From IMG/VR virus record IMGVR_UViG_3300035696_001272: DNA of 64,000 bases; one strand, 5' to 3'. Origin of the DNA: a virus (taxonomy: Duplodnaviria; Heunggongvirae; Uroviricota; Caudoviricetes). Position 1 is the stretch's first letter. The number at the start of each line of letters is the position of its first letter. The position numbers were made by a program, and so were the translations under genes. Below the pieces are notes generated by a model. That model did no database searches, was not told the origin of the DNA, and saw only the letters and a list, made by a program, of their open reading frames with translations. Positions 1 through 64,000 of this stretch are shown here, in pieces.

Positions 1-1
1 T

Positions 2-289
2 AGCACCAAGTCCATCAACTATTGTGATGTCAAGGGCTCTTATTGGGCACAAGGCAGCAACAAGACCGCTTATTTGTTCTTAGGTGATGTGGCCTTCGGT
101 AATCAGAAGATTGCTGGCGGGTCTCATATGTATACCAAGAACAATATCAAACCAAACCACTCTGTGTGGGCTAAGTCTGGTGGATCTTCTGGATTGTACA
201 ACGATGAGTTGATTACCTACACTGCCACTGGTCCCGAGCAACAACACGCTATCCGCTATATCATTGAATTCGAAACTCAGGTGAAGTGA
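2..289 (+). CDS. PARP-family ADP-ribosyltransferase, C-terminal catalytic fragment (5' end lies upstream of the window)
   Basis: Frame is open from the window edge. STKSINYCDV..LFLGDVAFGN..HSVWAKSGG..LYNDELITYT..YIIEFE parallels the PARP1 C-terminus (SKSANYC..LLGEVALGN..HSVKGLG..LLYNEYIVYD..YLLKLKF), including the catalytic Glu. Confidence 0.6.
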   Translation, partial: STKSINYCDVKGSYWAQGSNKTAYLFLGDVAFGNQKIAGGSHMYTKNNIKPNHSVWAKSGGSSGLYNDELITYTATGPEQQHAIRYIIEFETQVK

Positions 290-660
290 TGCCTCGCTAT
301 ATTGTTAAGTTGACTGAAGACGACAAGTCTTGGTATATGGAATGGTCTACTGTCGTAGATGCTCCTCGCACTTTCGGTATGTCTTTGGAAGAATTCAAAG
401 AATATTATAAGGAGGAGTACGGCCGGTCTTCATTGCAAGAGCTTGAGGACAGACTCAAACGTGTTGAGGAAAGAGGAACTAGCTGTATGCTTGATAAATC
501 GGCTGAGGATACTATTTCCTGGAACCGAGCTGGCAAAGACGAAACCAATCTTTCCATAAAACAAATCATTGATTTCTACTGTAAATTGCCAGAACTCAAA
601 ACTGATGAAGAGTTTAAGGCTTATGAAGAAACCAAACCAAGAGGCAAGAAACATGGTTGA
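286..660 (+). CDS. hypothetical protein
   Basis: ATGA overlap with the upstream stop; 124 aa; coiled-coil-like segment; no recognisable motif. Confidence 0.45.
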   Translation: MMPRYIVKLTEDDKSWYMEWSTVVDAPRTFGMSLEEFKEYYKEEYGRSSLQELEDRLKRVEERGTSCMLDKSAEDTISWNRAGKDETNLSIKQIIDFYCKLPELKTDEEFKAYEETKPRGKKHG

Positions 661-970
661 AATATTGCAGGGAGAATTAGTTTACCTTTTCGAAGGTCGT
701 GGCGACGTTGATCAAACTGAAGGCCGTGGCGGCACTCGATGTGTTGGATGGTATCTTTCTCGTAAAGATGCTGAAAACGCCGTTAAGAATGAAGGTGTAA
801 TGGGTACACCTGGCTATGTCAAATCTCATCAGGCACTTGCTGTACGAATGGATAATGGCGATTTTCAATACTACAAAATTGAAAAGCTGGAAGTTGAAAC
901 TGTGGAAACCGCTCGTCAACGTGCGCTGGCCAAGCTAACTCCAGAAGAGAAGAAATTATTGGGCTTATGA
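653..970 (+). CDS. hypothetical protein
   Basis: ATG at 653 is in frame within the 569..970 ORF and avoids most of the overlap; no motif. Confidence 0.4.
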   Translation: MVEILQGELVYLFEGRGDVDQTEGRGGTRCVGWYLSRKDAENAVKNEGVMGTPGYVKSHQALAVRMDNGDFQYYKIEKLEVETVETARQRALAKLTPEEKKLLGL

Positions 971-1446
971 TTGAAATAGTAACGGGTGATCTTTTCGAAG
1001 CCACTGAAAAATATCTTTGTCATCAATGCAATTGTGTGACTAACAAGGCCGCACACTTAGCAAAAGATATGTTCGAGAAGTTCCCACATTCTGACATCTA
1101 CACTGCACGCACCGAAGCTGACAAGCCCGGTCATATCATCATTCGTGGTGATGGTCAGAATGAAAGATTCGTTGTCGCTTTACTCGGTCAGTATTATCCC
1201 GGTCGACCAAAGTACCCTCTTTCCAATTTAGATGGTTCTGCGGTTCGCGAGAAATACTTCTACCGTTGCTTGCTGCGCCTGGCCAAAGTGCCCGACTTGG
1301 AAAGTATAGCATTCCCCTGGCGCATTGGGTGCGGTGCGGCAGGTGGTGATTGGGAACATTACCTTGGCAATATTACTAACTTTGCTCAATATGTTGGTGA
1401 AAAAGGAGTCAAAGTGCGTATTTACAGGCGTGAGGGAGACGAGTAA
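967..1446 (+). CDS. macro domain protein, TARG1/OARD1-like (ADP-ribose glycohydrolase family)
   Basis: ATGA overlap; MIEIVTGDLFEA..LCHQCNC...FPWRIGCGAAGGDWEHY matches the OARD1 pattern GDLF..HC..C...PRIGCGLD.L.WE. Confidence 0.6.
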   Translation: MIEIVTGDLFEATEKYLCHQCNCVTNKAAHLAKDMFEKFPHSDIYTARTEADKPGHIIIRGDGQNERFVVALLGQYYPGRPKYPLSNLDGSAVREKYFYRCLLRLAKVPDLESIAFPWRIGCGAAGGDWEHYLGNITNFAQYVGEKGVKVRIYRREGDE

Positions 1447-1757
1447 TGTCCAAAGCATACATATCGAACAAGTCAGTGGGTAAACTCATATCAGAAACAC
1501 AAGACAAAGCTCTTGCCCGTTTAACTATAGATCCTACGCTACTCTTCGACTATTATGTGTCCCTCACGGTTTACGATTGTGGTGGAACCTGGCAAGCCTG
1601 GTTGGATTATGGAAAATCAGGCGAGAAACCTACACACGAAGTTGTCGTTGATGGCCGAGAATATGTAGAAGGTAAAACGTTGCGAGGAGCTATTATCAAG
1701 TTGCGAAAACAAGTCCTTGATAAAGATATCTCGATCTCAATAAGGAGACACAAGTAA
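1446..1757 (+). CDS. hypothetical protein
   Basis: TAATG overlap; 103 aa; no motif. Confidence 0.4.
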   Translation: MSKAYISNKSVGKLISETQDKALARLTIDPTLLFDYYVSLTVYDCGGTWQAWLDYGKSGEKPTHEVVVDGREYVEGKTLRGAIIKLRKQVLDKDISISIRRHK

Positions 1758-2189
1758 ATGGCAATCAAATTCTATCGTACCAAAGACCCTTATGGTTTCC
1801 TTGGAAACTATTACCGAGCCCGAATGTTCATTTATGGGCGCTGGTGGAATTGGAATGAACAGCCTTACCAGGCCGCTAAGACTACCGTTCAATCTGAGAT
1901 TGATGCTATCTGGGCGGCTCCGAAGGCCAATGAGTCTCGCCTTTTGGGACAAAAAGTAACCATGCGCCCCGATTGGGATCAAGTCAAACGTCAGGTTATG
2001 AAAGAGTGTTGCATGGCTAAGTTCTTGCAACATCCAGAATTGCGTAAGCAGCTAATGGAAACTGGTGACCAAGAACTTATTGAAGACTCCCCGGTAGATT
2101 GGTATTGGGGAATTGGCGCTGATGGTAAAGGCCAAAATGTGCTCGGCCAAGTTTTAATGGAGATTCGAGAGGAGTTAAAAGGTGAGTGA
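1758..2189 (+). CDS. NADAR (YbiA-like, DUF1768) domain protein
   Basis: TAAGGAGA RBS; FLGNYY..WNWNEQPYQAAK...RPDWDQVKRQVM...DSPVDWYWGIGADGKGQNVLGQVLMEIR matches the NADAR signature (EHAYQAAKF...DW...D..WG.G.DG.G.N.LG). Confidence 0.65.
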   Translation: MAIKFYRTKDPYGFLGNYYRARMFIYGRWWNWNEQPYQAAKTTVQSEIDAIWAAPKANESRLLGQKVTMRPDWDQVKRQVMKECCMAKFLQHPELRKQLMETGDQELIEDSPVDWYWGIGADGKGQNVLGQVLMEIREELKGE

Positions 2190-2388
2190 ATTAGCTCTTA
2201 GATTTTTACAGCTTGTTGAAGATACTAAAAATCTATGTAAAGAAACTGGTTGCAGCATAGGTCTGATCAAAGCTATCCCAGAGTCTATTTATGAGGAAGT
2301 AAGGCCATTTTTAGAATGTGGATGTCTAGATTATGTTGAATTAAATGAAGATGGCAAGAAACTTTTAGAGTCACCTCCCGCCCCTTGA
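2182..2388 (+). CDS. hypothetical protein
   Basis: GTG start after a GAGGAG RBS; 68 aa. Confidence 0.3.
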   Translation: MSELALRFLQLVEDTKNLCKETGCSIGLIKAIPESIYEEVRPFLECGCLDYVELNEDGKKLLESPPAP

Positions 2389-2434
2389 CTTTTATTTTTA
2401 AAGATACAAATTACACAAATTAGGAGAAATTACA

Positions 2435-2917
2435 ATGGCAAATTTAGAAGATACAGTTCGTTCAGTCGTGCAAGATTTTATCAAGAATGAGGTTTTGTTT
2501 ACGGCATTGGACGTAAGCAATGCGGTCAAACAGGCACTTCCACACGCTAAGCATCGTGAAGTGAGAGACGTGGTTCGTGCAATGTTCACCACAGATATCG
2601 AGACCCAAGGTTGGGCTCGTACACCAATCTCCGTTACCTTAGCAGATGGTTCTCAGGCTGATGCCCTATTGTATCATCCATTGGTTGATTCCTGGGATTT
2701 GGATGCCAAGTATGATGACCAGAAGCGCAAGTCTTTTGCTTTCCGTCCAGCCGCTGCTGCCCAAGCAACGCTTGCTCGGGCACAAGCTCAAGCACAAACC
2801 GTTCCTGCCCCAGCACCAGTTCCAACTGTTGTTCCAGCTCCAGCTGCTCCAGCTTCAGCACGCTCAATGTGGGATAATCTTTTCAAGACACAACCGTCTA
2901 TCTTCCCAAAGAAGTAA
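2435..2917 (+). CDS. hypothetical protein with Ala/Pro/Gln-rich low-complexity tail
   Basis: AGGAGA RBS; 160 aa; AQAQAQTVPAPAPVPTVVPAPAAPA tail. Confidence 0.45.
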   Translation: MANLEDTVRSVVQDFIKNEVLFTALDVSNAVKQALPHAKHREVRDVVRAMFTTDIETQGWARTPISVTLADGSQADALLYHPLVDSWDLDAKYDDQKRKSFAFRPAAAAQATLARAQAQAQTVPAPAPVPTVVPAPAAPASARSMWDNLFKTQPSIFPKK

Positions 2918-2919
2918 TC

Positions 2920-3147
2920 ATGCAAGCTAAAATGCAGAGCAGGATTAAGTCTGTCAAAAGACTTCCTGACGATTCGACTGTAGAATTGGAATTCATGGGT
3001 AAAGTGACCAATACTACACTCATCAATGCCAAGGATATCAAAATGACCGCTAGTCTATCACTCAAAACTGCTCTGGCCGACCAGATCAGAGTTGGTTCCG
3101 TGATTACAATCACTCTAAGTGATGAAGAGCCAGAAAAGGTTGACTGA
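2920..3147 (+). CDS. hypothetical protein
   Basis: 75 aa; tight junctions. Confidence 0.35.
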   Translation: MQAKMQSRIKSVKRLPDDSTVELEFMGKVTNTTLINAKDIKMTASLSLKTALADQIRVGSVITITLSDEEPEKVD

Positions 3148-3862
3148 AATGGGAAGCGTTTACGTTGTAGTTGCTACACGCGATGAAGAAATTGAAAATT
3201 GTGAAACCTTTGCCGGTGTGCAGTCAGCATTAGGCAGAGCTTTCCAGTTAGCTACCAACAAGGCTGGTAGTGTCAATAGTGATTGGGTTATTACCTCACC
3301 CAGTGAAGAGACAATGCCTGATGGCTCCATTCGCTGGACTTTCATGGACACATCTAAACAAAAGGTCATGGTTTTCTATCGCAAGATTGAGGAATCTCTT
3401 TTGTCTCAGAAGGACCCCATGAGTTTCTTGGGTGGTCTTAGCAATACCAAAGATGTTCCAAGAGATGTAGTGCCAGCAGGTCATCTTGATCCGATGCAGA
3501 GTTCTTTTTCAAGTAAGTACTTTGTAGTGACACTCGTGCCTCCATATGAATTTATGGATCCTACCTTACCTGTTGGATGGTTTCTTGATAACAAGCCAGC
3601 TGTAATGCAGGATTTACTCAATCGACCCTTTGACGTTAAAGATCCTGCATGGCTCTCTGATGATCAAAAATGGGCACTGGTAACGGCTCGTGTGCGCAAA
3701 TCTCCAGGGTTCCTAACTGATATTGGTGGTGGCCTCAATCAGCAAGAGTCTCTGCTTGAGTTTAAGAACAAAACTCTAGATGGTGAATTGATTAGGGACG
3801 AAGAGATCGATGGCCTTCACGAACTTCGTGAAGCTCTAATAAACGATACTGACCACGCTTGA
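3119..3862 (+). CDS. hypothetical protein (the start may be the ATG at 3149)
   Basis: 247 aa open frame; no motif. Confidence 0.45.
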   Translation: MMKSQKRLTEMGSVYVVVATRDEEIENCETFAGVQSALGRAFQLATNKAGSVNSDWVITSPSEETMPDGSIRWTFMDTSKQKVMVFYRKIEESLLSQKDPMSFLGGLSNTKDVPRDVVPAGHLDPMQSSFSSKYFVVTLVPPYEFMDPTLPVGWFLDNKPAVMQDLLNRPFDVKDPAWLSDDQKWALVTARVRKSPGFLTDIGGGLNQQESLLEFKNKTLDGELIRDEEIDGLHELREALINDTDHA

Positions 3863-4474
3863 TTATCGCTTTTCTGATTTGGTTACTTCTTGTTGACCGG
3901 CTCTAAAATCAGGAATAACTGTCATCGTCTGTTGAAGACGAGGTGGTGGCAATTGTGCTGAGACTGGTGGTTCAATCAAAGGATGTTGGACCATGAATTG
4001 TCTAGTGCGCGTGGCTAAAGCTTTCAATCTATCCAAGCTACGCATTTCAGGATGTTGTAGCATTGGGCCAGCTGTAAAATCTACATTGGTCAGTAGTAAG
4101 TGTTGCTTAGCCAGAAAATCTAGGTTGTCTATGATGGAGCTGCTAGGTTTTTCCAAAACTAGTTGAACCAATTTTTTAGCGCCATCATATGGCTTCTCTC
4201 TGTTGAGTTCCCTAATGATTGCGTGCAGTTCTTGATAAACTTTGATCAGCATCTTCATCATTTTGGCGTCAAGTTGTCGCTCTCTCAACACAACTATTTC
4301 CCCACCCAATTCGCCAGTTATAGCACGAAGAGAGTCATGAAGTTGTTCATAGAATTTGTCCAATAAGGCGCGTTGTGTTTTATATGCTACACTAGGGGCA
4401 GGTAATTGGCCAGTAATTTCATCAGCCAATGACACAAATTGGTCAATCATTTTACAGACTTTTTCATGGGACAT
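3863..4474 (-). CDS. hypothetical protein (lone minus-strand gene)
   Basis: 203 aa ORF exactly fills the gap between plus-strand genes and starts with ATG (MSHEK). Confidence 0.4.
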   Translation of the reverse strand: MSHEKVCKMIDQFVSLADEITGQLPAPSVAYKTQRALLDKFYEQLHDSLRAITGELGGEIVVLRERQLDAKMMKMLIKVYQELHAIIRELNREKPYDGAKKLVQLVLEKPSSSIIDNLDFLAKQHLLLTNVDFTAGPMLQHPEMRSLDRLKALATRTRQFMVQHPLIEPPVSAQLPPPRLQQTMTVIPDFRAGQQEVTKSEKR

Positions 4475-4491
4475 AGGGCACCTAAAGTAAT

Positions 4492-5118
4492 ATGAAATTA
4501 TTCAATAGTATCCAAGAATTGTGGGAATACTGCGAGTTTTGTCCACTCTGCTCTAAAAACTGTCGTCCCGTAGATATATCTGTCGGACCTGATATGGTTT
4601 TTAAGCTTTCTTCTTTTCAAAAGAATAGCGATAGTTTAGATTTGCACTGCTCATTTGGCAATAAATCAAGCGTATATTTATTGGATTATTCCATCAATTG
4701 CATGGATAATACGTTTGATATACAAGTTTCGGACGAGACAATTATTGAACCGGTTCATGTTGCCAAGAGCAAAAGAGTAAAAGAGGCTTATTTTTTCTTT
4801 TATGTCCAAGGAATTTGTCCAGAATGTGAATGTTCGACGGCAAACAGCTTTGATTTAGAGTTTGACATGTTAGAGAGAAGAGTCGTTAACATTGGATTAG
4901 AGCGCGAAACCTTTAGTCTATATGGAAAAGATGAACAGTTCTACGTTACACTTTCTCATGATAGAAATGTAATGTTGGTTAGTAAAATTCACCAGTCTAA
5001 CAAGAAGGATGGCAATTTCATTTTCGGGCCACCTCTAGAACTTCCCTTAGTTAACTTAAGCTTATCTGATCTAGAAAAAGCAATCAACAAAATCAAGACG
5101 CTCATTTTATTTAGTTGA
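4492..5118 (+). CDS. hypothetical Cys-rich protein
   Basis: 208 aa; CEFCPLCSKNC...CPECEC clusters. Confidence 0.45.
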   Translation: MKLFNSIQELWEYCEFCPLCSKNCRPVDISVGPDMVFKLSSFQKNSDSLDLHCSFGNKSSVYLLDYSINCMDNTFDIQVSDETIIEPVHVAKSKRVKEAYFFFYVQGICPECECSTANSFDLEFDMLERRVVNIGLERETFSLYGKDEQFYVTLSHDRNVMLVSKIHQSNKKDGNFIFGPPLELPLVNLSLSDLEKAINKIKTLILFS

Positions 5119-5126
5119 GGTAATCC

Positions 5127-5330
5127 ATGTCTACTTTTAGTGAAGCTAATCAGGTTCGTCTCGCCCTGAAAATGAAATTATCCCAGTACTCGTGGTATAG
5201 TTCCAGCAGGATTTTTCCAGTTGATGATGGTTTTGGTATCATTGTTGGTGTCAGACATCTAGACAACTCAATTCGTAAACTGGTGGCACCAGTTATCGAT
5301 GGTATTACAGTTAAAACAGAGTTAGAATGA
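5127..5330 (+). CDS. hypothetical protein
   Basis: GAGG RBS; 67 aa. Confidence 0.35.
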   Translation: MSTFSEANQVRLALKMKLSQYSWYSSSRIFPVDDGFGIIVGVRHLDNSIRKLVAPVIDGITVKTELE

Positions 5331-6037
5331 AGATTCAACGTATTTCAGATAAGTTTGTTAGGAATTTCAAAATGCGCATTTGCCACATTAGTGACACACA
5401 TGGACAATTTCCAAGACTGTATGGGCGCTACGATGTAGTTGTTCATACTGGAGATCTGTTCCCGAATAGTCACAATGTTGGCCAAAACTTGGCAAAAGAG
5501 CAAGCCTTTCAGCTTCAGTGGCTGCGTGATTCCATGGGTGAGATTAAACAGTGGCTACAAGGGCGCACGCTCTTATATGTCCCAGGTAACCACGACTTTT
5601 TGGATTCCAGTTTGATGGAATTCGAAATGCACAAAGCTGGTCTGGAAGCCTTTGATCTAACAGATAAAATGCTTTCCTACAACGACGTCAACTTTTTTGG
5701 ATTCCCTTATGTTCCCGCCATCAATGGTATGTGGAACTATGAGAGGGAGATTCCTGAAATGGAAAAAGAAGTAGAGAAGTTAGTGGCAGCATGTAACGAT
5801 CAACACATCGATGTGCTGGCTTGCCACGCCCCTCTTTACAAGAGTCTTGATCTTTCTATGGGCAATCAGATTTTGGGTAGCTCCGTAATCTCTAATGCCC
5901 TGGATTACAAGGTTGCAAGGGACATGATGCCCTCCTATTATCTGTGCGGTCATATCCATGAAGCTAATGGAATAACTGTGCGTAATGGTATGGTAATTAG
6001 CAACGCTGCTACTACTAGGCATATAATCGAGGTTTAA
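5327..6037 (+). CDS. calcineurin-like metallophosphoesterase
   Basis: ATGA overlap; ICHISDTHG...VVHTGDL...GNHD...GHIH metallophosphatase motifs. Confidence 0.65.
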   Translation: MKIQRISDKFVRNFKMRICHISDTHGQFPRLYGRYDVVVHTGDLFPNSHNVGQNLAKEQAFQLQWLRDSMGEIKQWLQGRTLLYVPGNHDFLDSSLMEFEMHKAGLEAFDLTDKMLSYNDVNFFGFPYVPAINGMWNYEREIPEMEKEVEKLVAACNDQHIDVLACHAPLYKSLDLSMGNQILGSSVISNALDYKVARDMMPSYYLCGHIHEANGITVRNGMVISNAATTRHIIEV

Positions 6038-6038
6038 T

Positions 6039-6395
6039 ATGAAAGTCAAACCTAAAGAAGTATTGGTTAACGTTCCGGTGGTGCTGCTCTTTGATGACAA
6101 GGACAGCATCCCGGAATTGGCCAGTAATTTCAATACCTTTTTGCATGGAAAGGTGAAACTAAAATACGAAGAGATTGGAATTTTGAATGGTCAATTCGTT
6201 GCGATATTTTATTTGCAAAGAGGAGATGAGTTCCAGCAACTCAGGGATCAATTTTCAAGTTTGATTGAACAAGAAGAAATGATGAAGCATCCTGCCCCCA
6301 AATCTTATGTTCCATCTTGCACACGATGCGGTGTTGATGGCTATGACGATGATGGCACTTATCGCTGTTCAATATGTAATCAAATTTTAGGATAA
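6039..6395 (+). CDS. hypothetical protein with C-terminal zinc ribbon
   Basis: CTRCG...CSICN. Confidence 0.4.
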   Translation: MKVKPKEVLVNVPVVLLFDDKDSIPELASNFNTFLHGKVKLKYEEIGILNGQFVAIFYLQRGDEFQQLRDQFSSLIEQEEMMKHPAPKSYVPSCTRCGVDGYDDDGTYRCSICNQILG

Positions 6396-6400
6396 TGTAA

Positions 6401-6715
6401 ATGAACATTAAGACTAAAGCCAAAGAATGGCTAATTCAACACGAGCATTACGAACATGAACCATCGTTCAACGATGATTTGGAAAGTCTATCAAAGCTAA
6501 TCGAGAGTATTGCGTATTATGAGGGCGTCCTTTCTGATGAGCCCGAATATGATGAAACATTTGGTGATAACAAAACTTGTGAGTGTGGCTGCGCATATTA
6601 TCGCCATTTCGACACTTATTCTAATATGGATGCTGTTGGTTGCAAATATTGTTACCATGGCGATCACTATGGTGACAATTGTTGTGCTGGTTTCAGAGAA
6701 AGAAAAGAAGCGTGA
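6401..6715 (+). CDS. hypothetical Cys/His-rich metal-binding protein
   Basis: CECGC..C.YCYHGDHYGDNCC. Confidence 0.4.
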   Translation: MNIKTKAKEWLIQHEHYEHEPSFNDDLESLSKLIESIAYYEGVLSDEPEYDETFGDNKTCECGCAYYRHFDTYSNMDAVGCKYCYHGDHYGDNCCAGFRERKEA

Positions 6716-7197
6716 TTGTTGCATTCACTGGCCACAGACCAGATAAGTTGGGAGGTTACAAGGTACCCAATCCAATGTACATCAAGGTCTGCAGAGAAAT
6801 TGACAAGGTTCTAAGGGAGCTGAAGCCAGAGAAAGTTATCACTGGAATGGCTTTGGGTGTGGATCAGTGGGCAGCCATGATTGCTCACAAGATGGAGATT
6901 CCATTCCTTGCCGCCATCCCTTTTGAAAAGCAAGAGGCCAAATGGCCTGAGCAAAGCCAAAAGACTTACCGTCTTTTACGCAAGCTAGCCTCGGAAGAAG
7001 TTATCGTAAGTCCTGGCGGTTATTCTGCCGACAAAATGCAGACTAGAAACAAGTGGATGGTGGACCATTGTGATAAACTTATCGCAATATGGGATGGATC
7101 TTCTGGTGGCACCGGCAATTGTATCAATTATGCGAAATCTATTAAAAGGGAAATCATTTATATCGATCCCAAAGCCACTACTACAACTGGAGTGTAA
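6679..7197 (+). CDS. YpsA/DUF1273-family SLOG-superfamily protein
   Basis: VIVAFTGHRP..GVDQWAAMIA..IPFEKQEAKWPEQSQKTYRLL..NKWMVDHCDKLIAIWDGSSGG parallels B. subtilis YpsA (TGYKP..GVELWAAEAA..ITPFYEQEKNWKEPNKEQYEAVL..NQWFIDKSDGLLLLYDPEKEGS). Confidence 0.55.
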   Translation: MLCWFQRKKRSVIVAFTGHRPDKLGGYKVPNPMYIKVCREIDKVLRELKPEKVITGMALGVDQWAAMIAHKMEIPFLAAIPFEKQEAKWPEQSQKTYRLLRKLASEEVIVSPGGYSADKMQTRNKWMVDHCDKLIAIWDGSSGGTGNCINYAKSIKREIIYIDPKATTTTGV

Positions 7198-8430
7198 ATG
7201 AGCACTTATCAGCCTAATAAATTCCGTGTTTATTCAAAGCAAGACGTAGCAAGACTAAAAGGTTCTTTTGATATCGAATATACGCTCGCCAAGATGGGCG
7301 CTAACAGATTATGGCAACTATTCAATACGCAGCCATATGTTAAAGCCTTAGGAGCATTAACTGGAAATCAAGCCGTTCAACAGGTGAAAGCTGGATTGGA
7401 TGCCGTTTATCTTTCTGGTTGGCAAGTGGCAGCTGACGCTAATCTGGCCGGTCAAATGTATCCTGATCAATCCTTGTACCCTGCCAACAGCGTCCCTAAT
7501 GTGGTTAAGAAGGTCAATTCGGCTCTAATGAGGGCTGATCAGATTGAACATTCTGAAGGCGGTACACAAAGATATTGGATGGCTCCTATCATCGCTGACG
7601 CAGAGGCCGGCTTTGGTGGTCCTCTTAATTCATTCGAATTAATGAAGGCAATGATTGAAGCTGGAGCTGCTGGCGTTCACTTTGAAGACCAACTATCCTC
7701 TGAGAAGAAGTGTGGACATATGGGTGGCAAAGTTTTAGTCCCCATGTCTCATTTTATCAAGTCTTTGGTAGCAGCCAGGCTAGCCGCTGACATTTGCGGC
7801 ACTGATACCATTATCGTGGCTAGAACAGATGCCGACTCTGCTAAACTCCTGACTTCCAACATTGACGAAAAGGATTTACCATTTATTCTTTCAGATATTC
7901 GTACAGAAGAAGGATTTTACAAAATCAAAAGTGGTATGGAGTATTGCGTAGCCAGAGGCTTAGCCTTTGCCCCATATGCCGACATGCTTTGGATGGAAAC
8001 TTCCACTCCAGACATTGGACAGGCCAAAGAATTTGCCCAAGAGATTCATAAACAGTTTCCTAACAAACTTTTGATGTATAATTGTTCTCCTTCTTTCAAT
8101 TGGAAGAAAAACTTGACCGAATCTCAAATTGCCTCTTTCCAAGATGAATTAGGTTCATTTGGCTATAAATTCCAGTTCGTTACCCTGGCTGGCTTTCATG
8201 CTCTAAATCATTCCATGTTTTCTTTATCCAAGAATTACAGAGAGCAAGGCATGACTGCTTATGCCGCTTTACAAGAACAAGAGTTCGAGAACGTGGCCGC
8301 TGGATATACTGCCGTAAAACACCAACATGAAGTTGGTGCTAGTTATTTTGACGAAGTTTCCAAACTAGTTTCGGGTGGCTCTAGTGCTACCGTTGCTTTA
8401 GAGGGATCTACTGAAGAAAAACAATTCTAA
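7198..8430 (+). CDS. aceA: isocitrate lyase
   Basis: 410 aa; KKCGHMGGK signature; long colinear identity with E. coli AceA ([58 protein letters not shown]). Confidence 0.9.
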
Positions 8431-9947
8431 TGTATGTGCAAGATATAGACAAATATAGTGTCGTATTGACTGACGAAGCAATCAATTTTGTAGTAGATTT
8501 AGTAGAAAAGTTTTCTCCTAGAGTCAAATCAATATTAGGGCTGCGTCAGCTTATGGCTGGTAAAAGGCCCAGTTTCTTAGCTTATTCCTCTTATATTCGA
8601 GAATCTGATTGGACTGTTGCACCATTACCAGCGGACCTATTAGATAGGCGAGTTGAGATTACTGGACCAACAGATCGCAAGATGATCATCAATGCACTCA
8701 ATTCTGGTGCCAATGTTTTCATGGCCGACTTGGAGGACTCTAATTCTCCAACCTGGGAAAACATGATGCAAGGTCAGATTAATTTGATGGATGCCGTCCG
8801 TCGCACTATTATCTTTACTTCTGAAGCAGGTAAGCTCTATCAACTCAATGAAAAGACTGCTGTTTTAATGGTAAGGCCACGAGGCTGGCATTTAGTAGAA
8901 AAACATTTTCTGGTCAACGATCAGCCTATTCCAGGCGCTTTGTTAGACTTTGGGCTGTACTTTTTCCATAATGCCAAAGAGTTGATGGCTCGTGGTACCG
9001 CTCCATATTTTTATCTTCCCAAGATGGAAAATCATCTGGAGGCCAAATTATGGAACGATATTTTCACATACGCTCAAGCTAAGCTTGGTATTCCAGTTGG
9101 AACCATTAAAGCTACTTGCCTAATCGAAACTATTAGTGCTGCCTTTGAAATGAATGAAATCTTATGGGAATTGAAAGATCATTCGGCTGGCCTCAATTGT
9201 GGTCGTTGGGATTACATTTTTAGCTTCATTAAGAGATTTGCCAAAGATCCAAATTTTATCCTGCCAGATCGTTCTCAGTTGACCATGGACAAGGGCTTTC
9301 TCAATGCTTACGTTCGTCTCTTAATACAGACCTGTCATCGAAGAAATGTGCATGCTATGGGTGGAATGGCGGCGCAAATCCCCATTAAAAACGATGAGAT
9401 GGCAAATAAGAAAGCTCTTGCTAAAGTGGCTTCCGACAAAATGCGTGAGGTTCAGGCCGGTCATGATGGTACTTGGGTCGCTCATCCTGGATTAGTTTCA
9501 TTGGCCCGTGATATTTTTGACCATGATATGCCTGCATCTAATCAAATACAGAAGATACCTAGCTATGTTGTAACAGAAGCGGATCTGTTAACAGTTCAAG
9601 AAGGAACCTACACCGAAGAAGGCTTGCGACACAATATTAGGGTAGGCGTTATTTATTTAGAATCTTGGTTGAATGGAAATGGTTGCGTGCCAATATATAA
9701 TCTAATGGAGGACGCGGCCACAGCAGAACTGTCTCGCGCCCAGGTTTGGCAAGGCATCTATCACCAGGTTATAATAGGTGACAAACCATTAACCAAGGAG
9801 CTTTTCTTACAGATTCTTGATGAAGAAATGAATAACATTCAAAAGGGCAATCGCTTCTTAGAAGCCCGCGAATTATTTATTAAATTATCAACGGCCCCAG
9901 AATTTGAAGAATTTCTTACACTTATAGCTTATAATAACTTGACATAA
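8430..9947 (+). CDS. aceB: malate synthase A
   Basis: TAATG overlap; 505 aa; FMADLEDSNSPTW, YFYLPKMEN, GTIKATCLIET, GLNCGRWDYIFS, GGMAAQIP, GHDGTWVAHPGL, EDAATAELSRAQVWQ colinear with E. coli AceB. Confidence 0.9.
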   Translation: MYVQDIDKYSVVLTDEAINFVVDLVEKFSPRVKSILGLRQLMAGKRPSFLAYSSYIRESDWTVAPLPADLLDRRVEITGPTDRKMIINALNSGANVFMADLEDSNSPTWENMMQGQINLMDAVRRTIIFTSEAGKLYQLNEKTAVLMVRPRGWHLVEKHFLVNDQPIPGALLDFGLYFFHNAKELMARGTAPYFYLPKMENHLEAKLWNDIFTYAQAKLGIPVGTIKATCLIETISAAFEMNEILWELKDHSAGLNCGRWDYIFSFIKRFAKDPNFILPDRSQLTMDKGFLNAYVRLLIQTCHRRNVHAMGGMAAQIPIKNDEMANKKALAKVASDKMREVQAGHDGTWVAHPGLVSLARDIFDHDMPASNQIQKIPSYVVTEADLLTVQEGTYTEEGLRHNIRVGVIYLESWLNGNGCVPIYNLMEDAATAELSRAQVWQGIYHQVIIGDKPLTKELFLQILDEEMNNIQKGNRFLEARELFIKLSTAPEFEEFLTLIAYNNLT

Positions 9948-9954
9948 TAGTATT

Positions 9955-10041
9955 GCCATTGTGGCGGAACAGGCAGACGCGCTGGTCTCAAAAATCAGTG
10001 TCCGCAAGGACGTGTGGGTTCGACTCCCACCAATGGCACCA
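9955..10041 (+). tRNA. tRNA-Leu(CAA), type II, encoded CCA
   Basis: Acceptor GCCATTG/CAATGGC; anticodon stem CTGGT/ATCAG with loop CTCAAAA; long variable arm; T-arm GGGTTCGACTCCC; architecture as E. coli tRNA-Leu. Confidence 0.8.
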
Positions 10042-10072
10042 AGATTCTTGATTTATATTATAGGAAGGTCAT

Positions 10073-11473
10073 ATGGCTGATAAAGACGTTCAGGTCTGGA
10101 GAGAAGGCTCTTCAGGCGAACCCAAGTTTCCAGTTAAGTTTGATGTTCTGAAGAAAGCAATTCTTCAAGTAACTGATATCGGTACCAATCGTAATAAGTA
10201 TTATGCCATCGAGTTACATGAGGCTGGTAACAAATACCGAGTCTATACTCATTATGGACGAACGGACGATTTAGATTCTAATCCTGATGCTGGCATTCGT
10301 GAATGTCGTTATCCAGTAAATCTAATTCATGCTGAGAATTTGTATGAAAAGATTTACAAAGAGAAAACTTCTGCTCGTAAAGGTTACAAGGAATTAAATG
10401 TGGCTTCAGCCAAAATTGGTTCCAAACAAACTCTTGGTAAGAGTAGCGGTGAAGTAGACGACAAGACTCTCAAGAAGATGGCTAAAGTTCAGGCAACTGT
10501 AGTCAAAGATGCAGCTCCACCCGTTGCTATTCCTAAAGAGGTTCAGAAGCTAGTTACTCATTTATATGATGAAGCAACTAAGACACTGACTAAAAAGGTT
10601 AATGCTACAATTACCGCTAACGGTATCGAAACTCCTCTTGGTGTTTTGACAATCGGCCAGATCGAAAAGGGCGAAAAGATTCTAGAAGAAATTGCATCTT
10701 CCCTCAAAAAGAAAAACGATGTTCTCTCTAATTTGAGTGGGCAATTCTACACGGTTATTCCCCATAAATTGGGACGTTCTAAAATTGATGTTTTAGATGC
10801 CATTATCAATACAACATCCAAAGTTAAGGAAAAAGAGGATACCTTGCAACTCATGCGAGATATGCTTAACGTAAGCGGTAAAGGCGCAAACGTTTTAGCC
10901 AATCCCAAAGTTGAAAAGCAGTATCTGGCCCTCGGTTGTGAAATTGGTTACCTGGATAAAAACCATGACGATTTCAAGAAGATCAAATCTTCTGTTAAGG
11001 GTTACAGTAACTCTATCAAAAACATTTTCACCATAAAGAGACCTGACGAGCACAAAGCCTTCACCACCAACATTTCTAACCATAAACTCTTGTTCCATGG
11101 TTCTGGTGCCCACAATTGGGTTGGTATTCTGTCTCGTGGCTTGATGTTACCAAAGATGGTCACTAAATTTGGAGTTCATCGTACTGATGAGGGTTGGTTA
11201 GGTCACGGCATTTATTTCGGAGACGTTATCGACACCGCTCTAAATTATGCTTCCAGCGGTAAATTAGACTCTACTTTCGTAGCCATTGCTAAAGTGGCTT
11301 TAGGCAAGATTAAGAAATACAAAGTAGTTACTTATGGTTTAACTTCTCCTCCAAAGGGATACCATAGTTGTCATGGTGACCCAACTGGATATTCAGAGTT
11401 TGATGATCATGAATTTGTTATCTATGATACGAAACAGCAGCGTTTGGAGTATTTACTAGAACTCGACTGGTGA
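10073..11473 (+). CDS. PARP-like ADP-ribosyltransferase (WGR - helical regulatory - catalytic domain)
   Basis: GGAAGG RBS; WGR-like NKYYAIELHEAGNKYRVYTHYGRTD; helical-domain LSGQFYTVIPHKLG; catalytic HGSGAHNWVGILSRGL, GHGIYFGD, HEFVIYD (H-Y-E triad). Confidence 0.7.
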   Translation: MADKDVQVWREGSSGEPKFPVKFDVLKKAILQVTDIGTNRNKYYAIELHEAGNKYRVYTHYGRTDDLDSNPDAGIRECRYPVNLIHAENLYEKIYKEKTSARKGYKELNVASAKIGSKQTLGKSSGEVDDKTLKKMAKVQATVVKDAAPPVAIPKEVQKLVTHLYDEATKTLTKKVNATITANGIETPLGVLTIGQIEKGEKILEEIASSLKKKNDVLSNLSGQFYTVIPHKLGRSKIDVLDAIINTTSKVKEKEDTLQLMRDMLNVSGKGANVLANPKVEKQYLALGCEIGYLDKNHDDFKKIKSSVKGYSNSIKNIFTIKRPDEHKAFTTNISNHKLLFHGSGAHNWVGILSRGLMLPKMVTKFGVHRTDEGWLGHGIYFGDVIDTALNYASSGKLDSTFVAIAKVALGKIKKYKVVTYGLTSPPKGYHSCHGDPTGYSEFDDHEFVIYDTKQQRLEYLLELDW

Positions 11474-11477
11474 AGAC

Positions 11478-11939
11478 ATGAATTTAAGAAATTTGTTGAC
11501 CTTGACAATTCAAAGATTAAGTTTTAACTTGGTTGCTCAACGTCCCGGCCTCGTGGAAGAACTCCGCAAATTAACTATAGAGCCATTCTCAGGAATGAAT
11601 CATGAGTTAAATTGGATGCTTAGAGAGGCTAAAGAGCGAGAGATTGATTGCGATATATTTTTAGCTTATCGCTCTCAAAGTCTAGTCGGTTGGGCACTCT
11701 TGTCAAAAGAAGACACTGATTTCGTCTTTGCCAACTCTTATGAGCCTTTCAGGTCTGAAAATGGTTGGCTCTTTCAAGTGTTCATTGACCCTGACCATCG
11801 GAGACAAGGAATTGCCTCTGAACTGTTAAAGAGAGCCCAAAATCTAATTGGAGACGGCACCCTTTGTATCTGTCCCTGGGACGAAGTAAGTAGAGGGTTT
11901 TACAGTTCACTCAATCTTAGTAATGCGAGACACTTATGA
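11478..11939 (+). CDS. GNAT-family N-acetyltransferase
   Basis: FQVFIDPDHRRQGIASELLKRA motif A. Confidence 0.55.
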   Translation: MNLRNLLTLTIQRLSFNLVAQRPGLVEELRKLTIEPFSGMNHELNWMLREAKEREIDCDIFLAYRSQSLVGWALLSKEDTDFVFANSYEPFRSENGWLFQVFIDPDHRRQGIASELLKRAQNLIGDGTLCICPWDEVSRGFYSSLNLSNARHL

Positions 11940-12511
11940 TATACAACACCATTGAAGAACTGGCCAAATATCTAGAAAGTTATAATTTGCCTTATAGGCA
12001 TCTTGTAGCAACGTCTGGCGGCTTCGATCCCATTCACATCGGGCACTTACGCTGCATCCAGCAATCCAAGCAAAGTCTTCACGATATTTTGGTAGTGATT
12101 GTTAACGGTGATGGATTCCTCACTCGTAAGAAGGGTAAGCCCTTCATGCCTCTTGCTGAGCGTATGGAGATAATTGATGGCCTTCGTGGTGTTGATTTTG
12201 TCACCACTTGGGATGATGGCTCACAGAATGTTATAGGTGCCCTGGAAATTCTAAAACCACATCTTTTCGCTAAGGGTGGTGATAGGTCTTCGGCTGATAA
12301 GGTTCCCGAAGCTGAAGTTTGCGCCAAAATTGGTTGCACGATTTTGTATGGTGTTGGTGGAACTGATAAGGTTCAATCAAGTAGCAACCTTATCAAAAAC
12401 TCAAAAGAAGATAAAATCAAATATCTTGATCCTAATTGTGAACATAATTGGGTATTGGATGGACATAATGCTGGTGAAGGCATTTGCTCCAAGTGTTTGA
12501 AGAGAGAATAA
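11936..12511 (+). CDS. cytidylyltransferase-superfamily nucleotidyltransferase, HldE/RfaE domain II (heptose-1-P adenylyltransferase)-like
   Basis: ATGA overlap; GGFDPIHIGH (HxGH); VNGDGFLTRKKGKPFMPLAERMEIIDGLRGVDFV and FAKGGD...SSSNLIKN parallel E. coli HldE C-domain ([36 protein letters not shown]...VKGGD...STTNIIKK). Confidence 0.55.
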   Translation: MIYNTIEELAKYLESYNLPYRHLVATSGGFDPIHIGHLRCIQQSKQSLHDILVVIVNGDGFLTRKKGKPFMPLAERMEIIDGLRGVDFVTTWDDGSQNVIGALEILKPHLFAKGGDRSSADKVPEAEVCAKIGCTILYGVGGTDKVQSSSNLIKNSKEDKIKYLDPNCEHNWVLDGHNAGEGICSKCLKRE

Positions 12512-12525
12512 AACATAGCAATAAT

Positions 12526-12535
12526 CTGATATATA
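12526..12535 (+). promoter_or_regulatory. extended -10 element CTGATATATA upstream of the tRNA-Leu cluster
   Basis: TGnTATATA 11 nt before the first tRNA; an identical 10-mer recurs at 15488 before the second tRNA cluster. Confidence 0.4.
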
Positions 12536-12546
12536 CAACACACAAT

Positions 12547-12630
12547 GCTACCGTGGTGGAATGGCAGACACGCTGGTCTTAGAAGCCAGTGCCGCGAGGC
12601 GTGAAGGTTCGAGTCCTTTCGGTAGCACCA
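12547..12630 (+). tRNA. tRNA-Leu(UAG), type II, encoded CCA
   Basis: Acceptor GCTACCG/CGGTAGC; anticodon loop CTTAGAA; long variable arm. Confidence 0.8.
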
Positions 12631-12633
12631 ATT

Positions 12634-12720
12634 GTTCATGTGGTGGAATGGCAGACACACTAGTCTCAGAAGCTAGGGTCCGTAAGGACATTGAGGGTTC
12701 AAGTCCCTCCAGGAACACCA
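12634..12720 (+). tRNA. tRNA-Leu(CAG), type II, encoded CCA (A-G mismatch at acceptor pair 5-68)
   Basis: Acceptor GTTCATG/CAGGAAC; anticodon stem CTAGT/GCTAG with loop CTCAGAA. Confidence 0.7.
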
Positions 12721-12726
12721 AAATAT

Positions 12727-12813
12727 CTCATCGTGGTGGAATGGTATACACACTAGGCTGAGAACCTAGGGCTCGAAAGGGCCGTGAGGGTTCGAGTCCC
12801 TCCGATGAGACCA
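12727..12813 (+). tRNA. tRNA-Leu(GAG), type II, encoded CCA
   Basis: Acceptor CTCATCG/CGATGAG; anticodon stem CTAGG/CCTAG with loop CTGAGAA. Confidence 0.75.
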
Positions 12814-12824
12814 AGGAAGTTATT

Positions 12825-13109
12825 ATGTTATTCGATGAATTCTGTGAATGTCGCTGCCATACAAGCGGCAATATCAAGTATATTGTAGCTTGCTGCCATA
12901 CTTGTTCTTATTGTCATAAGAAAGTTAAGACGCATGCTTATGTTGAACATCAAAAGGAATGTTCTGATAAGCACGATCCAAAAATAAATGGTGTGCGACT
13001 AACAGAGATTCTAAGTGCTCTCAAAACACTTGAAGATGCCGATATTGATATCACTAGCATCAGCGCTCAGGTTAGCAAGTTATTTGCCAGCGCATTGAGC
13101 GAAGAATAA
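12825..13109 (+). CDS. hypothetical Cys-rich zinc-finger protein
   Basis: AAGGAAG RBS; CECRCH...CCHTCSYCH. Confidence 0.4.
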   Translation: MLFDEFCECRCHTSGNIKYIVACCHTCSYCHKKVKTHAYVEHQKECSDKHDPKINGVRLTEILSALKTLEDADIDITSISAQVSKLFASALSEE

Positions 13110-14057
13110 TCAGAATCCAGGTCCAAAGTCACCAGGCTTGCGCTGTTGTTGCCGTTGTTGCTGGGGCTGTTGTGCTTGTTGTTGCTTTTGCTTTTGTCTC
13201 GTATTCATGTAGACATTAGCATTATCATCATAGACCATAGCTTTTCCAGTAGCAAACTCAGGTTCACGCTTCAAATACTCAAAGGCTAATTCGTTGCTTA
13301 TGCCCGGATTATCTACGCTTTTCTTATAGATATCTAATGCGGACTGTGTGATGTGGCCTAATGCTCCATCTGTGTTTACTCCCAACATAGCCTGAAACTT
13401 TTTGTCAATTGGCGGATACTTTGACTTATGTTGTTGGGCCACAGGTGCCTGTTGCACTTTTGGAGGCATTATATTCACGTTACTGAACATTGTAGGAATG
13501 CCGCCACCAAACCATGGAGTTGGAGTTTGTTGCGTCTGAGCTTCTTTTACAGACCCACTTTTAACTTTTTTTTTAGAAAGATCGCATCCGATCTTGTGCT
13601 CTAGGTGCTCTAGATCAAGACCTTTGCCGCCACACTCTGGACACCTTGCTTCAGGCATAAAATTGGCGTACTTAGAAAGCAACAAGTCAATTTCCTCAAA
13701 AGAAGACTTTTTAGACTTCTTATCACTCTTACCAATAGATGGATACTTAGAATGAACTTTACGGCTTACCAAAGCTTGTAATCCCTTTAGAGAGCCCTTG
13801 TACCATTCTGGCACAGAGCTATATTGATGAACACGAGCTAAAGCATTACGTGCTTGATCTTCGTCATTAATTGGAAAATGATCTTTTTTATCCTTAGCTG
13901 ATTCAGCTGGTACACAGACAGTTCCTCTATTACGGACCTTAGCCTTTGGATCTAGCTTCTTCTTTTCCTTTTTCTTAGCTGTGGCAAGCAAGGATTCAGT
14001 AGCTAAATGTTCATAATTTACGGCCATTTTAATTAATTGGTCTGGACTGTAGGACAT
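13110..14057 (-). CDS. hypothetical protein (Lys-rich with Gln-rich C-terminal tail; CPECGGKG knuckle)
   Basis: 315 aa minus-strand ORF starting with ATG (MSYSP) between two plus-strand genes. Confidence 0.45.
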   Translation of the reverse strand: MSYSPDQLIKMAVNYEHLATESLLATAKKKEKKKLDPKAKVRNRGTVCVPAESAKDKKDHFPINDEDQARNALARVHQYSSVPEWYKGSLKGLQALVSRKVHSKYPSIGKSDKKSKKSSFEEIDLLLSKYANFMPEARCPECGGKGLDLEHLEHKIGCDLSKKKVKSGSVKEAQTQQTPTPWFGGGIPTMFSNVNIMPPKVQQAPVAQQHKSKYPPIDKKFQAMLGVNTDGALGHITQSALDIYKKSVDNPGISNELAFEYLKREPEFATGKAMVYDDNANVYMNTRQKQKQQQAQQPQQQRQQQRKPGDFGPGF

Positions 14058-14102
14058 TAAAAACCTCGATATATTCTGTATACTAATAATTAGGCAATAT
14101 TA

Positions 14103-14636
14103 TTGCTACATTTATGGTGTTCATTCGTGGTTGCATTTAATAACGAAGAAAGTTTGTTAGCTTGGGCAGCGGGCCTGTTCGATGGTGAAGGAACCATTTA
14201 TTCTGCTAATGGTAGGGTTAGAGCTTCTGTGCATATGACTGACCTTGATGTATTAGAAACTTTTCATTCTAATTTCGGTGGAGCCATACATAAATGTAAG
14301 AAGCAAAAAGAACATCATAAGGAATCTTGGCGATGGTCATTACAAGCCTCTAGTGAGGCCGTGAATTTTCTGAAAAAGATTTTACCGTTTTTACATAATC
14401 GAAGGACAAAGAGAGCAAAAGAAGCGATAGAATACTATAACATAGTGGAACAGCAACAAAAAGACAAACAAGGTAAAGTATTAGAGTTAAGAAGTAAAAT
14501 TGCAAAAATGAGTAAAAGTGGTATGACGCACAAGGACATATCAATATTATTCAATGTAGATAGAAGTTATGTAACACGTATTTTGAATGGAAAATATGGT
14601 GATGTGAGGGAGCTGGTTGAACCCGGTACTCTGTGA
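14103..14636 (+). CDS. LAGLIDADG-type homing endonuclease with C-terminal HTH (non-ATG start; exact 5' end uncertain)
   Basis: LLAWAAGLFDGEGTIYS LAGLIDADG-like motif; C-terminal GMTHKDISILFNVDRSYVTRIL HTH; the 3' end overlaps tRNA-His. Confidence 0.5.
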   Translation: MLHLWCSFVVAFNNEESLLAWAAGLFDGEGTIYSANGRVRASVHMTDLDVLETFHSNFGGAIHKCKKQKEHHKESWRWSLQASSEAVNFLKKILPFLHNRRTKRAKEAIEYYNIVEQQQKDKQGKVLELRSKIAKMSKSGMTHKDISILFNVDRSYVTRILNGKYGDVRELVEPGTL

Positions 14637-14675
14637 AAGTATCTCTGACGGGATCGTAACCCGTACATCACCCCA
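14598..14675 (+). tRNA. tRNA-His(GUG) with encoded G-1 and CCA
   Basis: G-1 then acceptor GTGATGT/ACATCAC; discriminator C; anticodon stem GTACT/AGTAT with loop CTGTGAA; T-arm ACGGGATCGTAACCCGT. Confidence 0.75.
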
Positions 14676-14678
14676 ACT

Positions 14679-14752
14679 GGTCTGTTCGTCTAATGGTAGG
14701 ACAAAGCGCTTTCAATGCTTGAACAGGAGATCGATACTCCTACAGATCACCA
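14679..14752 (+). tRNA. tRNA-Glu(UUC), encoded CCA
   Basis: Acceptor GGTCTGT/ACAGATC; D-arm GTCTAATGGTAGGAC; anticodon stem AAGCG/TGCTT with loop CTTTCAA. Confidence 0.75.
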
Positions 14753-14974
14753 ATGAAAAAACTTGCTTTCTTAGTAGTACTTGGATTTATCTTTGTTGCT
14801 TGTCATACAAATATTACTGCAGCCAATGCGCCAAAGGGATCTATTTTATGCGGTAATGATTCGGGATGTCCAGATGATTACTACTGTGGATTTGCTGGAG
14901 TAGATCAGCCAGCCACTTGTATTTATTCTCCTGGTTATCAAATAATGGAGTGGGAAAGCCACACAGGTCGTTAA
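14753..14974 (+). CDS. small secreted Cys-rich protein, probable lipoprotein
   Basis: MKKLAFLVVLGFIFVAC signal peptide with lipobox-like VAC; 8 Cys in 73 aa. Confidence 0.45.
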   Translation: MKKLAFLVVLGFIFVACHTNITAANAPKGSILCGNDSGCPDDYYCGFAGVDQPATCIYSPGYQIMEWESHTGR

Positions 14975-14979
14975 TAAAC

Positions 14980-15055
14980 GGCCCCATCATCTAATGGTTT
15001 AGGATGAGAGACCTTCACTCTCTTCATATGGGTTCGAATCCCATTGGGGTCGCCA
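14980..15055 (+). tRNA. tRNA-Glu(UUC)-like with a noncanonical anticodon loop CCTTCAC (C at position 33), encoded CCA
   Basis: Acceptor GGCCCCA/TGGGGTC; Glu-type D-arm ATCTAATGGTTTAGGAT; anticodon stem AGAGA/TCTCT; T-arm ATGGGTTCGAATCCCAT. The alternative register gives loop ACCTTCA (Lys CUU), also with C33. Confidence 0.55.
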
Positions 15056-15463
15056 ATGAAGTATTTTTTATTTTTAAGTCTATTGTTAGCTTTTAGTTGT
15101 ACACAAAATACTCCTGCTGTTCCTTTATTGGAAACTTCACCAGTTCCCGTACAAGTTGCTTTAGGTACCGATGGTAAATTATATTGGCGCTGTCAGTTAC
15201 AAGGATTGAATCAAGACTCAGTGCGAGTCAGTTGTAATTTTCACAACCAATCTATCGATACTCTTAATAGCTGCATTAGAGTTTCCTATTACGATAATGC
15301 AGATGGCCATCTAGTTGCTCAAAGTCACCAAATTTGTTCTGGTTCTTTGACACCTGGCACTTCTAGTGATAAAGTAGCAATATTTATGGAAAATAGCCGC
15401 AGGGCTTTACAAAACTGCGGGGAATCGTTAAATTTGTGTGTGATGTTGGCGGGCGATCATTAA
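15056..15463 (+). CDS. secreted protein or lipoprotein
   Basis: MKYFLFLSLLLAFSCTQ signal peptide; 135 aa; several Cys. Confidence 0.45.
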   Translation: MKYFLFLSLLLAFSCTQNTPAVPLLETSPVPVQVALGTDGKLYWRCQLQGLNQDSVRVSCNFHNQSIDTLNSCIRVSYYDNADGHLVAQSHQICSGSLTPGTSSDKVAIFMENSRRALQNCGESLNLCVMLAGDH

Positions 15464-15487
15464 AGTAATAAATCGCCTACTAATAAG

Positions 15488-15497
15488 CTGATATATA
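15488..15497 (+). promoter_or_regulatory. extended -10 element CTGATATATA upstream of the second tRNA cluster
   Basis: Identical 10-mer to 12526; 9 nt before tRNA-Glu(CUC). Confidence 0.4.
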
Positions 15498-15506
15498 GGA
15501 TACACT

Positions 15507-15581
15507 GGCCCATTCGTCTAACGGTTAGGACGGCAGCCTCTCAAGTTGTTAATACGGGTTCGATTCCCGTATGGGTCGCCA
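15507..15581 (+). tRNA. tRNA-Glu(CUC), encoded CCA
   Basis: Acceptor GGCCCAT/ATGGGTC; D-arm GTCTAACGGTTAGGAC; anticodon stem GCAGC/GTTGT with loop CTCTCAA. Confidence 0.7.
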
Positions 15582-15592
15582 AGTAAGTTTAT

Positions 15593-15668
15593 GCGCCTGT
15601 AGCTCAATGGATAGAGCATTCGGTTTCTACCCGACAGGTTGGGGGTTCAAGTCCCTCCAGGCGTGCCA
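15593..15668 (+). tRNA. tRNA-Arg(UCU), encoded CCA
   Basis: Acceptor GCGCCTG/CAGGCGT; D-arm GCTCAATGGATAGAGC; loop TTTCTAC; 27-43 mismatch. Confidence 0.7.
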
Positions 15669-15679
15669 AGTTAATTTAT

Positions 15680-15755
15680 GTGCCTGTAGCTCAATGGATA
15701 GAGCGTTGGTCTACGAAACCAAAGGTTGTGAGTTCAACCCTCACCAGGCATACCA
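15680..15755 (+). tRNA. tRNA-Arg(ACG), encoded CCA
   Basis: Acceptor GTGCCTG/CAGGCAT; anticodon stem TTGGT/ACCAA with loop CTACGAA. Confidence 0.8.
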
Positions 15756-15757
15756 AA

Positions 15758-16204
15758 ATGAAAATCTGCACGAAGTGCAAATTCGATTATCCTGCACCAT
15801 TAGAAGAATATTTTAGTAAGAAGTCTTGCACTAAAGATGGGTTCCAATACCAATGCAAAAAGTGTTGGACAGATGCTCATAAAGAGCATTACAAAGAAAA
15901 TAAGACCTACTATAAAAAGAAAGCTCGCAAACATAACGCAGAGTATAGATTAAGAAATCTCCAATACATGGTAGATTATCTTAAAGAACATTCTTGTGTG
16001 GATTGCGGAGAAAATAATCCAATCTTACTAGATTTTGATCATGTCAGAGGCACTAAGATTACCAATGTTAGTAGAATGGTGTCATTGAATCCGAATTTGG
16101 AAGTAATCAAAGCAGAAATTGAAAAATGTGAAGTGCGCTGTGTAAAATGTCACAGACTAAAAACAGCCATTCAATTAGGGTGGTATAAAGGCATTAAGTT
16201 GTAA
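15758..16204 (+). CDS. HNH homing endonuclease
   Basis: Start taken at the ATG just after the tRNA CCA. Cys pairs CTKCKF...CKKC; HNH core CVDCGENNPILLDFDHVRGTK...CVKCHRLKT. Confidence 0.6.
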   Translation: MKICTKCKFDYPAPLEEYFSKKSCTKDGFQYQCKKCWTDAHKEHYKENKTYYKKKARKHNAEYRLRNLQYMVDYLKEHSCVDCGENNPILLDFDHVRGTKITNVSRMVSLNPNLEVIKAEIEKCEVRCVKCHRLKTAIQLGWYKGIKL

Positions 16205-16207
16205 TAC

Positions 16208-16283
16208 GTTCCCATAACTCAGCGAACAGAGTGCCACGCTTCGAACGTGGAAGTCGCAGGTTTGAATCCTGCTGGGAATGCCA
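16208..16283 (+). tRNA. tRNA-Arg(UCG), encoded CCA
   Basis: Acceptor GTTCCCA/TGGGAAT; anticodon stem CCACG/CGTGG with loop CTTCGAA. Confidence 0.8.
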
Positions 16284-16354
16284 AGTAGCTCCGTAAGGAG
16301 CTATTTTTATTTGTGCTGGTATATGTACTTCGGAATTTCAATTCAGGAGTCATT

Positions 16355-16828
16355 ATGAGCAAGTCCGAGCAAGCTACCAAAAATATTGCCAAATTAACTA
16401 AATTAGTCAAAGCCCGTCTAAACAGTAGTGGTAAAGCCAAAACTGTGGATGACAAAGGCAACGTCACTTACGTAGATCATGATATCTTTTCGTATGAGAT
16501 GATTGCAGATTTCCTAACGCTATCATTAAGTGATTTTAATCAAACACCTTACTTTACCAATTTTACTTTCGATAATAGTGATTTCGTCGCTACCTTTGCC
16601 GAAGTTTTGGTGATGGGTGCAGCTTTGCAAGCATTAGCATCTCAAGCTTTGATTGAAAGAGGCAGAGAGTTTGTGATCAGTGACAACGGCATTTCATTTA
16701 GTCCACCTACTCTTTCCGAAATGTTGAACACCCAATACTGTACGCTGTTAAACAGTCACGCAGAAAAACTCCGTATTATCAAGTTAGATAAATCCATTAA
16801 TAAATTCGCTCCAAAAAAGAACAAATGA
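16355..16828 (+). CDS. hypothetical protein
   Basis: AGGAG RBS 5 nt before ATG 16355; internal to the 16313 ORF. Confidence 0.45.
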   Translation: MSKSEQATKNIAKLTKLVKARLNSSGKAKTVDDKGNVTYVDHDIFSYEMIADFLTLSLSDFNQTPYFTNFTFDNSDFVATFAEVLVMGAALQALASQALIERGREFVISDNGISFSPPTLSEMLNTQYCTLLNSHAEKLRIIKLDKSINKFAPKKNK

Positions 16829-17166
16829 AAAAAGCCAAAAGAGTAATCGTTGAATCTCCATATGCTGGTGACATTGAAAAGAATATGAGATATGTCAGAG
16901 CTTGTATGAGAGATTGTTTGTTACGTGGTGAGGCTCCATTCGCTTCTCATGCTCTCTACACCCAAGAAGGCGTATTGAGAGATGAGATTCCAGAAGAGCG
17001 TACACATGGAATTACAGCAGGGTTTGCTTGGCGTGAAGCTGCTGACCTAACTGTAGTCTATATGGACCTAGGAGTTTCCAAAGGAATGGAATACGGCATT
17101 GCTCATGCTACTGAATTGGGTCATCCTATTGAACGCCGTTACTTAGGTGAGGGCTGGGATAAATAA
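16825..17166 (+). CDS. DUF4406 / nucleoside 2-deoxyribosyltransferase-like (SLOG-related) protein
   Basis: ATGA overlap; KRVIVESPYAG...VVYMDLGVSKGMEYGIAHATELGHPI resembles the DUF4406 pattern (IYLAGP...DGW..S.GA..E...A...G..V). Confidence 0.35.
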   Translation: MKKAKRVIVESPYAGDIEKNMRYVRACMRDCLLRGEAPFASHALYTQEGVLRDEIPEERTHGITAGFAWREAADLTVVYMDLGVSKGMEYGIAHATELGHPIERRYLGEGWDK

Positions 17167-17464
17167 CATGGATATGGATGATAATGAACCGAATACTAGG
17201 CTCTGGTCGCCTGGTTATTTCGGAAATGTTTCAACATCTACTGTAGACTTATCGAAATTGAACTTGTCAGATGAAGAAAGAAAAATTCTGGCGAGAATGC
17301 AAGAAGACTACAAAATGTACAAGCTGTATCAGCATCACGAGCCAGAGGCCAGAAATAAAGAAAAGCTACACGTCATTCGTGGACTTAAATACGTGTTTGA
17401 TGAAATTCAATCAACAGAAGATGGCTATCGTCAGGGTTTAGATTGGCAAGCCCTTCTGTATTAA
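17147..17464 (+). CDS. hypothetical protein
   Basis: 105 aa; no motif. Confidence 0.4.
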   Translation: MRAGINNMDMDDNEPNTRLWSPGYFGNVSTSTVDLSKLNLSDEERKILARMQEDYKMYKLYQHHEPEARNKEKLHVIRGLKYVFDEIQSTEDGYRQGLDWQALLY

Positions 17465-17550
17465 AGACTTGGGTAATCTCTCTTCAATGTTGTGATTTAG
17501 CAACAAGCTGAATGGTGAGCTAGATTAACAGTTGAAGATGATAGCGTGGT

Positions 17551-17571
17551 AGGGGGAATAGTACCCCTTTT
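17551..17571 (+). terminator. rho-independent terminator
   Basis: GGGGGAATAGTACCCC hairpin followed by TTTT. Confidence 0.5.
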
Positions 17572-17647
17572 GACGAGGTGAATTGACACCGCATTGATCG
17601 TGCTCGAATCAATCATGCCCTGAACCAGACGAACTGTATAGTTCCTT

Positions 17648-17941
17648 TTGCACCATGGGAAACGTGTCACCACTGCCGGGGAGCAAGCCGGTATTACCCA
17701 AACAATGGGAAATAGCATGAATAACGACAATGATAATGATGAGAGTTTACATTTACGAGACAAATTTGCTATGGAGGCTTTGCCCGCTCTCATAGCAAGG
17801 TATACCGCTAAAAATGATTCCATTTGGGTTGACATCAACGGAATAACGGAATCTTTTGAACAGAGTGCCGAAATTATTGCAGTAATGGCTTATAAAATAG
17901 CGGACGAAATGCGTAAAGCAAGATTACAATCTTTTACCTGA
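17648..17941 (+). CDS. hypothetical acidic protein (the start may be the ATG at 17717)
   Basis: 97 aa ORF ending 9 nt before tyrS. Confidence 0.3.
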   Translation: MHHGKRVTTAGEQAGITQTMGNSMNNDNDNDESLHLRDKFAMEALPALIARYTAKNDSIWVDINGITESFEQSAEIIAVMAYKIADEMRKARLQSFT

Positions 17942-17950
17942 GAATGTGAA

Positions 17951-19144
17951 ATGATATTCCAAGAGTTGGTTGATCGAGGTTTGGTAAAGCAAACAACCAA
18001 TGCAGAGAAGATCCGTCAACTTCTAGACAATCAGAAAATCGCTTTTTACATTGGATTCGATCCGACAGCAGACAGTCTGCATGTCGGGCATTTGCTCCAA
18101 TTGGTAACTGCTAGGCGATTGGTGGATGCAGGTCATACGGCAGTTATGCTAATTGGCGGTTCAACTGCATTGATTGGAGACCCCACTGGAAAAACTGAGA
18201 TGCGCAAAATGCTATCTCGCTCCGACATCAATGTCAACAGTGAGGCCATTGAAAAGCAAATCAAACAAATCGTTGGCCCCTCTGTTCATATGGTTAATAA
18301 TCTTCTGTGGCATGATGGTGCAAATTTCTTGCAAGTCTTGCGTGAGCTAGGTCCATTTTTCTCCGTCAATAACATGCTCCGAGCCGAGTGCTTCAAAAGC
18401 CGCATGGAGAACGGTCTATCATTTTTAGAATTCAATTACATGATTCTGCAAGCAGAAGATTTTCGCATACTCAATCTTGAGTTTGGTGAGAATTGTGTAC
18501 TGCAAATCGGTGGAGACGATCAGTGGTCAAACATTTTGGCCGGGATTGAACTTATCCACAAGAAAGAAAAACGAGAAGCGTTTGGACTGACACTTCCGCT
18601 CTTAGTCAATTCAGATGGAACCAAGATGGGGAAAACTGAAAAAGGGGCGGTGTGGCTTGATCCGAACAAAACTACTCCATTCGATTTCTTCCAATTCTGG
18701 AGAAATCTTCCAGACGATCAAGCTAGAAAATGTTTTGACCTTTTTGCAGATTGTTCGCCAAACGGTCTTAACATTAATGAATTGAAGAAAGTTTTAGCCT
18801 TTCATCTTACTACATTAGTTCATAGCCAAGATGCAGCAGATCGAGCGCTCGAACAGGCAGAAGCCTTGTTCGAGAAACGAGACACTTCTACATTGGAAAC
18901 TACTCCAATTGCAGATGGAACTCATATCCTTGACCTGGTAATTAAATGTGGCTTCGCCAAGTCGCGAACTGAAGCCAGAAATTTGATTACCAATAAAGGA
19001 ATCACCATAAACGAAGAAGTGCAAACAAACCCTACTATTAATATTTCCAAATCTATATTTGGGAATGAGCTTATAGTTAAAAAGGGTAAAAAGCACTTCT
19101 GCCGATTGCTCATTGAGGATACATGCCAAGACCATCATTCGTAA
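17951..19144 (+). CDS. tyrS: tyrosyl-tRNA synthetase (bacterial type, with C-terminal S4-like domain)
   Basis: GFDPTADSLHVGHL (HIGH), KMGKTEKGAVWLDPNKTTPFDFFQFW (KMSKS region) parallel E. coli TyrS ([26 protein letters not shown]). Confidence 0.85.
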   Translation: MIFQELVDRGLVKQTTNAEKIRQLLDNQKIAFYIGFDPTADSLHVGHLLQLVTARRLVDAGHTAVMLIGGSTALIGDPTGKTEMRKMLSRSDINVNSEAIEKQIKQIVGPSVHMVNNLLWHDGANFLQVLRELGPFFSVNNMLRAECFKSRMENGLSFLEFNYMILQAEDFRILNLEFGENCVLQIGGDDQWSNILAGIELIHKKEKREAFGLTLPLLVNSDGTKMGKTEKGAVWLDPNKTTPFDFFQFWRNLPDDQARKCFDLFADCSPNGLNINELKKVLAFHLTTLVHSQDAADRALEQAEALFEKRDTSTLETTPIADGTHILDLVIKCGFAKSRTEARNLITNKGITINEEVQTNPTINISKSIFGNELIVKKGKKHFCRLLIEDTCQDHHS

Positions 19145-19431
19145 CAAATGAAGACCTTTTACGCTGGTCAGAAATAATTGATAAAGATCCGCTCATCCCA
19201 TCTAGTATAGCACAAAACGCTATTATTAGGGAAGTATGTTATGCTGGACAATGGTTATCCGAGAAATTAACCGAACTAGATTGCCCTGACCACTTAGTTG
19301 GTCAGATGATGTATACTGCTGGAAGAATATGTTTTGGTCGGAAAGACCCATGGGATATTCATCAAGAGATGTTGCGTCAATTCATAGATGGCACTTTAGA
19401 ATTCGAGATGGATCCAAATGAGATGAATTAA
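19123..19431 (+). CDS. hypothetical protein
   Basis: 102 aa. Confidence 0.35.
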   Translation: MPRPSFVTNEDLLRWSEIIDKDPLIPSSIAQNAIIREVCYAGQWLSEKLTELDCPDHLVGQMMYTAGRICFGRKDPWDIHQEMLRQFIDGTLEFEMDPNEMN

Positions 19432-19793
19432 TGCAATGGTTCTACAGGGATTTTGATGAGGCTGCTGCTAAATGTCTATTCTGCCAAGGCGAATGTGACG
19501 TAGTTTCTTCATCATTGCCTGCCAGGCTTTTCATTCATGAGAATGATTACACTTGTAGAACTTGTAGCGAGTATTACAAAATTTACATCTTCGAAGGGCT
19601 TGATAAAAATGTGAGCCGGATCTATAGCTTCTCCTGTGGCGACTATATAGTTGCTTTAGGTGAAAAGCAAGAAGACTTTTCAATTAGAAAAAAGGACAAA
19701 GAAGTTCTCGTCTATGTTCCTAAATTTGACATAGACCTTACCGACAAAGAAAAACTACTAGAGAAACTGAGAACTTATTTAATATTTTCGTGA
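19431..19793 (+). CDS. hypothetical Cys-containing protein
   Basis: TAATG overlap; CLFCQGECD...CRTC. Confidence 0.4.
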   Translation: MQWFYRDFDEAAAKCLFCQGECDVVSSSLPARLFIHENDYTCRTCSEYYKIYIFEGLDKNVSRIYSFSCGDYIVALGEKQEDFSIRKKDKEVLVYVPKFDIDLTDKEKLLEKLRTYLIFS

Positions 19794-19842
19794 AATTATT
19801 TTTAACATTTGAGAGTTCCATATCTTTTTCTTTTGCGCCAGG

Positions 19843-19870
19843 TTGACACAAATCATGGCGTGAGTATATT
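19843..19870 (+). promoter_or_regulatory. sigma70-like promoter
   Basis: TTGACA, 16 nt spacer, TATATT; 32 nt upstream of the AGGAAGGA RBS of the AAA+ gene. Confidence 0.5.
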
Positions 19871-19902
19871 GTTATGTGAACTTCTATTGAAGGAAGGAAA
19901 AG

Positions 19903-21030
19903 ATGCCAAATCAACAGACTACAATGAGTACTTCGGATTTCAATCTTCAGAAATTGAATACGAAGGAGCTAGCAGACCATGTGGACGCCACCATTCAAAT
20001 AGGCGGTAACATTGCAATATTCGGTCGCCGTGGTACGGGTAAGACAGAAATCTCCAAAGAAGAGATTAGGAGACTAGGATTTAAAGAGGTTTATATTAAC
20101 CTCTCCGTTTTGGAAAGAGTGGACATGGGTGGTTATCCAAACATCATGGCTGCTGCCGCTCAAAAAGAATTCGTTGACTTCATTCTCCCTCAATTCTATC
20201 AACCAATGATTCAAGGTGCAAAGGGCGTCGTGGCCTTGCTAGACGAGGTTGATAAAGCCGATCCAAGTTTGTGGGCTCCATTGCTTGAGTTTACTCAGTT
20301 TAGATCGATCAACCACAAGCCGCTGCCACATTTGCAAGCCATCATCATGACGGGTAACCTAATCTCTGAAGGTGGTTCCCGTCCTAGCTTACCATTGCTA
20401 GACAGAACCGAAAAGTTCTTGGTTGAAGCTGATACGGCCTCTTGGTTGGATTGGGCTGGTAAGTCTGGTCGCATCCACCCATCTATCACTGCTTACATTC
20501 ATGATCATCCAAATGATCTATTTGGTGCGGTTGATCCAGAAGAAAGATATGCCGATCCATCTCCTCGTGGTTGGGACCGAGCTTCTCAAATTCTATTCAG
20601 AGGTGAAGAGAATGGCTGGAGCACATACCTTCTCAATAAGAAAGTATCCGGCTGCGTAGGCAAAGATGCCGGAATCAAGTACTCAAACTACTACGAGCAT
20701 TATATGGAACTGTTGCCAATGGTAGAAGATATCTATAATGGCAAGGACGTATCAGGCAAGTACGGTACACTAGAGCCAGGCAAGAGACTGGTAGCCTGTA
20801 TGATTACTTGTGCACGTCTTGCTGCACAATTGGACAAAGTACAGAACCTCAATGAACTGCCTCCATCCGTTAAACATGTGGGCAAGTTCTTGCACAAGGT
20901 CTCTCACGAAAATGTCTTGGTGGCAGTAAGAAGCCAGGTCCAAATCGAGCGCCTTGTTAAGTTCAACCTTGATGAGCATCCTGATTGGGCTCAAGTCCTC
21001 AGCAGAATTAATAAAGAAGTAGATCAATAA
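19903..21030 (+). CDS. MoxR-like AAA+ ATPase
   Basis: Walker A FGRRGTGKTE; Walker B VALLDEVDKA; sensor MTGN; 375 aa. Confidence 0.65.
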   Translation: MPNQQTTMSTSDFNLQKLNTKELADHVDATIQIGGNIAIFGRRGTGKTEISKEEIRRLGFKEVYINLSVLERVDMGGYPNIMAAAAQKEFVDFILPQFYQPMIQGAKGVVALLDEVDKADPSLWAPLLEFTQFRSINHKPLPHLQAIIMTGNLISEGGSRPSLPLLDRTEKFLVEADTASWLDWAGKSGRIHPSITAYIHDHPNDLFGAVDPEERYADPSPRGWDRASQILFRGEENGWSTYLLNKKVSGCVGKDAGIKYSNYYEHYMELLPMVEDIYNGKDVSGKYGTLEPGKRLVACMITCARLAAQLDKVQNLNELPPSVKHVGKFLHKVSHENVLVAVRSQVQIERLVKFNLDEHPDWAQVLSRINKEVDQ

Positions 21031-21068
21031 TACCTATCTCTTAAGATATATGATCTATAGGAGTTTCC

Positions 21069-22817
<1,749 letters not shown>

Positions 22818-22833
22818 CCCTATAAATAGAGCC

Positions 22834-22861
22834 TTGACACCCTAATTTTTGGTCTTATAAT
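22834..22861 (+). promoter_or_regulatory. sigma70-consensus promoter (TTGACA, 16 nt spacer, TATAAT); TATAAATA at 22821-22828 just upstream
   Basis: Perfect -35 and -10 hexamers 30 nt before ATG 22891. Confidence 0.55.
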
Positions 22862-22890
22862 AGACCGACTACTAGCGCGGCATCTTTGTC

Positions 22891-23355
22891 ATGAGCGCCT
22901 ATAGTTTATCCAAATTAGCTAATAAATTCGAGAGAAAGTACCGTTTGTTGTCTTTAGGTCAACAAGTAGGTCCAGATCCCGAGTCAAAGATAAAATATGC
23001 ATTAAACGCCTTGTATCGTTTGGTTTCATATTTGGAAAATCCAACATACAAGAAGCAGCTAGTAGGTGCAAACGCTGTTGCCGCTCAAAACGTCGTTAGT
23101 CTTTATAGGCAAATACTGGCCCCAAAGATGAACGAAGTTTATGATGAGGCAACTCAAAGATACAGTTTAGATGGTGAAACCATTCTAAATATGAAGAAGT
23201 TCTTTGATTCAGCCATCCAAGACATATCTACTGCAACAGTTGCATTAGAAACTATCCTTCCTGATCAAGCTTCTAGATTAGAGGCGCTTCTAAATTCTCT
23301 CCGAGAAAATATTAGACAGCTTCAACCTTCTCAAGTAGAAGTCTTCAATCCTTAA
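22891..23355 (+). CDS. hypothetical protein
   Basis: 154 aa. Confidence 0.45.
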   Translation: MSAYSLSKLANKFERKYRLLSLGQQVGPDPESKIKYALNALYRLVSYLENPTYKKQLVGANAVAAQNVVSLYRQILAPKMNEVYDEATQRYSLDGETILNMKKFFDSAIQDISTATVALETILPDQASRLEALLNSLRENIRQLQPSQVEVFNP

Positions 23356-23357
23356 TT

Positions 23358-23828
23358 ATGAGTAAGGTAATCTTCTTAGAGTTTTACGATAAGGAGAATT
23401 TTCCACCAGGTAAGTGGTTGAGAGAGCCTGATTTCTGTTATTGGGAAAAGAAGTTACCTTGCATAGCCGTCCGAGACATGGGTATGGGTATTTGGAAAGG
23501 GTTTGTTGGTGTTGATGACAAACATCCTTTCTATGGCAAGGGTGTTGATGAGTTGCTCAAAATATCTGAGGCTGTAGAAGTTTTCTTCTCTGTTTATGGA
23601 GGATTGAGTGGTGCAGGTCGCCTCCCAGCCAAGTTTAAAGAGTATGCCAAGAATTATTGGTGGATTGGAATTGAGACTTCTCATGGTGGAGACTTGATGC
23701 CATTGTTTAAACTGGAAGCCAACGATCCAGATATGGCTAGGATGTTATCTAATCAGACCTACAAGGACTTCAAGTTTATTCGAAAAGAAATCAATAAATT
23801 GGCCTCCTGTCTATCAAAAATAAAATGA
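23358..23828 (+). CDS. hypothetical protein
   Basis: 156 aa. Confidence 0.45.
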   Translation: MSKVIFLEFYDKENFPPGKWLREPDFCYWEKKLPCIAVRDMGMGIWKGFVGVDDKHPFYGKGVDELLKISEAVEVFFSVYGGLSGAGRLPAKFKEYAKNYWWIGIETSHGGDLMPLFKLEANDPDMARMLSNQTYKDFKFIRKEINKLASCLSKIK

Positions 23829-23918
23829 CTTTCGTTATGTTCATTATAATTAGCGTTCTTTTGTCTGTTAGTTTGTTTTACAATCTAAGCAAAAAAGATT
23901 AAGTATTGGAGTAAGTAA

Positions 23919-24434
23919 ATGTTACTGATTCTTGAAATCGCTCTATTGGGCGGTTTGATGATGGTTTTAGCAACCATCCACTTCTTTGTGGATTGGATTT
24001 TCCAGAGTCATGCTGAAGCTATGGTTAAACACAACAATCCCAAGATTAGAGCTAAACACTGCCTTATCTATACAGCTGGTTTCATTCCGCTCTTGGCAGT
24101 TTGTCATTTATCATTGGTTGAGTGGTTGATTGCTACCAATATCCTATTCTGGTCTCACTTTTGTGAAGACACTTACATTCCAGTTTTCCTATGGGCTAAA
24201 TACATTCGCAAGCCGCCTGAGATGACTGAGCCTCGTAAGAAAACAGAATTGGACGGTTATGTGACCATCATGCCGCCTGATGCTAAGGCTGGATTTGCAG
24301 AGTGGGTTCAAGGTACAATGGGCAAGATTCTAATGATTGCCATCGATCAGATTATTCATATTGTGTTCTTGCTACCAGTAGCTTGGATAATCTTATCTCA
24401 TATCATTCCAGTTCTACAACATTTGGTGAAATAA
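23919..24434 (+). CDS. membrane protein (multiple TM helices)
   Basis: GGAG RBS; hydrophobic segments LLGGLMMVLATIHFF, LIYTAGFIPLLAV, LMIAIDQIIHIVFLLPVAWIIL. Confidence 0.5.
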   Translation: MLLILEIALLGGLMMVLATIHFFVDWIFQSHAEAMVKHNNPKIRAKHCLIYTAGFIPLLAVCHLSLVEWLIATNILFWSHFCEDTYIPVFLWAKYIRKPPEMTEPRKKTELDGYVTIMPPDAKAGFAEWVQGTMGKILMIAIDQIIHIVFLLPVAWIILSHIIPVLQHLVK

Positions 24435-24838
24435 TGGATTGGTCAGACTTTAGGGGATTGATTCTCGATAATCTATCCGATGATTTATTAACTTCAAAAT
24501 ATCGACGACTGAAGAAGAAGTTTGATGTTCCCGACTCTTTCGGACACTGCTATGTTGCAAGCGAAGCCTCTTATCACTTACTAGGTGGTAAGGAAGAAGG
24601 CTGGACTCCACAATTCATCAGACATCTAGGAGAGCCACACTGGTTTCTCAAACACAAATCTGGCTTCATTTTGGATTTGACATACAACCAATTCAAATCG
24701 TCGGTTGACTATTCCAAATCTCGTGGAATTGGTTTCTTGACCAAGGAGCCGAGTAAGAGAACCAAGAAACTCATCAAGAAAATCGCTGAGTCAGAGGGCT
24801 GGGCGAAACTTAAAAAATCACACCGCTTGACGCGGTAA
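24434..24838 (+). CDS. hypothetical protein
   Basis: TAATG overlap; ATG 24434 in frame within the 24302 ORF. Confidence 0.4.
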   Translation: MDWSDFRGLILDNLSDDLLTSKYRRLKKKFDVPDSFGHCYVASEASYHLLGGKEEGWTPQFIRHLGEPHWFLKHKSGFILDLTYNQFKSSVDYSKSRGIGFLTKEPSKRTKKLIKKIAESEGWAKLKKSHRLTR

Positions 24839-24839
24839 T

Positions 24840-25088
24840 TTGTGGGAATATGTTGCCGTGATGTGGAACGAATTAAGTTACGAGCTTCAGCTCAAGGTAA
24901 TCAGTCTAATACAAGACGATCTACTATTAAAACAAACGGATATAGATCTACAAGATGGGCTAGTTGCTGCCTTGGCAGAATTGGAAACTTGGAGCAATTC
25001 TCCATGTCCTATCTCTGAGGATTACGATGAGTATCCTTATGTTGCACAGGCAGTTGATCAAGAGGATCTGAATGATAACGATAACTGA
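24840..25088 (+). CDS. hypothetical acidic protein
   Basis: 82 aa. Confidence 0.35.
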   Translation: MWEYVAVMWNELSYELQLKVISLIQDDLLLKQTDIDLQDGLVAALAELETWSNSPCPISEDYDEYPYVAQAVDQEDLNDNDN

Positions 25089-25395
25089 AAAGGCCATTAA
25101 GGCTGTCAAGAGCATTTCAGATGATGAAGGCATTGGCTATTACATAGTTAGACTCAAAGTGAAGGGTGGGGGTTGTGCTGGCTTCACTTACGATATGTAT
25201 TTTGACGATCTAATCAATGAAGCCGATGAAGTCATTGAAACCGATGGCATCAAAGTGGTTGTGGATCCATTATCCGTCCAATATCTGGAAGGCGTAACCG
25301 TTGATTTCGTTGATGACACATACGGTAGGGGATTCAAATTCATCAACCCTAATGCTACTGGCAGTTGTGGTTGTGGTTCAAGTTTTAGTGTGTAA
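25072..25395 (+). CDS. HesB/IscA-family Fe-S cluster insertion (A-type carrier) protein
   Basis: GGGCAGFTY...GSCGCGSSFSV: the three conserved Cys of A-type carriers. Confidence 0.65.
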   Translation: MITITEKAIKAVKSISDDEGIGYYIVRLKVKGGGCAGFTYDMYFDDLINEADEVIETDGIKVVVDPLSVQYLEGVTVDFVDDTYGRGFKFINPNATGSCGCGSSFSV

Positions 25396-25397
25396 TC

Positions 25398-25667
25398 ATG
25401 ATTTGTGAAGTCTTCCAAGTTAACGATAATCCTGATCATCTACTATTGGTAACACTGGACGGTGAAGTTATCAATGGATTCTGGCATATCAATAATGCTG
25501 ATAAGTATGGTCTTAAGATAACCATGTTGGGCTACATTGAGTGGCCTTGGAAAAATGAATCTGATAATGAGGATTACAATATCACTCTTGCTAGGTTCAG
25601 AGATGGCGAAAGAGCGGCAGTGGAAACGTGTCCTACCTGTGGTCATAAAGAATGGAAAAGTAAATGA
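25398..25667 (+). CDS. hypothetical protein with C-terminal CPTCGH knuckle
   Basis: 89 aa. Confidence 0.35.
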   Translation: MICEVFQVNDNPDHLLLVTLDGEVINGFWHINNADKYGLKITMLGYIEWPWKNESDNEDYNITLARFRDGERAAVETCPTCGHKEWKSK

Positions 25668-26812
25668 GCAAGCATCCTGTATTAGATTTGATTGAGAAGA
25701 GAAGCCCACATCTTGGGTGGATACAGGAAGGAACTGTCTTGTTGGTTCGACATGGTTCTCATGCTTATGGTACCAACACAGCCACCTCAGATGAAGACTT
25801 CAAAGGCATTGCTATTCCTCCTAGAAAGTATTTCCTAGGAACCATGCATCGTTTTGAGCAAGCTGAATTGAAAGCTCCAGATCCAGATGCTGTTATCTAT
25901 GACATTCGTAAATTCTTCAATCTGGCTGCCGATTGCAACCCGAACATCATCGAAGTGTTGCATACTGATCCTTCGGACCACTTCATTGTGGACCCAATCG
26001 GTGAAGTCATCTTGGAACACAAGAACGAATTCTTGTCTAAGAAAATCAAGCATACCTTCTTGGGTTACTCCGTGGCTCAATTGAAGAGAATCAAGACTCA
26101 CAAGCGCTGGATTATGAATCCACCTAGCGCCCCTCCTACAAGAGCTAGCTTGGGATTGCCAGAACAGACTTTGATTCCAAACGATCAGCTGATGGCTGCC
26201 ACAGCTGAAGTGCAAAAGGAATTGGATCGATTCCAGTTCGATTTCATGGAAGGTTTGGAAGAGTCTCAAAAGATTGGGATTCGTACTACTGTTTCTGAAA
26301 TGCTGGCGGAACTCAAAATCACTGCCGATCAGCATTGGGAAGCTGCGGCTCGCAAGATTGGCCTGACTGATAACTTTATTGAAATCATGCAGCGCGAGCG
26401 CCAGTACACCAGCGCTAAACGTGAGTGGGATCAGTATCAGAACTGGAAAAAGACTCGTAACCCAACTCGTTCCGCCTTGGAAGAGAAGTTTGGTTACGAT
26501 ACTAAACATGCCTATCACTTGGTCCGACTCATTCGTATGTGTCGAGAGATCTTGACCACAGGTGTTGTTCAAGTGAAAAGACCTGACCGAGAAGAACTGT
26601 TGGCTATTCGTAACGGAGCTTGGACTTATGATCAGTTGATTGAATTCGCTGATCGTGAGGACAAAGCCCTTGCCGAGTTGTATAACACTTCTACAGCTTT
26701 GCCTAAGACGCCCGACAAAGAAAAGCTGGATCAACTTTGTATTCGATTGGTGCAAATGGCCTTGTCGAAATACTCGTGGTACAACGTCCGTAAACTATTT
26801 GGAGGCTCTTGA
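25664..26812 (+). CDS. Pol-beta-superfamily nucleotidyltransferase (PF10127 'predicted nucleotidyltransferase'-like; RNA-repair associated)
   Basis: ATGA overlap; LVRHGSHAYGTNTATSDEDFKGIAI = hG[GS]-x10-DxD NTase core; 382 aa. Confidence 0.5.
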   Translation: MSKHPVLDLIEKRSPHLGWIQEGTVLLVRHGSHAYGTNTATSDEDFKGIAIPPRKYFLGTMHRFEQAELKAPDPDAVIYDIRKFFNLAADCNPNIIEVLHTDPSDHFIVDPIGEVILEHKNEFLSKKIKHTFLGYSVAQLKRIKTHKRWIMNPPSAPPTRASLGLPEQTLIPNDQLMAATAEVQKELDRFQFDFMEGLEESQKIGIRTTVSEMLAELKITADQHWEAAARKIGLTDNFIEIMQRERQYTSAKREWDQYQNWKKTRNPTRSALEEKFGYDTKHAYHLVRLIRMCREILTTGVVQVKRPDREELLAIRNGAWTYDQLIEFADREDKALAELYNTSTALPKTPDKEKLDQLCIRLVQMALSKYSWYNVRKLFGGS

Positions 26813-27219
26813 TGTTTGCCTATTTGTTTGCATCTTTATTTGAATTTGCATTGATTGTGGTTGCCGTAGTGGTGGTGTATCAGGTCTTCTTGTCAGACCT
26901 GATTGCCGCCAAACGCTCTCAATGGAAAGAGAGTAAAGAGAAGTACAGTAGCATGGATAAGATTGCTCAAGTCAAATTAGTATCGGATGATGCCAAGGAG
27001 ATTGAGAAATTCGTGACAGACAATGCCCAATTCATATCCAACAATATGGTTAACAAATTGGTCGAGCGTATTGAGTATTTACATGCTGACAAATACATTG
27101 CCAGCAATGAAGATACGTTGAAGAAGCGCATTGCCGATTTACCTCAGCAACCTGAGGCAGAAGAGATTGGCGTGCTGGATGAGTCAGCTGATAAAAAGAC
27201 TAAAACTAAAAGGAAGTAA
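26809..27219 (+). CDS. membrane-anchored coiled-coil protein
   Basis: N-terminal TM segment FEFALIVVAVVVVYQVFL. Confidence 0.4.
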   Translation: MMFAYLFASLFEFALIVVAVVVVYQVFLSDLIAAKRSQWKESKEKYSSMDKIAQVKLVSDDAKEIEKFVTDNAQFISNNMVNKLVERIEYLHADKYIASNEDTLKKRIADLPQQPEAEEIGVLDESADKKTKTKRK

Positions 27220-27220
27220 T

Positions 27221-27790
27221 ATGCCAAGACCATTAAACCCCAATGTACTTGTAATTGATGTAGAAAGCACCTGTTGGGAGCTACCCGAAATACAAGGTAA
27301 AGATGAAATCTCTGAGATTATCGAAATTGGTATTGCCGTTGTTAATATCAACGATCTCAAGATTATCAAAAATGATTCGATTATGGTTCGCCCCCAAAGA
27401 TCAAAAGTTAGCAAGTTTTGCACCAAATTGACTACCTTAACCCAAGAAATGGTTAATAAGGGAGTTTTATTCAGTGAAGCTATGAGAATTCTGAAGAAGG
27501 ATTATCAATCAGATGATAGCACTTTCGTTAGTTGGGGAGACTACGATCGCAAGATGTTTGAGAGGAACTGTCGTGACTATGAGGTCAAGTACCCCTTTGG
27601 ACCGCGCCATATGAATCTTAAAAATTCTTTCACCATGCTCCATGGGCTGGACAGAGAACCGGGCCTTGATACCGCCCTGGATTATCTTGGAATGAAACTA
27701 GAAGGCACTCATCACCGAGGGGTTGATGATGCGAAAAACATTGCTAATGTCTTTATTCATACCTTAAAGCAATTTAGGGGTATCGAGTAA
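27221..27790 (+). CDS. DEDDh 3'-5' exonuclease (DnaQ/oligoribonuclease-like)
   Basis: LVIDVESTC (Exo I DxE), FVSWGDYD (Exo II), HRGVDDAKNIANVF (Exo III H..D). Confidence 0.6.
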   Translation: MPRPLNPNVLVIDVESTCWELPEIQGKDEISEIIEIGIAVVNINDLKIIKNDSIMVRPQRSKVSKFCTKLTTLTQEMVNKGVLFSEAMRILKKDYQSDDSTFVSWGDYDRKMFERNCRDYEVKYPFGPRHMNLKNSFTMLHGLDREPGLDTALDYLGMKLEGTHHRGVDDAKNIANVFIHTLKQFRGIE

Positions 27791-27808
27791 TTTTCAGGCA
27801 TTAACTTA

Positions 27809-28156
27809 ATGGAAGCAAACAAGAATTACCAGATTACTGTTTCGCCGGAAGCGGCCAAACAGGTTAAGCTTCAGCTGGAAAAGCGAGGGACTCCAAATGC
27901 CCATCTTAGATTGGGTGTTAAGGGTGCCGGCTGTTCTGGCTATTCTTACGTTATTCAATTTGAAGATTCTGCTCCAAGAGAGAAAGACAAACTCTTTCAA
28001 ATGCATGACATCAGTGTCGTAGTAGATATTAAGAGCTTGGTTTACCTTAATGGTTGTACTTTAGATTGGGAAAAGACCTTAATACATCAGGGCTTCAAGT
28101 TCATTAATCCGAATGAGAAGTCAAAATGTGGATGCGGTCATTCTTTCTCAGTTTGA
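27809..28156 (+). CDS. HesB/IscA-family Fe-S cluster insertion protein (second copy)
   Basis: GAGCSGYSY...KCGCGHSFSV. Confidence 0.65.
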   Translation: MEANKNYQITVSPEAAKQVKLQLEKRGTPNAHLRLGVKGAGCSGYSYVIQFEDSAPREKDKLFQMHDISVVVDIKSLVYLNGCTLDWEKTLIHQGFKFINPNEKSKCGCGHSFSV

Positions 28157-28169
28157 TAAAGGAATTAAC

Positions 28170-28394
28170 ATGATTCATGGAATCTACCTACGAAGCAGGC
28201 CCAAAAACAAGTGGCACCTAGTGTCATTAGCAATGTCTCCAGAAGCAGCAAATCTTGAGATAGCAACTTTCAAAAAGCAAGCTGAACAAGAGGGTAACGA
28301 ACAAGCGGAAGTGGCTGTCCAAATTTTCGATACAGTCTTCTGGATTCCTGAGTATGTAGACGAGATTAAAGAACAAAAACCAATGTTCAATTAA
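28170..28394 (+). CDS. hypothetical protein
   Basis: AAGGAA RBS before ATG 28170. Confidence 0.35.
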   Translation: MIHGIYLRSRPKNKWHLVSLAMSPEAANLEIATFKKQAEQEGNEQAEVAVQIFDTVFWIPEYVDEIKEQKPMFN

Positions 28395-28397
28395 GCT

Positions 28398-29348
28398 ATG
28401 TTATCACAAGATTTTTACGATTACTTATTGCACTTCGAGATAAATGAAGCGTCTCCCGAAAGCCTGGCAAATTTTACCAAGCTTGTGGAGTTAAATAAAG
28501 TATTTGAATATATGTTTGAAACATATATTAATCAACGTCTGAAAGAAAATTTCCACTCTCAGTATCTGTTGAATTTGATTCGTAATCTAGAAAAATCAGA
28601 GAAGACTAGTCATCTTAGTAAGTTGGTCAATGAGCGGTTAGTGGTCTTCATGACCATAAATAGAGAGTGCTTTGATCATTTCTATTATTTATACCGTAAT
28701 GAATTCCGTAAAGAAAGAAATGTTCTTGACGCCCTGATTGAGAATTTGGGCAGAACGCCTCAATCTCGGTTTGAAGAGATGATGCAAATTATCGACTTGA
28801 TTTCTCCCAATATTGGTATCGACAAGTATTCTCTAATACTTCTAATAATGGAATCGAAGGGCCCTGGCGGTAAAGCTCGCAGGTTACTTAACAGTGTAGT
28901 TATGGGTAAGCTAGAAGTGCCCGATCGCTACATGGTTCTAGTTAGGGCTGTGGAAAAACATAGTTCCCAAGTTTATGATTTACAAAACGCCCTGGTTGCA
29001 GAGTTTAAAGTCTTTGTCTCCAATCAATTCAAAACGAACAAAGATCAGGACGTTTTAGCATTGGCTTTACAAAGATGCATGCTTCCAATTACTCAATTGT
29101 ACAATTGTACATTCTTGAATGAGGTCTTATATCATAATGCAGAAAACATTCCACATACTCTAGACTATTTATACCATAGGGCTGAGTCTGAGAATTTATG
29201 GGAATATCTTCTTCTATTAGGCGTTAATAAGAACAAAAAAGAGTTGTTACAGAGTATTGTTAAATCCAAGAGTCATCGTCTAATTGATAAATTTTTCTTA
29301 CTATACAAGAATTACCCAGAGGTAAAGCATCTTGCTCCTTTCCTATGA
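28398..29348 (+). CDS. hypothetical protein
   Basis: 316 aa; helical. Confidence 0.45.
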   Translation: MLSQDFYDYLLHFEINEASPESLANFTKLVELNKVFEYMFETYINQRLKENFHSQYLLNLIRNLEKSEKTSHLSKLVNERLVVFMTINRECFDHFYYLYRNEFRKERNVLDALIENLGRTPQSRFEEMMQIIDLISPNIGIDKYSLILLIMESKGPGGKARRLLNSVVMGKLEVPDRYMVLVRAVEKHSSQVYDLQNALVAEFKVFVSNQFKTNKDQDVLALALQRCMLPITQLYNCTFLNEVLYHNAENIPHTLDYLYHRAESENLWEYLLLLGVNKNKKELLQSIVKSKSHRLIDKFFLLYKNYPEVKHLAPFL

Positions 29349-29388
29349 GATGGCATGTTATATAGTTACATGATATCTCAAGGGAAAC

Positions 29389-30495
29389 ATGTCGAATGCT
29401 CTGAATCTCACAGAAATAGATCAAGAACAAGCTCTTAATCTTACCAAGTTTTTTATCCAATCACAACAGAATGTTTTTTTGTTTGGAAGACGAGGTGTAG
29501 GTAAGACAGACATTGCTATTCAAGCGGCCAAAGAATGTGGATATAAAATCAATTATATTAATCTAAGTGTAATTGAAAGGCCTGATTTGGCTGGCTATCC
29601 AGATATGAATACGGAAAGCGATATCATTAATTATAAATCGCCCCACTTCTTACCAAAGCTTCTACCTGATTCTAAACCAGACAGTATTATTCTGTTTGAT
29701 GAAGTGGATAAAGTTCAAGCAGAAGTAACCGCTCCCCTATTAGAGATTCTATTGTTCAAGAAGATCAATGGTATACCCATCAATGCTGCTGCCTGTATTT
29801 TAACCGGCAACTTGATGAATGAAGGCGCTTACTCCAATGAGCTTAGTTCAGCCTTGTTAGATCGAGGCGCTAAGTACATTTTGACATTCAATTTTGAAAA
29901 GTGGGTGGATTGGGCCAAGGCACATAACGTGCATGATCTTATTCTCGGTTTTTTGCGCAGCGATCCAGATTTTGCTTGTGGAAAAGTAGAAGAATCTGTT
30001 TACGCTTCGCCATCACCTAGAAGTTGGACATGGGCATCACAAGCTTTGTTGAAGGCCAAGGAACTCAAAATAGGCGATATAGATTCGGTCACCCAAATCA
30101 TCTCCGGTTATGTCGGATTTGAAGCGGCCCTAAGGTTCAAAATTTGGTATGAGTATTTTCGTAAGTTTGAGCCTTTCGTTCATTCACTAATTGAACGTGG
30201 CGAAATGTCTCTCGATTTCAGTAGCTTAGCACCTACTGAGAAAGTTGTCTTCGTAGTATCTGCTTGTTATTATGCAAAACAGAAAGTCTTTTCTGTGAAA
30301 TCTAAGAATAGATTTGTATATCTAGAGCACTTATGTAACTTTTTCAACCAATACAAAGTAGAAGCTGAAGTTCAGGTCATGGGGTTACATAACTCTTTTG
30401 ATTTTGACATGATCAGGGCGCACAAGCTATACACTTGTCAGCCATTTTTTGATCACTTTACTAAGTTGAGTGAGAACGTTACATTCAAGAAGTGA
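29389..30495 (+). CDS. MoxR-like AAA+ ATPase (paralog of 19903..21030, no adjacent VWA partner)
   Basis: FGRRGVGKTD, ILFDEVDKV, LTGN; same domain order as the first copy. Confidence 0.6.
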   Translation: MSNALNLTEIDQEQALNLTKFFIQSQQNVFLFGRRGVGKTDIAIQAAKECGYKINYINLSVIERPDLAGYPDMNTESDIINYKSPHFLPKLLPDSKPDSIILFDEVDKVQAEVTAPLLEILLFKKINGIPINAAACILTGNLMNEGAYSNELSSALLDRGAKYILTFNFEKWVDWAKAHNVHDLILGFLRSDPDFACGKVEESVYASPSPRSWTWASQALLKAKELKIGDIDSVTQIISGYVGFEAALRFKIWYEYFRKFEPFVHSLIERGEMSLDFSSLAPTEKVVFVVSACYYAKQKVFSVKSKNRFVYLEHLCNFFNQYKVEAEVQVMGLHNSFDFDMIRAHKLYTCQPFFDHFTKLSENVTFKK

Positions 30496-30502
30496 TGACG
30501 CA

Positions 30503-30531
30503 CCCTTGACATCCTATTTATAGGATTTAAG
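30503..30531 (+). promoter_or_regulatory. conserved promoter-like motif CCCTTGACATCCTATTTATAGGATTTAAG (copy 1)
   Basis: 26 of 29 nt identical to 36806-36834; contains TTGACA, a 16 nt spacer and TAAGCT; 14 nt before the trx ATG. Confidence 0.45.
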
Positions 30532-30545
30532 CTCTAAAGCGAGGC

Positions 30546-30878
30546 ATGATGAGTGAAGTAGTACATGTAGATGATAATAATTTTGAAGCCGAAGTTCTCA
30601 ATTCCAAAGTACCAGTTTTGGTAGATTTTAGCGCAACTTGGTGTGGACCTTGTCAAAGACAAATGCCACTATTAGAAAAGTTCGCCATTGAAAATGGTGA
30701 ACGTGTGAAAGTCGTTAAAGTGGATATTGATGATGCTCCAGTGATTACCGCCAAATTAGGCGTAAGAGGAGTACCAACACTAATGTTGTTCAATGGAGGA
30801 AGTTCATTGGGCTCCAAGGTTGGCTTAACAAGCTTAGCTGAGATGAATAACTTCTTCTTGACTAAGATTACTGGCTAA
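30546..30878 (+). CDS. trxA: thioredoxin
   Basis: WCGPCQ active site; 110 aa. Confidence 0.85.
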   Translation: MMSEVVHVDDNNFEAEVLNSKVPVLVDFSATWCGPCQRQMPLLEKFAIENGERVKVVKVDIDDAPVITAKLGVRGVPTLMLFNGGSSLGSKVGLTSLAEMNNFFLTKITG

Positions 30879-30904
30879 GTTACGTTTTAACAATTTAATA
30901 TTGA

Positions 30905-30937
30905 AAAAGGGCCGGCGTTTGCTGGCCTTTAGCTTTT
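30905..30937 (+). terminator. rho-independent terminator
   Basis: AAAGGGCCGGC-GTTT-GCTGGCCTTT hairpin, then a T-rich run. Confidence 0.55.
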
Positions 30938-30944
30938 TGATCAA

Positions 30945-31136
30945 ATGAATATTTATATCGCATCCCTCTATCTAAAAGAGGGTATTAAAGTTCGTCGCCA
31001 AGGCTGGAACCAAATCAAAGGTTGGGAACAAATCAAATATCTCAGCTTGGATAACATCCAGTTTATCAAATTATCACTAGATGATTTGATAGCAACCGAT
31101 TGGGAACTTGTTACAGAGGACAATCATGTGGTTTGA
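30945..31136 (+). CDS. hypothetical protein
   Basis: 63 aa. Confidence 0.3.
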   Translation: MNIYIASLYLKEGIKVRRQGWNQIKGWEQIKYLSLDNIQFIKLSLDDLIATDWELVTEDNHVV

Positions 31137-31383
31137 AGATTTAATGCTATTGGTATTGTTGGCTAGCGGAATTTTCCTTATTGGAATTCCAGCTTTCAAG
31201 TTCGCAAAACTAGTTATACCTCGCAAGAGAGACGCTTTAGCGGAAGCTAAGGAAAGACTTGAGCGGGCTCGTATAGATTTGGAAGCCGCTAAGGTAAACA
31301 AAGAAGCCGATAAGCTTTACGAAGATTTGTATGAAGAGGCTCTCCAAGATGAAGAGCAAATCCAACAGGAGAAACATAAATGA
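31108..31383 (+). CDS. small membrane protein with coiled-coil tail
   Basis: LMLLVLLASGIFLIGIPAF TM segment. Confidence 0.35.
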   Translation: MLQRTIMWFEDLMLLVLLASGIFLIGIPAFKFAKLVIPRKRDALAEAKERLERARIDLEAAKVNKEADKLYEDLYEEALQDEEQIQQEKHK

Positions 31384-32624
31384 GTAAGACAGAAGAAAAT
31401 TCCCTGACCGCCTTGATTATCAAGATTGGTCTTGGATTGGTTGTGTTAATAGTTGGCGTTATCCTTATTGCCAACATGGTTACTACAGTCGGTGCCGATG
31501 AAATTGTCATTAAGCAGGACTTAGTGGGTGGCCAGCTGCATGTGTGGGACACATCTGGTGTTCACTGGCAGAACTTTGGTACCGTCACTCGTTACAAGAG
31601 AAGTGCTCAGCTTTGGTTTAGTGCCAAGGAAGACGAGGGCAAGAAGACCGATGACTCCATCAAGGTGAGGTTTAACGATGGTGGTCACGGTAACATCAGC
31701 GGTTCGTTGCGTTACACCCTTCCAGTTGATCCTAACAAGATGATTGCTCTGCATCAAACTTATCATTCCATGGAAGCTATCGACCATGAATTGGTTCGCC
31801 AAGTGGTCAACAAGAGCGTCTTTATGAGCGGTCCTCTGATGAGTTCTCGTGAGTCTTATGCTGAGAAGCGAGCCGATCTCATCAATTACATCACTGACCA
31901 AATCGTTTATGGTGTCTATCGCACAGAGCATGATCAAGCCAAGACTATTGATCCTATTACTGGACAAGAGAAGGTGATTGAGACCGTCAAGCCCAAGCAG
32001 AAGGTTGGAGCACCCAACGGTATCGAGCGTGAAGAGGAAAGCCCAATTCAACGTTTTGGTATGAATGCATCGAACATTACCATCAATGGTATTGAGTACG
32101 ATCCTGAAGTAGAGAAACAGATTCAGCAACAGCAACAGGCTACCATGGCAGTCCAACAGGCTATCGTGAACGCCAAGAAGGCTGAACAAGACACTCTGAC
32201 TGTGGAACAACAAGGTAAGGCTGCTGCGGCTAAGGCCAAGTGGGACCAGGAAGTTCAAAAGGCTACAGCTGTGACCGCTGCTGAGCAAGAGAAGGCAGTT
32301 GCTGTGACTAAGGCTGAGAAGGACAAAGAAGTTGCTCAACTCAGTTTGGATACAGCCAAGCTAGCTGCTCAACAGACCATTACGGAAGCCAAGGCTGAAG
32401 CAGATGCTAAGAAACTACAAGTTCAGGCTAACAACAACTTGCAAGATAGATTGGCAGCATATGTGGACGTTCAGAAGGCATGGGCAGCAGCTTATGGCAG
32501 CCAGCGTCAAACTCCTGATATCCTCATGAGCGGTGGTAATAGCAGTGGTGGCGTTAATCAGTCACTAGTTGATTTGATGACTGTCAAGACAGCTCGTGAC
32601 CTCAACGTTAGCCCCAAGCCATGA
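31380..32624 (+). CDS. SPFH/band-7 (prohibitin/flotillin-like) membrane protein with Ala/Gln-rich coiled coil
   Basis: ATGA overlap; N-terminal TM LIIKIGLGLVVLIVGVILIA; band-7-like core; long QQQQATMAVQQAIV...AKAEADAKK coiled coil. Confidence 0.5.
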   Translation: MSKTEENSLTALIIKIGLGLVVLIVGVILIANMVTTVGADEIVIKQDLVGGQLHVWDTSGVHWQNFGTVTRYKRSAQLWFSAKEDEGKKTDDSIKVRFNDGGHGNISGSLRYTLPVDPNKMIALHQTYHSMEAIDHELVRQVVNKSVFMSGPLMSSRESYAEKRADLINYITDQIVYGVYRTEHDQAKTIDPITGQEKVIETVKPKQKVGAPNGIEREEESPIQRFGMNASNITINGIEYDPEVEKQIQQQQQATMAVQQAIVNAKKAEQDTLTVEQQGKAAAAKAKWDQEVQKATAVTAAEQEKAVAVTKAEKDKEVAQLSLDTAKLAAQQTITEAKAEADAKKLQVQANNNLQDRLAAYVDVQKAWAAAYGSQRQTPDILMSGGNSSGGVNQSLVDLMTVKTARDLNVSPKP

Positions 32625-32992
32625 TTATCTTCCTGACCATATTGTTTAGCATTATCGTCTATATAGTAGGGGCAGGAGCAACCCATGGTTATGGGAAACA
32701 TCGATGGCCCAAACAAATGGGACATGATGGCTGGGGAAATCCAATAGATGAGAATGAATTTACTAGAGTTGCAGCCTCTTTCCTTTGGCTCTTCTATTGG
32801 ACATTTGTTTGGCCATTCACCAAAACAAATGAAGTAACATTCTCTCATATCGAAAAGCATGCTGCTTTACAGATTGCTAAAAACAAAGCTCGTGTTGCTG
32901 ACCTTCAAGCAACACGAGTCCAATTGGAGGCATCCAATGCGGAACTGGAAGCAGCTGAGGTTGAAGTAGAAAAAGAAATGTCCAAACTATGA
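32621..32992 (+). CDS. membrane protein
   Basis: Two hydrophobic segments; coiled C-terminus. Confidence 0.4.
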   Translation: MIIFLTILFSIIVYIVGAGATHGYGKHRWPKQMGHDGWGNPIDENEFTRVAASFLWLFYWTFVWPFTKTNEVTFSHIEKHAALQIAKNKARVADLQATRVQLEASNAELEAAEVEVEKEMSKL

Positions 32993-33294
32993 TGATTCTA
33001 GCTAAGCCGGAAAAACCACAAAAGAAGATAACTCAAAGACAAACTGCGACTTACAACTTTGATTGGGTTAGTAAGAAAGTTTCTTGGGATGGTTTTCTAG
33101 ATTGGGCTAAGGAAACTATTCCGGCTGGCGCTAAAGACGTTACGCTGGAACTAATAGAAGATTGGCAATATGATGATTGCATTACATATCTAGAATTATC
33201 TTGGGATGAGATAGTTACTAATCCTAATTATGATAAAGAGATGAAGAAGTACGAAAGGAAACTTGCAAAGTGGAAAAAAGAATGCCAAGAGTAA
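32989..33294 (+). CDS. hypothetical protein
   Basis: 101 aa. Confidence 0.35.
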   Translation: MMILAKPEKPQKKITQRQTATYNFDWVSKKVSWDGFLDWAKETIPAGAKDVTLELIEDWQYDDCITYLELSWDEIVTNPNYDKEMKKYERKLAKWKKECQE

Positions 33295-34217
33295 CCATGG
33301 TGATGGGCTATCCTGCTAGTGGGAAAAGCACTTTAACCAAAACGATAGTTAAGCACGGGGCCATCTCGCTTAATCGTGATACAGAAGGTGGCACTATTGC
33401 CGACCTTTTGCCAAAGATGGAAGCACTGCTCCAAGATCGCAAAGATGTAGTTCTAGACAATCTGTTTCCTACCGTTGAAGTTCGTAAACCATTTATCGAG
33501 ATGGCAGCCAAACACAAAGCTGAGATTGCTTGTATTCTTATGGATACCAGTATCGAAGACGCTCAGTTCAATGTTGTTCAGCGAGCTATTGGCTTAATTG
33601 GTAAGTTTCCAACTCCTGAAGAGATTAAAAAGGCCAAACACACCAATATTTTCCCGCCATTGGTTCTATTCAAGTATAAGAAGGATTTTCAAAAGCCAAC
33701 AACGGAAGAGGGATTCAAGTTCGTAACGACTGAAAAGTTTGTTCGTCAGGACAATCCTAACTTCACTAATAAGGCTCTCATTGTAGATTATGACGGCACT
33801 CTCAGAGAATGTATCAATGGTAACGATAAGTATCCTGTCAATAAGGATCAGATTGAGATTAAACCGAATCGTACAGAAGTTCTCAAGTCGTATAAAGACA
33901 AAGGATATATCTTGTTGGGCGCCTCCAATCAAAGCGGCATTGCCAAAGGCGAGGTTAGTGAGCAAGTTGTTACTGAATTGTTTGAGTACACCAATAAACA
34001 ATTAGGCATTGATATAGAGTACCGCTTCTGCTCTCATCAATCAGCGCCCATCAGTTGCTATTGTCGCAAACCGATGAATGGAATTGGCGTTGAATTCATA
34101 CTGAAACACAAACTAGATCGCAAACAGTGTATTATGGTTGGCGACATGACAACTGACAAGACGTTTGCTACTCGCTGCGGCTTCCAGTATGTTGATCAAG
34201 CGGAGTTCTTTAAATGA
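33282..34217 (+). CDS. polynucleotide 5'-kinase / 3'-phosphatase (T4 Pnk-like), copy 1
   Basis: P-loop MGYPASGKSTL; C-terminal HAD phosphatase LIVDYDGTL...GDMTTDK. The start is ambiguous (GTG 33270, ATG 33282 or 33297). Confidence 0.7.
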   Translation: MPRVTMVMGYPASGKSTLTKTIVKHGAISLNRDTEGGTIADLLPKMEALLQDRKDVVLDNLFPTVEVRKPFIEMAAKHKAEIACILMDTSIEDAQFNVVQRAIGLIGKFPTPEEIKKAKHTNIFPPLVLFKYKKDFQKPTTEEGFKFVTTEKFVRQDNPNFTNKALIVDYDGTLRECINGNDKYPVNKDQIEIKPNRTEVLKSYKDKGYILLGASNQSGIAKGEVSEQVVTELFEYTNKQLGIDIEYRFCSHQSAPISCYCRKPMNGIGVEFILKHKLDRKQCIMVGDMTTDKTFATRCGFQYVDQAEFFK

Positions 34218-34483
34218 AAGAATCAATTAAGACAGAGTGTGGCTCTTGTGGTGGCACCGGTATTTATTGTGGCTTTGCGGAGCCAGAGGGTACTGGTGTA
34301 ATTTGTTTTAACTGTGACGGCAGTGGTTGTCGAATCATTGAGTACGTTCCCTTTACTAGCCGAAAGGAACGTAGGAATGTCAGCAAAGTGATGCGCTCTC
34401 GTGGCACATTTATTGGAACGGGTGTGGGGCCGGTGGGCGACTACATAACTTATGAAGATTTTCTAAAGGGTAAGAAGCCATGA
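34214..34483 (+). CDS. zinc-ribbon protein
   Basis: CGSCGGTG...CFNCDGSGC. Confidence 0.35.
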   Translation: MKESIKTECGSCGGTGIYCGFAEPEGTGVICFNCDGSGCRIIEYVPFTSRKERRNVSKVMRSRGTFIGTGVGPVGDYITYEDFLKGKKP

Positions 34484-34782
34484 AGGAATATGAATTACTT
34501 ATGAAGTTCGATGAGCATGAGGGCGAAGATATAGCTGATGCGGTATATGCCATTCATCAAGTTGTCTCAAATAGGCAGGGAGAGATTTTAGACGTTGCAG
34601 TTTGTCGAGCCAAGATGAGCATGATCTTTGACTACATTGAAGTAAAGAAAAGATTCGACAAATTGCGCATTGAAATTAACGACGACCTATCGTTTGACAA
34701 AAAAGGATTCAAAGTTGTTAATACCAAATTCCAAACTTTAGATGAAGTGGAAAAGGCAATTAGAAACAAGGCGTTTTTATAA
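34480..34782 (+). CDS. hypothetical protein
   Basis: 100 aa. Confidence 0.35.
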   Translation: MKEYELLMKFDEHEGEDIADAVYAIHQVVSNRQGEILDVAVCRAKMSMIFDYIEVKKRFDKLRIEINDDLSFDKKGFKVVNTKFQTLDEVEKAIRNKAFL

Positions 34783-34803
34783 AAGTTTTAATGAGGTAAT
34801 GTT

Positions 34804-35799
34804 ATGATTAAGGTAGAGATGTTAGTCGGTATTCCCGGTTCAGGTAAATCCACGTATGCCAAGCAGGTGGTTGCCAAGGATCCATCCAACTATGTTCGAA
34901 TCAACAACGATGATTTACGAGCAATGATGAACGGCTCCGTTTGGTCTGCCGATTATGAGAAGATGATTACGGATGCCCGCAACTACCTAATCCGAGACGC
35001 CCTTAAGCGAGGCAAGAACGTCATCATTGACAACTTGAACCTCAACCGTCGTCACTTCGATGATGTGTGTAAGATTGCCAAGTCTGTCAACACAGACGTT
35101 CAAGTCTTTGAGAAGGCTTTCTATATCGAATTGGAAGATGCTCTAGAGCGTAACTCCAAGCGTGAAGGTGCGGCTCGTGTACCTGATGACGTTGTCAAGA
35201 AGTGGTGGAAGGATTCTGGTGGTAAGCAGTTTAGGCATTATCATCCACGTGTTGAAATCTTCCAAGAGCACAAAGGCAACCTACAATCGTTGGCAGAGGC
35301 TCCTGCTAACGTTCCAGGTGCACCAGAAGCAGTTTTGTGCGACTTGGACGGTACATTAGCCCTGATTCATGGCAGAAGCCCCTACGATGCTTCCGACTGT
35401 GATATCAAGGACTTCCCAAACGTTCCTGTTATCGAAACCATTCTTGCCCACTACGCAGCTGGTCGCAAGATCATCTTCTGTTCGGGCAGGGAAGACAAAT
35501 ACCGACCAGAAACTGTTAGATTCATTGAGAAGTGGGTGACACACCCCAAATACGTTGTGAAAACTGACACTACTTTTGGGCCAGAAGGAGATATGGTTAA
35601 TAGACCTATTCCATATCAGCTTCATATGCGTAAGACTGATGACTTCCGTAAGGATGCCATCATCAAAGAAGAAATCTATAAGGAACACATTGAAGGTAAG
35701 TATAATGTGTTGCTTGTCTTAGATGACCGCGATCAAGTGGTCGAGTTTTGGAGGGGCAAGGGCTTAACTTGCTTCCAAGTCGCTTATGGCAATTTCTGA
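34804..35799 (+). CDS. polynucleotide 5'-kinase / 3'-phosphatase (T4 Pnk-like), copy 2
   Basis: P-loop VGIPGSGKST; HAD motifs LCDLDGTLA and LVLDDRD. Confidence 0.7.
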   Translation: MIKVEMLVGIPGSGKSTYAKQVVAKDPSNYVRINNDDLRAMMNGSVWSADYEKMITDARNYLIRDALKRGKNVIIDNLNLNRRHFDDVCKIAKSVNTDVQVFEKAFYIELEDALERNSKREGAARVPDDVVKKWWKDSGGKQFRHYHPRVEIFQEHKGNLQSLAEAPANVPGAPEAVLCDLDGTLALIHGRSPYDASDCDIKDFPNVPVIETILAHYAAGRKIIFCSGREDKYRPETVRFIEKWVTHPKYVVKTDTTFGPEGDMVNRPIPYQLHMRKTDDFRKDAIIKEEIYKEHIEGKYNVLLVLDDRDQVVEFWRGKGLTCFQVAYGNF

Positions 35800-36052
35800 G
35801 ATGAGTTTTTACGTAGTAGTCAGAAAGATTACCGTAGACAATACTTATCTTCCGACCTATGAGATTGCATATGAGAAACCAGCACCAGGCGTTAAGAATG
35901 CGCATCTTACGCCTGGTGACTATGTTTATGTTTCCAAATGTAGCTGGAGGCGTGAATACAACGAAGTGGTCTACGAAGTTTGGAAAGTTTCTAATGAAGA
36001 TGGTAAGCTCATCGAAGAGTTAACTGAAACTTTTACTGCGGAGAGGCAATGA
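35786..36052 (+). CDS. hypothetical protein
   Basis: 88 aa. Confidence 0.3.
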   Translation: MAISEMSFYVVVRKITVDNTYLPTYEIAYEKPAPGVKNAHLTPGDYVYVSKCSWRREYNEVVYEVWKVSNEDGKLIEELTETFTAERQ

Positions 36053-36285
36053 GGCGTCTCATCTATCTTAAAGTAACATACGGGGAAAAATCCGATGCTG
36101 CCTTCAAACAGTTCAAAGAGGATTTGAAAGGGCTAAGCTACATCAAGTTGATCAAGGAATACGCGCCTAAACCAGAAGCTTTGGTGGAGTTTCCTGACAG
36201 TAGGCTTGATGATGCATACGAGGCTCTCAGAAAATTGGATATAGTAGCCATCATCGATTCCATGCTACCAAAGGGCGAACAATGA
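36049..36285 (+). CDS. hypothetical protein
   Basis: 78 aa. Confidence 0.3.
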   Translation: MRRLIYLKVTYGEKSDAAFKQFKEDLKGLSYIKLIKEYAPKPEALVEFPDSRLDDAYEALRKLDIVAIIDSMLPKGEQ

Positions 36286-36791
36286 AAAGACCTTATATGA
36301 ATAGATTTCCAGTCCATGAGTGGGATTACGAAGAAAAAGATATTTCTGCGGTAATCTATTCATACTACGAAAAGACTCCTCGTGATGATGAATTCGAGTA
36401 CGAGGATGAGGATGAAGAATTAGACGAAAATGATGAAGAAGACACTTGGATACACAATAAAGATACCGAGGAGAAGAATTCTATTAGGAAGTTAAAACTT
36501 GAGGACATCAATCTTCAAATGTTGATAGATAATCTTCCAGAAGGTGTTCAGCCATCTGATGTTAAGATATCTATGTACATAGACTGTAGTGATATGGCTG
36601 TTGAGGGTACTAAACTATCTTTCCACTATCACAAACATCTCCCCGCCCGTCCTGAGCTTTACAAACGAGATAAAGAAGCTTTCGATAAAGAATATGCTGA
36701 GTTTCAAGAGAAATTAGCTGCTTATGAAAAGTGGGAGAAAGAGCAGCAGATAAAAGAGTTAGAAGATAAGCTGTCTAATCTGAAAAAATAA
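36282..36791 (+). CDS. hypothetical acidic (Asp/Glu-rich) protein
   Basis: EFEYEDEDEELDENDEED tract. Confidence 0.4.
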   Translation: MKRPYMNRFPVHEWDYEEKDISAVIYSYYEKTPRDDEFEYEDEDEELDENDEEDTWIHNKDTEEKNSIRKLKLEDINLQMLIDNLPEGVQPSDVKISMYIDCSDMAVEGTKLSFHYHKHLPARPELYKRDKEAFDKEYAEFQEKLAAYEKWEKEQQIKELEDKLSNLKK

Positions 36792-36805
36792 TTTTAGAAA
36801 ATAAG

Positions 36806-36834
36806 CCCTTGACCTCCTATTTATCGGAATTAAG
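36806..36834 (+). promoter_or_regulatory. conserved promoter-like motif CCCTTGACCTCCTATTTATCGGAATTAAG (copy 2)
   Basis: 26 of 29 nt identical to 30503-30531; 8 nt before ATG 36843. Confidence 0.45.
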
Positions 36835-36842
36835 ATAGGTGT

Positions 36843-37604
36843 ATGATCAAGCTACCACGAACGCTACACATTGAGGGCTCCAGGCTTCCCAAGGGGAAGA
36901 CCGATCCCGAGGCGGTAGAATTTAATAAATTAGCTGGTCAATTTCTAGTGGTAGAAGAAAAGGTAGATGGCACTGGTGTCAGCCTGTTTTTTGACAAAGA
37001 CTGGAATCTACAGATTTGGCATAGAGGTAGCCCTGCCAATTCAAAAGAGTTCTACCAACTGCATCGATGGGCCGCAAATTACACCAATCAATTGTTTGAT
37101 ACTCTAGAAACTAGATACGCTCTATTTGGCGAATGGATGCATCAAAAACATACTATCTTTTACGATAGCCTTCCACATTATTTTTTGGAATCGGACATCT
37201 ACGATAGTAAAGAAAATGTATGGCTTTCTACTAAGGCAAGAAATCAATTGCTGACTAAATGTCGTCCATTTATGTTTTCAGTGCCTATCGAAAAAGCTTT
37301 CAAACCAACTCGCCTAGTTGATGTAACAAGATTAGTTACTCGTCCCATGTATCAATCGTTGCATTGGCGAGAGCGTCTTTGGAAATCTTGCGAGAGATTC
37401 AACTTAAATCTAGAGGAAGTTCTTAAACAAACTGATCAATCGGATTTAATGGAAGGGTTGTATATCAAGCATGAAGATGATCAAAAGGTCATCGGACGAT
37501 ACAAATATGTTCGTTATGAGTTCGTAGAGAACATTATTAATTCTGGCTCTCATCTTAGAGACAGACAACCTATACCAAATTTACTTTCTTCGGAGATATT
37601 CTAA
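36843..37604 (+). CDS. ATP-dependent RNA/DNA ligase-family nucleotidyltransferase (small Rnl-like, copy A)
   Basis: Motif I VVEEKVDGTGVSL (KxDG); FGEWMHQKH (motif IV-like); paralog of 42227..42892. Confidence 0.5.
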   Translation: MIKLPRTLHIEGSRLPKGKTDPEAVEFNKLAGQFLVVEEKVDGTGVSLFFDKDWNLQIWHRGSPANSKEFYQLHRWAANYTNQLFDTLETRYALFGEWMHQKHTIFYDSLPHYFLESDIYDSKENVWLSTKARNQLLTKCRPFMFSVPIEKAFKPTRLVDVTRLVTRPMYQSLHWRERLWKSCERFNLNLEEVLKQTDQSDLMEGLYIKHEDDQKVIGRYKYVRYEFVENIINSGSHLRDRQPIPNLLSSEIF

Positions 37605-37867
37605 TGTATATCATTTTCGGAATAGTGCTATTGGCTTTCATTTATCTTTTGTGGAAGCTGTTCATTGATGGATGGCTTTTCAAGATCATTCTGTTTTTTG
37701 GCGGCTGGTTTGGGATTTATGTGTTCTGTCGAATGCATCTCGAAGGGGCCACTAAAGTTGGAATTACTATCGGTGTCGATAACCCCATCTCTTTTACGTG
37801 GGCAGCAGTAGTCCCAACTGTTATATGTTTTCTAGTTCTTTTATTTACAAAGGTTCACAATGACTAA
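37604..37867 (+). CDS. membrane protein
   Basis: Three hydrophobic helices. Confidence 0.4.
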   Translation: MYIIFGIVLLAFIYLLWKLFIDGWLFKIILFFGGWFGIYVFCRMHLEGATKVGITIGVDNPISFTWAAVVPTVICFLVLLFTKVHND

Positions 37868-38288
37868 TTGGTTCAAAGGAAATGGCTTTCTTAGTGAAGA
37901 GGGTCAAAAAGTTGTGCAAGAGTTTAAAAACGCATTGAGTAATGTCTTGGCTTCCAAAGAAGTTGAAGACATGAATCATGGTGACGTTCTAACGTTACAA
38001 GCTAACATGGCTAAAATGGTGGGCGATCATTTCTCCAATTTTCTTTTAGCCAGAGAAGATGCCAAGAAAGCATTTAGTCATTTGACTGATAAACAGTTCT
38101 ATGCCTACTTGCAAGAGAAGTATGGTGACAAGTGGCAGCTGGTGGCCTTGACCAAGGAAGAGTTAGCTCGATGCCCAACACCGACACAGGAAGAGATACA
38201 GGCGGCTTTTGATCAAGGACAGGCTAATGCTGAGGCTGCCAGGAAAAATCACATTGTAATGCCTTCTTCTAATATGAGATTTAAGTGA
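37860..38288 (+). CDS. hypothetical protein
   Basis: 142 aa. Confidence 0.4.
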   Translation: MTNWFKGNGFLSEEGQKVVQEFKNALSNVLASKEVEDMNHGDVLTLQANMAKMVGDHFSNFLLAREDAKKAFSHLTDKQFYAYLQEKYGDKWQLVALTKEELARCPTPTQEEIQAAFDQGQANAEAARKNHIVMPSSNMRFK

Positions 38289-38292
38289 AATT

Positions 38293-39540
38293 ATGTTACT
38301 AGTTCAACAGTATTTGGAAACTCATAACTTCAATGAATTGATTAGGGATCATGGTGTTTATCCATCTTTCTCTAAATCAGATCGTAAGTTCTCTTTGAAT
38401 TATGATCAAATTGAAGCAAAGGAAAGTGATCCTTTGGCCCAAGAATGCCGTGGGCTAGTCTTGTCTCGTGAAGATGGTCGTTCAATATTCGAAGACCAAA
38501 ATGCTAAATTTCCTGGTGTGGAATATGATCGTTATAGCATTTCGCCTGGTAAGACCAAGGTTCTAGCATATCCTATGAAGCGATTCTTCAACTATGGCCA
38601 AGGATCTGCGGCCGAAATTAATTGGAGCGATCCATATCTGGCGGTATTAGAAAAGTTGGACGGAACTCTATGCATCGTATATTGGGATCCATTCACCGAT
38701 CAATGGTGTGTGGCAACTCGCTCAGTTCCCGAAGCAGACTTGCTGATGGACAACGGTATCTATACTTTTCGAACTTTGTTCGAGAAGGCTGTAGAAGACA
38801 CGACTGAATTGACCTTCAATGCACTAACGGGATGCCTTGATAAAGGCTATACTTATTGTTTCGAATTGACCACCCCATACAATCGTATTGTGGTGCACTA
38901 TCCAAACAATGGTGTAACTTTGCTTGCGGCTCGTGATTTAGCTACTTGTAAGGAAGTAGATTTTTATCACGAGGTAGTTCAATATCTAAACTGTGTAGTT
39001 CCATTTGTGCAAGCACACACGTACACGTCTGTGCAAGAACTTGTGGATTGGGTATCTTCATTAAACCCAATGGAACACGAAGGTGTTGTAGTTAGAGACT
39101 CTAAGTTCAACCGTATCAAGGTCAAGAATGCGGCATACGTAGCTTACAACAAGGTACGTGACGCTTTAGGAACTTCTGAACGTAATTGCGTCGAATTGAT
39201 TCTGTCAGAAAAAGATGACGATGTCATCCCAATGCTGCCAGAAGAGATTGTCAAGAACCTTCAGAAGCTCAAGGTCGGTGTTCAGGCAACTATCAAAGAG
39301 CATGATGAGGCTTATAAAATGGCCAAGGCTAAGGCTGATTTGATGGCGCCAGGTGATAAGAAGACTTTTGCTATTTTGGTTACCCAAAACAAGAGTTTAT
39401 GGTCAGCCCCATTCTTTCAAATGTTCGAGGGTAAAGTCTCGAATATGAAGGACTTTATTGCTAAGAACCGCAAAGACGGTACTTGGGGCAATAGTTTTCT
39501 TGATAAGATGCTGGAATTGGCAAAAATTCATTCGCCCTGA
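38293..39540 (+). CDS. RNA ligase, T4 Rnl1-like
   Basis: Motif I LEKLDGTLCIVYWD (KxDG[ST]L); 415 aa. Confidence 0.5.
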   Translation: MLLVQQYLETHNFNELIRDHGVYPSFSKSDRKFSLNYDQIEAKESDPLAQECRGLVLSREDGRSIFEDQNAKFPGVEYDRYSISPGKTKVLAYPMKRFFNYGQGSAAEINWSDPYLAVLEKLDGTLCIVYWDPFTDQWCVATRSVPEADLLMDNGIYTFRTLFEKAVEDTTELTFNALTGCLDKGYTYCFELTTPYNRIVVHYPNNGVTLLAARDLATCKEVDFYHEVVQYLNCVVPFVQAHTYTSVQELVDWVSSLNPMEHEGVVVRDSKFNRIKVKNAAYVAYNKVRDALGTSERNCVELILSEKDDDVIPMLPEEIVKNLQKLKVGVQATIKEHDEAYKMAKAKADLMAPGDKKTFAILVTQNKSLWSAPFFQMFEGKVSNMKDFIAKNRKDGTWGNSFLDKMLELAKIHSP

Positions 39541-39642
39541 TATATAGGGAATTTGGAGGGGTTGACGCCACCTAAAACTGGCGTTACCCTTCCAGTGACC
39601 TTCCACGGTCCTAACCTTTTTATTTTCTTTATGGAGGTAATC

Positions 39643-40092
39643 ATGTTATCACTTTGGAATCCATTAGTTCCTGTTAGGGAACGTTCGGATAGTAGAATGT
39701 CAGTAAAGAATTATTTCGACCGTTTGTTCGAGGATTCTTTTACTGCTATGACTCATGACCTATTCACTGCCCCTTGGGCTGGCCTAGGAATTGAGAACAA
39801 AAAGAATGAAGACGGCACTTTAGCTGTTTCCATTGACATTCCTGGTATCAAGGAAGAAGACATCACTATTGAAGTCAAAGAGGACGTAGTGCATGTCAAA
39901 GGTAAGCGTACTACCGCCACTTCCTCTTATGAAGTGAGCAAAGCATTCAACATCCCTGAAGGTTACACTTCAGATGATGTGAGGGCCGAGCTAACCAACG
40001 GTGTACTAACCCTGACACTTGCTGCCAAGCAGCTCCCTCAAAAAGAGGTAAAGAAGATACCAATAACTTCTCCTGTTAAACAGTTGAAGTAA
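39643..40092 (+). CDS. Hsp20/alpha-crystallin small heat-shock protein
   Basis: GGAGGT RBS before ATG 39643; alpha-crystallin core AVSIDIPGIKEEDITIEV...ELTNGVLTLTL. Confidence 0.65.
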   Translation: MLSLWNPLVPVRERSDSRMSVKNYFDRLFEDSFTAMTHDLFTAPWAGLGIENKKNEDGTLAVSIDIPGIKEEDITIEVKEDVVHVKGKRTTATSSYEVSKAFNIPEGYTSDDVRAELTNGVLTLTLAAKQLPQKEVKKIPITSPVKQLK

Positions 40093-40096
40093 GTTG

Positions 40097-40139
40097 AAAA
40101 AGGGCCGGTTGATTAAATCAACCGGCCCTTTTGTTTTTG
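40097..40139 (+). terminator. strong rho-independent terminator
   Basis: AAAAAGGGCCGGTTGAT-TAA-ATCAACCGGCCCTTTT perfect hairpin plus GTTTTTG. Confidence 0.8.
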
Positions 40140-40164
40140 CTATTAATTACGATATATACTATGT

Positions 40165-40878
40165 ATGAACAAATACATGTATGAGAGTGATTATAGTGGA
40201 GACTCTCTTAGATGGCTTACTAAGATTACCGAATTAAATCCTAAGTTCGGTAACGATGAAGAGCTTGAGAAACTTCAGGATGAAATAATTGCAGCCAAAG
40301 ATGCTGCTATGGCTTACTTCTTTGCAAGCGAATTTTCATATAAACATTACCGAATGCAAAAGGTAGTACTAGATAAAAAAGATCCTAAGTACGCTTTCGC
40401 ATTTGCTCAACATATTCCCAACGCCGATATCAAAGCATTACAAAACGTAGTCGTTGATTCAAAGAAGATTAAATACATTACCAAATTTGCCTGCTTCGTT
40501 AAACAAGCCGACCGCAAACTTTTAGAATCAGTCATTCTCAAATCTAAAAAAGTCAAGTATGCCCACATGTTACTCAAGCATGTAAAGGGCGTTGACGTTA
40601 ATAAATTCAAACAGATTATCCTTGAATCAAATAAACCACGATATCTATTCGAATTAGCTAAGCATACTCATTCGCCATCCGATATCGAGATGATAGAGGA
40701 TTTAATTATCAAATCTAACTCCTTTACTTACATGCGTCTTTTTGCTGAAAAGATAAAGAAGGCCAACGTAGATAAGATTGAACAAGCTGTTTTAGCAACT
40801 GATAATGGAGTTGAAATCAAGAAATTCGCTAAATATGTGCGAAAATCAAAGATGAAACAGTTCTTATTAGTTATGTAA
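40165..40878 (+). CDS. tandem-repeat protein (about six 29-aa Lys-rich helical repeats)
   Basis: Repeating [KN]K.[KR]Y...FA..[IV]...D.......[VI]L.S units. Confidence 0.45.
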   Translation: MNKYMYESDYSGDSLRWLTKITELNPKFGNDEELEKLQDEIIAAKDAAMAYFFASEFSYKHYRMQKVVLDKKDPKYAFAFAQHIPNADIKALQNVVVDSKKIKYITKFACFVKQADRKLLESVILKSKKVKYAHMLLKHVKGVDVNKFKQIILESNKPRYLFELAKHTHSPSDIEMIEDLIIKSNSFTYMRLFAEKIKKANVDKIEQAVLATDNGVEIKKFAKYVRKSKMKQFLLVM

Positions 40879-40879
40879 G

Positions 40880-41290
40880 TTGGTGTTATTATTGCATTGT
40901 CTTATGATTAAGACAATCAAGCATGGTGTCAATCTGATAAGACACGCTCTAAGAGATGTAGGAGTTAGCGAAAAGCGCTCTTCCAAATGGCCAACTCTAG
41001 AGAAACATTTCCTGGCCGAACATCCAACATGTGAAGCTTGTGGCAGTAAGAAGCGCTTAAATGTGCATCATTGCAAGCCTTTTCATTTAGACCCAGCCCT
41101 AGAGTTAGATCCAAACAATCTAATTACGCTATGTATGGATACCAAAGAGTGCCATCTGCATCTTGGTCATGGCGGCTCTTTCAAACAGTATTGTCCAGAC
41201 GTTAGAAAGTATGCTGCAGAAGCTTTGGCACATCCTGACAAATTTGATAATCTTGTTAAGGAAGCTTTAGCTAATAGAAAAGTTAACTGA
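40880..41290 (+). CDS. HNH nuclease
   Basis: CEACGS...NVHHCKPF...NNLITLC...CHLHLGH. Confidence 0.55.
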   Translation: MVLLLHCLMIKTIKHGVNLIRHALRDVGVSEKRSSKWPTLEKHFLAEHPTCEACGSKKRLNVHHCKPFHLDPALELDPNNLITLCMDTKECHLHLGHGGSFKQYCPDVRKYAAEALAHPDKFDNLVKEALANRKVN

Positions 41291-41303
41291 TATAGGAATC
41301 AAG

Positions 41304-41900
41304 ATGCGCCTATTCCTTTGGTCTCTCATTTTCACCGTCATATTGCTGGTCGGATTTGCACAAGTTGTTACGCCCTTTATTAAACATAAAAGTGTTGAAC
41401 ATAAATTACCAATTCACAAAACTTTATATGTAGAGCGCTACATCGAAGATGATGAATTGTTTTATATTTTTAGGGCAACGATGGAGTGGAATAAAGTTAC
41501 CAACGGCCAAGTAACCTTTGACATCAAAAGATTGCCTCAAAGAGAAATAATGGTTACGGATGCTATTGTAGTAGTTAACGTTAGCCCAGATTATCCAGAA
41601 GTCATTATGTTGGATGCATCTAAGAATCAAAAAACACTAGGCTACTGTAATATGAGTGGCTTACCTTTCATAGCCTTGATTCCAGAGAGATTAGATGATA
41701 AGATTTATACTCAGGTCATGTTACATGAACTTGGACATTCATTGGGGCTAGAACATGTTGAAGGTGATGCCGGAATAGGTATGTTGATGTATCCGACAGT
41801 CGAGCACGGTTCTTTGCATATTACTGATGGTGATTTATTTCAACTCTGTATGTTGTATCATTGTGATCCAAGGAAGTTCCATGGAGTGGACGAAAATTGA
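41304..41900 (+). CDS. secreted or membrane-anchored zinc metalloprotease (metzincin)
   Basis: N-terminal hydrophobic leader LWSLIFTVILLVGFA; HELGHSLGLEH zinc-binding motif; Met-turn candidate. Confidence 0.6.
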   Translation: MRLFLWSLIFTVILLVGFAQVVTPFIKHKSVEHKLPIHKTLYVERYIEDDELFYIFRATMEWNKVTNGQVTFDIKRLPQREIMVTDAIVVVNVSPDYPEVIMLDASKNQKTLGYCNMSGLPFIALIPERLDDKIYTQVMLHELGHSLGLEHVEGDAGIGMLMYPTVEHGSLHITDGDLFQLCMLYHCDPRKFHGVDEN

Positions 41901-42216
41901 TGTAACTCGATGTCCTACTTGCGGTTCAAGGTGGATGCGAAAGGCAAGAAAGAATTCATACACTGATTGTTCTAATAGAAGTGAATGTGGGACATGGAAG
42001 GTTCAATTTGAAAACATCAATCCCTTGCCAATTATCTGCAAACAATTTGATGATGGTAAAGGTTGGTATTACGTAATTGAATGGGATCTAACAAATAAAA
42101 AGTGTAAGGTTTCAAGCGTCAATATGTCAAAAGGTGCTCCAGTAATAAGATTTGATTTTGCATTACCATTTACAATAACTTTAGAAAAGCTAGAAATATA
42201 TTTGTTATTCTCATAA
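41881..42216 (+). CDS. hypothetical protein with N-terminal zinc ribbon
   Basis: AAGGAAG RBS; CPTCGS...C..C. Confidence 0.35.
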   Translation: MEWTKIDVTRCPTCGSRWMRKARKNSYTDCSNRSECGTWKVQFENINPLPIICKQFDDGKGWYYVIEWDLTNKKCKVSSVNMSKGAPVIRFDFALPFTITLEKLEIYLLFS

Positions 42217-42226
42217 CGGTGCTATC

Positions 42227-42892
42227 ATGGATTCCCCCAAATATAATAGAACATTCCATTTGCCCTGGAGTCCTGGTGGGACCTCGGATGACAAGATAGC
42301 TACGTCCGTTGATAATCTAATTGGTAAGCCTATCATCATTACTGAAAAGATAGATGGTTCAAATACTTCTTTAGAGACTAAAGGATGTTTTGCGCGTACT
42401 CATTCTGGCGCACCATCTCATCCATCTTTTGATGGCCTTAAAGCTTTGCACGCAACACTCAAGCATAAGATTCCTGCCAACTACCAAATGTTTGGTGAAT
42501 GGTGTTATGCACTTCATTCGATTGCCTATAATGAGCTGCCGGGATATTTTCTTCTTTTCAACATTAGAGAACTAAACGAAGTTCTTCCAACCATTTGGCT
42601 TTCTTGGGCAGAAGTTAAAATGTGGGCAGAAGATATTGGAGTTCCAACAGTTCCAGTCTTATTCGAAGGAATTGTAAAGTCAGAATCTGAATTGAAGATT
42701 TTAACAGAATCTTTTATGAAAGAAGCTTCTTGTTGCGGTGGTATAAGGGAGGGCGTGGTTGTCCGTTTAGCCAATCAATTTCAAGATAATGACTTCTCCA
42801 ATTGTGTGATGAAGTGTGTTCGTGCAAACCATGTACAAACTTCGGATCATTGGAAAGATCAGGAAATCATTAAGAATAAATTAAAGTCCTAA
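42227..42892 (+). CDS. ATP-dependent RNA/DNA ligase-family nucleotidyltransferase (small Rnl-like, copy B)
   Basis: Motif I ITEKIDGSNTSL; FGEWCYALHS; LPGYFLLFNI parallels copy A (LPHYFLESDI). Confidence 0.5.
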   Translation: MDSPKYNRTFHLPWSPGGTSDDKIATSVDNLIGKPIIITEKIDGSNTSLETKGCFARTHSGAPSHPSFDGLKALHATLKHKIPANYQMFGEWCYALHSIAYNELPGYFLLFNIRELNEVLPTIWLSWAEVKMWAEDIGVPTVPVLFEGIVKSESELKILTESFMKEASCCGGIREGVVVRLANQFQDNDFSNCVMKCVRANHVQTSDHWKDQEIIKNKLKS

Positions 42893-42901
42893 TTTGGGTG
42901 C

Positions 42902-42929
42902 TTGACTCCCCCGGCATCTGCGTTATATT
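42902..42929 (+). promoter_or_regulatory. sigma70-like promoter
   Basis: TTGACT, 16 nt spacer, TATATT; downstream TTATGTGAA also occurs after the promoter at 19865. Confidence 0.45.
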
Positions 42930-42980
42930 ATGTGAATAACTAGACATCAGATACAGGGGAATTTAACGAAGGATAGAACT

Positions 42981-43247
42981 ATGGGTTTACGTAGATTTCA
43001 TTTCGAAAGATTGGAAGATGCGTCTGGAGTAAGTGGTTGTGGAAGAGTAGCTGAAGGCTGCTTATTTACTGATACTGGAGAGGCCGTTGTCCACTGGTTG
43101 GGCGGTCACGGAAGTATTAACGTATACCACTCCATTGATGATGTGATCTATGTTCATGGTCATGAGGGTAGGACTAAGCTTATCTTCGATGATCCACAAC
43201 CTGTTGAAAGCGGAAAGAAAGAAGAATTAAAGAAGGATGGAAACTAA
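42981..43247 (+). CDS. hypothetical protein
   Basis: 88 aa. Confidence 0.35.
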   Translation: MGLRRFHFERLEDASGVSGCGRVAEGCLFTDTGEAVVHWLGGHGSINVYHSIDDVIYVHGHEGRTKLIFDDPQPVESGKKEELKKDGN

Positions 43248-43959
43248 GTTACGCACAATATTCATTGGCGACATTCATGGTTGTATTGATGAGTTCAATG
43301 AGCTACTTGAAAAACTCAAGTATGATCCACAAGGAGATGAACTCATCCTATTAGGAGATTTGGTAGATCGCGGCCCCGATTCTGTGGCGGTCGTTCAGAA
43401 AGCTAGAGAGATGAATGTAAAGTGCCTTATGGGCAACCATGAACACAAGTTCGTCAAATGGTTCAGATCACAAGGAACCAAAGTAGATGTTTATGATCGT
43501 AGAGACTACTACGGAAAGTTATCCGATCAAGATATTGTTTATATTCACGACATGCCACTCTATGTTGAGTTTGCAGATGTCATTGCAGTTCACGCCGGGT
43601 TAAAACCCGGCATTCGTTTATCTGAGCAGTCAAAAGATGATCTCATGTACTTGAGATACACTGATTCAGATAGGAAATTCATTAGTCTCAAAAAAATCAA
43701 CAAGCTAGGCAAGGAACAACTTGGCGCTAGGTTCTGGACAGAGTTCTGGTCAGGGCCAAAGAGTGTAGTGTATGGGCACAACGTTCACTCTTACACAGAT
43801 CCTCTTATTGAGGAGACGGCTCCAGGTGTAACTTGTTATGGCATAGATACCGGCTGTTGCTTTGGTGGACGACTAACCGCCCTCATTTGGGAGACCAAGG
43901 AAATCGTCCAGGTCCAAGCGAAAAAGGCATATTACAAATCAGACTTCGAAATAAGATAA
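43237..43959 (+). CDS. PPP-family Ser/Thr or diadenosine-tetraphosphatase-like metallophosphatase
   Basis: GDIHGC, GDLVDRGP, GNHE motifs (lambda-PPase/ApaH-like). Confidence 0.65.
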   Translation: METKLRTIFIGDIHGCIDEFNELLEKLKYDPQGDELILLGDLVDRGPDSVAVVQKAREMNVKCLMGNHEHKFVKWFRSQGTKVDVYDRRDYYGKLSDQDIVYIHDMPLYVEFADVIAVHAGLKPGIRLSEQSKDDLMYLRYTDSDRKFISLKKINKLGKEQLGARFWTEFWSGPKSVVYGHNVHSYTDPLIEETAPGVTCYGIDTGCCFGGRLTALIWETKEIVQVQAKKAYYKSDFEIR

Positions 43960-43990
43960 ATCACTCCAACCAACCTGAGGTACTACCAAC

Positions 43991-44506
43991 ATGAAAGAGA
44001 AAAAAGCCGACCTGTTCGAAACCATTTTTGAGGACAAAGTTGATGCGATATGCATCACAACAAACGGACAATATACTCTAGATGGTAAGGCGGCTATGGG
44101 TGGTGGATGTGCAGGAGTTTGTGCCAAGCGCTGGCCCACTACAGCGATTAGATTGGGCAAGTGTTTGAAGAACTTCGGCACCAATGTTCCATTCGTAATT
44201 GGAGCGCTCGATGTCAAAGGAAACTATATTGACATCACTCTCAAGATGATCAAGGAACGTAAGTTCAAGTGCTTGATACTCAGCTTCCCAACTATCAACA
44301 ACTTGATTGATGGGGCCAGCTTAGATCTGATCAAGCGGTCAGCTCTTGAGTTAAGGGTAATGGCTGACAAGTATGATTTAAGAAACATAATTGTCCCTCG
44401 ACCAGGTGTTGGTATAGGCGGCTTGACATGGGGTGATGTCAAATCAGTCTTAGAACCAATTCTCGACGACAAATTCACAATCGTTTCTTTTGAACACGAG
44501 GAATAA
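43991..44506 (+). CDS. macro-domain-like protein
   Basis: VDAICITTNG...AMGGGCAGV resembles the macro N-terminal DAIVNAAN...GGGGVDGAI. Confidence 0.4.
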   Translation: MKEKKADLFETIFEDKVDAICITTNGQYTLDGKAAMGGGCAGVCAKRWPTTAIRLGKCLKNFGTNVPFVIGALDVKGNYIDITLKMIKERKFKCLILSFPTINNLIDGASLDLIKRSALELRVMADKYDLRNIIVPRPGVGIGGLTWGDVKSVLEPILDDKFTIVSFEHEE

Positions 44507-44508
44507 TT

Positions 44509-44682
44509 ATGAACAAGGGAAAGTTGATCTGGTGGGGCAGTAATGCCGTCCTTTTTCTAATGTATTGGGCAATGTTCACGGCAATTTGGAACTGGTGGAT
44601 TGCTCTAAACTTAGCTGCAACTATAACTGGAATACAGATATATATTCAGTACGAATTGGATAAAGGCAAAATAATAAAATGA
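44509..44682 (+). CDS. small membrane protein (57 aa; not in the ORF track)
   Basis: ATG 4 nt after the stop; Trp-rich hydrophobic LIWWGSNAVLFLMYWAMFTAIWNWWIAL. Confidence 0.3.
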   Translation: MNKGKLIWWGSNAVLFLMYWAMFTAIWNWWIALNLAATITGIQIYIQYELDKGKIIK

Positions 44683-44840
44683 AACTACTGAAGTGCAAGC
44701 TATGTTTGGGTGAAATTGATATCGTCGGAAACGAACGCTCTGTCAACAGAAAAGTAAAATGTCAGAAGTGCGGATTCACAAATGAATTCGAGAACAAAGG
44801 TCCGGAAGTTGTTGTGATTAAGAAGCGTCCTGTCCAATGA
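44679..44840 (+). CDS. small zinc-ribbon protein (53 aa; not in the ORF track)
   Basis: ATGA overlap; CKLC...CQKC. Confidence 0.3.
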   Translation: MKLLKCKLCLGEIDIVGNERSVNRKVKCQKCGFTNEFENKGPEVVVIKKRPVQ

Positions 44841-45762
44841 TCTGAGCTTGATTTTCTCTGAACCATTGAATAGTTTTACGCAAGCCAGTTACCAAATCAG
44901 TCTTAGCGGTCCAGCCCAACAATTCGCGGGCTCGGGTAATGTCTAACATTCTCTTTGGCTGACCATCGGAGACTTCTCCAGTAAATACAATTTCGCCTTG
45001 ATACTCTGTTAAATCTTTAACAAGATAGGCTAGATCTCTGATAGAAATATCTTCGCCAATGCCTAAGTTGATTGGCAGGTTGGTGTCAAGACCACTATTT
45101 ATTGCCTTGGCGATGGCTTCTGCCGTATCTCCAGCATAGAGGAACTCTCTAGTGGCTTCACCAGTTCCCCAGCATTTTACAGTTTTGCTATTGGTCTGAA
45201 TTGCCTCTTCAAATTTACGGACAAGAGCAGGAATAACGTGGCTGTAAGTGAGATCAAAAGAATCATATTCGCCATACATATTTACTGGTATAAGGTGAGC
45301 GCCTGCAAGATTGTATTGCTGACGATATGTTTGTCCCAGCATCATTAAGGTTCTTTTAGCCTGTCCATATGGGAAGTTTGTCTCTTCAGCGGCCCCGTTC
45401 CAAATGTCATCTTCTTTAAAAGGGGCAGGGCAAAACTTGGGATATGCGCACACTGAACCTAGTGAGTAAACTTTTGGCACACCATAAATACGAGCTGCTT
45501 CATAAACGTTGAGGGCCATCTGAGTGTTGTCTCTCAGAAAATCAGCAGGATTGATACGATTTCCAAGAATACCCGCGCACTTGGCAGCCATGTGCAAAAT
45601 GACATCTGGCCGATAGCGCCCTACATTATCTTCGAAATTAGAAAAATCTAGCACGTTTAATTCCTTACTTGATGGTGCCCAGACTTCGTGTTGATCGCCT
45701 TTTAATTTAGGAACTACATGTTTTCCAAGAAATCCAGTTCCTCCAGTTACTAATATCCTCAT
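44818..45762 (-). CDS. fcl: GDP-L-fucose synthase (GDP-4-keto-6-deoxymannose 3,5-epimerase/4-reductase)
   Basis: ILVTGGTGFLG; PYGQAK (YxxxK); SHVIPALVRKF, WGTGEATREFL, DGQPKRMLD colinear with E. coli Fcl. Confidence 0.8.
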   Translation of the reverse strand: MRILVTGGTGFLGKHVVPKLKGDQHEVWAPSSKELNVLDFSNFEDNVGRYRPDVILHMAAKCAGILGNRINPADFLRDNTQMALNVYEAARIYGVPKVYSLGSVCAYPKFCPAPFKEDDIWNGAAEETNFPYGQAKRTLMMLGQTYRQQYNLAGAHLIPVNMYGEYDSFDLTYSHVIPALVRKFEEAIQTNSKTVKCWGTGEATREFLYAGDTAEAIAKAINSGLDTNLPINLGIGEDISIRDLAYLVKDLTEYQGEIVFTGEVSDGQPKRMLDITRARELLGWTAKTDLVTGLRKTIQWFRENQAQIIGQDAS

Positions 45763-46763
45763 TTATGATGATCCTTTATTGTCTTTTCCTTACGAGCCAA
45801 TTCTAAATCAAATTTAATCATTTCATCAACCAAGTCTTCAAAACTATAAACTGGTTCCCAACCTAGTTTAGTTATTAGTTTAGTTGGGTCTCCACATAGG
45901 GCATCTACTTCTGATGGTCTTAAATAACGGGGATCAAATTCAACATATTGAGAATAATCCAAGCCAAGCTTAGAGAAGACCAACTGAGCAAACTCTTTGA
46001 CTGAATGCATCTCACCGCTGGCCACCACAAAATCATCTGCCTGTGGCGCTGTAATAATTTTATACATTGCTTCAGCCACATCTGCGGCATGTGACCAGTC
46101 TCGCTTAGCATCTAAATTACCAAGATAAAGTTTGTCCTGCAATCCGAGTTTGATTCTGGTAGCAGCCATTGTGATCTTACGAGTCACGAAGGTTTCGCCT
46201 CTACGTGGAGATTCGTGATTGAAAGAAATAGCATTACAGGCATGTAATCCGTAAGCTTCTCGATAGTTTACAGTGGCGAAGAAGCCTGCCACCTTAGCGA
46301 CTCCATAAGGAGAGCGAGGATGGAATGGCGTGTTTTCGCTCTGAGGTGGTGGTATAGAGCCAAACATTTCCGAGCTAGAGGCTGTCAAGAATTTTGTTTG
46401 TGGACTATTTTTACGAATAGCCTCCAACACTCTTATGACACCAGTACCAGTTACATCCATTGTGTACTCTGGAATATCAAAGCTAACACGCACGTGGCTT
46501 TGAGCGCCCATATTGAAAAACAAATCCGGCTTTATATCGCCTACCCAGCTTGCCAGCGATGAGTAGTCAGATAGATCACCATAGATCATTTCCAGCATAG
46601 TACTATCAACATGAGGATCAGAGTACACGTGATCAATACGGTCAGTATTAATTGAACTACTACGGCGCTTCAAGCCATAAACTTTGTAACCCTTGGCTAT
46701 TAAAGAGTCACATAGGTAAGAACCGGTTTGTCCTGTTATTCCTGTAATACATGCTGTGGGCAT
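45759..46763 (-). CDS. gmd: GDP-mannose 4,6-dehydratase
   Basis: CITGITGQTGSYL, YGVAKVAGF..NYREAYGL, NHESPRRGETFVTRKIT. Confidence 0.8.
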   Translation of the reverse strand: MPTACITGITGQTGSYLCDSLIAKGYKVYGLKRRSSSINTDRIDHVYSDPHVDSTMLEMIYGDLSDYSSLASWVGDIKPDLFFNMGAQSHVRVSFDIPEYTMDVTGTGVIRVLEAIRKNSPQTKFLTASSSEMFGSIPPPQSENTPFHPRSPYGVAKVAGFFATVNYREAYGLHACNAISFNHESPRRGETFVTRKITMAATRIKLGLQDKLYLGNLDAKRDWSHAADVAEAMYKIITAPQADDFVVASGEMHSVKEFAQLVFSKLGLDYSQYVEFDPRYLRPSEVDALCGDPTKLITKLGWEPVYSFEDLVDEMIKFDLELARKEKTIKDHHK

Positions 46764-47770
46764 ATTTCTTCTCCTGTAGATTCTTCTGCCATAGGCATTT
46801 CTTCTACAATAGGCAACATCTTTTCTTCTACAGGCATTTCTTCCTTCGGAGAAAAGGTTTCTATTATTTTATTGTAAACCCTTTTGACATCAGCAATGTA
46901 ATGAAGCCCGTAGGGGTCTCTCAAATTTGCTTCGACCTTGTTCAAAAAATCTTCATACTTTGCATCATCATATTCTTCCATAGCTTTTACTAAGCCTGGA
47001 CAGTCGATATTGTAATATCTTCCTTCTTTTTGTACGAATCTTCTCAAATCAAGATATGGAGGAATATTAAAACTATCAATGTTGTAGCAACCCATGTAAA
47101 GAGGAATAGTTCCAGCTAGCAAGACATCTGGCATCTTCTCACTGAAAAAATTGTAGCTGAATATTGGGTCGTATGAATTTTCGCAACATATTGAAAACCT
47201 TGCACTTTTCAAAGTCTCTATCTTGTTATTCGTGTCAAGCTTTCCACGATAGTATGGCTTTGGTACAAATGAATTGCCGTACCAAGAAACTTTGAACTTA
47301 GTATAGTTACTCAAATAATCTGCTAACCCCATTCTCAACGAATATAATTCTGAAGGATGTTTTGATGTTTTGTTATTAGCAACAAATACTACTTCGTTTG
47401 ATTTTAGTTTCCAAGGCAACCAGTTCTTGCGTAAATAGTCTGGATCAGTATAGCTAACACTGTAATAGTTAACTTCTACAACTTTGTCGTGAAGTGACAT
47501 ATGTTCAAATGCTTTGACAGCCCAAGTGAAGATCTTATTATATCTAGATACATAATCAAAGTTATAGTCTTTTTCATTAACACATCGTGGTTCTATAATT
47601 AGGATACTATCATCTGGATCTGGATTAGGAATTGAATACCAATTAACTCCGACATTATGAGTCCCAAAAATCTTTTTATCGGAATAAGTAATTCTAGCGC
47701 GTTCATCTTCGAATGCAACATATGAATTAGGTAAGTTGGAATATACAATTGTTATTTCTAATTTAGACAT
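46736..47770 (-). CDS. alpha-1,3-fucosyltransferase (GT10 family)
   Basis: FSICCENSYDPIFSYNFFSEK matches the GT10 motif (F.FENS...GY.TEK). Start taken at the MSKLEI Met abutting the upstream stop (track ORF extends to 47836). Confidence 0.55.
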   Translation of the reverse strand: MSKLEITIVYSNLPNSYVAFEDERARITYSDKKIFGTHNVGVNWYSIPNPDPDDSILIIEPRCVNEKDYNFDYVSRYNKIFTWAVKAFEHMSLHDKVVEVNYYSVSYTDPDYLRKNWLPWKLKSNEVVFVANNKTSKHPSELYSLRMGLADYLSNYTKFKVSWYGNSFVPKPYYRGKLDTNNKIETLKSARFSICCENSYDPIFSYNFFSEKMPDVLLAGTIPLYMGCYNIDSFNIPPYLDLRRFVQKEGRYYNIDCPGLVKAMEEYDDAKYEDFLNKVEANLRDPYGLHYIADVKRVYNKIIETFSPKEEMPVEEKMLPIVEEMPMAEESTGEEICPQHVLQE

Positions 47771-48678
47771 TATGCTCTCTTGAAAAAGTTGAGGGTAGAT
47801 TGTATACCGGCATCGATTGTCCAACCAGAATTCCATCCCTTTGAAATTAATTTGTCTGCACTTAACATAGTATATAGCATTTCGCCAGGCACAGCGTCAG
47901 CATGGATTACTTGTGATGTACTATTAAGCATGTTTAGTATCTTATCAGCGACTTGGTTTACGCTCGTTTGTGTATTGGAACTGACATTGAAGATGCCATC
48001 TAATTCAGACTCCATCGCCAACATATTAGCGGAGACTACATCATCTATATATACAAAGTCTCTGGTTTGTTCTCCATCACCAAAAATAGTCAGATTTTTA
48101 TTCTCCAAAGCATTGTTTATGAAGATAGAAATTACTCCAGCCTCTCCTTTAGCATTTTGGCGCGGCCCATAGACATTGCTGTACCTCAATACAGTGTATT
48201 GCAATCCATGTATCTTGCGAAACATCTCTAGGTACTTTTCTATTGTTAATTTGGCCAATCCATATGGAGACTCTGGTTTTGCTTCAGATGATTCCGTAAA
48301 AGGCAGAGCGGCATCAACCGAATAGATAGCTCCACCTGTAGAAGAAAAGATTACTCTTTTGACTTTATGCCTGACACAGTTTTCTAAGACATTAAGACTA
48401 CCTACGATATTAGTCAGAGCATCTTGCTGAGGTTCCCTAATGGAATGTCGTAAATTAATTTGAGCTGCTAAGTGGAAGACGTAATCAAAGTTATACTTAG
48501 CAAATAAATCATCGAGAGAATCAGTGATACTTCTCTTTATGAAAATACCGCCATGTATGTTATCAAAATTGCCCGTTGACAGATTGTCTATTATAATTAC
48601 TTCATGACCGAGTTTAACTAGTGCATCAACTACATGGCTTCCAATAAATCCAGCACCACCGGTAACTAAAATGTTCAT
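47770..48678 (-). CDS. NAD-dependent sugar epimerase/dehydratase (GalE-like extended SDR)
   Basis: ILVTGGAGFIGSH; YGLAK. Confidence 0.65.
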   Translation of the reverse strand: MNILVTGGAGFIGSHVVDALVKLGHEVIIIDNLSTGNFDNIHGGIFIKRSITDSLDDLFAKYNFDYVFHLAAQINLRHSIREPQQDALTNIVGSLNVLENCVRHKVKRVIFSSTGGAIYSVDAALPFTESSEAKPESPYGLAKLTIEKYLEMFRKIHGLQYTVLRYSNVYGPRQNAKGEAGVISIFINNALENKNLTIFGDGEQTRDFVYIDDVVSANMLAMESELDGIFNVSSNTQTSVNQVADKILNMLNSTSQVIHADAVPGEMLYTMLSADKLISKGWNSGWTIDAGIQSTLNFFKRA

Positions 48679-48679
48679 G

Positions 48680-49786
48680 TTATTTGCTTTTTATATAGTG
48701 ATTGAGGGTGTCCAATATATGATTCTGTTCCGCACCGCTCAACTCTGGATAGCTAGGTAAAATGAAACACTCTCTATTAAGAGTTTCAGCATTGGTGCAA
48801 TCACCATACGATACAACACAGTTATTGACCAAATGTGTGTGAGCGCTGATAGGGTAAAACATTGGTCGTATCTCTATATCATTGGCTTTGAAATATGCTT
48901 CTGCTTTATCGTAGCTACCATTGCTAGGAACTCTGACACCAAACATCCAGTTCGAGTGCTCAGTATTAGGAGCTTGCTTTTGGATGAACACATCTTCCCT
49001 ATTATTTAGAGCATTACAATAATTACCAAAAACAACTTTTTTCATATCAATAATATCTGGTAATATTTCTAATTGACCAAATAGAATAGCTGCCTGTATA
49101 TTAGTCATTCTATAATTATAACCAAGCTCTTTATGAACGAATCGTTTGTCAGATTGCCCTTGCCCATATAAACATTTCGCAAAAAAATAAGCATCCTCAT
49201 CGTTGGTAACGAAAGCTCCACCTTCTCCACTGGTTATGTTCTTGTTTCCAAAGAAGGAAATAGCGGAGGCGTAGCTGGCAGTGCCGGAGTATTGATCTTC
49301 ATAGGTTCCTAAAAAACCTTCACAGTTATCCTCTACAAATAAAGTGTTAGGATATTTTCTTTTTAATTCTGGAACATTGATAATGTTTCCGATGTTGTGA
49401 ACTACTAACACAGCAGCACTGGGACACATTTTGATAGTTTGATCCAGCTTTTCTAAATCATAATTCCAAGTATCAAGTTCGCACTCTACAGCAAATAATT
49501 CATAGCTAGAGTCAAATAAAAAGGCATTCCAGGCAGCCACATATACATTGTTTGGGACGATGATGGCATTTTTACCGTGTTTAGTCGAGAGGCACTTTGC
49601 TAATAAATGACAGGCGCTTGTGCCATTGTTTAATGGTAAAACGTATTTGACTCCTAATAATTCTTGTAGCTTTTCTTGTACCATCACTAAATACTTACCG
49701 TGCGAAGAAAGCCAAGTTGAATCTATAGCATCGTGTACATGCTTAAGAGAGCTGGAAGGTAAGTATGGTTTGTAAACGGGGATCAT
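48680..49786 (-). CDS. DegT/DnrJ/EryC1/StrS-family PLP sugar aminotransferase (GDP-perosamine synthase-like)
   Basis: LPLNNGTSACH; SFFGNKNITSGEGGAF (PLP-Lys region). Confidence 0.65.
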   Translation of the reverse strand: MIPVYKPYLPSSSLKHVHDAIDSTWLSSHGKYLVMVQEKLQELLGVKYVLPLNNGTSACHLLAKCLSTKHGKNAIIVPNNVYVAAWNAFLFDSSYELFAVECELDTWNYDLEKLDQTIKMCPSAAVLVVHNIGNIINVPELKRKYPNTLFVEDNCEGFLGTYEDQYSGTASYASAISFFGNKNITSGEGGAFVTNDEDAYFFAKCLYGQGQSDKRFVHKELGYNYRMTNIQAAILFGQLEILPDIIDMKKVVFGNYCNALNNREDVFIQKQAPNTEHSNWMFGVRVPSNGSYDKAEAYFKANDIEIRPMFYPISAHTHLVNNCVVSYGDCTNAETLNRECFILPSYPELSGAEQNHILDTLNHYIKSK

Positions 49787-50436
49787 TTAGATTTGATAGC
49801 TATTCCAACACCAGGCATATTTTTTTCATAGTTATGATATTCTAAATCTGGGAAAATGCTCCTCATACCATCGAAAACTTCTTTTAATCCTGCTAGGACG
49901 ATATCATCAAATAATAGAATGCCACCAGGACTTAGATGCGGTATAACATTTACAAGATCATCAATAGCGCCTTCTCTGGAGTGATCTCCATCTACCAATA
50001 TTAAATCAAATTGCATCGTCGGGTTCTTTTGGAAGAATTCTGGTATTGTCTTATGACTATCTCCACTAATGAAATGAATCTCTTTTTGATAACCTAATTT
50101 CCTCATTTCATTACCTACAAAATCTGGTCCTGGATTAGCAATACCGGCATAGTCGTATTGCCACATATCAAAACTGTAAATCTCACACTCTGGTACCGTA
50201 GCGCAGACCATGCCCAATGACCACCCTCTTCTAGTGCCTATCTCTAGATAGTTTTTAGGATGAATTTTTTTGGCAGCCCAATACACAAAGCTTCTAGTTT
50301 CAGCTTGCCCATTATTTAGTAAATTCATTAGTTCAGGACCAATTACCAAATCAGGAGTCATTGTGTTAATTATTTTCTGGACAGCTTGAAAATTTTCGGG
50401 TCTTAAAACTTCTTGGAATAATTCTTCAGATTGCAT
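49783..50436 (-). CDS. class I SAM-dependent (O-)methyltransferase
   Basis: LEIGTRRGWS; LILVDGDHS. Confidence 0.55.
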   Translation of the reverse strand: MQSEELFQEVLRPENFQAVQKIINTMTPDLVIGPELMNLLNNGQAETRSFVYWAAKKIHPKNYLEIGTRRGWSLGMVCATVPECEIYSFDMWQYDYAGIANPGPDFVGNEMRKLGYQKEIHFISGDSHKTIPEFFQKNPTMQFDLILVDGDHSREGAIDDLVNVIPHLSPGGILLFDDIVLAGLKEVFDGMRSIFPDLEYHNYEKNMPGVGIAIKSK

Positions 50437-50446
50437 TTCGCCGCCT

Positions 50447-50773
50447 TTAATATGTTTTATGTTTTCTTTGCAAAAATTTACCGTTATCTAACTCTTCGCC
50501 TGACTGTGCGGCTTCCACGATCTCTATAATTTTTTCGTCAACTTCATCAATTAGCTGATTGCGCTGCACATTCAAATCACAAGCTTTTTTGAGGCTATCC
50601 CATAAAATTTGGGCACCTTCTTCAGAAAAGTATTTTGCTTTATACTCTTCGAAAGTCATTCGACGAATCTCGTAAAGCAATTCTTGATTGTTCCACATTT
50701 TCAAGTCGATTGTAATTAACTTATCAATCAACCCTCCAAGAGTATCAGCCATGGTTTTTCTCCCTGTATTCAT
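50447..50773 (-). CDS. hypothetical protein
   Basis: 108 aa. Confidence 0.35.
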   Translation of the reverse strand: MNTGRKTMADTLGGLIDKLITIDLKMWNNQELLYEIRRMTFEEYKAKYFSEEGAQILWDSLKKACDLNVQRNQLIDEVDEKIIEIVEAAQSGEELDNGKFLQRKHKTY

Positions 50774-51311
50774 GTTCCAATTTTTCTAATCGCTCTCTAT
50801 TTCTGTAACCCAATACTCGTATTGGGCACCCCGCCACAATTGTGTATTCTGAAACGTCTTTACTAATTAAGCTTAACGCTCCTACCGAAGATCCAACTTT
50901 TAGGGTAATATTCGGTAAAATGACACTGCCACAACCGACTATGACGTGTCTCTCTAAAGTAACTGGTCCGGCTTCTACCTTCTTATACTCATCTGGTACG
51001 GTAGGACCAGTTAAATATCCTTCTTTATAATCATCTGTAGCTGTAAAAATATTGCATCGCGCCGCCATTCCTACAAAATCTTCTAGGGTAATAAGCCCAC
51101 CATTACCAGCGAGTTGTACATTGAATGCAATATGTACATTGTTGCCTATGATGATTCCCTTACCGGCAGATAAAAAAGATAGAGCATCAATTCTAACATT
51201 GGAACCAATATGAATATTTTCTGGGTGAATGAACTGAACTGAGGAGTCAATCTGGACGTTTTCTCCACAACTGCCAAAGCGCTTCAAATCTTCTTTCGAT
51301 AATGTTTTCAT
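50745..51311 (-). CDS. hexapeptide-repeat (LbH) sugar N/O-acetyltransferase
   Basis: Repeated [LIV]G..[ST]x..V hexapeptides (IGSNVRIDALSFLSAGKGIIIGNNVHIAFN). Confidence 0.55.
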   Translation of the reverse strand: MKTLSKEDLKRFGSCGENVQIDSSVQFIHPENIHIGSNVRIDALSFLSAGKGIIIGNNVHIAFNVQLAGNGGLITLEDFVGMAARCNIFTATDDYKEGYLTGPTVPDEYKKVEAGPVTLERHVIVGCGSVILPNITLKVGSSVGALSLISKDVSEYTIVAGCPIRVLGYRNRERLEKLEHEYREKNHG

Positions 51312-51386
51312 TTGTTTTTCTAACCGTCAACGTGGTTATATCAATATTATTTTATCCCTATAGTGCTCGTCATGCGGATGCGGTAA

Positions 51387-52625
51387 ATGATGCTAAAAAC
51401 AACGTATCAAATTTTTGATTCTTCAGCCGGAAAAACAATAGTTTTCCGTAATCTTTATTTTATAGATGGGAAATTTATTTTTAATGGCACAGCATCTGGC
51501 TCTGAAATTGCTACTTATCCTAATGTTCATTATCGCCATACTAAACGTGAAACTTGGGCGCCCGCAATAATGGAATTGCCAGACCAAAATGATGTTCCAG
51601 TTGTTACAACTCCTCATTTTTATTTAAAAGAATCTGTCAACAATTACATAACTCACGCTTTAGCAGATGATGTGTTTTCTGTTTTTTATAGTCTCTATCG
51701 ATGTAGAATTAATTACAACCCATGCGTTTGTATCGTAGAAACATCTGGTGGCGAAACGTTTCATGATTGTAAAGGAATATTTAGATGTCTTTTTGGACAA
51801 GAAGCTATTGGACTTAATTGTCTTAAAGAAACATACTCACAAGTTTGTTTCGAAACTTTTGTTGTAGGAAATGGAGATTCTGGTTCCATTTCTTTCGATT
51901 CTAATTATGCAAGTCCATTTCAAGATAATATTTGGAGACAATTTAGGGATGCATATTACAAGGAATCTGAGATCGATTTAGAAGTAGGTAAGAAAATACT
52001 TTATGGGGATGCAGGCAAGTTTCCCATTCAAAGTGACCTTAAAGACATATTATTAACAAATAATGTTGAAATTATCCGCTGGGACTATGTAGGTGATATC
52101 AAAGAACAGTTAAGAATACTTAAAGGTGTCAAAATTTACATTACAACCGACGGTGCCCCGGCAATAAATACTATCTTTCTTCCAGATAATGCTATAGTAA
52201 TAAATTTGGGAAGAGTATATGCAAATGGAAATTATAGAGTTCTTGGCTATTGTTCATGCCCTCTTTTCCCAGCCCTATCTCACATAGATGTTTTTTATTT
52301 TGAAGATTATTATTTGAATTATCATAAAGCACAAGATCCTTATCCAAATCCGGGCGATTTAATGGATATGATTGAGTCTCTTAATGACAAACAAAAAAAA
52401 ACGCATCTATTACAAAGGCGTGCAGAAATTTATGATAATTTTGCCTTAAAGGTTATGAACAAAATCGACTGTGCCCTCAAGCTAAATAACTTTTCTCCGA
52501 ATGCCCGCTTGCTACTTGAAAATTATTCGAATCTTGAGGAAAGAGACAAAGTAATAGAAGAGCTTAAGCGAGGAAATACAACATTTGAGTGTAATGAAAA
52601 AGTTCGTCCATTTAGAGTACCTTGA
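51387..52625 (+). CDS. putative glycosyltransferase (GT61/DUF563-like)
   Basis: ITTDGAPAINTIFLPDNAIVINLG resembles the GT61 G.HGAGL.N..F.P.GA.VIE motif. Confidence 0.35.
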   Translation: MMLKTTYQIFDSSAGKTIVFRNLYFIDGKFIFNGTASGSEIATYPNVHYRHTKRETWAPAIMELPDQNDVPVVTTPHFYLKESVNNYITHALADDVFSVFYSLYRCRINYNPCVCIVETSGGETFHDCKGIFRCLFGQEAIGLNCLKETYSQVCFETFVVGNGDSGSISFDSNYASPFQDNIWRQFRDAYYKESEIDLEVGKKILYGDAGKFPIQSDLKDILLTNNVEIIRWDYVGDIKEQLRILKGVKIYITTDGAPAINTIFLPDNAIVINLGRVYANGNYRVLGYCSCPLFPALSHIDVFYFEDYYLNYHKAQDPYPNPGDLMDMIESLNDKQKKTHLLQRRAEIYDNFALKVMNKIDCALKLNNFSPNARLLLENYSNLEERDKVIEELKRGNTTFECNEKVRPFRVP

Positions 52626-52655
52626 GTGATGCAATGATATACATTTTGGAAGGAA

Positions 52656-53459
52656 ATGATGAAAAAGATAGTTAGCTATAGCCTTTACAACAACAGACCA
52701 AAAGACGTAATAAACGCCATTATCAACTGCCTCCTACTCCCTAAGATTTATCCCGATTGGACTGGTAGGTTTTATGTTGATGACACCATTCCTACCTGCA
52801 TAGATAAACTCCTCAGATCATTTGATTATATTGAAGTTATAAACATGCCGCGCCACAAAGGTAGCGAAGCTATGTTATGGAGATTTTTACCAGCCGCAGA
52901 ATATGATACCGTCATGATTTCCAGAGATGCTGACTCTTGGTTGTCAGTTAGAGAAAAGGTTTGTGTTGATCAGTGGCTTGCGAGCAACAAGAATTTTCAC
53001 ATCATTAGGGACCATTGCTATCATAGTCAGAAGATTATGGGCGGTATGTGGGGCGTAAGAAACTATATTTTACCTAAAATGGCTGAGGAAGTAGACGCTT
53101 TCTGCAAGACTGGCACATATGATCAGGGTTTCTTAGCTGATAGAATCTATCCTAACATTACCCATGACCTGATGGTACATTACGGTAATCCACAATACAA
53201 TAATCAAGGACAACTTGTCAATGGTTATTTTAATGATGGCGGCATTCCAATTCCTGCCTATCAAGAATGGGATGAACCAGTTCCAGGACTTTCATTCCGT
53301 GAAGCCAACACTATAAATACTTTTTTCTGTGCTCACTGCAAAAAACATCATGATGTTCTCATCGGTGGAATTACAGAGCACGTTCCACCTCGTGCTATGC
53401 AAGTGGTGAGGGACTACGCTGCAAACAAAGGAATCACTCTAGACTCTCCGCCATTCTGA
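52656..53459 (+). CDS. putative GT-A glycosyltransferase (DxD)
   Basis: MISRDADSW DxD-like motif; 267 aa. Confidence 0.3.
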   Translation: MMKKIVSYSLYNNRPKDVINAIINCLLLPKIYPDWTGRFYVDDTIPTCIDKLLRSFDYIEVINMPRHKGSEAMLWRFLPAAEYDTVMISRDADSWLSVREKVCVDQWLASNKNFHIIRDHCYHSQKIMGGMWGVRNYILPKMAEEVDAFCKTGTYDQGFLADRIYPNITHDLMVHYGNPQYNNQGQLVNGYFNDGGIPIPAYQEWDEPVPGLSFREANTINTFFCAHCKKHHDVLIGGITEHVPPRAMQVVRDYAANKGITLDSPPF

Positions 53460-54233
53460 TTAGTAGAAATACTTCAGAAACAGATCCATTCTTAGTTTGT
53501 GTCCAGCTGCAAAGACTGGGTTCTCAGCGTTCCATTGGGATCCCGCCATGTAGTGGTAGAATCCTTCAGCTACCCAACCAGCACTCAAACCGTGGGCTCT
53601 AGCGATTTCCAAATCAGCCTTATAATATTCTCCAAGCGGCTCACCTTCAAGCGTGCGTACAAAGTAAGAAATTTGATGGTTAGCCAAGAACTTAACTGCA
53701 TTGGGAAACTTTTGAATAAATTCTCTAGTTCTTCCGCCTGTATCTAGTCCTGGCTCTAAACCAAAATCCAAATCTTGAACATTACTCAAACGCTTCATAT
53801 TGACCATCGTAAGAGCGGGATAAAGGTAAGTAACGCCCACACCATTCCTAATCCTGAATTCTGTTGTAGCTGCGACGGTATGTTCTCCCAGAATTTCGGA
53901 AACATTGACATCACAAATAGGAAATACATCTGTATGTATGAGAACAATAATTTCGCAATTATTCTGGGGAGCATAGACATGCATTGCCCAGTTTAGTGTA
54001 GCGGCATAACCCTCGGAAGGGTTTTGAATTACGTGAATCTGCTGTGGGACTCTTACGCACTTGATATTGTTACACGCAGCTATCGTATTAATGTTGTGTT
54101 CCATCTGAACATCCATGGCATCATTAAATAAAATGAATTCAAAATCTTCTTTCATATACTTCTTGTATTGTCTGTGCATGACATCGATTGGAAACTTGTC
54201 ATTTACAGCAAAAGCAAAAATAGTTACTTTCAT
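53460..54233 (-). CDS. hypothetical protein (possible glycosyltransferase)
   Basis: 257 aa; convergent stops TGA/TTA at 53457-53462. Confidence 0.35.
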   Translation of the reverse strand: MKVTIFAFAVNDKFPIDVMHRQYKKYMKEDFEFILFNDAMDVQMEHNINTIAACNNIKCVRVPQQIHVIQNPSEGYAATLNWAMHVYAPQNNCEIIVLIHTDVFPICDVNVSEILGEHTVAATTEFRIRNGVGVTYLYPALTMVNMKRLSNVQDLDFGLEPGLDTGGRTREFIQKFPNAVKFLANHQISYFVRTLEGEPLGEYYKADLEIARAHGLSAGWVAEGFYHYMAGSQWNAENPVFAAGHKLRMDLFLKYFY

Positions 54234-55126
54234 ACAGACTCCATAGAGCTAACGGTTTTTTCCAGTCCGGCCTTTAATGATGTGAAAGAAATATCTGGCA
54301 TTATTGTTTTCAGATAAGAGTTGCTAACAGTTTTTATTAGGTTTCCATCTGATTTGCTAGTATCAAATTGTATTTGATTTTTGAAATTCAGCACCTCTGC
54401 TATTTGATTTGCCAACTCGGCAATAGTAATTTCAGTATCTGCACAACAAATGATTGGCTTGGTATCTGAGTAATTTACAACTAAATGTTTGATTATTCTA
54501 GCTAAATCAAGAGAGTAAATGAATTGTCGTAATGGTTTTCCTGTTCCATTGATTACTACATCTGTATTATCTTTAGATGCCTTTTTAAATTTAGTGATGA
54601 GATTAGGGATTAATCGACCTGAGCTTAGATTATCGTTTGGCCCATAGATATTGCAGGGAATAATTCCAAAATATTTTTTCTCATATTGAGTATTATAATT
54701 TTGACATTGTAATTCTAGCATTCTCTTGGAATAAGAATAGCCGGCAAAAGCGCCAGTTAAATGACCATCAAAAATCATTGATTCATCCATTGGGAAAGCT
54801 TTTGGCTTTTCAGGGAACATATTCACAGAAAGACAGAACATGCCCCTCTCCACTCCCGCCAAGCTAGAAGCCTCTAGCACATTTTCATTTATTCTTACGT
54901 TGCTGGAAAAGGAGGCAACCCTGTCAATGTTGTAAAAACCCGGAACGTAGGATGCCAGATGAACCACATAGTCTGGATCAATTCTTTTGAACATCTCAAT
55001 AGTGTGCTCTTTATTCGTAAGATCACAATCTCGCCTATCGGCAAAGAACCAGTTGTCTTCGCCTTCACACACGGATTTCAAAGCGCTTCCTACACAGCCA
55101 TTGCTGCCTGTCACAAGAATTTTCAT
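54230..55126 (-). CDS. Fcl-like NAD(P)-dependent sugar epimerase/reductase
   Basis: ILVTGSNGCVGS; YSYSK; NIYGPNDN...IPNLITKF parallels Fcl (LYGPHDN..IPALLRRF). Confidence 0.55.
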   Translation of the reverse strand: MKILVTGSNGCVGSALKSVCEGEDNWFFADRRDCDLTNKEHTIEMFKRIDPDYVVHLASYVPGFYNIDRVASFSSNVRINENVLEASSLAGVERGMFCLSVNMFPEKPKAFPMDESMIFDGHLTGAFAGYSYSKRMLELQCQNYNTQYEKKYFGIIPCNIYGPNDNLSSGRLIPNLITKFKKASKDNTDVVINGTGKPLRQFIYSLDLARIIKHLVVNYSDTKPIICCADTEITIAELANQIAEVLNFKNQIQFDTSKSDGNLIKTVSNSYLKTIMPDISFTSLKAGLEKTVSSMESV

Positions 55127-56307
55127 GATGGGTAACTCAATAGTATATCAACCAACTCTTCAACTAAAGAGTCGGGCATCAGGTTGCACGATAAGCCGAT
55201 AAATAATCCACTAAAATGGCACTCCTCGGCCCCCGGAAAATCAAGAGCGTTTAAATCAGAATACAGATCTTTGATGACCGGTTGTCTAATTATGTTACCA
55301 GTAATAATTGGCCTATTCTCAACGCCATGGGTAGTTAGGTAATCTAAATAATCCGATAACTTAATATCTTTTCTTAAAAACAAAGTTACACCAAACCAAG
55401 CTATGTCGGCGTTGTCACTTTCCTTAGCGAAAGAAAGAAAGGTACTTCTTGGATCGCTTTCTATTTTTCTTTTGATATTGTAATAGTTTATCTTTCTATT
55501 ATCATTCTTGACTTTCAACTTTTGAAGTTGGCCAATACCCATTGAAGCCTGTATTTCCATCGGCCTTACATTGTAACCTAAATTGACAAACGTAAACCTT
55601 GGGTCCAAATCTGGATATTGTGCTTGGATTTGTTCTTCGTCTTTTAGATTCCTAGACCATCCATGAGCACGAAGACACTTCATTAGTTCATAGTGTTCAT
55701 TGTCATTACAAATTATCATTCCACCTTCCATTGTTGTTATGTGGTGGGAGTAATAAAATGAATATGTTCCAATAGAGCCAAAAGTTCCCAAGTATTTGTC
55801 ATTGTATTTAGAGCCTAATGACTCACATGTATCTTCTATCAAAATTAAATTGTAGCGGGTAACGATGTCTATTAGTTTCTTCATATCGGTACAGTTTCCA
55901 AGGACATGAACAAGCATAATGGCTTTTGTCTTATTAGTTATCTTTTTTTCAAGATCATACAAGTCTATATTCAAAGTTTGTGGATTTACATCAACAAATA
56001 TTGGAGTAAGATTACATTGAATAATGGGGAAAATGCTGGTAGACCAACACAGTGCCGGAACCAAAACTTCATCTCCCGGAACTAATCTATTATTACATTT
56101 GTAATTTGTAAGGACAGATAAAGCAATCAGGTTGGCCGACGAACCAGAATTTACCATCATTGCATGTTTGATCCCAATATATTCAGCAAACATTTTTTCG
56201 AAACTACTAACCTGTTCACCCATGGTAAATTTTCCAGTAATTAAAGTTTCGATCATGTTGAGAATATCTTCAGAATCATGAACATTTTGTCCCAATGGAA
56301 ATTTCAT
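55123..56307 (-). CDS. DegT-family PLP aminotransferase/dehydratase (second copy)
   Basis: MVNSGSSANLIAL; TYSFYYSHHITTMEGGMI. Confidence 0.6.
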   Translation of the reverse strand: MKFPLGQNVHDSEDILNMIETLITGKFTMGEQVSSFEKMFAEYIGIKHAMMVNSGSSANLIALSVLTNYKCNNRLVPGDEVLVPALCWSTSIFPIIQCNLTPIFVDVNPQTLNIDLYDLEKKITNKTKAIMLVHVLGNCTDMKKLIDIVTRYNLILIEDTCESLGSKYNDKYLGTFGSIGTYSFYYSHHITTMEGGMIICNDNEHYELMKCLRAHGWSRNLKDEEQIQAQYPDLDPRFTFVNLGYNVRPMEIQASMGIGQLQKLKVKNDNRKINYYNIKRKIESDPRSTFLSFAKESDNADIAWFGVTLFLRKDIKLSDYLDYLTTHGVENRPIITGNIIRQPVIKDLYSDLNALDFPGAEECHFSGLFIGLSCNLMPDSLVEELVDILLSYPS

Positions 56308-57371
56308 TTTGTGCTCGCGATACTGGTAAGTATTTCTTGCCAGCTATTATAAATGGATGCCCTTCTCATCTCATTATGGGTGGCCATACTGTTACTGATT
56401 TCATGCGTATTTACTATTCGTAGTAAATGTTCTAGGTGAGCTGGCGAATCAAAGTATTGAATGTGTTTCATATTCCCCTCATCATAAAAATCACAAGTAT
56501 CTAGCCATTTATTCAAAACTGCCGGATTACGAAGACTATTAGGATTATTAATATCATCTGGCTCTTGCGCCCTATTTATTCTGTAAAAAGTCAAATCAGA
56601 CAAAGCTCTATTTTGATGAAACAATTCTTTCATGTATGTTTTAGATGGGAAAAACATAGGAACATTTGCAGTATAGTGTTCGAATATTGACATGGATCCA
56701 TTATGATAGGGCACATGAATTGTCCCCTTATAACTATAAAGATCCTGCCAACTATATCTCCAGGAGGAATTTCTAACTGCCCCAAGACTGATGCATATAT
56801 TACCAGGAACCGTTATTTCTGATCGATCATGGATAACATATTGGTTTTTAGTTCCAGTATATTTTGCATTTGTATATTCACATAAACTTGGAATATGCAT
56901 GCCTTGAATTCCAGTCATATATTGTGTGTACCACTGATCGCCCTTATTATTACAAACGTAATATAATTTTCCTTCTGTATGTCGGCGCTTTAAAAATTCG
57001 TTCAATCTATCTCTGAGGGTTGGATTAAAAGTATTGGGATGATCGTATCTAATACAGTTTACTATTATAATCGGCTTATTGAATTTTTCATAAAGAAGCG
57101 CAAATTCTACCGGATAACAGGCAATAAAGGCATCATATTTTTGTAATTCATCTTTATTTTGCTGATAAAATTTATCGCAAACTTCTTCGGTACAGACTCC
57201 TGAACAAGTTAATTGTGTACCATCACTAAGCATAATTTTGGGTTTTGGTTTATTCATCACCCAATGATGGCCAGATAAAGACCAATCAACTACTTCATGT
57301 CCCAGATTTTTAAAGATATATGCTATGTCAGCGATTACTGAAACGTGCTGGTCTATATTGAAAAATTTCAT
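56304..57371 (-). CDS. hypothetical protein in the glycan cluster
   Basis: 355 aa; no motif. Confidence 0.35.
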   Translation of the reverse strand: MKFFNIDQHVSVIADIAYIFKNLGHEVVDWSLSGHHWVMNKPKPKIMLSDGTQLTCSGVCTEEVCDKFYQQNKDELQKYDAFIACYPVEFALLYEKFNKPIIIVNCIRYDHPNTFNPTLRDRLNEFLKRRHTEGKLYYVCNNKGDQWYTQYMTGIQGMHIPSLCEYTNAKYTGTKNQYVIHDRSEITVPGNICISLGAVRNSSWRYSWQDLYSYKGTIHVPYHNGSMSIFEHYTANVPMFFPSKTYMKELFHQNRALSDLTFYRINRAQEPDDINNPNSLRNPAVLNKWLDTCDFYDEGNMKHIQYFDSPAHLEHLLRIVNTHEISNSMATHNEMRRASIYNSWQEILTSIASTK

Positions 57372-57979
57372 TTGCCTTTACCTTTCGCTTTCTTTTGTAC
57401 CTTTTTAGATAAGCGAATACAAACTTGGGACTTATGTTCGAGATAATACATTTCAACATCATGATCCATCATGTATGGAGTCATGATATTATATAGCGTG
57501 TATGGAGAAAACCAGTACTTATGATCTGGGTGAACGGACTCTACACAATATTCATCATGCATAAATAATTGTCCGGTTCCCATATTAGGAACGGTTATTA
57601 TTATCTCTTTGTGCTCGATAGCAAATAAACTGTCTAAAAACTCTTTAGCATTCCAAACGTGTTCTAATACTTCAGGAACAATAATCACATCATATTTAGA
57701 ATCGCATTCTTTAAAATTTGTGAAATAAGTTCCTGGGCACGCTTCATTTAACTTGTCTAAATACATTTTGTTTGTATCTACACCATGCAATCTCTTAACT
57801 TTTTTAGCTAGATAGATATGAAGGTTGCTATCAGGATCGAAAACCATTGCATCAGCACAACCCACATGTAGAGTTTTCTTTTTAGCACAAATCTTTTCGA
57901 AGAATTTAAACCTATGTGTACCAATATTTTTAATAGTGATATACTGGACAAAAAAATCGTTTGTCCTATTGTAAGTCAT
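57368..57979 (-). CDS. class I SAM-dependent methyltransferase
   Basis: LHVGCADA (motif I); VLEHV. Confidence 0.5.
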   Translation of the reverse strand: MTYNRTNDFFVQYITIKNIGTHRFKFFEKICAKKKTLHVGCADAMVFDPDSNLHIYLAKKVKRLHGVDTNKMYLDKLNEACPGTYFTNFKECDSKYDVIIVPEVLEHVWNAKEFLDSLFAIEHKEIIITVPNMGTGQLFMHDEYCVESVHPDHKYWFSPYTLYNIMTPYMMDHDVEMYYLEHKSQVCIRLSKKVQKKAKGKGK

Positions 57980-58689
57980 ATTCTAATCCATTCTTTGGGT
58001 AACAAGTCTTTTGTATCATGTGGTAAAGCTGGACCAAACCAACCCTGTGGAGCAATAACGATTTTGGAAGGGCTTTTGTTCAGATAAGCTCCCCACCACG
58101 AAAAGCTACTATTAGCAATGATAGTGTGCTCACAATTTGCCATCATCGCTAAATCTCGTGCAGGAGATCCGCCTTCATAAAATATGATGTTGTCACCATG
58201 GAAATTCGCCCTGCACCAGGCCATGTCATCTGAAAATATAACATAGTGTTTTGATGATATCATTTGCATGGCTGTAGCATAATAATTCATATCTAACTGA
58301 ACATATTCTCGTCTGAGATTGAGATAATCTCCTCTGCGAACATGTACTGCCGTATGATTATAATGGATACCAAACCCCATTTTAGGTGTGAAAAGGCTTT
58401 GTATAACATCTTTAGAATCAGCGAAATACTTTTCTGATTGAAAATATCCTTCGAGATTCAAATTTGGTCGATAAGGAATTTTGGTGTATGTAAATCCTGG
58501 CTCTCTGAATGTATCAAAATTTGGAATGTTATTGGCAAAACATTCAATCAAATTAAAATTGGGCGCATCTGGCCATGGTGGAAATACATAGTCATCATTA
58601 TTTTCTACAGCCAATGCCACGGTGGCAGCCATTTGAAATAACTGATTACCCAATCTTCCTAAGTTTCCCAAGTTTTTAAAAGAAATCAT
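57976..58689 (-). CDS. alpha-1,2-fucosyltransferase (GT11 family)
   Basis: GRLGNQLFQMA (GT11 motif I); AVHVRRGDY (HxRRGD). Confidence 0.65.
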   Translation of the reverse strand: MISFKNLGNLGRLGNQLFQMAATVALAVENNDDYVFPPWPDAPNFNLIECFANNIPNFDTFREPGFTYTKIPYRPNLNLEGYFQSEKYFADSKDVIQSLFTPKMGFGIHYNHTAVHVRRGDYLNLRREYVQLDMNYYATAMQMISSKHYVIFSDDMAWCRANFHGDNIIFYEGGSPARDLAMMANCEHTIIANSSFSWWGAYLNKSPSKIVIAPQGWFGPALPHDTKDLLPKEWIRI

Positions 58690-61094
58690 TGGCGTATATT
58701 ATGATGGTCCTTGTCCAGTAGCATAATTCTTGGATGGAAAACATTGCCACCCCACATCTTTTTGTATCTTTCGATATTAGACTGTGGATAATGATAACTT
58801 GGTGTTAGGCTCAATGGCGGATGATCTAAGAAATATCTGTTAATAGCAGTTTCATCATGCCAAACTGGAATGATACCATTAGATACATCTTTATCAATCA
58901 TATCGCTACACCAGCTGGACAGTGCCAAATAATTGGCCTTTTTACCTCCACTAAATCCACCACCATAGTATTGCTTATACTTACTGCGATCTTGAACATA
59001 AAATACTGAGTTTGGATTTTCTTCGTAAGGTCCAACCCTTTGGACAAATCCACAGTGTTGTACGCCAACTAAATCGCCTAAGATTTCGCTATTTACGCGA
59101 TCAACAAATAAGCAATCTATATCTACATAGAATAGATAATCTTGTCTATTCAGCTTGTCAGCATTTTTGGTAAAGTGTTTGAATCTATCCATACTAGCAT
59201 ATGGGAAGGGTCTGTGCTCGATGTTTATCTGAACTATATTGCGCTTACTACTAATTGTATGATTGGCGTCACTAAATAGAAAATAAGTGACATCATAGTT
59301 ATCATCCATAAAGTAATTGTCTGCCGATGAAATAAGTCCTTGAATAAATCTATGATATTTACCGGTTGCTATAAGTAGCAATCCTATGGCAGTTTTTGGT
59401 ACTGGTGGCCTTTGAGTTCTTGCATATCTCGGTTTGCTTCTAATGAAACCGTCCAAACTTGCTTGCAATTGACGACTGACTTTGTGATCATTAATTGGAT
59501 TATCAAGATTGTACACATATAGTATGTCAGATAAAAATTGAGAATGTGAGCCGGACATTTCCAACATTGGGAACATCATGGCAAAATCCCAAGTCATCTG
59601 GAAAAAGACACCGTCCTTCATCAAATCTTCTTTTTTGATTCTCTTAAATAACCAGGTATAAAAGGTTCTCAAGTGAGAAGCGCCCCATCTAAATGATCTG
59701 AATGAATTTGAATCTACCACTTCCTGTGGATAAGGAGAGGATACGCCGCCCTGACCATCTGTACTGTTTTTATATTGACCATAAGTCAACCAGATATCTC
59801 GACTGGTGTAAACTTCTCTTAGGCGACCAAGTACATTATCATGTGGAAACCAATCATCACCATCTAATGTAAGGATGATCTCATCATCATCACAGCTCAT
59901 GATCATGTTGTATAGGTTGGCGAGAGCGCCCATACGAGTAGTATTTTTTATCAAAGTAACTCTGTAAGCATTGGGTGAAGCATTAACTGCTTCACTTACC
60001 TTAGCAAAGGTATCATCACTAGAACAATCATCGGTGAAGATTATTCTGAACTTGTCGTAATTTTGAGTTAGGGCAGAATTAATATTTTGAACACACCATC
60101 TGCTATTATTGTAGCTTGGAATAACGATGACAAATCTTTTGTTAGGATCTTCAAAGCTAGGCACCCCGTTTGGCGCTGTGCTTAATTGTGGGGGTGGCGG
60201 TGGGGTTGGAGCTGGTGTATTATTGCCAGTATCCCAAACCAATTTATCTCCAGATACTTTCCAGGTCCCTGTTGTTGCCTGAGTTGTCGGCTGTGGCTGC
60301 TCTTGTGTTTGAACATGATGTGAGGTTGGTGGTTTTGGACTGGCCGTTAAAACAAGTGGCGGTATATTCGGTTGCGTAACTTCAGCAAAACCCATATTTG
60401 AATTAACTGGCTGTAAAGTTATTGCTTGTTGTGGCGGCAACACATCCTGAACTGTATTGGCAACAGTATTTTTAACGGCAAACCAAATTCGTCGTTTATT
60501 TAGAGAAGTACTATTATCATTCTGGGACTGCCAGTCGTATACATAATCACCCGCATTAAATTTGGCATTGTCCATACGTTTAAAAGTCATTCCACAAGCT
60601 GTCAAAACTCTTTCGATGGCTGCTGCGGTTGGTCGACATCCCATACCACTATAGGCCAAATCATAAACGTCCTTTCCCTCTGGAACTTGAACGCACATGT
60701 TTGGATCACTAGAATCACAAACGGCAGTCTCTAGTACTAAATAAGTAGTAGAAGCACAAACTGCCTTCAAATGATCTTCGAAGGAAGCTAAATGGCAGAT
60801 TAGAGCCAAATCTAAAATCAAATCAAATTTCTGACCAAAAAAAGGCCACGGACCATCCAGGTTGGCCTTGACCACCTTGACACCAGCAAATTTCTTGCTT
60901 ACTATCTTTAAGTGCTCTTGGCGGGCATCGATGGCGGTTATTTCTGAGCCTAAACGATATAAAGAGCCACTTAGATCAGCGTGCCCACATCCCAAATCAG
61001 CTATTTTCTTGCCATAAAATTCTTTGTAGCCATAGTATTCTATGATGGCCTTGATACGCTTTTGATTCCATTCAAAGTACTTACCGTCAAACAT
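58686..61094 (-). CDS. tri-domain protein: SAM methyltransferase - Pro/Thr/Gln-rich linker - GT2 glycosyltransferase - GT6 (ABO/alpha-1,3-Gal(NAc)-transferase-like) domain
   Basis: IADLGCGHADLSG (MTase motif I); FVIVIPSYNN...FTDDCSSDDT (GT2); C-terminal YYGGGFSGG...NGIIPVWHDETAINRYFL parallels the human ABO/a3GalT segment YLGGFFGGSV...NGIEAVWHDESHLNKYLL. Confidence 0.6.
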   Translation of the reverse strand: MFDGKYFEWNQKRIKAIIEYYGYKEFYGKKIADLGCGHADLSGSLYRLGSEITAIDARQEHLKIVSKKFAGVKVVKANLDGPWPFFGQKFDLILDLALICHLASFEDHLKAVCASTTYLVLETAVCDSSDPNMCVQVPEGKDVYDLAYSGMGCRPTAAAIERVLTACGMTFKRMDNAKFNAGDYVYDWQSQNDNSTSLNKRRIWFAVKNTVANTVQDVLPPQQAITLQPVNSNMGFAEVTQPNIPPLVLTASPKPPTSHHVQTQEQPQPTTQATTGTWKVSGDKLVWDTGNNTPAPTPPPPPQLSTAPNGVPSFEDPNKRFVIVIPSYNNSRWCVQNINSALTQNYDKFRIIFTDDCSSDDTFAKVSEAVNASPNAYRVTLIKNTTRMGALANLYNMIMSCDDDEIILTLDGDDWFPHDNVLGRLREVYTSRDIWLTYGQYKNSTDGQGGVSSPYPQEVVDSNSFRSFRWGASHLRTFYTWLFKRIKKEDLMKDGVFFQMTWDFAMMFPMLEMSGSHSQFLSDILYVYNLDNPINDHKVSRQLQASLDGFIRSKPRYARTQRPPVPKTAIGLLLIATGKYHRFIQGLISSADNYFMDDNYDVTYFLFSDANHTISSKRNIVQINIEHRPFPYASMDRFKHFTKNADKLNRQDYLFYVDIDCLFVDRVNSEILGDLVGVQHCGFVQRVGPYEENPNSVFYVQDRSKYKQYYGGGFSGGKKANYLALSSWCSDMIDKDVSNGIIPVWHDETAINRYFLDHPPLSLTPSYHYPQSNIERYKKMWGGNVFHPRIMLLDKDHHNIRQ

Positions 61095-61122
61095 ATTTAA
61101 CCTTATTAGTATTAGGTTTTAT

Positions 61123-61869
61123 TCACATCGCAGGACCATGATATGGAATAAAAACTGGTTTGGTATGACCCATATAAGCATAACAATTTTGATGAAATTT
61201 AGCTAGATTATCTTTGTGGCACTTGGTTTTGAACTCTCGATATTCACCAACATCTAAAGCTCCCTCTCCAAAATGGACGCCCTTATTTTTAAGATAACCC
61301 ATTTCCCAACCCTTCATACGAGCACGGAAGTAGAAGTCGGCGTCTTCTTCGCCATAAAGCCCGTAATCAGTAGTAAAGAAACCAATTGCCTCATGAAGCT
61401 CTTTATGGAATACTGAACAAGCAGTTCCTAAATTACCAATTGGTTTTAGCTGAAATGTTTTACCATTTCTAGTTACCATAGGAAAACTTGTGGTTTCAAA
61501 ATTAATACCAACTGCTATTTTATGATTATCACTGATAATATCAGTACATTCTGTTAACCAATTGTCTGATAATTCAATGTCATTATCAATTGTACATAAG
61601 AATTCAGAATCTGGTGTGAGTTTGTCGGCTAAGAGCAAGCCCTGATTTCTACCAGCAGCAATACCTTCATTAGCTGCATTGAGATGAAGGTGGCAAGTTA
61701 TCGGAGATTTTTCTTTAAATGCTGTCAACCAATCTTGAGTTCCATCAGTGGATCCGTTATCCACAACTATCAATGTATAGGGACTTTTGGTATTAGCGAG
61801 CAAGCTATCTAACATTCGTTTGGTCAATTCGAGTCGGTTGTAAGTTACCATCATTATTGAAGTCGTCAT
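61123..61869 (-). CDS. GT2-family glycosyltransferase
   Basis: IMMVTYNRLELT...LIVVDNGSTDGT; internal DNDIE. Confidence 0.65.
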   Translation of the reverse strand: MTTSIMMVTYNRLELTKRMLDSLLANTKSPYTLIVVDNGSTDGTQDWLTAFKEKSPITCHLHLNAANEGIAAGRNQGLLLADKLTPDSEFLCTIDNDIELSDNWLTECTDIISDNHKIAVGINFETTSFPMVTRNGKTFQLKPIGNLGTACSVFHKELHEAIGFFTTDYGLYGEEDADFYFRARMKGWEMGYLKNKGVHFGEGALDVGEYREFKTKCHKDNLAKFHQNCYAYMGHTKPVFIPYHGPAM

Positions 61870-61934
61870 GATAATCTCTCATATATCTTGATGATGAGGG
61901 TACATATTTTTTGGTATATAGAAAAGGAAATTAA

Positions 61935-62375
61935 ATGCCGTACAGCGATAAAGTTCTAGAACATGCAGAGAATCCCAAAAATGTTGGCACTCTGGATAAA
62001 TCTGATCCCAATGTGGGAACTGGTTTGGTTGGCGCTCCTGCTTGTGGTGATGTTATGCGCCTGCAAATCAAAGTTGATCCTGAGACGAATGTTATTTTAG
62101 ATGCCAAGTTCAAGACTTTCGGTTGTGGTTCGGCAATTGCCGCTTCATCTTTGGCAACAGAATGGATCAAAGGCAAGACGGTTGATGAAGCAGAGGCTTT
62201 GAAGAATTCTGATTTGGTAGAAGAGTTAAATTTGCCACCTGTTAAGATTCATTGCAGCGTTTTAGCTGAAGATGCTATCAAATCAGCTATTGCAGATTTT
62301 CGTGCCAAACAAAAGAAACAGGAGGAAGACCATGGCGCTAATATTGTCAGGCAAGTCAGTTTGCCCATTGTGTGA
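61935..62375 (+). CDS. iscU: Fe-S cluster assembly scaffold IscU
   Basis: HAENPKNVG, GAPACGDVM, FKTFGCGSAIASSS, conserved His in KIHCSVLAEDAI. Confidence 0.8.
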   Translation: MPYSDKVLEHAENPKNVGTLDKSDPNVGTGLVGAPACGDVMRLQIKVDPETNVILDAKFKTFGCGSAIAASSLATEWIKGKTVDEAEALKNSDLVEELNLPPVKIHCSVLAEDAIKSAIADFRAKQKKQEEDHGANIVRQVSLPIV

Positions 62376-62817
62376 AAAAGTAATGGAGTCTGATGATAAG
62401 ATAACTGGTTTCCCGGCCATTATTCCTCGCGATCATCCATTGGGTAAATATTCTGATGCTGCCTTTCATGCCGCATGTTGGGATAAATGCCCAGACAAAG
62501 AGTGGATGGAAGAGATTCACTATTTATGGAACTTAATTTACAATTCTCGCCCCAAAAATCTCAAAACTATTGAAGAAATTGATGCTTGGACGAAAGAAGC
62601 ATTTCAGGACTGGCCACCAAAGGGGCGCGTGGTTATATTCGAGCAGCTCTATCCAGGTGAAAACGATGACGAGCCCAATTTCTTTTATTCCGATAAAGAA
62701 GCGTGGGATGAGTTTGAAAAAGCCGAAAAAGAGGCCGAAGACCGTATGCAGGAACTTAGGCGTTATCATGACGAGCTAGAGCGCCGGAAATTACGGTTTG
62801 TTAGAGACGACGACTAA
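62332..62817 (+). CDS. hypothetical protein (CPLCEK knuckle)
   Basis: ATG 62332 in frame within the 62272 ORF; overlaps the iscU end. Confidence 0.4.
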   Translation: MALILSGKSVCPLCEKVMESDDKITGFPAIIPRDHPLGKYSDAAFHAACWDKCPDKEWMEEIHYLWNLIYNSRPKNLKTIEEIDAWTKEAFQDWPPKGRVVIFEQLYPGENDDEPNFFYSDKEAWDEFEKAEKEAEDRMQELRRYHDELERRKLRFVRDDD

Positions 62818-62832
62818 TTTGGTATTATGTAG

Positions 62833-63420
62833 ATGTTTTCGTTAAAGAGCCGTCTTAAAATCCTAACTAAAATTGCGCAACAAACAGGGGCAGCCGCCGT
62901 TAGTCAGCCATCTACCAGCACCACGTCTACTACAACTGCTACTGTGCCGACCCCACCTGCCTTTAATGCTGCATCTGGACCATGGGCTTGGATTGTTAGG
63001 GCTTACAACCCTCCTACTGTTCAATATTTATCTTTCCTATTGCGTATGATTCATGTCGCTCTACATTATGCTAGCAATGGTCAGCATAATTTAGTTAAGG
63101 ATCAAAATGATATTGGTAGCGTGGACCCAAGTGGCATGGCATCAGTTGATGCTAAAAATTTGGTTTTGTTAGCTCAATTATTTTATAGAACTTTTCTTAA
63201 TAATGGTAATGCTCTTCCCCAAGCCCCAAGTCCTGCTCACATAGGAAATTGGGCTAGTACAATTGCCAATTCACAACCACTCCTCAATTTATCTCAATTA
63301 AATCCAACGGGACCAACTGCCCAACAACTTGGACTAGATGGTAGTTTCAGACAAAATATGGTTAATTATCTAACTTACATAAGACAGTATAATCCAGCCC
63401 AACAACAGCAACAACGATAA
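62833..63420 (+). CDS. hypothetical protein (Ser/Thr-rich N-terminus, Gln-rich C-terminus)
   Basis: 195 aa. Confidence 0.4.
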   Translation: MFSLKSRLKILTKIAQQTGAAAVSQPSTSTTSTTTATVPTPPAFNAASGPWAWIVRAYNPPTVQYLSFLLRMIHVALHYASNGQHNLVKDQNDIGSVDPSGMASVDAKNLVLLAQLFYRTFLNNGNALPQAPSPAHIGNWASTIANSQPLLNLSQLNPTGPTAQQLGLDGSFRQNMVNYLTYIRQYNPAQQQQQR

Positions 63421-63435
63421 GTTATATTTCTAATT

Positions 63436-64000
63436 ATGTCAAACAAGTTGAAAGATAGAATCGAAGGCTATCAAGCGGCCACCGATTACAAACTACTCAA
63501 CCGCGTTCCAATTATAATTTGTATCAATGGACGCGGATTCAGTAAGCTCACGCAGCTTTTGGACAAACCCTATTGTCCTAAGTTCTCTGAATGCATTCTT
63601 TCGACTATGTTACGCCTATCCACCGATGTTGAGGGGGCACTGTTTAGCTATCAACACAATGATGAAATAGTAATCGTGGCGCGTAATGATCAAACGGGTG
63701 AAACCAATCCCTGGTATGATAATAAGTTGCAAAAAATTTGTTCAGTTACTTCGGCAATAGCTACCATGCATTTTAACGAGTGTGCTACAACTATCAATCT
63801 CAATATGGTCGGTGATCCAATCTTTGTTTCACAAGTATTTGTGGTACCAAGTATTGGAGAAGCTGTTAATACCATTATTTACAAGCAACAACATAATTTT
63901 GAAGTCTCTATTAGAAATGCTTGTCTATATGAATTGATTAAAAAATATGATAAGAATACTATTAAGGAAATGTTGGCAGGCTTGAGTGTCGATGAGAAAG
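63436..64000 (+). CDS. Thg1-like protein (tRNA-His guanylyltransferase family, 3'-5' polymerase); 3' end beyond the window
   Basis: Open to the window end; IIICINGRGFSKL, SYQHNDEIVIVA, NKLQKICSVTSAIATMHF parallel human THG1L VVVRLDGRNFHRF, AYGQSDEYSFVF, RRASKFMTHVASQFAS. Confidence 0.55.
   Translation, partial: MSNKLKDRIEGYQAATDYKLLNRVPIIICINGRGFSKLTQLLDKPYCPKFSECILSTMLRLSTDVEGALFSYQHNDEIVIVARNDQTGETNPWYDNKLQKICSVTSAIATMHFNECATTINLNMVGDPIFVSQVFVVPSIGEAVNTIIYKQQHNFEVSIRNACLYELIKKYDKNTIKEMLAGLSVDEK

What the first reader, a model, noticed from the sequence alone, without database searches (positions are those of the whole stretch)
10073..12511. Second, full-length WGR-HD-ART PARP followed by a GNAT and an HldE-domain-II-like adenylyltransferase
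A 466-aa protein has a WGR-like N-domain, the PARP helical regulatory signature (FYTVIPHKLG) and a catalytic domain with an intact H-G-S / Y / E triad. This is a PARP1-like catalytic fragment architecture in a phage.

It is translationally coupled to a GNAT acetyltransferase. Next comes a 191-aa HxGH nucleotidyltransferase that aligns convincingly with the ADP-heptose-forming C-domain of HldE, an enzyme that makes ADP-sugars.

Together with the first module this makes two PARPs in 64 kb. The adenylyltransferase could serve the distant glycan island or could touch ADP-sugar/NAD chemistry.
Basis: partly seen in the sequence, partly recalled or inferred. Interest (0 to 1): 0.7.

Follow-up and report, generated by a model that had tools for sequence, protein, structure and literature searches.

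The report
Vault-PARP-like ADP-ribosyltransferase in a megaphage
A huge bacteriophage carries a real, intact PARP-type enzyme whose catalytic half most resembles the human vault enzyme PARP4, so it probably adds single ADP-ribose units, and the two enzyme genes next to it are neighbours rather than proven partners.

Summary
The three ORFs are real. ORF 10073-11473 is a WGR / helical-domain / ART PARP with H342-Y381-E447, all invariant in 149 relatives. ORF 11478-11939 is a GNAT. ORF 11936-12511 is a HIGH-motif nucleotidyltransferase closest in sequence and fold to HldC/HldE domain II.

Three refinements:
- **PARP type.** The helical and catalytic part is PARP4 (vault PARP, clade 5)-like, not PARP1-like. 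It carries PARP4's acceptor-site substitutions (Thr for PARP1 K903, Asp for Y986), so mono-ADP-ribosylation is the likelier activity. Unlike PARP4 it keeps the WGR motif, here Y-G-R.
- **Family.** It is large: about 50% identical homologues occur in Myxococcota and Planctomycetota in a PARP-Macro operon, and in amoebozoan clade-5 PARPs. Phage PARPs as such are already published.
- **Trio.** It is not an obligate unit. Sister genomes have NTase-tRNA-GNAT without the PARP, PARP-GNAT without the NTase, or PARP alone. The PARP is a variable cassette inside a tRNA-Leu array.

The "first PARP" is a PARP1-like 500-aa gene cut by the window start. With a DarG-like macrodomain, NADAR and a SLOG protein it forms an NAD/ADP-ribose island. 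Verdict: a new member of a known kind, of moderate interest.

The parts
9955..10041 (+). tRNA-Leu(CAA). It forms the upstream border of the slot that holds the PARP cassette.
   Evidence: ARAGORN. The same tRNA precedes the PARP, or the GNAT where the PARP is absent, in L010, L093, L094, L023, L009, L181 and L182.
10073..11473 (+). PARP-B, a 466-aa WGR / helical-domain / ART ADP-ribosyltransferase. The SD AGGAAGG lies 7 nt upstream.
   Evidence: Pfam WGR, PARP_reg and PARP; PDB matches; AF2 model and Foldseek; 857 homologues.
10154..10396 (+). WGR domain (aa 28-108). The TD..N.NKYY..EL and Y61-G62-R63 motifs are at nt 10253-10261.
   Evidence: Pfam 31.9 bits. YGR aligns with the WGR of PARP2 and PARP3. 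It is invariant in 149 sequences.
10529..10864 (+). PARP helical (regulatory) domain (aa 153-264), including FYTVIPHKLG.
   Evidence: PARP_reg E 3.5e-17; helices in the AF2 model; alignment to the PARP4 helical domain.
10970..11470 (+). ART catalytic domain (aa 300-466). Key residues: H342-G-S (nt 11096-11104), W375, Y381 (11213-11215), T388 (11234-11236; the PARP1 K903 position), Y392, D444-D445, E447 (11411-11413).
   Evidence: Acceptor-site criteria come from PMC10711553.
11478..11939 (+). GNAT acetyltransferase, 153 aa, starting 4 nt after the PARP stop.
   Evidence: Acetyltransf_1 E 1.8e-10; conserved R-x-Q-G-I-A motif; a family of 212 proteins, those listed being about 153 aa, many on 0.3-0.5 Mb contigs.
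11936..12511 (+). HIGH-motif nucleotidyltransferase, HldC/HldE-domain-II-like (191 aa). Its start overlaps the GNAT stop (ATGA). The C-terminal tail, nt 12431-12508, carries C-x-H...H...C-x2-C.
12547..12813 (+). Three tRNA-Leu genes (TAG, CAG, GAG) forming the downstream border of the slot.
   Evidence: ARAGORN. The same arrangement is seen in relatives.
2..289 (+). Context: the last 95 aa of PARP-A, a 500-aa PARP1/2-like WGR-HD-ART protein cut by the window start.
967..1446 (+). Context: a DarG/SCO6735/TARG1-like macrodomain.
   Evidence: A profile of 5 orthologues hits the DarG macrodomain 5m3i at E 3e-5, and other macrodomains. The PADLOC DarG hit is weak.
1758..2189 (+). Context: a NADAR domain protein.
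   Evidence: Pfam NADAR E 2.4e-34.
6679..7197 (+). Context: a YpsA-type SLOG protein, a backbone gene of the island.
   Evidence: Pfam YpsA E 4.8e-18. Syntenic in relatives.

Best explanation
ORF 10073-11473 encodes an active, NAD+-consuming ADP-ribosyltransferase of the WGR / helical-domain / ART type.

- **Catalytic module.** It belongs with the vault-PARP (PARP4, clade 5) lineage. The donor site (H-Y-E, Y392) is intact. The acceptor site that PARP1 and PARP2 need for chain elongation is replaced as in PARP4. The enzyme most likely adds single ADP-ribose units (inferred).
- **WGR domain.** Unlike human PARP4, it keeps the Y/W-G-R motif and the other WGR hallmarks. Regulation by binding nucleic-acid ends, as in PARP1-3 and the Herpetosiphon PARP, is the most likely control (inferred).
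- **Genomic setting.** The gene is a variable cassette inserted between tRNA-Leu genes in the accessory region of a roughly 477-kb phage. It belongs to a wider NAD/ADP-ribose toolkit there:
  - a second, PARP1-like PARP;
  - a DarG-like macrodomain;
  - a NADAR protein;
  - a SLOG protein;
  - a metallophosphoesterase;
  - an NAD-dependent ligase.
  The macrodomain and NADAR are plausible erasers.
- **Neighbours.** The GNAT and the HldC-like nucleotidyltransferase are co-transcribed neighbours. Comparative genomics shows they persist without the PARP, so they are probably independent accessory enzymes rather than steps of one pathway.
For: Domain identity and intact, invariant catalytic residues.

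PARP4 affinity:
- 151 bits and 34% identity over 287 aa to PARP4, against 87-98 bits to PARP1/2.
- Reciprocally, PARP4 scores only 88, 82 and 55 bits to PARP1, PARP2 and PARP3.
- The whole family scores 156-196 bits to PARP4.
- The nearest long relatives are amoebozoan BRCT-WGR-HD-PARP-ankyrin proteins, from Cavenderia and Heterostelium, at 42-47% identity.
- Foldseek gives TM 0.79 to the PARP4 CAT against about 0.70-0.73 to the PARP1 CAT.

Acceptor site:
- T388 sits at Y381+7 (PARP1 K903, PARP4 T484).
- D445 sits at E447-2 (PARP1 Y986, PARP4 D545).
- W375 sits at the PARP1 M890 position.
- T388 and D445 are each conserved in 148 of 149 sequences, and W375 in all 149.
- K903A converts PARP1 to a mono-transferase (PMC10711553).

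WGR: YGR is invariant.

Writer-eraser logic:
- In 110 of 135 high-GC, mostly bacterial, loci a Macro gene follows the PARP.
- In low-GC loci the neighbour can be ARH or NAPRTase.

Island and variable cassette.
Against: - No biochemistry exists for any member of this family.
- H-Y-E enzymes from bacteria (Herpetosiphon, C. difficile) do make PAR (PMC8120803). The acceptor-site argument is transferred from one human enzyme.
- In human PARP4 the WGR is thought not to bind nucleic acid. No ligand is shown here.
- The tight PARP/GNAT spacing and the ATGA overlap of GNAT and NTase fit co-expression. The NTase is next to the PARP in two different gene orders. A functional link therefore cannot be excluded.
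- The targets are unknown.
Confidence: 0.6

Rival explanations
1. It is a true poly(ADP-ribose) polymerase that works like PARP1/2 or the Herpetosiphon PARP. On this view DNA breaks activate it through the WGR and helical domains, and it builds PAR chains on itself and on host or phage proteins.
For: - It has the same three-domain architecture and an intact H-Y-E triad.
- The full-length model matches PARP1 and PARP2 on DNA breaks.
- Bacterial WGR-reg-cat PARPs make PAR in vitro.
Against: - The PARP1 K903 position is Thr and the Y986 position is Asp, as in the mono-transferase PARP4. Each is conserved in 148 of 149 sequences.
- The catalytic domain is much closer to PARP4 than to PARP1/2.
- The usual bacterial partner is a MacroD-type Macro domain. 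No PARG was seen among the neighbouring genes that were scanned.
Confidence: 0.2
2. PARP, GNAT and nucleotidyltransferase form one pathway. The NTase would make an ADP-linked sugar or an NAD-like dinucleotide that feeds or follows the PARP reaction. The GNAT would acetylate the ADP-ribose product or the same target.
For: - The three genes are packed head to tail with no terminator between them.
- NTase, PARP and GNAT are neighbours in L093 and L094 in a different order.
- GNAT follows the PARP in 5 genomes.
- Contigs of equal length appear in the GNAT, NTase and PARP hit lists, for example a 1,194-bp contig in the NTase and GNAT lists.
- An unrelated sugar-1-P nucleotidyltransferase lies near the PARP in L002.
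Against: - L181 and L182 keep NTase-tRNA-GNAT with no PARP.
- L010 and L007 have no NTase, and L023 has no GNAT.
- None of the 130-plus more distant PARP loci has either gene.
- All genomes showing the linkage belong to one closely related phage clade, so inherited gene order explains it.
- By fold the NTase is HldC/cytidylyltransferase-type. No NMNAT appears in the top 50.
Confidence: 0.12
3. The nucleotidyltransferase serves glycan synthesis. It would activate a manno-configured sugar-1-phosphate, either heptose-1-P to ADP-heptose or mannose-1-P to an NDP-mannose, for the sugar island at 44.8-61.9 kb.
For: - The best sequence, PHROG and fold matches are HldE domain II / HldC.
- It has a KGGD motif like HldC.
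- Relatives are fused to a mannose-6-P-isomerase-type cupin and sit beside a phosphomannomutase.
- The glycan island has GDP-mannose 4,6-dehydratase, but no sugar-1-P nucleotidyltransferase was found among the ORFs scanned.
Against: - It scores 74 bits against the 181.5-bit equivalog cut-off.
- No GmhA, HldA or GmhB was found among the window ORFs scanned.
- It lies 32 kb from the island. In relatives it always sits in the NAD/ADP-ribose and tRNA region.
- The dehydratase needs GDP-mannose, and HldC-type enzymes use ATP.
Confidence: 0.3
4. PARP-B acts on RNA rather than on DNA or protein. On this view it senses or ADP-ribosylates broken tRNA or RNA ends as part of the phage tRNA maintenance and repair system.
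For: - The gene sits inside the tRNA-Leu array in every close relative, and beside tRNAs in L002.
- The window also encodes a polynucleotide kinase, several RNA ligases, a CCA-adding enzyme and TyrRS.
- Thg1 and PheRS lie upstream.
- Eukaryotic relatives are fused to Alba/Rpp20 or to PNKP domains.
- Some human PARPs modify RNA ends (abstracts).
Against: - The evidence is purely positional. tRNA arrays in large phages collect many unrelated accessory genes; ICL, malate synthase and OmpA occupy the same region.
- No RNA-binding domain is present beyond the WGR.
Confidence: 0.12

Closest known systems
Human PARP4 (vault PARP, clade 5) and the amoebozoan clade-5 PARPs
   Same: - It is the closest solved structure for the helical and ART domains: 151 bits, 34% identity, TM 0.79.
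- It shares the H-Y-E triad.
- It shares the acceptor-site substitutions (Thr at the PARP1 K903 position, Asp at the Y986 position).
- It has a WGR domain in front of the helical domain.
- Amoebozoan BRCT-WGR-HD-PARP-ankyrin proteins are 42-47% identical.
   Different: - It has no BRCT, VIT, vWA or vault-binding domain, and is 466 aa against about 1,700 aa.
- It keeps the Y-G-R motif, which human PARP4 has lost (F-L-L).
- W375 replaces PARP4 N471.
- It is phage-encoded.
PARP1/PARP2/PARP3 catalytic fragment (WGR-HD-ART, clade 1) and the bacterial PARPs of Herpetosiphon aurantiacus and C. difficile CD160
   Same: - It has the same three-domain order.
- It has the 'YGR' variant of the WGR motif typical of bacterial PARPs.
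- It has the H-Y-E triad.
- The full-length fold matches PARP1 and PARP2 bound to DNA breaks.
   Different: - Similarity to the catalytic domain is lower: 49-58 bits for the ART alone, against 128 bits to PARP4.
- It lacks the K903 and Y986 equivalents needed for elongation.
- The neighbouring PARP-A, not this protein, is the clade-1-like one.
PARPs of cultured jumbo phages (Xanthomonas XacN1 and Xoo-sp13, Stenotrophomonas CM1 and RAS14, Klebsiella 05F01, Cellulophaga phi4:1)
   Same: These are phage-encoded WGR-HD-ART or ART proteins already annotated as PARP. They are noted in the literature (PMC7824862, PMC4245714).
   Different: They are only 24-26% identical to PARP-B. In the ART region they are closer to PARP-A, up to 44%. 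No cultured-phage record holds a PARP-B-type protein above about 27% identity.
HldC / HldE domain II (D-glycero-beta-D-manno-heptose-1-phosphate adenylyltransferase)
   Same: - It gives the best NCBIfam, PHROG, PDB-sequence and fold matches.
- It shares the HxGH, KGGD and C-terminal S-S-S/S-T-T motifs.
   Different: - The score is well below the equivalog cut-off.
- The first motif is GGFDPxHxGH.
- A subset, including this one, has an extra Cys/His tail.
- No heptose-pathway partner was found among the window ORFs scanned.
- Relatives in T4-like cyanophages are 34-42% identical and have no known function.

Membership tests
PARP catalytic family (Pfam PF00644, H-Y-E class) | ART fold matching PF00644 above the gathering score. 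| tested here: met
   99.8 bits against 26.7. Foldseek gives E about 1e-21 to 1e-25 to PARP catalytic domains.
PARP catalytic family (Pfam PF00644, H-Y-E class) | His, Tyr and Glu of the NAD+ donor site. | tested here: met
   H342, Y381 and E447 align with the PARP4 triad and are invariant in 149 sequences.
WGR-HD-ART PARPs (PARP1-3 type architecture) | A WGR domain with the W/Y-G-R motif, N-terminal to the helical domain. | tested here: met
   PF05406 31.9 bits against 22. Y61-G62-R63 aligns with the WGR of PARP2 and PARP3.
WGR-HD-ART PARPs (PARP1-3 type architecture) | A PARP regulatory helical domain between the WGR and the ART. | tested here: met
   PF02877 63.2 bits against 26.8. Helices 155-287 in the model.
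Poly(ADP-ribose)-forming PARPs (PARP1/2-like) | Acceptor-site residues needed for elongation: Lys at the PARP1 K903 position, Leu-Tyr at 985-986, Met at 890. | tested here: not met
   T388, D444-D445 and W375 occupy these positions. Criteria come from PMC10711553. Conservation is shown.
Poly(ADP-ribose)-forming PARPs (PARP1/2-like) | DNA-break-dependent synthesis of PAR chains. | not testable with these tools
   This needs purified protein, NAD+ and DNA or RNA ligands.
PARP4 / clade 5 (vault PARP) | The catalytic module is closer to PARP4 than to any other PARP clade. | tested here: met
   151 bits against at most 98 bits. Reciprocally, PARP4 scores at most 88 bits to other solved PARPs. Amoebozoan clade-5 proteins are among the top hits. 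No formal tree was built.
PARP4 / clade 5 (vault PARP) | BRCT at the N-terminus, and VIT, vWA and a vault-interaction region at the C-terminus. | tested here: not met
   Pfam finds only WGR, PARP_reg and PARP in 466 aa.
   No such family appears in the Pfam, NCBIfam, PDB or fold searches.
GNAT acetyltransferases | The GNAT fold profile and the acetyl-CoA pyrophosphate loop (R/Q-x-x-G-x-A/G). | tested here: met
   PF00583 41.6 bits against 20.7. R108-x-Q110-G111-I112 is invariant and residue 113 is Ala or Gly. No specific subfamily reached its cut-off.
HldE domain II / HldC (heptose-1-P adenylyltransferase equivalog, TIGR02199) | A score above the curated equivalog cut-off. | tested here: not met
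   74.3 bits against 181.5.
HldE domain II / HldC (heptose-1-P adenylyltransferase equivalog, TIGR02199) | A HIGH-motif Rossmann fold closest to HldC. | tested here: met
   5xf2 is the top hit, TM 0.80 and rmsd 2.2. 5x9q is the top hit by sequence.
HldE domain II / HldC (heptose-1-P adenylyltransferase equivalog, TIGR02199) | Presence of the other ADP-heptose pathway genes (GmhA, HldA or HldE-I, GmhB). | tested here: not met
   None were found among about 60 window ORFs scanned. The rest of the 477-kb genome was not seen.
NMN/NaMN adenylyltransferases (NadD, NadR, NadM) | The best profile or fold match falls to NMNAT families. | tested here: not met
   Only 16-19 bits to the NadD and NMNAT models. 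None appear in the Foldseek top 50.

The most novel reading that the evidence does not exclude
This family would be the prokaryotic and phage counterpart of the eukaryotic vault PARP lineage (clade 5). It is a minimal WGR-HD-ART mono-ADP-ribosyltransferase that still has a working nucleic-acid-sensing WGR domain.

In megaphages it would be paired with a PARP1-like polymerase and with erasers of nucleic-acid ADP-ribosylation (a DarG-like macrodomain and NADAR). Together these would mark DNA or RNA ends during infection.

If so, the catalytic module of PARP4 was exchanged between bacteria or phages and Amoebozoa. The family would also offer a simple model for the still unknown function of vault PARP.
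Probability: 0.2. Interest if true: 0.65.

Novelty: new member of a known kind. Interest (0 to 1): 0.4.

Why it matters
- **What is already known.** Phage and bacterial PARPs are documented, so a PARP in a phage is not new.
- **A second PARP lineage.** The evidence points to a PARP lineage in prokaryotes and phages that is vault-PARP-like and probably mono-transferring, alongside the known PARP1-like one. One megaphage carries both types.
- **Setting.** Both PARPs sit in an island with a DarG-like macrodomain and a NADAR protein, families whose characterised members reverse ADP-ribosylation of DNA bases.
- **Possible use.** The family could give a small, tractable enzyme for asking what PARP4-type enzymes do and where they came from.
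- **A caution.** Tight gene packing in a phage accessory region is not evidence of a shared pathway.

Tried and rejected
- **Search for the other PARP by phmmer** against the six-frame window found nothing. The first PARP is too divergent and is cut by the window edge. It was found by eye and recovered whole from the source contig.
- **Megablast of 7000-13000 against cultured phages** gave no match.
- **The first look-up of the 124-aa ORF** failed because of a start-codon difference.
- **IMG/VR scans** gave only 4 loci. The metagenome and genome scans were needed.
- **PADLOC** finds no defence-system model for the PARP, GNAT or NTase.
- **NMN adenylyltransferase idea for the NTase.** The GGFDPxHxGH motif and the NAPRTase next to the PARP in L032 suggested it. 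It was set aside on profile and fold evidence.
- **ADP-heptose pathway idea** was weakened because no partner genes were found.
- **'Conserved functional trio' idea.** It looked strong. It was rejected after the PARP-less loci L181 and L182.
- **Giant eukaryotic virus origin.** This was considered because of the amoebozoan relatives. It was rejected on Shine-Dalgarno enrichment, operon packing, PHROG content and a tmRNA in a relative.
- **GNAT subfamily assignment** failed: only generic GNAT matches were found.


Full report
**1. What is there**

Three head-to-tail ORFs occupy 10073-12511 on the + strand.

The first is 466 aa. It matches Pfam WGR (31.9 bits), PARP_reg (63.2) and PARP catalytic (99.8), all above their gathering scores. 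The motif FYTVIPHKLG, the H342-G-S motif, Y381 and E447 all align with the corresponding residues of PARP4. An AlphaFold model built on 25 homologues (pLDDT 75) matches full-length PARP1 and PARP2 WGR-CAT structures bound to DNA breaks at E about 1e-25.

The second ORF is 153 aa and is a GNAT. Acetyltransf_1 scores E 1.8e-10, and the acetyl-CoA loop R-x-Q-G-I-A is conserved.

The third ORF is 191 aa and is a HIGH-motif nucleotidyltransferase:
- Its best NCBIfam match is rfaE_dom_II, E 8e-21. At 74 bits it is below the 181.5-bit equivalog cut-off.
- Its best PHROG is the heptose kinase/adenylyltransferase family.
- Its best PDB sequence match is 5x9q.
- Its best fold match is HldC of Burkholderia pseudomallei, 5xf2, TM 0.80.

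The PARP has a good Shine-Dalgarno sequence. The GNAT starts 4 nt after the PARP stop. The NTase start overlaps the GNAT stop as ATGA. No terminator-like site lies between the genes.

**2. Source**

The exact protein occurs on a 476,653-bp contig. Relatives occur on 450-510-kb contigs, one of which NCBI names an uncultured Caudovirales phage, and on an IMG/VR contig of 458,729 bp.

The window also encodes:
- 11 tRNAs;
- TyrRS, a CCA-adding enzyme, a polynucleotide kinase, RNA ligases and HNH endonucleases, all with PHROG matches.

Shine-Dalgarno-like motifs precede 28% of ORFs against 8% of control positions. Half of the same-strand neighbours are 10 nt or less apart. A relative carries a tmRNA. 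This is a megaphage of bacteria. It is not a giant eukaryotic virus.

**3. The other PARP**

Window 2-289 is the C-terminal 95 aa of an ART protein. The source contig shows it is a 500-aa WGR / PARP_reg / PARP protein, here called PARP-A (L090:7821-9323).

- It is only 25% identical to the finding's protein, PARP-B.
- Its best solved relatives are PARP1 and PARP2, at 108 and 93 bits. PARP4 scores 24 bits.
- In that alignment it keeps the Lys and Met that correspond to PARP1 K903 and M890.

**4. PARP-B is vault-PARP-like**

Sequence and fold scores:

| Comparison | Score |
|---|---|
| PARP-B to PARP4 helical + catalytic fragment | 151 bits |
| PARP-B to PARP2 | 98 bits |
| PARP-B to PARP1 | 87 bits |
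| PARP-B to PARP4, ART alone | 128 bits |
| PARP-B to PARP1 / PARP2, ART alone | 49-58 bits |
| Human PARP4 to PARP1 / PARP2 / PARP3 | 88 / 82 / 55 bits |
| All 173 family loci to PARP4 | 156-196 bits, 33-40% identity |
| Foldseek TM, PARP4 CAT | 0.79 |
| Foldseek TM, PARP1 CAT | about 0.70-0.73 |

- BLASTP identity to PARP4 is 34% over 287 aa.
- PARP4 is closer to this phage protein than to any other solved human PARP.
- PARP-A gives no hit to PARP4 in the tblastn search.

An exhaustive search with the HD-CAT region finds many 1,600-2,500-aa proteins at 40-47% identity. Their domain orders include:
- BRCT-WGR-PARP_reg-PARP-ankyrin;
- Alba/Rpp20-WGR-PARP;
- BRCT-WGR-PARP followed by PNKP domains.

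The named ones are from Amoebozoa: Cavenderia fasciculata, Heterostelium album and Synstelium. This is the group in which Perina et al. describe an expansion of clade-5 (PARP4-like) PARPs (PMC4245714).

**5. Mono or poly?**

Frigon and Pascal (PMC10711553) attribute PARP4's restriction to mono-ADP-ribosylation to a disabled acceptor site. They also report that PARP1 K903A becomes a mono-transferase.

| PARP1 residue | PARP4 residue | PARP-B residue | How placed in PARP-B |
|---|---|---|---|
| K903 | T484 | T388 | Y381+7 |
| L985 / Y986 | E544 / D545 | D444 / D445 | E447-3 / E447-2 |
| M890 | N471 | W375 | Y381-6 |

It also follows from direct counting from the invariant Tyr and Glu.

Across 149 unique members (27 low-GC, 122 high-GC):
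- T388 and D445 are each conserved in 148 sequences, and W375 in all 149.
- H, G, S, Y381, Y392 and E447 are invariant.

The enzyme is under strong constraint, so it is very likely active. It most likely transfers single units. This is an inference from one human enzyme and has not been shown.

Unlike human PARP4, which has F-L-L, the WGR domain keeps Y-G-R. That is the bacterial variant of W-G-R (PMC5966428). It aligns with the WGR of PARP2 and PARP3 and is invariant. Control by nucleic-acid ends is therefore the most likely regulation, though it is inferred.

**6. Distribution and partners of the family**

PARP-B-type proteins at 48-57% identity are common in Myxococcota and Planctomycetota genomes. 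They occur on complete chromosomes of 9.07 and 8.26 Mb.

- In 110 of 135 high-GC loci, a 240-280-aa Macro-domain gene (PF01661) follows directly.
- In 70 of those loci, a roughly 845-aa protein comes next. It matches the PADLOC models WGR_XIII and HEAT-ARM_XIII.
- In low-GC, phage-like loci the gene after the PARP is variously an ADP-ribosylglycohydrolase, a nicotinate phosphoribosyltransferase, or an amidohydrolase plus a SpoU methylase.

The recurrent theme is a writer next to an eraser or next to NAD salvage.

Cultured-phage PARPs are only 24-26% identical to PARP-B and are nearer to PARP-A. These include XacN1, Xoo-sp13, and the Klebsiella, Stenotrophomonas and Cellulophaga phages. Phage PARPs were already pointed out by Iyer et al. 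(PMC7824862; PMC9503650) and by Perina et al..

**7. The neighbourhood in this phage clade**

Upstream of PARP-B in the window and its source contig lie:
- an NAD-dependent ligase with BRCT;
- PARP-A;
- a macrodomain at 967-1446, whose profile matches the DarG macrodomain 5m3i at E 3e-5;
- NADAR at 1758-2189;
- a metallophosphoesterase;
- a YpsA-type SLOG protein;
- isocitrate lyase, malate synthase and tRNA-Leu(CAA).

The block from PARP-A to YpsA is syntenic in the closest relatives.

In the close relatives examined that carry PARP-B, it sits inside the tRNA-Leu array. The order is tRNA-Leu(CAA), PARP-B, GNAT where present, then tRNA-Leu(TAG, CAG, GAG or AAG).

**8. Are PARP, GNAT and NTase one unit?**

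Evidence for a unit:
- The genes are tightly packed.
- GNAT follows PARP-B in five genomes.
- The listed members of the GNAT family (212 proteins) are all about 153 aa, and many lie on 0.3-0.5 Mb contigs like the source contig.
- In L093 (511 kb) and L094 the NTase lies on the other side. The order there is YpsA, NTase, tRNA-Leu(CAA), a 68-aa ORF, PARP, GNAT. The association therefore survives a rearrangement.

Evidence against a unit:
- L181 and L182 have YpsA, (ICL), NTase, tRNA-Leu(CAA), (a small ORF), GNAT, tRNA-Leu, with no PARP at all.
- L010 and L007 have PARP-GNAT without the NTase.
- L023 has the PARP without the GNAT.
- No distant PARP-B locus has either gene.

All linked cases belong to one closely related clade, so inherited gene order explains them. 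I conclude that PARP-B is a variable cassette in a syntenic accessory backbone. The GNAT and the NTase do not depend on it.

**9. The nucleotidyltransferase**

- Its family is large (1,596 hits) and highly conserved. The motifs are TSGGFDPxHxGH, NGDGFLxRKKG, WDDGSQ, KGGDR and QSSS.
- Most members are about 157 aa.
- A subset, including this one, has a C-terminal tail C-x-H-x6-H-x7-C-x2-C.
- Others are fused to a mannose-6-P-isomerase-type cupin and sit beside a phosphomannomutase and a Nudix protein.
- T4-like cyanophages have 34-42% identical homologues of unknown role.
- Fold and profile evidence place it with HldC and the cytidylyltransferases, not with the NMN adenylyltransferases.

The window's sugar island (44.8-61.9 kb) has:
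- GDP-mannose dehydratase;
- epimerases;
- two DegT aminotransferases;
- methyltransferases;
- GT2, GT6 and GT11 glycosyltransferases.

It has no heptose-pathway gene and no sugar-1-P nucleotidyltransferase. A role in activating a manno-configured sugar phosphate is the best guess at about 0.3. The substrate is open.

**10. Verdict**

The interpretation needs three corrections:
- The enzyme is PARP4-type and probably a mono-transferase, rather than a PARP1-like polymerase.
- The neighbours are independent accessory genes rather than a module.
- The first PARP is only partly in the window.

The finding is a new member of known kinds: phage and bacterial PARPs, phage GNATs, and phage HldC-like transferases. 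The features of more than routine interest are:
- the clade-5 affinity of a large prokaryotic and phage PARP family;
- the coexistence of PARP1-like and PARP4-like enzymes in one phage island;
- the presence there of a DarG-like macrodomain and a NADAR protein.

Noticed in passing
window 7198-8430 and 8430-9947: Isocitrate lyase and malate synthase, the glyoxylate shunt, are encoded back to back in the phage between the SLOG gene and tRNA-Leu(CAA). The lyase is 55-58% identical to enterobacterial AceA. Relative L181 has the lyase (81% identical) but no malate synthase. The other relatives in the PARP-B locus set have neither.
   Followed up: partly
window 2-289; whole gene in L090:7821-9323: The first PARP (PARP-A, 500 aa) is cut by the window start. 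It is PARP1/2-like and keeps the PARP1 K903 and M890 equivalents. It has an insertion of about 45 aa within the ART domain and an extra Asp before the catalytic Glu (LYNDE).
   Followed up: partly
window 967-1446 and 1758-2189: A DarG/SCO6735-like macrodomain and a NADAR protein lie just after PARP-A. Characterised members of both families reverse ADP-ribosylation of DNA bases. They could counter host DarT toxins or erase the phage's own PARP products.
   Followed up: partly
L041:11461-14824, and 110 of 135 high-GC loci (L101-L180): Myxococcota and Planctomycetota chromosomes carry a conserved operon: a PARP-B-type PARP, then a Macro domain protein, then a protein of about 845 aa. The last matches the PADLOC models WGR_XIII and HEAT-ARM_XIII, which by their names belong to type XIII retrons. 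I found no description of this operon in the papers searched.
   Followed up: partly
window 9955-16283, and L010, L093, L094, L007, L009: The tRNA array (Leu x4, His, Glu x3, Arg x3) keeps the same order across the clade. Protein-coding cassettes (PARP, GNAT, NTase, a LAGLIDADG-like ORF at 14103-14636 and others) are interspersed between the tRNA genes. The LAGLIDADG-like ORF overlaps tRNA-His by 38 nt.
   Followed up: no
L002:5906-5981 and 1524-1881: A 62%-identical PARP-B in a 30%-GC, 447-kb contig is preceded by a tRNA with anticodon CTA, which reads UAG. The locus also carries a tmRNA. This hints at stop-codon recoding in that relative.
   Followed up: no
window 12431-12508: The nucleotidyltransferase ends in a 26-aa tail, C-E-H-N-W-V-L-D-G-H-N-A-G-E-G-I-C-S-K-C. 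It is conserved in about a third of the closest homologues and absent from the rest. It looks like a small zinc-binding knuckle (model pLDDT 60-83).
   Followed up: partly
window 10391-10522 (PARP-B residues 107-150): The linker between the WGR and the helical domain is predicted disordered (pLDDT below 50). Yet it holds many residues invariant in 25 homologues (I115, G116, S117, G122, S124, G126, D129, T132, K135). It may be an interaction or automodification segment.
   Followed up: no
window 17951-19144, 25664-26812, 33270-35799, 36843-37604, 38293-39540, 42227-42892: A tRNA and RNA maintenance set is present: tyrosyl-tRNA synthetase, a CCA-adding-type nucleotidyltransferase, two polynucleotide-kinase-like proteins and three RNA-ligase-family proteins. 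Thg1, PheRS and an HD_4 protein lie upstream of the window (L090).
   Followed up: partly
window 44818-61869: The sugar-modification island on the minus strand (two of its ORFs lie on the + strand) has GDP-mannose 4,6-dehydratase, three further epimerase/reductases, two DegT aminotransferases, methyltransferases and a hexapeptide acyltransferase. It also has GT11, GT2 and an 802-aa methyltransferase-GT2-GT6 fusion. No nucleotidyltransferase was found in it.
   Followed up: partly
L023:3198-3674: The macrodomain orthologue in this relative contains one in-frame stop codon. This may be a pseudogene, a sequencing error or recoding.
   Followed up: no
window 6679-7197, 39553-40092, 61935-62375: The YpsA-type SLOG protein also gives a weak match to ShosA of the Shosta defence system. 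An Hsp20 and a NifU-like iron-sulfur scaffold protein are also encoded in the window.
   Followed up: no

Follow-up and report, generated by a model that had tools for sequence, protein, structure and literature searches.

A huge phage encodes an IscU scaffold and two A-type Fe-S carriers with no cysteine desulfurase nearby

The window analysed here, meaning the whole 64-kb stretch of DNA, carries a viral set of auxiliary metabolic genes (AMGs) for Fe-S cluster assembly: an IscU scaffold and two A-type carriers (ATCs), borne on a viral genome, with intact cluster ligands and no desulfurase nearby. A thioredoxin gene lies beside the carriers, and its role in the set is putative. An initial annotation had pointed to these four open reading frames (ORFs); all are real and intact, with Pfam scores above cut-off. 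The module likely supplies the steps of the ISC pathway that follow sulfur mobilisation and would rely on host IscS, HscBA and ferredoxin for the others. IscU and carrier genes unaccompanied by a desulfurase have already been catalogued in phages and read in the same way, and the present set is no new category. Whereas most known cases are from marine phages, this set comes from a huge phage of soil or peat type. In addition, it reveals a phage clade of ~0.5 Mb that keeps three consecutive ISC components, with sulfur mobilisation apparently left to the host.

Phage origin of the gene set

The genome hosting the gene set is that of a huge phage. The contig bearing the exact IscU gene reaches up to 476,653 nt (about half a megabase), and the readable part of this genome, comprising the window and ~18 kb of flanks, amounts to ~82 kb of at least 477 kb. 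Several features establish the window as phage DNA. SD-like motifs precede 28 of the 93 genes, against an expectation of 6 +/- 2.7, which indicates an enrichment of ribosome-binding sites, and window proteins match PHROG families. The relatives are IMG/VR viral genomes; synteny is kept with viral genomes of 153-511 kb, and RIIA (E 9e-91) and RIIB (3e-68) are encoded inside the syntenic block of relatives. A megablast comparison of 20 kb of the window with GenBank phages returned no match; thus, the phage has no close annotated relative there. PARP, Thg1, PTH2 and mitochondrial-type PheRS-like domains prompted consideration of a eukaryotic giant virus, a reading rejected in view of the SD motifs, the operon-like gene overlaps and the rIIA/rIIB genes of relatives.

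Host contamination or chimeric assembly could, in principle, place cellular Fe-S genes on a viral contig, and the window IscU is indeed 84% identical to the IscU of a Myxococcales metagenome-assembled genome (MAG). However, assemblies made independently from ENA, JGI and Logan samples show identical junctions, and the synteny with viral genomes, with rIIA/rIIB in the block, argues against a cellular source. Furthermore, the cellular isc operon arrangement, in which IscS, HscB, HscA, ferredoxin and a regulator stand beside IscU and IscA, does not occur in the window or its flanks. Of the two signs of a mistaken identification named in the initial annotation, a host-like isc operon and the loss of cluster-ligating cysteines, neither was found. 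A cellular origin is therefore exceedingly improbable and, for practical purposes, refuted.

The IscU scaffold

The scaffold gene (61935-62375, + strand) encodes a protein of 146 aa with 69% identity to Escherichia coli IscU. It scores 177 bits against Pfam NifU_N (PF01592; cut-off 22) and exceeds the curated equivalog cut-off of NCBIfam TIGR01999 (211.3 vs 192.4). As originally claimed, all conserved Cys and His residues are present: the ligands C37, D39, C64, H106 and C107 align with E. coli Cys37, Asp39, Cys63, His105 and Cys106 and are invariant in a 12-sequence alignment. The same holds for LPPVK (residues 100-104), the chaperone motif recognised by HscA. Both the ligands and LPPVK are kept in 80 of 80 viral loci examined. 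By score, ligands and motif, the protein is a bona fide IscU, predicted to assemble clusters with IscS.

Two features set the phage-clade proteins apart. The C-terminus ends in a poorly conserved polar tail of ~20 residues, and position 11, in the N-terminal helix, is occupied by Ala, whereas cellular IscU has Tyr11, presumably a residue at the IscS interface. The Tyr11->Ala replacement could signify an altered partner. The gene is the first of its own + strand unit, divergent from a glycan cluster and 31 kb from the carrier block. Among other phages, C48C1 encodes an IscU that is 67% identical to that of the window.

Two A-type carriers of different class

ATC1 (25072-25395, + strand; 107 aa) and ATC2 (27809-28156, + strand; 115 aa) are 44% identical to each other and belong to the HesB/IscA family, scoring 76.6 and 60.3 bits, respectively, against Pfam Fe-S_biosyn (PF01521; cut-off 26.3) and 123.5 and 113.2 against the general carrier model TIGR00049 (cut-off 58.8). 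Both keep the C-x(~63)-C-x-C triad that had been reported for them, aligned to C35/C99/C101 of E. coli IscA and to Haemophilus influenzae HI1723. In ATC1, the triad (Cys35/Cys99/Cys101) is invariant in three syntenic relatives.

The two proteins appear to represent different carrier classes. ATC1 marginally passes the ErpA equivalog NF010147 (118.0 vs cut-off 117). Among proteins of solved structure, it matches Aq_1857 (116.8 bits) and HI1723 (99.3) best, with E. coli IscA (79) and SufA (56) scoring lower. Profile scores and solved relatives thus place it nearer to the ErpA type (ATC-I) than to the IscA/SufA type. For ATC2, the best equivalog is IscA (TIGR02011), with a score of 105.5 that is below the cut-off of 150.6, and E. 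coli IscA (1r94, 89.8 bits) is the closest protein of solved structure, followed by HI1723 (60.7). The IscA encoded in the isc operon of the Myxococcales MAG is likewise closer to ATC2 (51% identity) than to ATC1 (41%). By these scores, ATC2 is IscA-like (ATC-II), IscA being its best-matching class rather than a certified orthologue. An ErpA-type and IscA-type pair, both within +/-10 kb of IscU, occurs in only one of 80 other viral IscU loci.

The carrier block and its thioredoxin

The carriers and the thioredoxin lie in a syntenic block (24840-30878, + strand). Its order, given with Pfam names where available, is a small acidic ORF, ATC1, a small ORF, an RlaP-like nucleotidyltransferase, a membrane ORF, an RNase T-like exonuclease, ATC2, two ORFs of unknown function, a MoxR-like AAA ATPase and the thioredoxin. 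The same order is found in IMGVR_UViG_3300010938_000951 (267 kb), 3300028558_000791 (481 kb) and 3300015360_001243 (153 kb). The set had been described as dispersed over 37 kb, which holds for IscU; ATC1, ATC2 and the thioredoxin all fall within 5.8 kb (25072-30878). In the block proteins of these relatives, the Cys triads and the WCGPC motif are invariant at an overall identity of only 56-77%. Judged from such alignments, IscU and the two carriers show purifying selection across this ~0.5-Mb phage clade.

The thioredoxin gene (30546-30878, + strand) encodes 110 aa with the WCGPC active site noted earlier. Its product scores 90.6 bits against Pfam PF00085 (cut-off 23.5) and falls narrowly under the cut-off of the equivalog TIGR01068 (92.8 vs 96.8); its syntenic counterparts in the three relatives are 64-77% identical. 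A hairpin resembling an intrinsic terminator by consensus match (30907-30930, + strand; 10 pairs, 6 of them G-C, with a T-run) begins 29 nt past the thioredoxin stop codon; no other strong hairpin occurs on the + strand between 24000 and 31500. A transcription unit containing both carriers and the thioredoxin may terminate here. Promoter scans gave nothing above chance.

Thioredoxins are very common in phages, where they serve nucleotide metabolism. It is accordingly a serious possibility, if somewhat short of an even chance, that this protein lies outside the Fe-S set and acts in nucleotide or general disulfide reduction, its proximity to the carriers reflecting phage gene order only. It matches a PHROG of nucleotide metabolism (phrog_22), a thioredoxin-like gene is near only 5 of 80 viral IscU loci, and seven unrelated or unknown ORFs, among them the RNA-repair nucleotidyltransferase, the exonuclease and the AAA ATPase, separate ATC1 from the thioredoxin gene. 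On the other hand, its location after ATC2 and ahead of the strong terminator-like hairpin is kept in three divergent relatives, and the window showed no ribonucleotide reductase or other client for a thioredoxin. Its inclusion in the set, as first suggested, thus retains a basis in conserved synteny and in an in vitro precedent connecting the thioredoxin reductase system with iron loading of IscA (Ding et al., 2005, as cited in PMC12683245); the role itself is putative.

Missing ISC partners

No IscS, HscB, HscA or ferredoxin is encoded in the window and its ~18-kb flanks (~82 kb of at least 477 kb). The Aminotran_5 profile has no match in this region, and two genuine IscS proteins used as tblastn queries gave a best E of 3.8, which bears out the reported lack of IscS/SufS in the window. 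Two PLP enzymes of the window were considered as desulfurases and rejected: both are DegT-family proteins, score 21 bits against a SufS model with a cut-off of 475, and correspond to sugar aminotransferase or ColD-type dehydratases. A scan of the carrier neighbours for weak matches to IscX, CyaY, BolA and HscB found none.

The missing desulfurase, which the initial annotation highlighted, is no peculiarity of this phage. IscU occurs on at least 589 IMG/VR contigs; among the best 80 of these loci, a carrier is nearby in 54 and IscS in only one, and marine phages are known to show the same pattern (PMC5332604). For viral IscU genes, the absence of a desulfurase is the rule.

Candidate Fe-S clients

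Neither the window nor the rest of the readable ~82 kb contains a recognisable Fe-S client, in agreement with the earlier observation that none was obvious in the window. The sole candidate, an RfbH-like PLP enzyme (55123-56307), might have been an unrecognised E1/AscC-type enzyme with a [2Fe-2S] cluster, but cluster-free ColD fits it better (271 vs 224.6 bits), and its gene sits with a GDP-mannose dehydratase, a second point against the client reading. Similarly, Cys-rich small ORFs at 4492-5118 (CX2CX2CX3C), 6401-6715 and 12825-13109 (CX3CX2C) were set aside, as they lack any family match even at E <= 1 and the motif is not conserved among paralogues. A motif screen for radical-SAM and ferredoxin proteins over all clade loci examined yielded nothing convincing.

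Related genomes provide a more concrete candidate client. In at least six related huge-phage contigs, the [4Fe-4S] quinolinate synthase NadA is encoded 6-8 kb from IscU; at the syntenic site of this genome, NadA is not present. These NadA genes lend indirect support to the earlier suggestion that the client is encoded outside the window. A more specific proposal, which must be considered rather doubtful, is that the clade possesses a relay self-contained after the desulfurase (IscU, IscA-type and ErpA-type carriers, the carriers possibly forming a heterodimer that builds [4Fe-4S]) and dedicated to phage [4Fe-4S] enzymes, especially NadA. NadA would then sustain de novo NAD+ synthesis for phage NAD consumers (two PARPs, an NAD-dependent DNA ligase and NADAR), and the Tyr11->Ala change and C-terminal tail of IscU would be tuned to a phage partner.

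Proposed function of the set

As AMGs acting after sulfur mobilisation, the phage proteins would draw on the host at several points. Phage IscU would take persulfide sulfur from host IscS, obtain iron and electrons from the host, and assemble [2Fe-2S] and [4Fe-4S] clusters. The intact LPPVK motif would allow host HscA/HscB to release the cluster, which would reach apo-proteins by way of the IscA-type and, after it, the ErpA-type carrier, as in E. coli, where transfer runs from IscU through IscA/SufA and ErpA to the target. Thioredoxin probably maintains the cysteines of carriers and scaffold in the reduced state or has a separate redox function. Overall, the capacity for Fe-S delivery would rise in a long, gene-rich infection, to the benefit of phage Fe-S enzymes (NadA, for instance, in related phages), of host enzymes of respiration and biosynthesis, or of both. 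The presence of two carrier classes, ErpA-like and IscA-like, agrees with E. coli genetics, which defined a relay of two steps (PMC2682760), and therefore counts in favour of delivery.

The beneficiaries might instead be confined to the host. In this alternative, which is possible but unlikely, the module belongs to a kit for low iron or oxidative stress that sustains host Fe-S enzymes (aconitase, respiratory complexes, IspG/H) rather than phage enzymes, and a phage isocitrate lyase (ICL) and malate synthase re-route carbon through the glyoxylate shunt. The window does encode both ICL (7198-8430) and malate synthase A (8430-9947), IscU has an ICL homologue in its vicinity in phage C48C1 and at two further viral loci (L050 and L069), and ErpA is the carrier that E. 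coli needs under aerobiosis (PMC2682760). However, ICL is beside IscU in only two of 80 IMG/VR loci, and the ICL and malate synthase genes here lie at least 15 kb from the Fe-S genes and share no unit with them. Support of host metabolism is compatible with, and not exclusive of, the supply of late ISC steps.

A further alternative regards the proteins as regulators or decoys that soak up or over-supply clusters, thereby altering the loading of host regulators that sense clusters, such as IscR or Fur, or that sequester host IscS and so deprive tRNA thiolation and cofactor pathways of it. The points in its favour are indirect: E. coli Fur needs IscU for [2Fe-2S] loading (PMC11001641), and the clade-specific Tyr11->Ala change of IscU could modify IscS binding. 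Nevertheless, the strict conservation of catalytic and cluster ligands and of the chaperone motif, features a decoy would not need, together with two carriers of different class that fit delivery better, renders this alternative improbable.

Comparison with known systems

Complete marine phage genomes with ATC and IscU genes have been described and interpreted as boosting cluster supply (Nishimura et al., 2017; PMC5332604). Like the window, they encode IscU and/or A-type carriers without a desulfurase, and window proteins match the PHROG families phrog_8429 (NifU-like, AMG-listed; E 2.6e-36) and phrog_17776 (1.9e-33 and 7.5e-35). In contrast to the marine AMGs, which are adjacent, the window genes occupy two loci 31 kb apart and include two carriers, one ErpA-type and one IscA-type. 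The marine phages are T4-like with genomes of 150-190 kb, whereas the present phage is non-marine-looking and huge (at least 477 kb). Radical SAM and Cas4 clients are found in the marine genomes; neither was seen in the part of this phage genome read.

The closest named cellular IscU, with 84% identity over 90% of its length, is encoded in the isc operon of the Myxococcales MAG GCA_028817905.1. That locus holds regulator-IscS-IscU-IscA-HscB-HscA-Fdx in one string, whereas the readable part of the phage genome offers only IscU and the carriers, set among phage genes. The cellular protein also lacks the C-terminal tail of the phage clade and has Tyr, not Ala, at position 11.

In E. coli, clusters pass from IscU to IscA/SufA (ATC-II), to ErpA (ATC-I) and to the apo-target (Vinella et al., 2009; PMC2682760), and the window encodes the same three protein types with the same ligands. 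Unlike the E. coli ISC system, the window and flanks contain no IscR, IscS, HscB, HscA, Fdx or IscX, the Fe-S genes do not form one operon, and the order of transfer is predicted by analogy.

Soil viral genomes frequently carry IscA-like genes; a single data set from a glacier foreland contained 322 viral IscA genes (PMC13469137). The DsrR-type IscA-like proteins described there belong to the same HesB/IscA fold family as the window carriers and have no iron- or cluster-binding function. In contrast, both window carriers keep all three cysteines, which identifies them as bona fide carriers rather than DsrR-like regulators.

Identity of the Fe-S assembly proteins

The window encodes an IscU scaffold (61935-62375, + strand; Pfam NifU_N, 177 bits, cut-off 22), two A-type Fe-S carriers, ATC1 (25072-25395, +; Fe-S_biosyn, 76.6 bits) and ATC2 (27809-28156, +; 60.3 bits; cut-off 26.3 for both), and a thioredoxin (30546-30878, +; Thioredoxin, 90.6 bits, cut-off 23.5). 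All four open reading frames (ORFs) listed in the initial annotation are present, each scoring above its Pfam cut-off. The scaffold also passes the NCBIfam IscU equivalog (211.3, cut-off 192.4), is 69% identical to Escherichia coli IscU, and keeps Cys37, Asp39, Cys63, His105 and Cys106 (E. coli numbering) together with the LPPVK motif. The cysteine triad is kept in both carriers; in the alignment, the cluster-ligating residues first read by eye are all retained.

Judged by sequence, the carriers are one ATC-I-like (ErpA class) and one ATC-II-like (IscA/SufA class) protein rather than a simple duplicate pair, because model scores, structure matches and identities place them in different classes. 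In NCBIfam, ATC1 narrowly passes the ErpA equivalog (118, cut-off 117); ATC2 is nearest to IscA, yet falls under that equivalog cut-off (105.5 against 150.6) and passes the general carrier model. This split agrees with the comparison to solved structures, among which ATC1 is nearest to Aq_1857 and Haemophilus influenzae HI1723, which we take to be an ErpA orthologue, and ATC2 to E. coli IscA. ATC2 and ATC1 are 51% and 41% identical, respectively, to the IscA encoded in an authentic cellular isc operon, and 44% identical to each other.

IscU proteins of the phage clade carry Ala where cellular IscU has Tyr11 (DHAENP versus DHYENP). Most of the closest phage relatives also bear a polar, poorly conserved C-terminal tail of 11-27 residues, which is missing from two clade members, cellular IscU and the IscU of T4-like phages (alignment A1). 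The exact window IscU recurs in independent assemblies from ENA, JGI and Logan, the longest contig being 476,653 nt. Proteins 79-86% identical to it, most of the closest with a similar tail, lie among the same neighbours on contigs of 490,849, 492,102 and 511,348 nt.

Gene arrangement and conservation

The genes had been described as dispersed over 37 kb, which holds for the distant IscU; ATC1, ATC2 and the thioredoxin are packed within 5.8 kb. From 5' to 3', this block comprises a small acidic ORF, ATC1, a small ORF, an RlaP-like nucleotidyltransferase, a membrane ORF, an RNase T-like exonuclease, ATC2, two unknown ORFs, a MoxR-like AAA ATPase and the thioredoxin, followed by the sole strong terminator-like hairpin of the region (30907-30930). 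The order is identical in three viral contigs (267, 481 and 153 kb), in which the carriers are 56-68% and the thioredoxin 64-77% identical to those of the window, with no change in the Cys triads or in the WCGPC of the thioredoxin. IscU heads a separate + strand unit divergent from a glycan gene cluster, a placement retained in relatives. Because block order, Cys triads, WCGPC and IscU placement are all kept, the gene set is conserved and under purifying selection across the clade.

In relatives, the orthologues of 24302-24838 and 24840-25088 are separated by about 5.5 kb (L090 4271-9801, L113 and L091) encoding RIIA, RIIB, a small ORF, adenylosuccinate synthetase (purA) and a 348-aa unknown protein. 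This stretch is wholly missing at the window junction 24838/24840, reflecting either a deletion in this genome or an insertion in relatives.

The MoxR-like ATPase (phrog_1297) occurs twice, within 19903-22817 and 28398-30495 (+). After the first copy comes a DUF2201 metallopeptidase/VWA protein containing a long low-complexity insert rich in Gly and Gln (QGQGQG...), and the second lies between ATC2 and the thioredoxin. Elsewhere, MoxR/VWA pairs serve as chaperones for cofactor insertion; that this ATPase has a part in Fe-S delivery is only a speculation.

Absent partners and a proposed route

No window ORF matches Aminotran_5, HscB, Hsp70-type HscA, Fer2, radical SAM or Fer4 in Pfam (with precomputed matches used for 51387 onward), and none of these families occurs in the 10-kb flanks upstream (L006) and downstream (L001). 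Searches by tblastn with two authentic IscS queries gave no match better than E = 3.8 in window plus flanks. The reported lack of IscS/SufS is borne out and extends to the flanks. Both pyridoxal phosphate (PLP) enzymes of the minus-strand glycan cluster belong to the DegT family. One is RfbH-like and was considered as an E1-type [2Fe-2S] enzyme; the cluster-free GDP-sugar dehydratase ColD fits better (271 versus 224.6 bits), and the gene neighbours GDP-mannose 4,6-dehydratase.

Beyond the intact, conserved genes, we infer the following route. The phage IscU would obtain sulfur from host IscS, work with host HscBA through its intact LPPVK motif, and also draw on host ferredoxin. Clusters would then move through the IscA-type and ErpA-type carriers to targets, a relay modelled on the E. 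coli genetic scheme (PMC2682760). The phage thioredoxin may keep cysteines reduced; a precedent is that in vitro the thioredoxin reductase system is cited as promoting IscA iron loading (Ding et al., 2005, cited in PMC12683245). The phage protein may equally serve other redox needs.

Candidate clients and NAD metabolism

No Fe-S client enzyme was recognised in the 82 kb read of this genome, in line with what the window alone had suggested. In at least six related contigs (492, 511, 145, 198, 139 and 268 kb), a gene for quinolinate synthase, NadA (PF02445), follows IscU at a downstream distance of 6-8 kb (L186 12259-13254; L188 16092-17078; L009 10385-11392; also L190, L194 and L196). A 407-kb contig with IscU and a carrier has NadA away from this site, and many NadA homologues are located on contigs of 200-506 kb. 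As an enzyme of the [4Fe-4S] type, NadA is a concrete candidate for a phage-encoded client in the clade. It is missing from the syntenic site in this genome (L001) and in the 491-kb and 340-kb relatives (L185 and L010). One homologue, P0181, 85% identical to phage NadA, is recorded under the moss Sphagnum balticum as an 'unnamed protein product'; its source is probably a phage contig caught up in a plant assembly, which hints at a peatland habitat for the clade.

NAD-linked enzymes are concentrated at 10073-11473, 1758-2189 and 967-1446 (all +) and in L006 (7821-9323 and 3380-5254). They include two WGR-PARP_reg-PARP proteins, a NADAR domain protein and, just upstream of the window, a NAD-dependent DNA ligase, with a weak, below-threshold hint of a macro-domain (E 0.023). 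Isocitrate lyase (NF011645, 707.7 bits) and malate synthase A (TIGR01344, 756.4 bits), at 7198-9947 (+) with the stop of the former overlapping the start of the latter, form a complete glyoxylate shunt on the phage. A recent preprint reported adjacent pairs of these genes in 20 huge-phage genomes (bioRxiv 10.1101/2025.02.27.640493), and further isocitrate lyase homologues occur close to IscU in phage C48C1 (L005) and in loci L050 and L069.

Nature of the genome

The genome is that of a huge bacteriophage, not of a cell or a eukaryotic giant virus. Of 93 genes, 28 have a Shine-Dalgarno-like motif upstream (6 +/- 2.7 expected), many same-strand genes overlap start to stop, and several proteins match phage-only PHROG families. 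RIIA (E 9e-91) and RIIB (3e-68) lie just upstream of the ATC1 orthologue in syntenic IMG/VR viral genomes. No close relative was found among GenBank phages.

Eleven tRNA genes (four Leu, one His, three Glu, three Arg) lie within 9955-16283, in arrays broken up by unannotated ORFs. The ORF listed at 15680-16204 probably starts further downstream, since it overlaps tRNA-Arg (15680-15755). The window also encodes TyrRS (17951-19144) and Hsp20, and the flanks carry two Thg1, IF3, a PTH2-like and a PheRS-like protein. The carrier genes are embedded in a region with a large complement of RNA-repair genes (25664-26812, 33270-34217, 34804-35799, 36843-37604, 38293-39540 and 42227-42892): the RlaP-like nucleotidyltransferase, two PNKP-like kinase-phosphatases and three RNA ligases (two PF09414, one T4 Rnl1-like). 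The 17-kb glycan cluster (44818-61869, -) contains GDP-mannose 4,6-dehydratase, three more epimerase/reductase-family proteins, a ColD-like 3-dehydratase, a DegT aminotransferase, methyltransferases, a hexapeptide acyltransferase and several glycosyltransferases, including an 802-aa multidomain protein. Such gene content, which differs among relatives (L010, L185, L186 and L188), suggests that the product is a GDP-linked 3,6-dideoxy or amino sugar. ORFs 4492-5118, 19431-19793 and 41827-42216 (+), none with a family match, are a small paralogous family of unknown function, otherwise divergent and sharing the C-terminal motif (L/I)xK(I/L)xT/IYL(I/L)FS; only the longest has an N-terminal CEFCPLCSKNC (CX2CX2CX3C).

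Comparison with known viral Fe-S genes

An IscU relative occurs in at least 589 IMG/VR viral contigs. Within the ±10 kb flanks of the best 80 of these, an A-type carrier is present at 54 loci, two carriers at one, a thioredoxin-like gene at five and IscS at one; the IscU ligands and LPPVK are retained in all 80. PHROGs already has a carrier family and a NifU-like family tagged as an auxiliary metabolic gene. Among marine phage genomes, 14 with a carrier and six with IscU have been described, and these genes were tied to radical SAM and Cas4 enzymes that the phages encode (Nishimura et al., 2017; PMC5332604); for one soil data set, a study from 2026 put the number of viral IscA genes at 322 (PMC13469137). 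Given these locus counts, families and published examples, the absent desulfurase is the rule among viruses, and the kind of feature is already known. Boosted cluster delivery, as initially proposed, is a reasonable reading, but what it describes is a class of auxiliary genes already known from phages. Three points are modestly new: labour is divided between an ErpA-type and an IscA-type carrier, the gene set is conserved in phages about 0.5 Mb in size, and IscU is linked to NadA in relatives.

Follow-up and report, generated by a model that had tools for sequence, protein, structure and literature searches.

Positions 25664-44506 of the window, by which we mean the whole 64,000-nt stretch of DNA that was analysed, probably belong to the accessory arm of an uncultured ~480-kb phage and carry an expanded T4-type RNA healing-and-sealing toolkit, whose independent enzymes are encoded in a loose neighbourhood with three or more predicted transcription units and not in one operon. 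By homology, this enzyme set is best read as one that heals and seals RNA (tRNA) ends.

Predicted healing and sealing enzymes

Family assignment, catalytic motifs, folds, synteny and gene presence were determined for the genes of the stretch. The enzymes named in a preliminary description were all found, with their catalytic motifs, at the positions given there or no more than a few codons away, all on the + strand, and the E-values of the family matches were far beyond chance. The RNA-repair-type genes are:

25664..26812, +: RlaP, RNA-ligase-associated Pol-beta nucleotidyltransferase, 382 aa (PF10127, 2.4e-20)
27218..27790, +: ERI1/KapD-type DEDDh 3'-5' exonuclease, 190 aa (RNase_T, 5.6e-18)
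33297..34217, +: Pnk1, AAA_33 kinase with PNK3P/HAD-IIIA phosphatase
34804..35799, +: Pnk2, T4 Pnk/Pnkp1-type 5'-kinase and 3'-phosphatase (AAA_33; HAD_PNKP, 2.2e-46)
36843..37604, +: Lig1, minimal adenylyltransferase-only RNA-ligase-family protein, 253 aa (PF09414, 1e-23)
38293..39540, +: Rnl1-family RNA ligase, 415 aa (PF09511, 4.4e-15)
42227..42892, +: Lig3, minimal Rnl2-like adenylyltransferase-only ligase, 221 aa (PF09414, 1.2e-29)

RlaP scored 73.7 bits against PF10127 (cutoff 23), matched phrog_388 (1.4e-68) and contains the GS (aa 31-32) and DED (aa 43-45) motifs; orthologs with 70-86% identity were found at the same relative position in ~25 IMG/VR contigs. RlaP adds one or two NMPs at an RNA 3'-OH, tRNA repaired in this way regains function, and T4 has an RlaP of its own, NrdC.11 (PMC12776372). 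The exonuclease gene lies directly 3' of RlaP, to which it is linked by a small ORF (26809-27219) that overlaps both, and this adjacency is retained in L021, L026, L033, L034 and L041. The closest solved relative of the exonuclease is human ERI1 (1W0H, 4.5e-16), with which the D, E, D, H and D residues align (IDVEST / WGDYD / HxxxxD); the match to KapD (NF005838, 1.8e-30) was under the cutoff.

Both Pnk proteins have P-loop and DxDGT motifs and an N-terminal kinase followed by a C-terminal HAD phosphatase, and are thus not generic P-loop kinases. In Pnk1 (first ATG at 33282, ORF opening with GTG at 33270) the kinase resembles that of mammalian PNKP, its nearest relative (1YJ5, 1.6e-13), and is followed by a GmhB/PNK3P-like HAD-IIIA phosphatase (motifs of the protein: GYPASGKST, NRDT, DYDGT, SNQSG, CRKP and GDMTTD). 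Pnk2 is closest to Pnkp1 of a bacterial RNA repair complex (4XRP, 6e-48) and to T4 Pnk (1LTQ, 2.3e-36; phrog_505, 2.7e-78) and contains the motifs GIPGSGKST, NNDDLR, DLDGT, SGRE and DDRDQ.

All three ligases have the KxDG lysine together with motifs III, IV and V. Lig1 (motif I EEK40VDG) and Lig3 (TEK41IDG, FGEW, REGVVVR, MKCVR) are paralogs with 26-28% identity, and motifs I, III, IV and V of Lig1 are invariant in the family alignment. The AF2 model of Lig3 (pLDDT 91) matched T4 Rnl2 best in Foldseek (1.2e-6), followed by NgrRnl and Rnl3, with DNA ligases weaker. The Lig3 family comprises 2367 clusters at 50% identity, including HNH fusions, ligase-kinase-ligase fusions and a member fused to a Pnk-type kinase (P0161). 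The Rnl1-family ligase (motif I LEK121LDG) aligns with T4 Rnl1 in motifs I, III, IV and V (2C5U, 3e-7), and its match to TIGR02308 (7.8e-19) was under the equivalog cutoff. Neither Lig1 nor Lig3 has a C-terminal or OB domain. Since the adenylyltransferase domain of T4 Rnl2 alone is defective in overall nick sealing, Lig1 and Lig3 may need a partner or act otherwise.

The Acb5, phosphatase and macro-domain genes

The stretch ends with three genes:

42981..43247, +: Acb5-family protein, 88 aa (phrog_7499, 1.4e-19; PF26761 on record for an identical protein)
43237..43959, +: PPP, ApaH/Pnkp-phosphatase-like binuclear metallophosphoesterase, 240 aa (Metallophos, 1.6e-17)
43991..44506, +: divergent macro domain of the DarG/TARG1 clade, 171 aa (DarG NF048014, 5.9e-6)

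The preliminary description had counted the phosphatase and the macro domain among the repair enzymes and did not list the Acb5 gene. Both genes were found, but they belong to a trio conserved in the relatives, in which PPP always follows Acb5 and, here, is overlapped by it by 11 nt. The conserved R10, W39 and H61 of the Acb5-family protein correspond to R10/W38/H61, the functional residues of Acb5A; this family of anti-CBASS nucleases cleaves 3'3'-cGAMP and leaves 2',3'-cyclic NMPs. PPP contains the motifs GDIHG, GDLVDRG and GNHE, and the AF2 model of the macro domain (pLDDT 94.8), a homolog of which carries PF01661 (P0386), matched DarG (5M3E, 1.1e-9), TARG1 and Poa1p in Foldseek.

A role of both proteins in RNA-end healing is possible, if doubtful: PPP would act as 2',3'-cyclic phosphodiesterase and 3'-phosphatase like the phosphatase domain of CthPnkp, while ADP-ribose-1''-phosphate, or ADP-ribose on RNA ends, would be removed by the macro domain. 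This is consistent with the matches of PPP to positions 185-420 of bacter_Pnkp (6.6e-27, under cutoff), to the CthPnkp phosphatase (4J6O, 7.6e-18) and to phrog_8238, a Pnkp-like kinase-phosphatase-ligase family, with the presence of Poa1p among the macro matches, and with the location close to RlaP of a Metallophos gene in L050 and of an Acb5 homolog in L046; Iyer et al. allow either role (PMC7824862). However, the best matches of PPP are ApaH-type enzymes (NF001204, 1e-31, under cutoff; 2QJC, 1.4e-26), its gene is tied to that of a cGAMP nuclease, the macro domain is nearest to DarG and TARG1 and not to Poa1p, a 3'-phosphatase is already supplied by both Pnk proteins, and the scanned ORFs of the window included no Tpt1/KptA or 2H enzyme. 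For PPP and the macro domain, a counter-signalling function is no less likely than RNA-end healing, and the trio most likely forms a counter-signalling or ADP-ribose module; other NAD/ADP-ribose genes (PARP, NADAR and SLOG) lie elsewhere in the same arm. Acb5 would cut cGAMP to 2',3'-cNMPs, PPP may act on these products or on other nucleotide signals, and ADP-ribose adducts or signals would be stripped by the macro domain.

Layout and conservation of the neighbourhood

Further features in and around the stretch are:

30907..30930, +: intrinsic-terminator-like hairpin after the thioredoxin gene (10-bp stem, 6 GC pairs, then T run)
39637-40092, +: Hsp20
40098..40132, +: strong intrinsic-terminator-like hairpin in the intergenic gap after the Hsp20 gene (16-bp stem, 8 GC pairs, then T run)
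40165..40878, +: clade-restricted repeat protein
40880-41290, +: HNH
41304-41900, +: matrixin-like metzincin
5327-6037, outside the stretch: calcineurin-like Metallophos protein
17951-19144, outside the stretch: TyrRS
63436..64000, +, outside the stretch: N-terminal part of a Thg1-like 3'-5' polymerase, cut by the window end (PF04446, 4.4e-16)

Hsp20, metzincin and HNH genes are indeed scattered through the stretch as described before, and the outlying genes, including 11 tRNAs outside the stretch, were likewise found. The Thg1-like gene lies 19 kb beyond the stretch, past a sugar cluster on the opposite strand. The repeat protein, with about seven tandem, helical-looking repeats of ~29 aa read directly from the sequence, had no match in Pfam or PHROG; its 122 homologs are confined to the clade, where it is present in all relatives, always between Rnl1 and Lig3, and it may be an accessory factor.

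About 30 related contigs (130-480 kb) share the gene order but vary in their filler genes, and in the compact variants L029 and L043 the span from RlaP to Lig3 or Acb5 is only ~10.5 kb. The Rnl1-family ligase is common to all clade relatives and Pnk2 to all with sequence at that position. Pnk1 was missing in L003, L004, L006 and L012 and Lig1 in L006, L007, L009, L012, L014, L015 and L016. The stable clade core is RlaP, Pnk2, Rnl1 and Lig3, with Pnk1 and Lig1 as variable extras, and equals the complement of T4 (NrdC.11, PseT, RnlA and RnlB). More distant phages have parts of it (RlaP and Pnk2 in L044, RlaP and Rnl1 in L049).

The preliminary description had gone further and taken 25664-44506 as one integrated, co-regulated and undescribed anti-ribotoxin system, in which every duplicated healing or sealing enzyme has its own RNA lesion to deal with and to which PPP, macro, Hsp20, metzincin and HNH also belong. 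Its assignment to RNA-end repair agrees with the homology to RNA-repair-type families, but a single defined 19 kb system is improbable. The genes are co-directional and tightly packed, their order is kept across the clade, and seven RNA-repair-type genes within 17 kb of ~480 kb would, by a rough estimate, be improbable at random. The co-directional block, however, already runs from window position 1 and includes glyoxylate-shunt, PARP, tRNA and Fe-S genes, and the repair genes are interleaved with proteostasis, redox and mobile genes. The stretch is divided by the two hairpins, which, like the lack of promoters, are consensus predictions; 24 of its 33 ORFs are unrelated or have no known function; Hsp20, HNH, matrixin, SPFH, Pnk1 and Lig1 come and go in close relatives; its last three genes look more like an anti-signalling module; and homologs lie 120-190 kb apart in more distant huge phages (RlaP at 272 kb and Lig3 at 466 kb in LR745208.1, Rnl1 at 161 kb and Lig3 at 281 kb in CcrBL9). 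All this argues against one unit. Nor is the ensemble new, since comparable toolkits are already known in jumbo phages: multiple Rnl1/Rnl2 paralogs, PNK-HAD, calcineurin-like phosphatases, Macro, RlaP, Thg1 and tRNAs were described together, XacN1 has three Rnl2 paralogs, other phages combine RtcB, Rnl1 and Rnl2, and specialised, non-redundant ligases were proposed (Iyer et al. 2021, PMC7824862).

RNA as probable substrate and proposed repair pathway

Mammalian PNKP is a DNA repair enzyme, and ERI1-type exonucleases act on DNA too in some lineages. It is nevertheless very unlikely that the enzymes, wholly or in part, have DNA or virion functions instead of a role in ribotoxin defence, with Pnk1 and the minimal ligases mending DNA ends or nicks (for example where host nucleases have attacked or where the DNA is modified) and the Rnl1 homolog acting as tail-fibre attachment catalyst like T4 gp63: the PNKP-like kinase of Pnk1 and its match to the DNA-3'-Pase model, the annotation of the PHROG 562 match ('RNA ligase and tail fiber protein attachment catalyst') and the DNA replication/recombination genes that often adjoin RlaP in distant phages (L051, L048 and L050, with DNA ligase and recombination genes in L048 and L051) point that way, but the fold of Lig3 is closest to that of RNA ligases and lacks the OB domain needed by DNA ligases, Pnk2 is nearest to RNA repair enzymes, the tRNAs, TyrRS and Thg1-like gene in one window point to a translation-centred conflict, and RlaP was active on RNA only in published assays (PMC12776372).

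For RNA repair, all substrates and the order of steps are inferred from the biochemistry of homologous families. Host anticodon nucleases or other ribotoxins would cut tRNA or other RNA, leaving 2',3'-cyclic phosphate or 3'-phosphate and 5'-OH ends. Pnk2, and in some clade members also Pnk1, would take off the 3' phosphate and add one at the 5' end; at ends with damaged or missing 3' nucleotides, trimming by the ERI1-like exonuclease would be followed by the addition of one or two NMPs by RlaP. The Rnl1-family ligase would then seal breaks in tRNA loops, and the minimal Rnl2-like Lig3 and Lig1 would seal substrates of other kinds, for instance duplex nicks.

Candidate genes for RNA healing and sealing

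The window is phage-like, with overlapping and densely packed genes that run co-directionally on the + strand from position 1 to ~ 44.5 kb, followed by a sugar/polysaccharide cluster on the − strand. A protein identical to the Rnl1-like ligase encoded here was found on metagenome contigs of up to 0.2–1 Mb, and proteins identical or 70–85% identical were found on contigs of 476–498 kb. A megablast search with the whole stretch 25664–44506 against GenBank phages gave no match and, thus, there is no annotated near relative among them; together with the size of the contigs, this points to an uncultured clade of jumbo or huge phages of ~ 480 kb as the source.

The preliminary description had proposed a multi-enzyme RNA-end repair system in this stretch. 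All enzymes listed for it were recovered by family matches and catalytic motifs, as were Hsp20, HNH and matrixin-like (metzincin) genes and, outside of the stretch, a Metallophos gene (5327–6037), a TyrRS gene, a truncated Thg1-like gene and 11 tRNA genes. RNA-end-processing types make up 9 of the 33 ORFs between 25664 and 44506; other ORFs encode an IscA-like Fe–S protein, an AAA ATPase, a thioredoxin, an SPFH protein, Hsp20, HNH and a matrixin-like peptidase. The conserved ORFs at 28398, 35786, 36282, 37860, 40165 and 41881 had no match in PHROGs or Pfam, and the Rfam scan revealed tRNAs only, with no structured RNA within the cluster.

Genes of the stretch 25664–44506 considered in the text
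25664–26812, +, RlaP, Pol-beta nucleotidyltransferase (PF10127)
27218–27790, +, ERI1/KapD-type DEDDh exonuclease
33297–34217, +, Pnk1, kinase/HAD phosphatase
34214–34483, +, 89-aa protein between the Pnk genes; two CxxCxGxG motifs, read from the sequence, like the DnaJ zinc-finger region
34804–35799, +, Pnk2, kinase/HAD phosphatase
36843–37604, +, Lig1, minimal PF09414 ligase
37604–37867, +, conserved membrane protein
38293–39540, +, Rnl1-like ligase
40165–40878, +, repeat protein with about seven tandem ~ 29-aa repeats ending in K/R-Y
42227–42892, +, Lig3, minimal PF09414 ligase
42981–43247, +, Acb5, 88 aa
43237–43959, +, PPP, ApaH/Pnkp-like metallophosphatase
43991–44506, +, Macro

Pnk2 combines an N-terminal P-loop kinase that has a catalytic Asp with a HAD phosphatase (DxDxT) at the C-terminus, as in T4 Pnk and Pnkp1. 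The motifs GIPGSGKST (aa 9–17), NNDDLR (34–39), DLDGT (180–184), SGRE and DDRDQ were found, HAD_PNKP matched with 2.2e-46, and the protein aligned over its full length with Capnocytophaga Pnkp1 (4XRP, 6e-48) and T4 Pnk (1LTQ, 2.3e-36). Pnk1 is likewise a bifunctional kinase-N/HAD-phosphatase-C protein with intact motifs (P-loop aa 4–12, NRDT 26–29, DYDGT 164–168, SNQSG, CRKP and GDMTTD). Its kinase was nearest to the kinase domain of mammalian PNKP (1YJ5, 1.6e-13) and its phosphatase is of the HAD-IIIA type (TIGR01662, 1.7e-20) and, therefore, Pnk1 is PNKP-like in sequence with a T4-like domain order. That its kinase resembles, in sequence, a DNA repair enzyme is a caveat to the RNA-repair reading. 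Generic P-loop kinases, the alternative named for both proteins, were rejected because each carries a HAD phosphatase domain with DxDGT.

RlaP matched PF10127 with 2.4e-20 (73.7 bits against a gathering threshold of 23) and phrog_388 with 1.4e-68, and contains the Pol-beta catalytic motifs GS and DxD (GSHAYG and SDEDF); a search against PDB sequences returned spurious matches only. It is joined through overlapping ORFs to the ERI1-like exonuclease, and this adjacency is conserved in the clade. The exonuclease, for which ATG 27218 is the most likely start and which ends at 27790, belongs to the RNase_T family with KapD and human ERI1 (1W0H, 4.5e-16) as best matches. All five DEDDh residues align to 1W0H (D/E in IDVEST, D in WGDYD, H...D in HHRGVDDA), and with 106 bits it is under the KapD equivalog cutoff of 169 bits. 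Two IscA/HesB-like Fe–S assembly proteins (25072–25395 and 27809–28156) flank the RlaP-exonuclease pair, and a NifU-like scaffold is encoded at 61935–62375 (E 2e-52); hence, the phage encodes genes for Fe–S cluster biogenesis.

The Rnl1-like ligase covers positions 1–227 of the 227 of the PF09511 profile and contains motifs I (KxDG), III, IV and V together with an Rnl1-type domain, which places it in the Rnl1 (T4 RnlA) family. Its residues K121, E191, E263, K276 and K278 align with K99, E159, E227, K240 and K242 of T4 Rnl1, residues with established roles in that enzyme. Since it scored 68 bits with NCBIfam TIGR02308 against an equivalog cutoff of 242 bits, it is a member of the family and not an ortholog-level match.

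Lig1 and Lig3 are paralogs (26–28% identity) that matched PF09414 with 1e-23 and 1.2e-29. The motifs EKxDG, FGEW, EGxxx(R/K) and KxVR were invariant in an alignment of 24 sequences, identifying both as Rnl2-family adenylyltransferases with motifs I, III, IIIa, IV and V. Neither single-sequence nor profile searches with Lig1 and Lig3 found a significant match among PDB sequences and, therefore, structure prediction and Foldseek were needed. The AlphaFold2 model of Lig3 (pLDDT 91) matched best to T4 Rnl2 (1.2e-6), followed by the ligase domains of Naegleria Rnl5, archaeal Rnl3 and fungal Trl1; matches to DNA ligases were two to three orders of magnitude weaker (2Q2T, 4.6e-4). For Lig1 and Lig3, a DNA ligase or mRNA capping enzyme was rejected because no OB-fold domain was found in Pfam or in the model. 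The lysine of KxDG is kept in all three ligases (K40 in Lig1, K41 in Lig3 and K121 in the Rnl1-like ligase). Lig1 (253 aa) and Lig3 (221 aa) consist of the adenylyltransferase domain only and end 20–30 residues past motif V. The C-terminal domain specific for Rnl2 is absent from both, and the Lig3 model, being an NTase domain only, reached a TMt of 0.38–0.41 against full-length Rnl2. T4 Rnl2 requires this domain for complete nick sealing, which is a caveat to the predicted sealing role of Lig1 and Lig3. Proteins of the Lig3 family from other sources (P0122, P0132, P0155, P0156, P0161, P0233) include an HNH fusion, tandem ligase domains, an interruption by an intein with LAGLIDADG endonuclease and a fusion to a topoisomerase I domain. 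One of them, P0161, has the order ligase-Pnk kinase-ligase, with two ligase domains and a Pnk-type kinase, and this fusion supports a role of the Lig3 family in RNA repair.

The Acb5-PPP-Macro genes and other genes of the window

The gene encoding Acb5, whose 3' end shares 11 nt with the start of the PPP gene, was missing from the preliminary description. An identical protein has a PF26761 match on record, not marked as weak, and phrog_7499 matched with 1.4e-19. Among the homologs, R10 and W39 do not vary, and H61 is kept in every full-length one. These residues match R10, W38 and H61 of Acb5A, which are essential for anti-CBASS activity (bioRxiv 10.1101/2025.07.12.664507), so that the 88-aa protein carries both the family match and the functional residues of Acb5 anti-CBASS nucleases. 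Acb5 proteins cut 3'3'-cGAMP to 2',3'-cyclic mononucleotides, thereby blocking CBASS (bioRxiv 10.1101/2025.07.12.664507).

The PPP protein contains the metal-binding motifs GDIHG (11–15), GDLVDRG (40–46) and GNHE (66–69) of ApaH/PPP-type phosphatases. Its nearest matches were ApaH-type enzymes and then the phosphatase domain of Clostridium thermocellum Pnkp (4J6O, 7.6e-18); the ApaH and Pnkp models both matched, below their equivalog cutoffs. The Macro protein gave a weak match to DarG, a 68%-identical homolog carries PF01661, and spurious PPR-repeat matches were on top in a search against PDB sequences. Its model (pLDDT 94.8) has a macro fold and superposed best on DarG (5M3E, E 1.1e-9, TMt 0.79), TARG1 and Poa1p. 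In the aligned sequences, the region that presumably corresponds to the catalytic Lys of DarG and TARG1 reads SFPTIN, with I102 invariant in the clade. The order Acb5-PPP-Macro is preserved in nearly all relatives. PPP and Macro may have a role at RNA ends; for the three genes together, a predicted counter-signalling or ADP-ribose role is favoured. Further genes centred on NAD and ADP-ribose lie in the same + strand arm.

Further genes of the + strand arm
1758–2189, +, NADAR domain protein
6679–7197, +, YpsA/SLOG protein
10073–11473, +, eukaryote-style PARP with WGR, PARP regulatory and catalytic domains
11936–12511, +, NMNAT-like cytidylyltransferase
19903–21030, +, MoxR-like AAA ATPase
21069–22817, +, metallopeptidase-VWA protein (DUF2201_N + DUF2201)

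The PARP-like, NADAR, SLOG and NMNAT-like genes fit the NAD/ADP-ribose conflict theme of jumbo phages. The arm also encodes an isocitrate lyase (7198–8430, E 4e-106) that adjoins a malate synthase (8430–9947, E 9e-111), which amounts to a complete glyoxylate shunt on a phage. The 11 tRNA genes (9955–16283) are four for Leu, one for His, three for Glu and three for Arg, all with encoded 3'-CCA; the tRNA-His (14599–14675) was called by ARAGORN and is under the Rfam gathering score, with G at −1 and C73. The sugar/polysaccharide modification cluster on the − strand (44818–61869) contains several NAD-dependent epimerases/dehydratases, two DegT-type aminotransferases, a hexapeptide transferase, glycosyltransferases and an 802-aa methyltransferase-GT2-GT6 fusion.

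Gene neighbourhood and its conservation

The stretch had been proposed as a candidate system. Intergenic hairpins on the coding strand that resemble intrinsic terminators were found at 30907–30930 (10-bp stem) and 40098–40132 (16-bp stem with 8 GC pairs). If these work as terminators, as predicted, the stretch consists of at least three units: RlaP to thioredoxin; SPFH, Pnk1, Pnk2, Lig1, Rnl1 and Hsp20; and repeat protein, HNH, matrixin, Lig3, Acb5, PPP and Macro. A scan for promoter consensus sites was uninformative (38 observed, 48.6 expected).

In a synteny comparison of about 45 related IMG/VR loci, the order RlaP...AAA...Pnk2...Rnl1...repeat protein...Lig3...Acb5 was stable at 50–86% protein identity. 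Pnk1 was absent from four relatives and Lig1 from seven, and Hsp20, HNH, matrixin and SPFH occurred sporadically. In compact variants (loci L029 and L043), RlaP to Lig3 or Acb5 spans only ~ 10.5 kb. The repair genes thus stay clustered while the fillers vary, which argues for a real functional neighbourhood. The repeat protein, for which no family match was found, has homologs only at the level of the clade (n = 122) and its gene invariably lies between those for Rnl1 and Lig3. The zinc-finger-like protein at 34214–34483 is kept in only some relatives.

Beyond the clade, the linkage is partial: locus L044 has RlaP and Pnk2, L049 has RlaP and Rnl1 within 5 kb, and in L051, L048 and L050 RlaP is found among DNA replication, recombination or topoisomerase genes. 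In L048, from a distant phage, a matrixin-like metallopeptidase (11109–11753) is encoded immediately downstream of RlaP; its homolog in the window is located at 41304–41900. RlaP and a Lig3 homolog lie at 272 kb and 466 kb in the 485-kb uncultured phage LR745208.1, and Rnl1 and a Lig3 homolog at 161 kb and 281 kb in Caulobacter phage CcrBL9. Since these homologs are 120–190 kb apart, linkage of the enzymes is not required. The predicted internal terminators, the distant homologs and the variable membership within the clade argue against a single operon or system.

Comparison with known systems and predicted function

The stable core of Pnk2, Rnl1-like ligase, Lig3 and RlaP comprises the same families as the T4 set PseT (Pnk), RnlA (Rnl1), RnlB (Rnl2) and NrdC.11 (RlaP), which counters PrrC. 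Pnk2 shares domain order and motifs with T4 Pnk, and the motifs of the Rnl1-like ligase align with those of T4 Rnl1, but the proteins share little sequence identity with their T4 counterparts (about 25% for Rnl1) and, unlike T4 RnlB, the Rnl2-like ligases have no Rnl2 C-terminal domain. Whereas the RNA repair genes of T4 are dispersed in the genome, those described here lie within 17 kb, with Pnk1, Lig1 and the ERI1-like exonuclease as extras. Among bacterial systems, Pnk2 is most similar to Pnkp1 of the Capnocytophaga Pnkp1-Rnl-Hen1 system (4XRP, 6e-48) and the PPP protein resembles the metallophosphatase domain of Pnkp of the C. thermocellum Pnkp-Hen1 system (4J6O). In contrast to these systems, no Hen1 methyltransferase was found among the ORFs scanned, the domains reside in separate proteins and not in one kinase-phosphatase-ligase polypeptide, and the ligases are of the Rnl1 and Rnl2-like type instead of Rnl4.

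A close precedent is the survey of Iyer, Anantharaman, Krishnan, Burroughs and Aravind from 2021, in which jumbo phages combine RtcB, Rnl1 and Rnl2 (PMC7824862). Xanthomonas phage XacN1 has three Rnl2 paralogs and BcepSaruman/BcepSauron have RtcB, Rnl1 and Rnl2; further, HNH-fused Rnl2, PNK-HAD, calcineurin-like phosphatases, Macro, RlaP mirroring the ligases, a CCA-adding enzyme, Thg1 and large tRNA sets were described, and non-redundant ligases were proposed to act against different RNase effectors (PMC7824862). Ligase paralogs, PNK-HAD, a calcineurin-like phosphatase, Macro, RlaP, Thg1 and tRNAs are common to these complements and the window, and the MoxR/metallopeptidase-vWA pair of group 2.2 jumbo phages is present, too (19903–22817). 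The clade studied here differs from the phages of that survey in being uncultured and without a megablast match in GenBank phages, and RtcB, 2H, KptA, cRec and a CCA-adding enzyme, unlike in those complements, were not found among the ORFs scanned in the window. Both the components and the ligase logic of the preliminary description had therefore already been published, and its claim of an undescribed ensemble does not stand. Overall, its interpretation is supported in part: the enzymes belong to families of the RNA-repair type, but a single undescribed system is not supported. Three features are possibly new at the level of the clade, namely the pairing of RlaP with an ERI1-like exonuclease, the constant Acb5-phosphatase-macro trio and the repeat protein conserved between the ligase genes. 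An ERI1/KapD-type exonuclease adjoining RlaP is not mentioned in PMC7824862 (0 occurrences of "ERI"), and the trio is not described in bioRxiv 10.1101/2025.07.12.664507.

The established biochemistry of the T4 Pnk, Rnl1, Rnl2, Pnkp1 and RlaP families suggests that the enzymes most likely heal and seal RNA cut by host ribotoxins. Pnk2, alone or together with Pnk1, would convert 2',3'-cyclic phosphate or 3'-phosphate and 5'-OH ends into 3'-OH and 5'-phosphate ends, the ERI1-like exonuclease and RlaP could trim and refill RNA 3' ends, and the Rnl1-type ligase and the minimal Rnl2-like ligases would do the sealing. RlaP extends RNA 3'-OH ends by one or two NMPs, and without it aminoacylation of over-damaged tRNA is not restored (PMC12776372). 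RlaP, the small ORF and the ERI1-like exonuclease may be a translationally linked module for trimming and refilling of 3' ends, Lig1 and Lig3 may depend on the repeat protein or the membrane protein (37604–37867) for substrate recognition, and the Acb5-metallophosphatase pair could link the destruction of cGAMP to clearing of the resulting 2',3'-cyclic nucleotides. These readings, under which the neighbourhood hides unrecognised components and couplings of RNA repair, we consider improbable.

If the enzymes work as predicted, the clade offers an unusually compact, co-located set for RNA healing and sealing with two Pnk types, an Rnl1-family ligase, two adenylyltransferase-only ligases and RlaP with its ERI1-like partner, which would lend itself to comparisons of substrate specialisation and could supply small RNA ligases. 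The stretch does not establish a new category but is a rich example of what has been published on jumbo phages, which carry redundant genes for RNA repair, tRNAs and anti-signalling to counter abortive-infection nucleases of the host.
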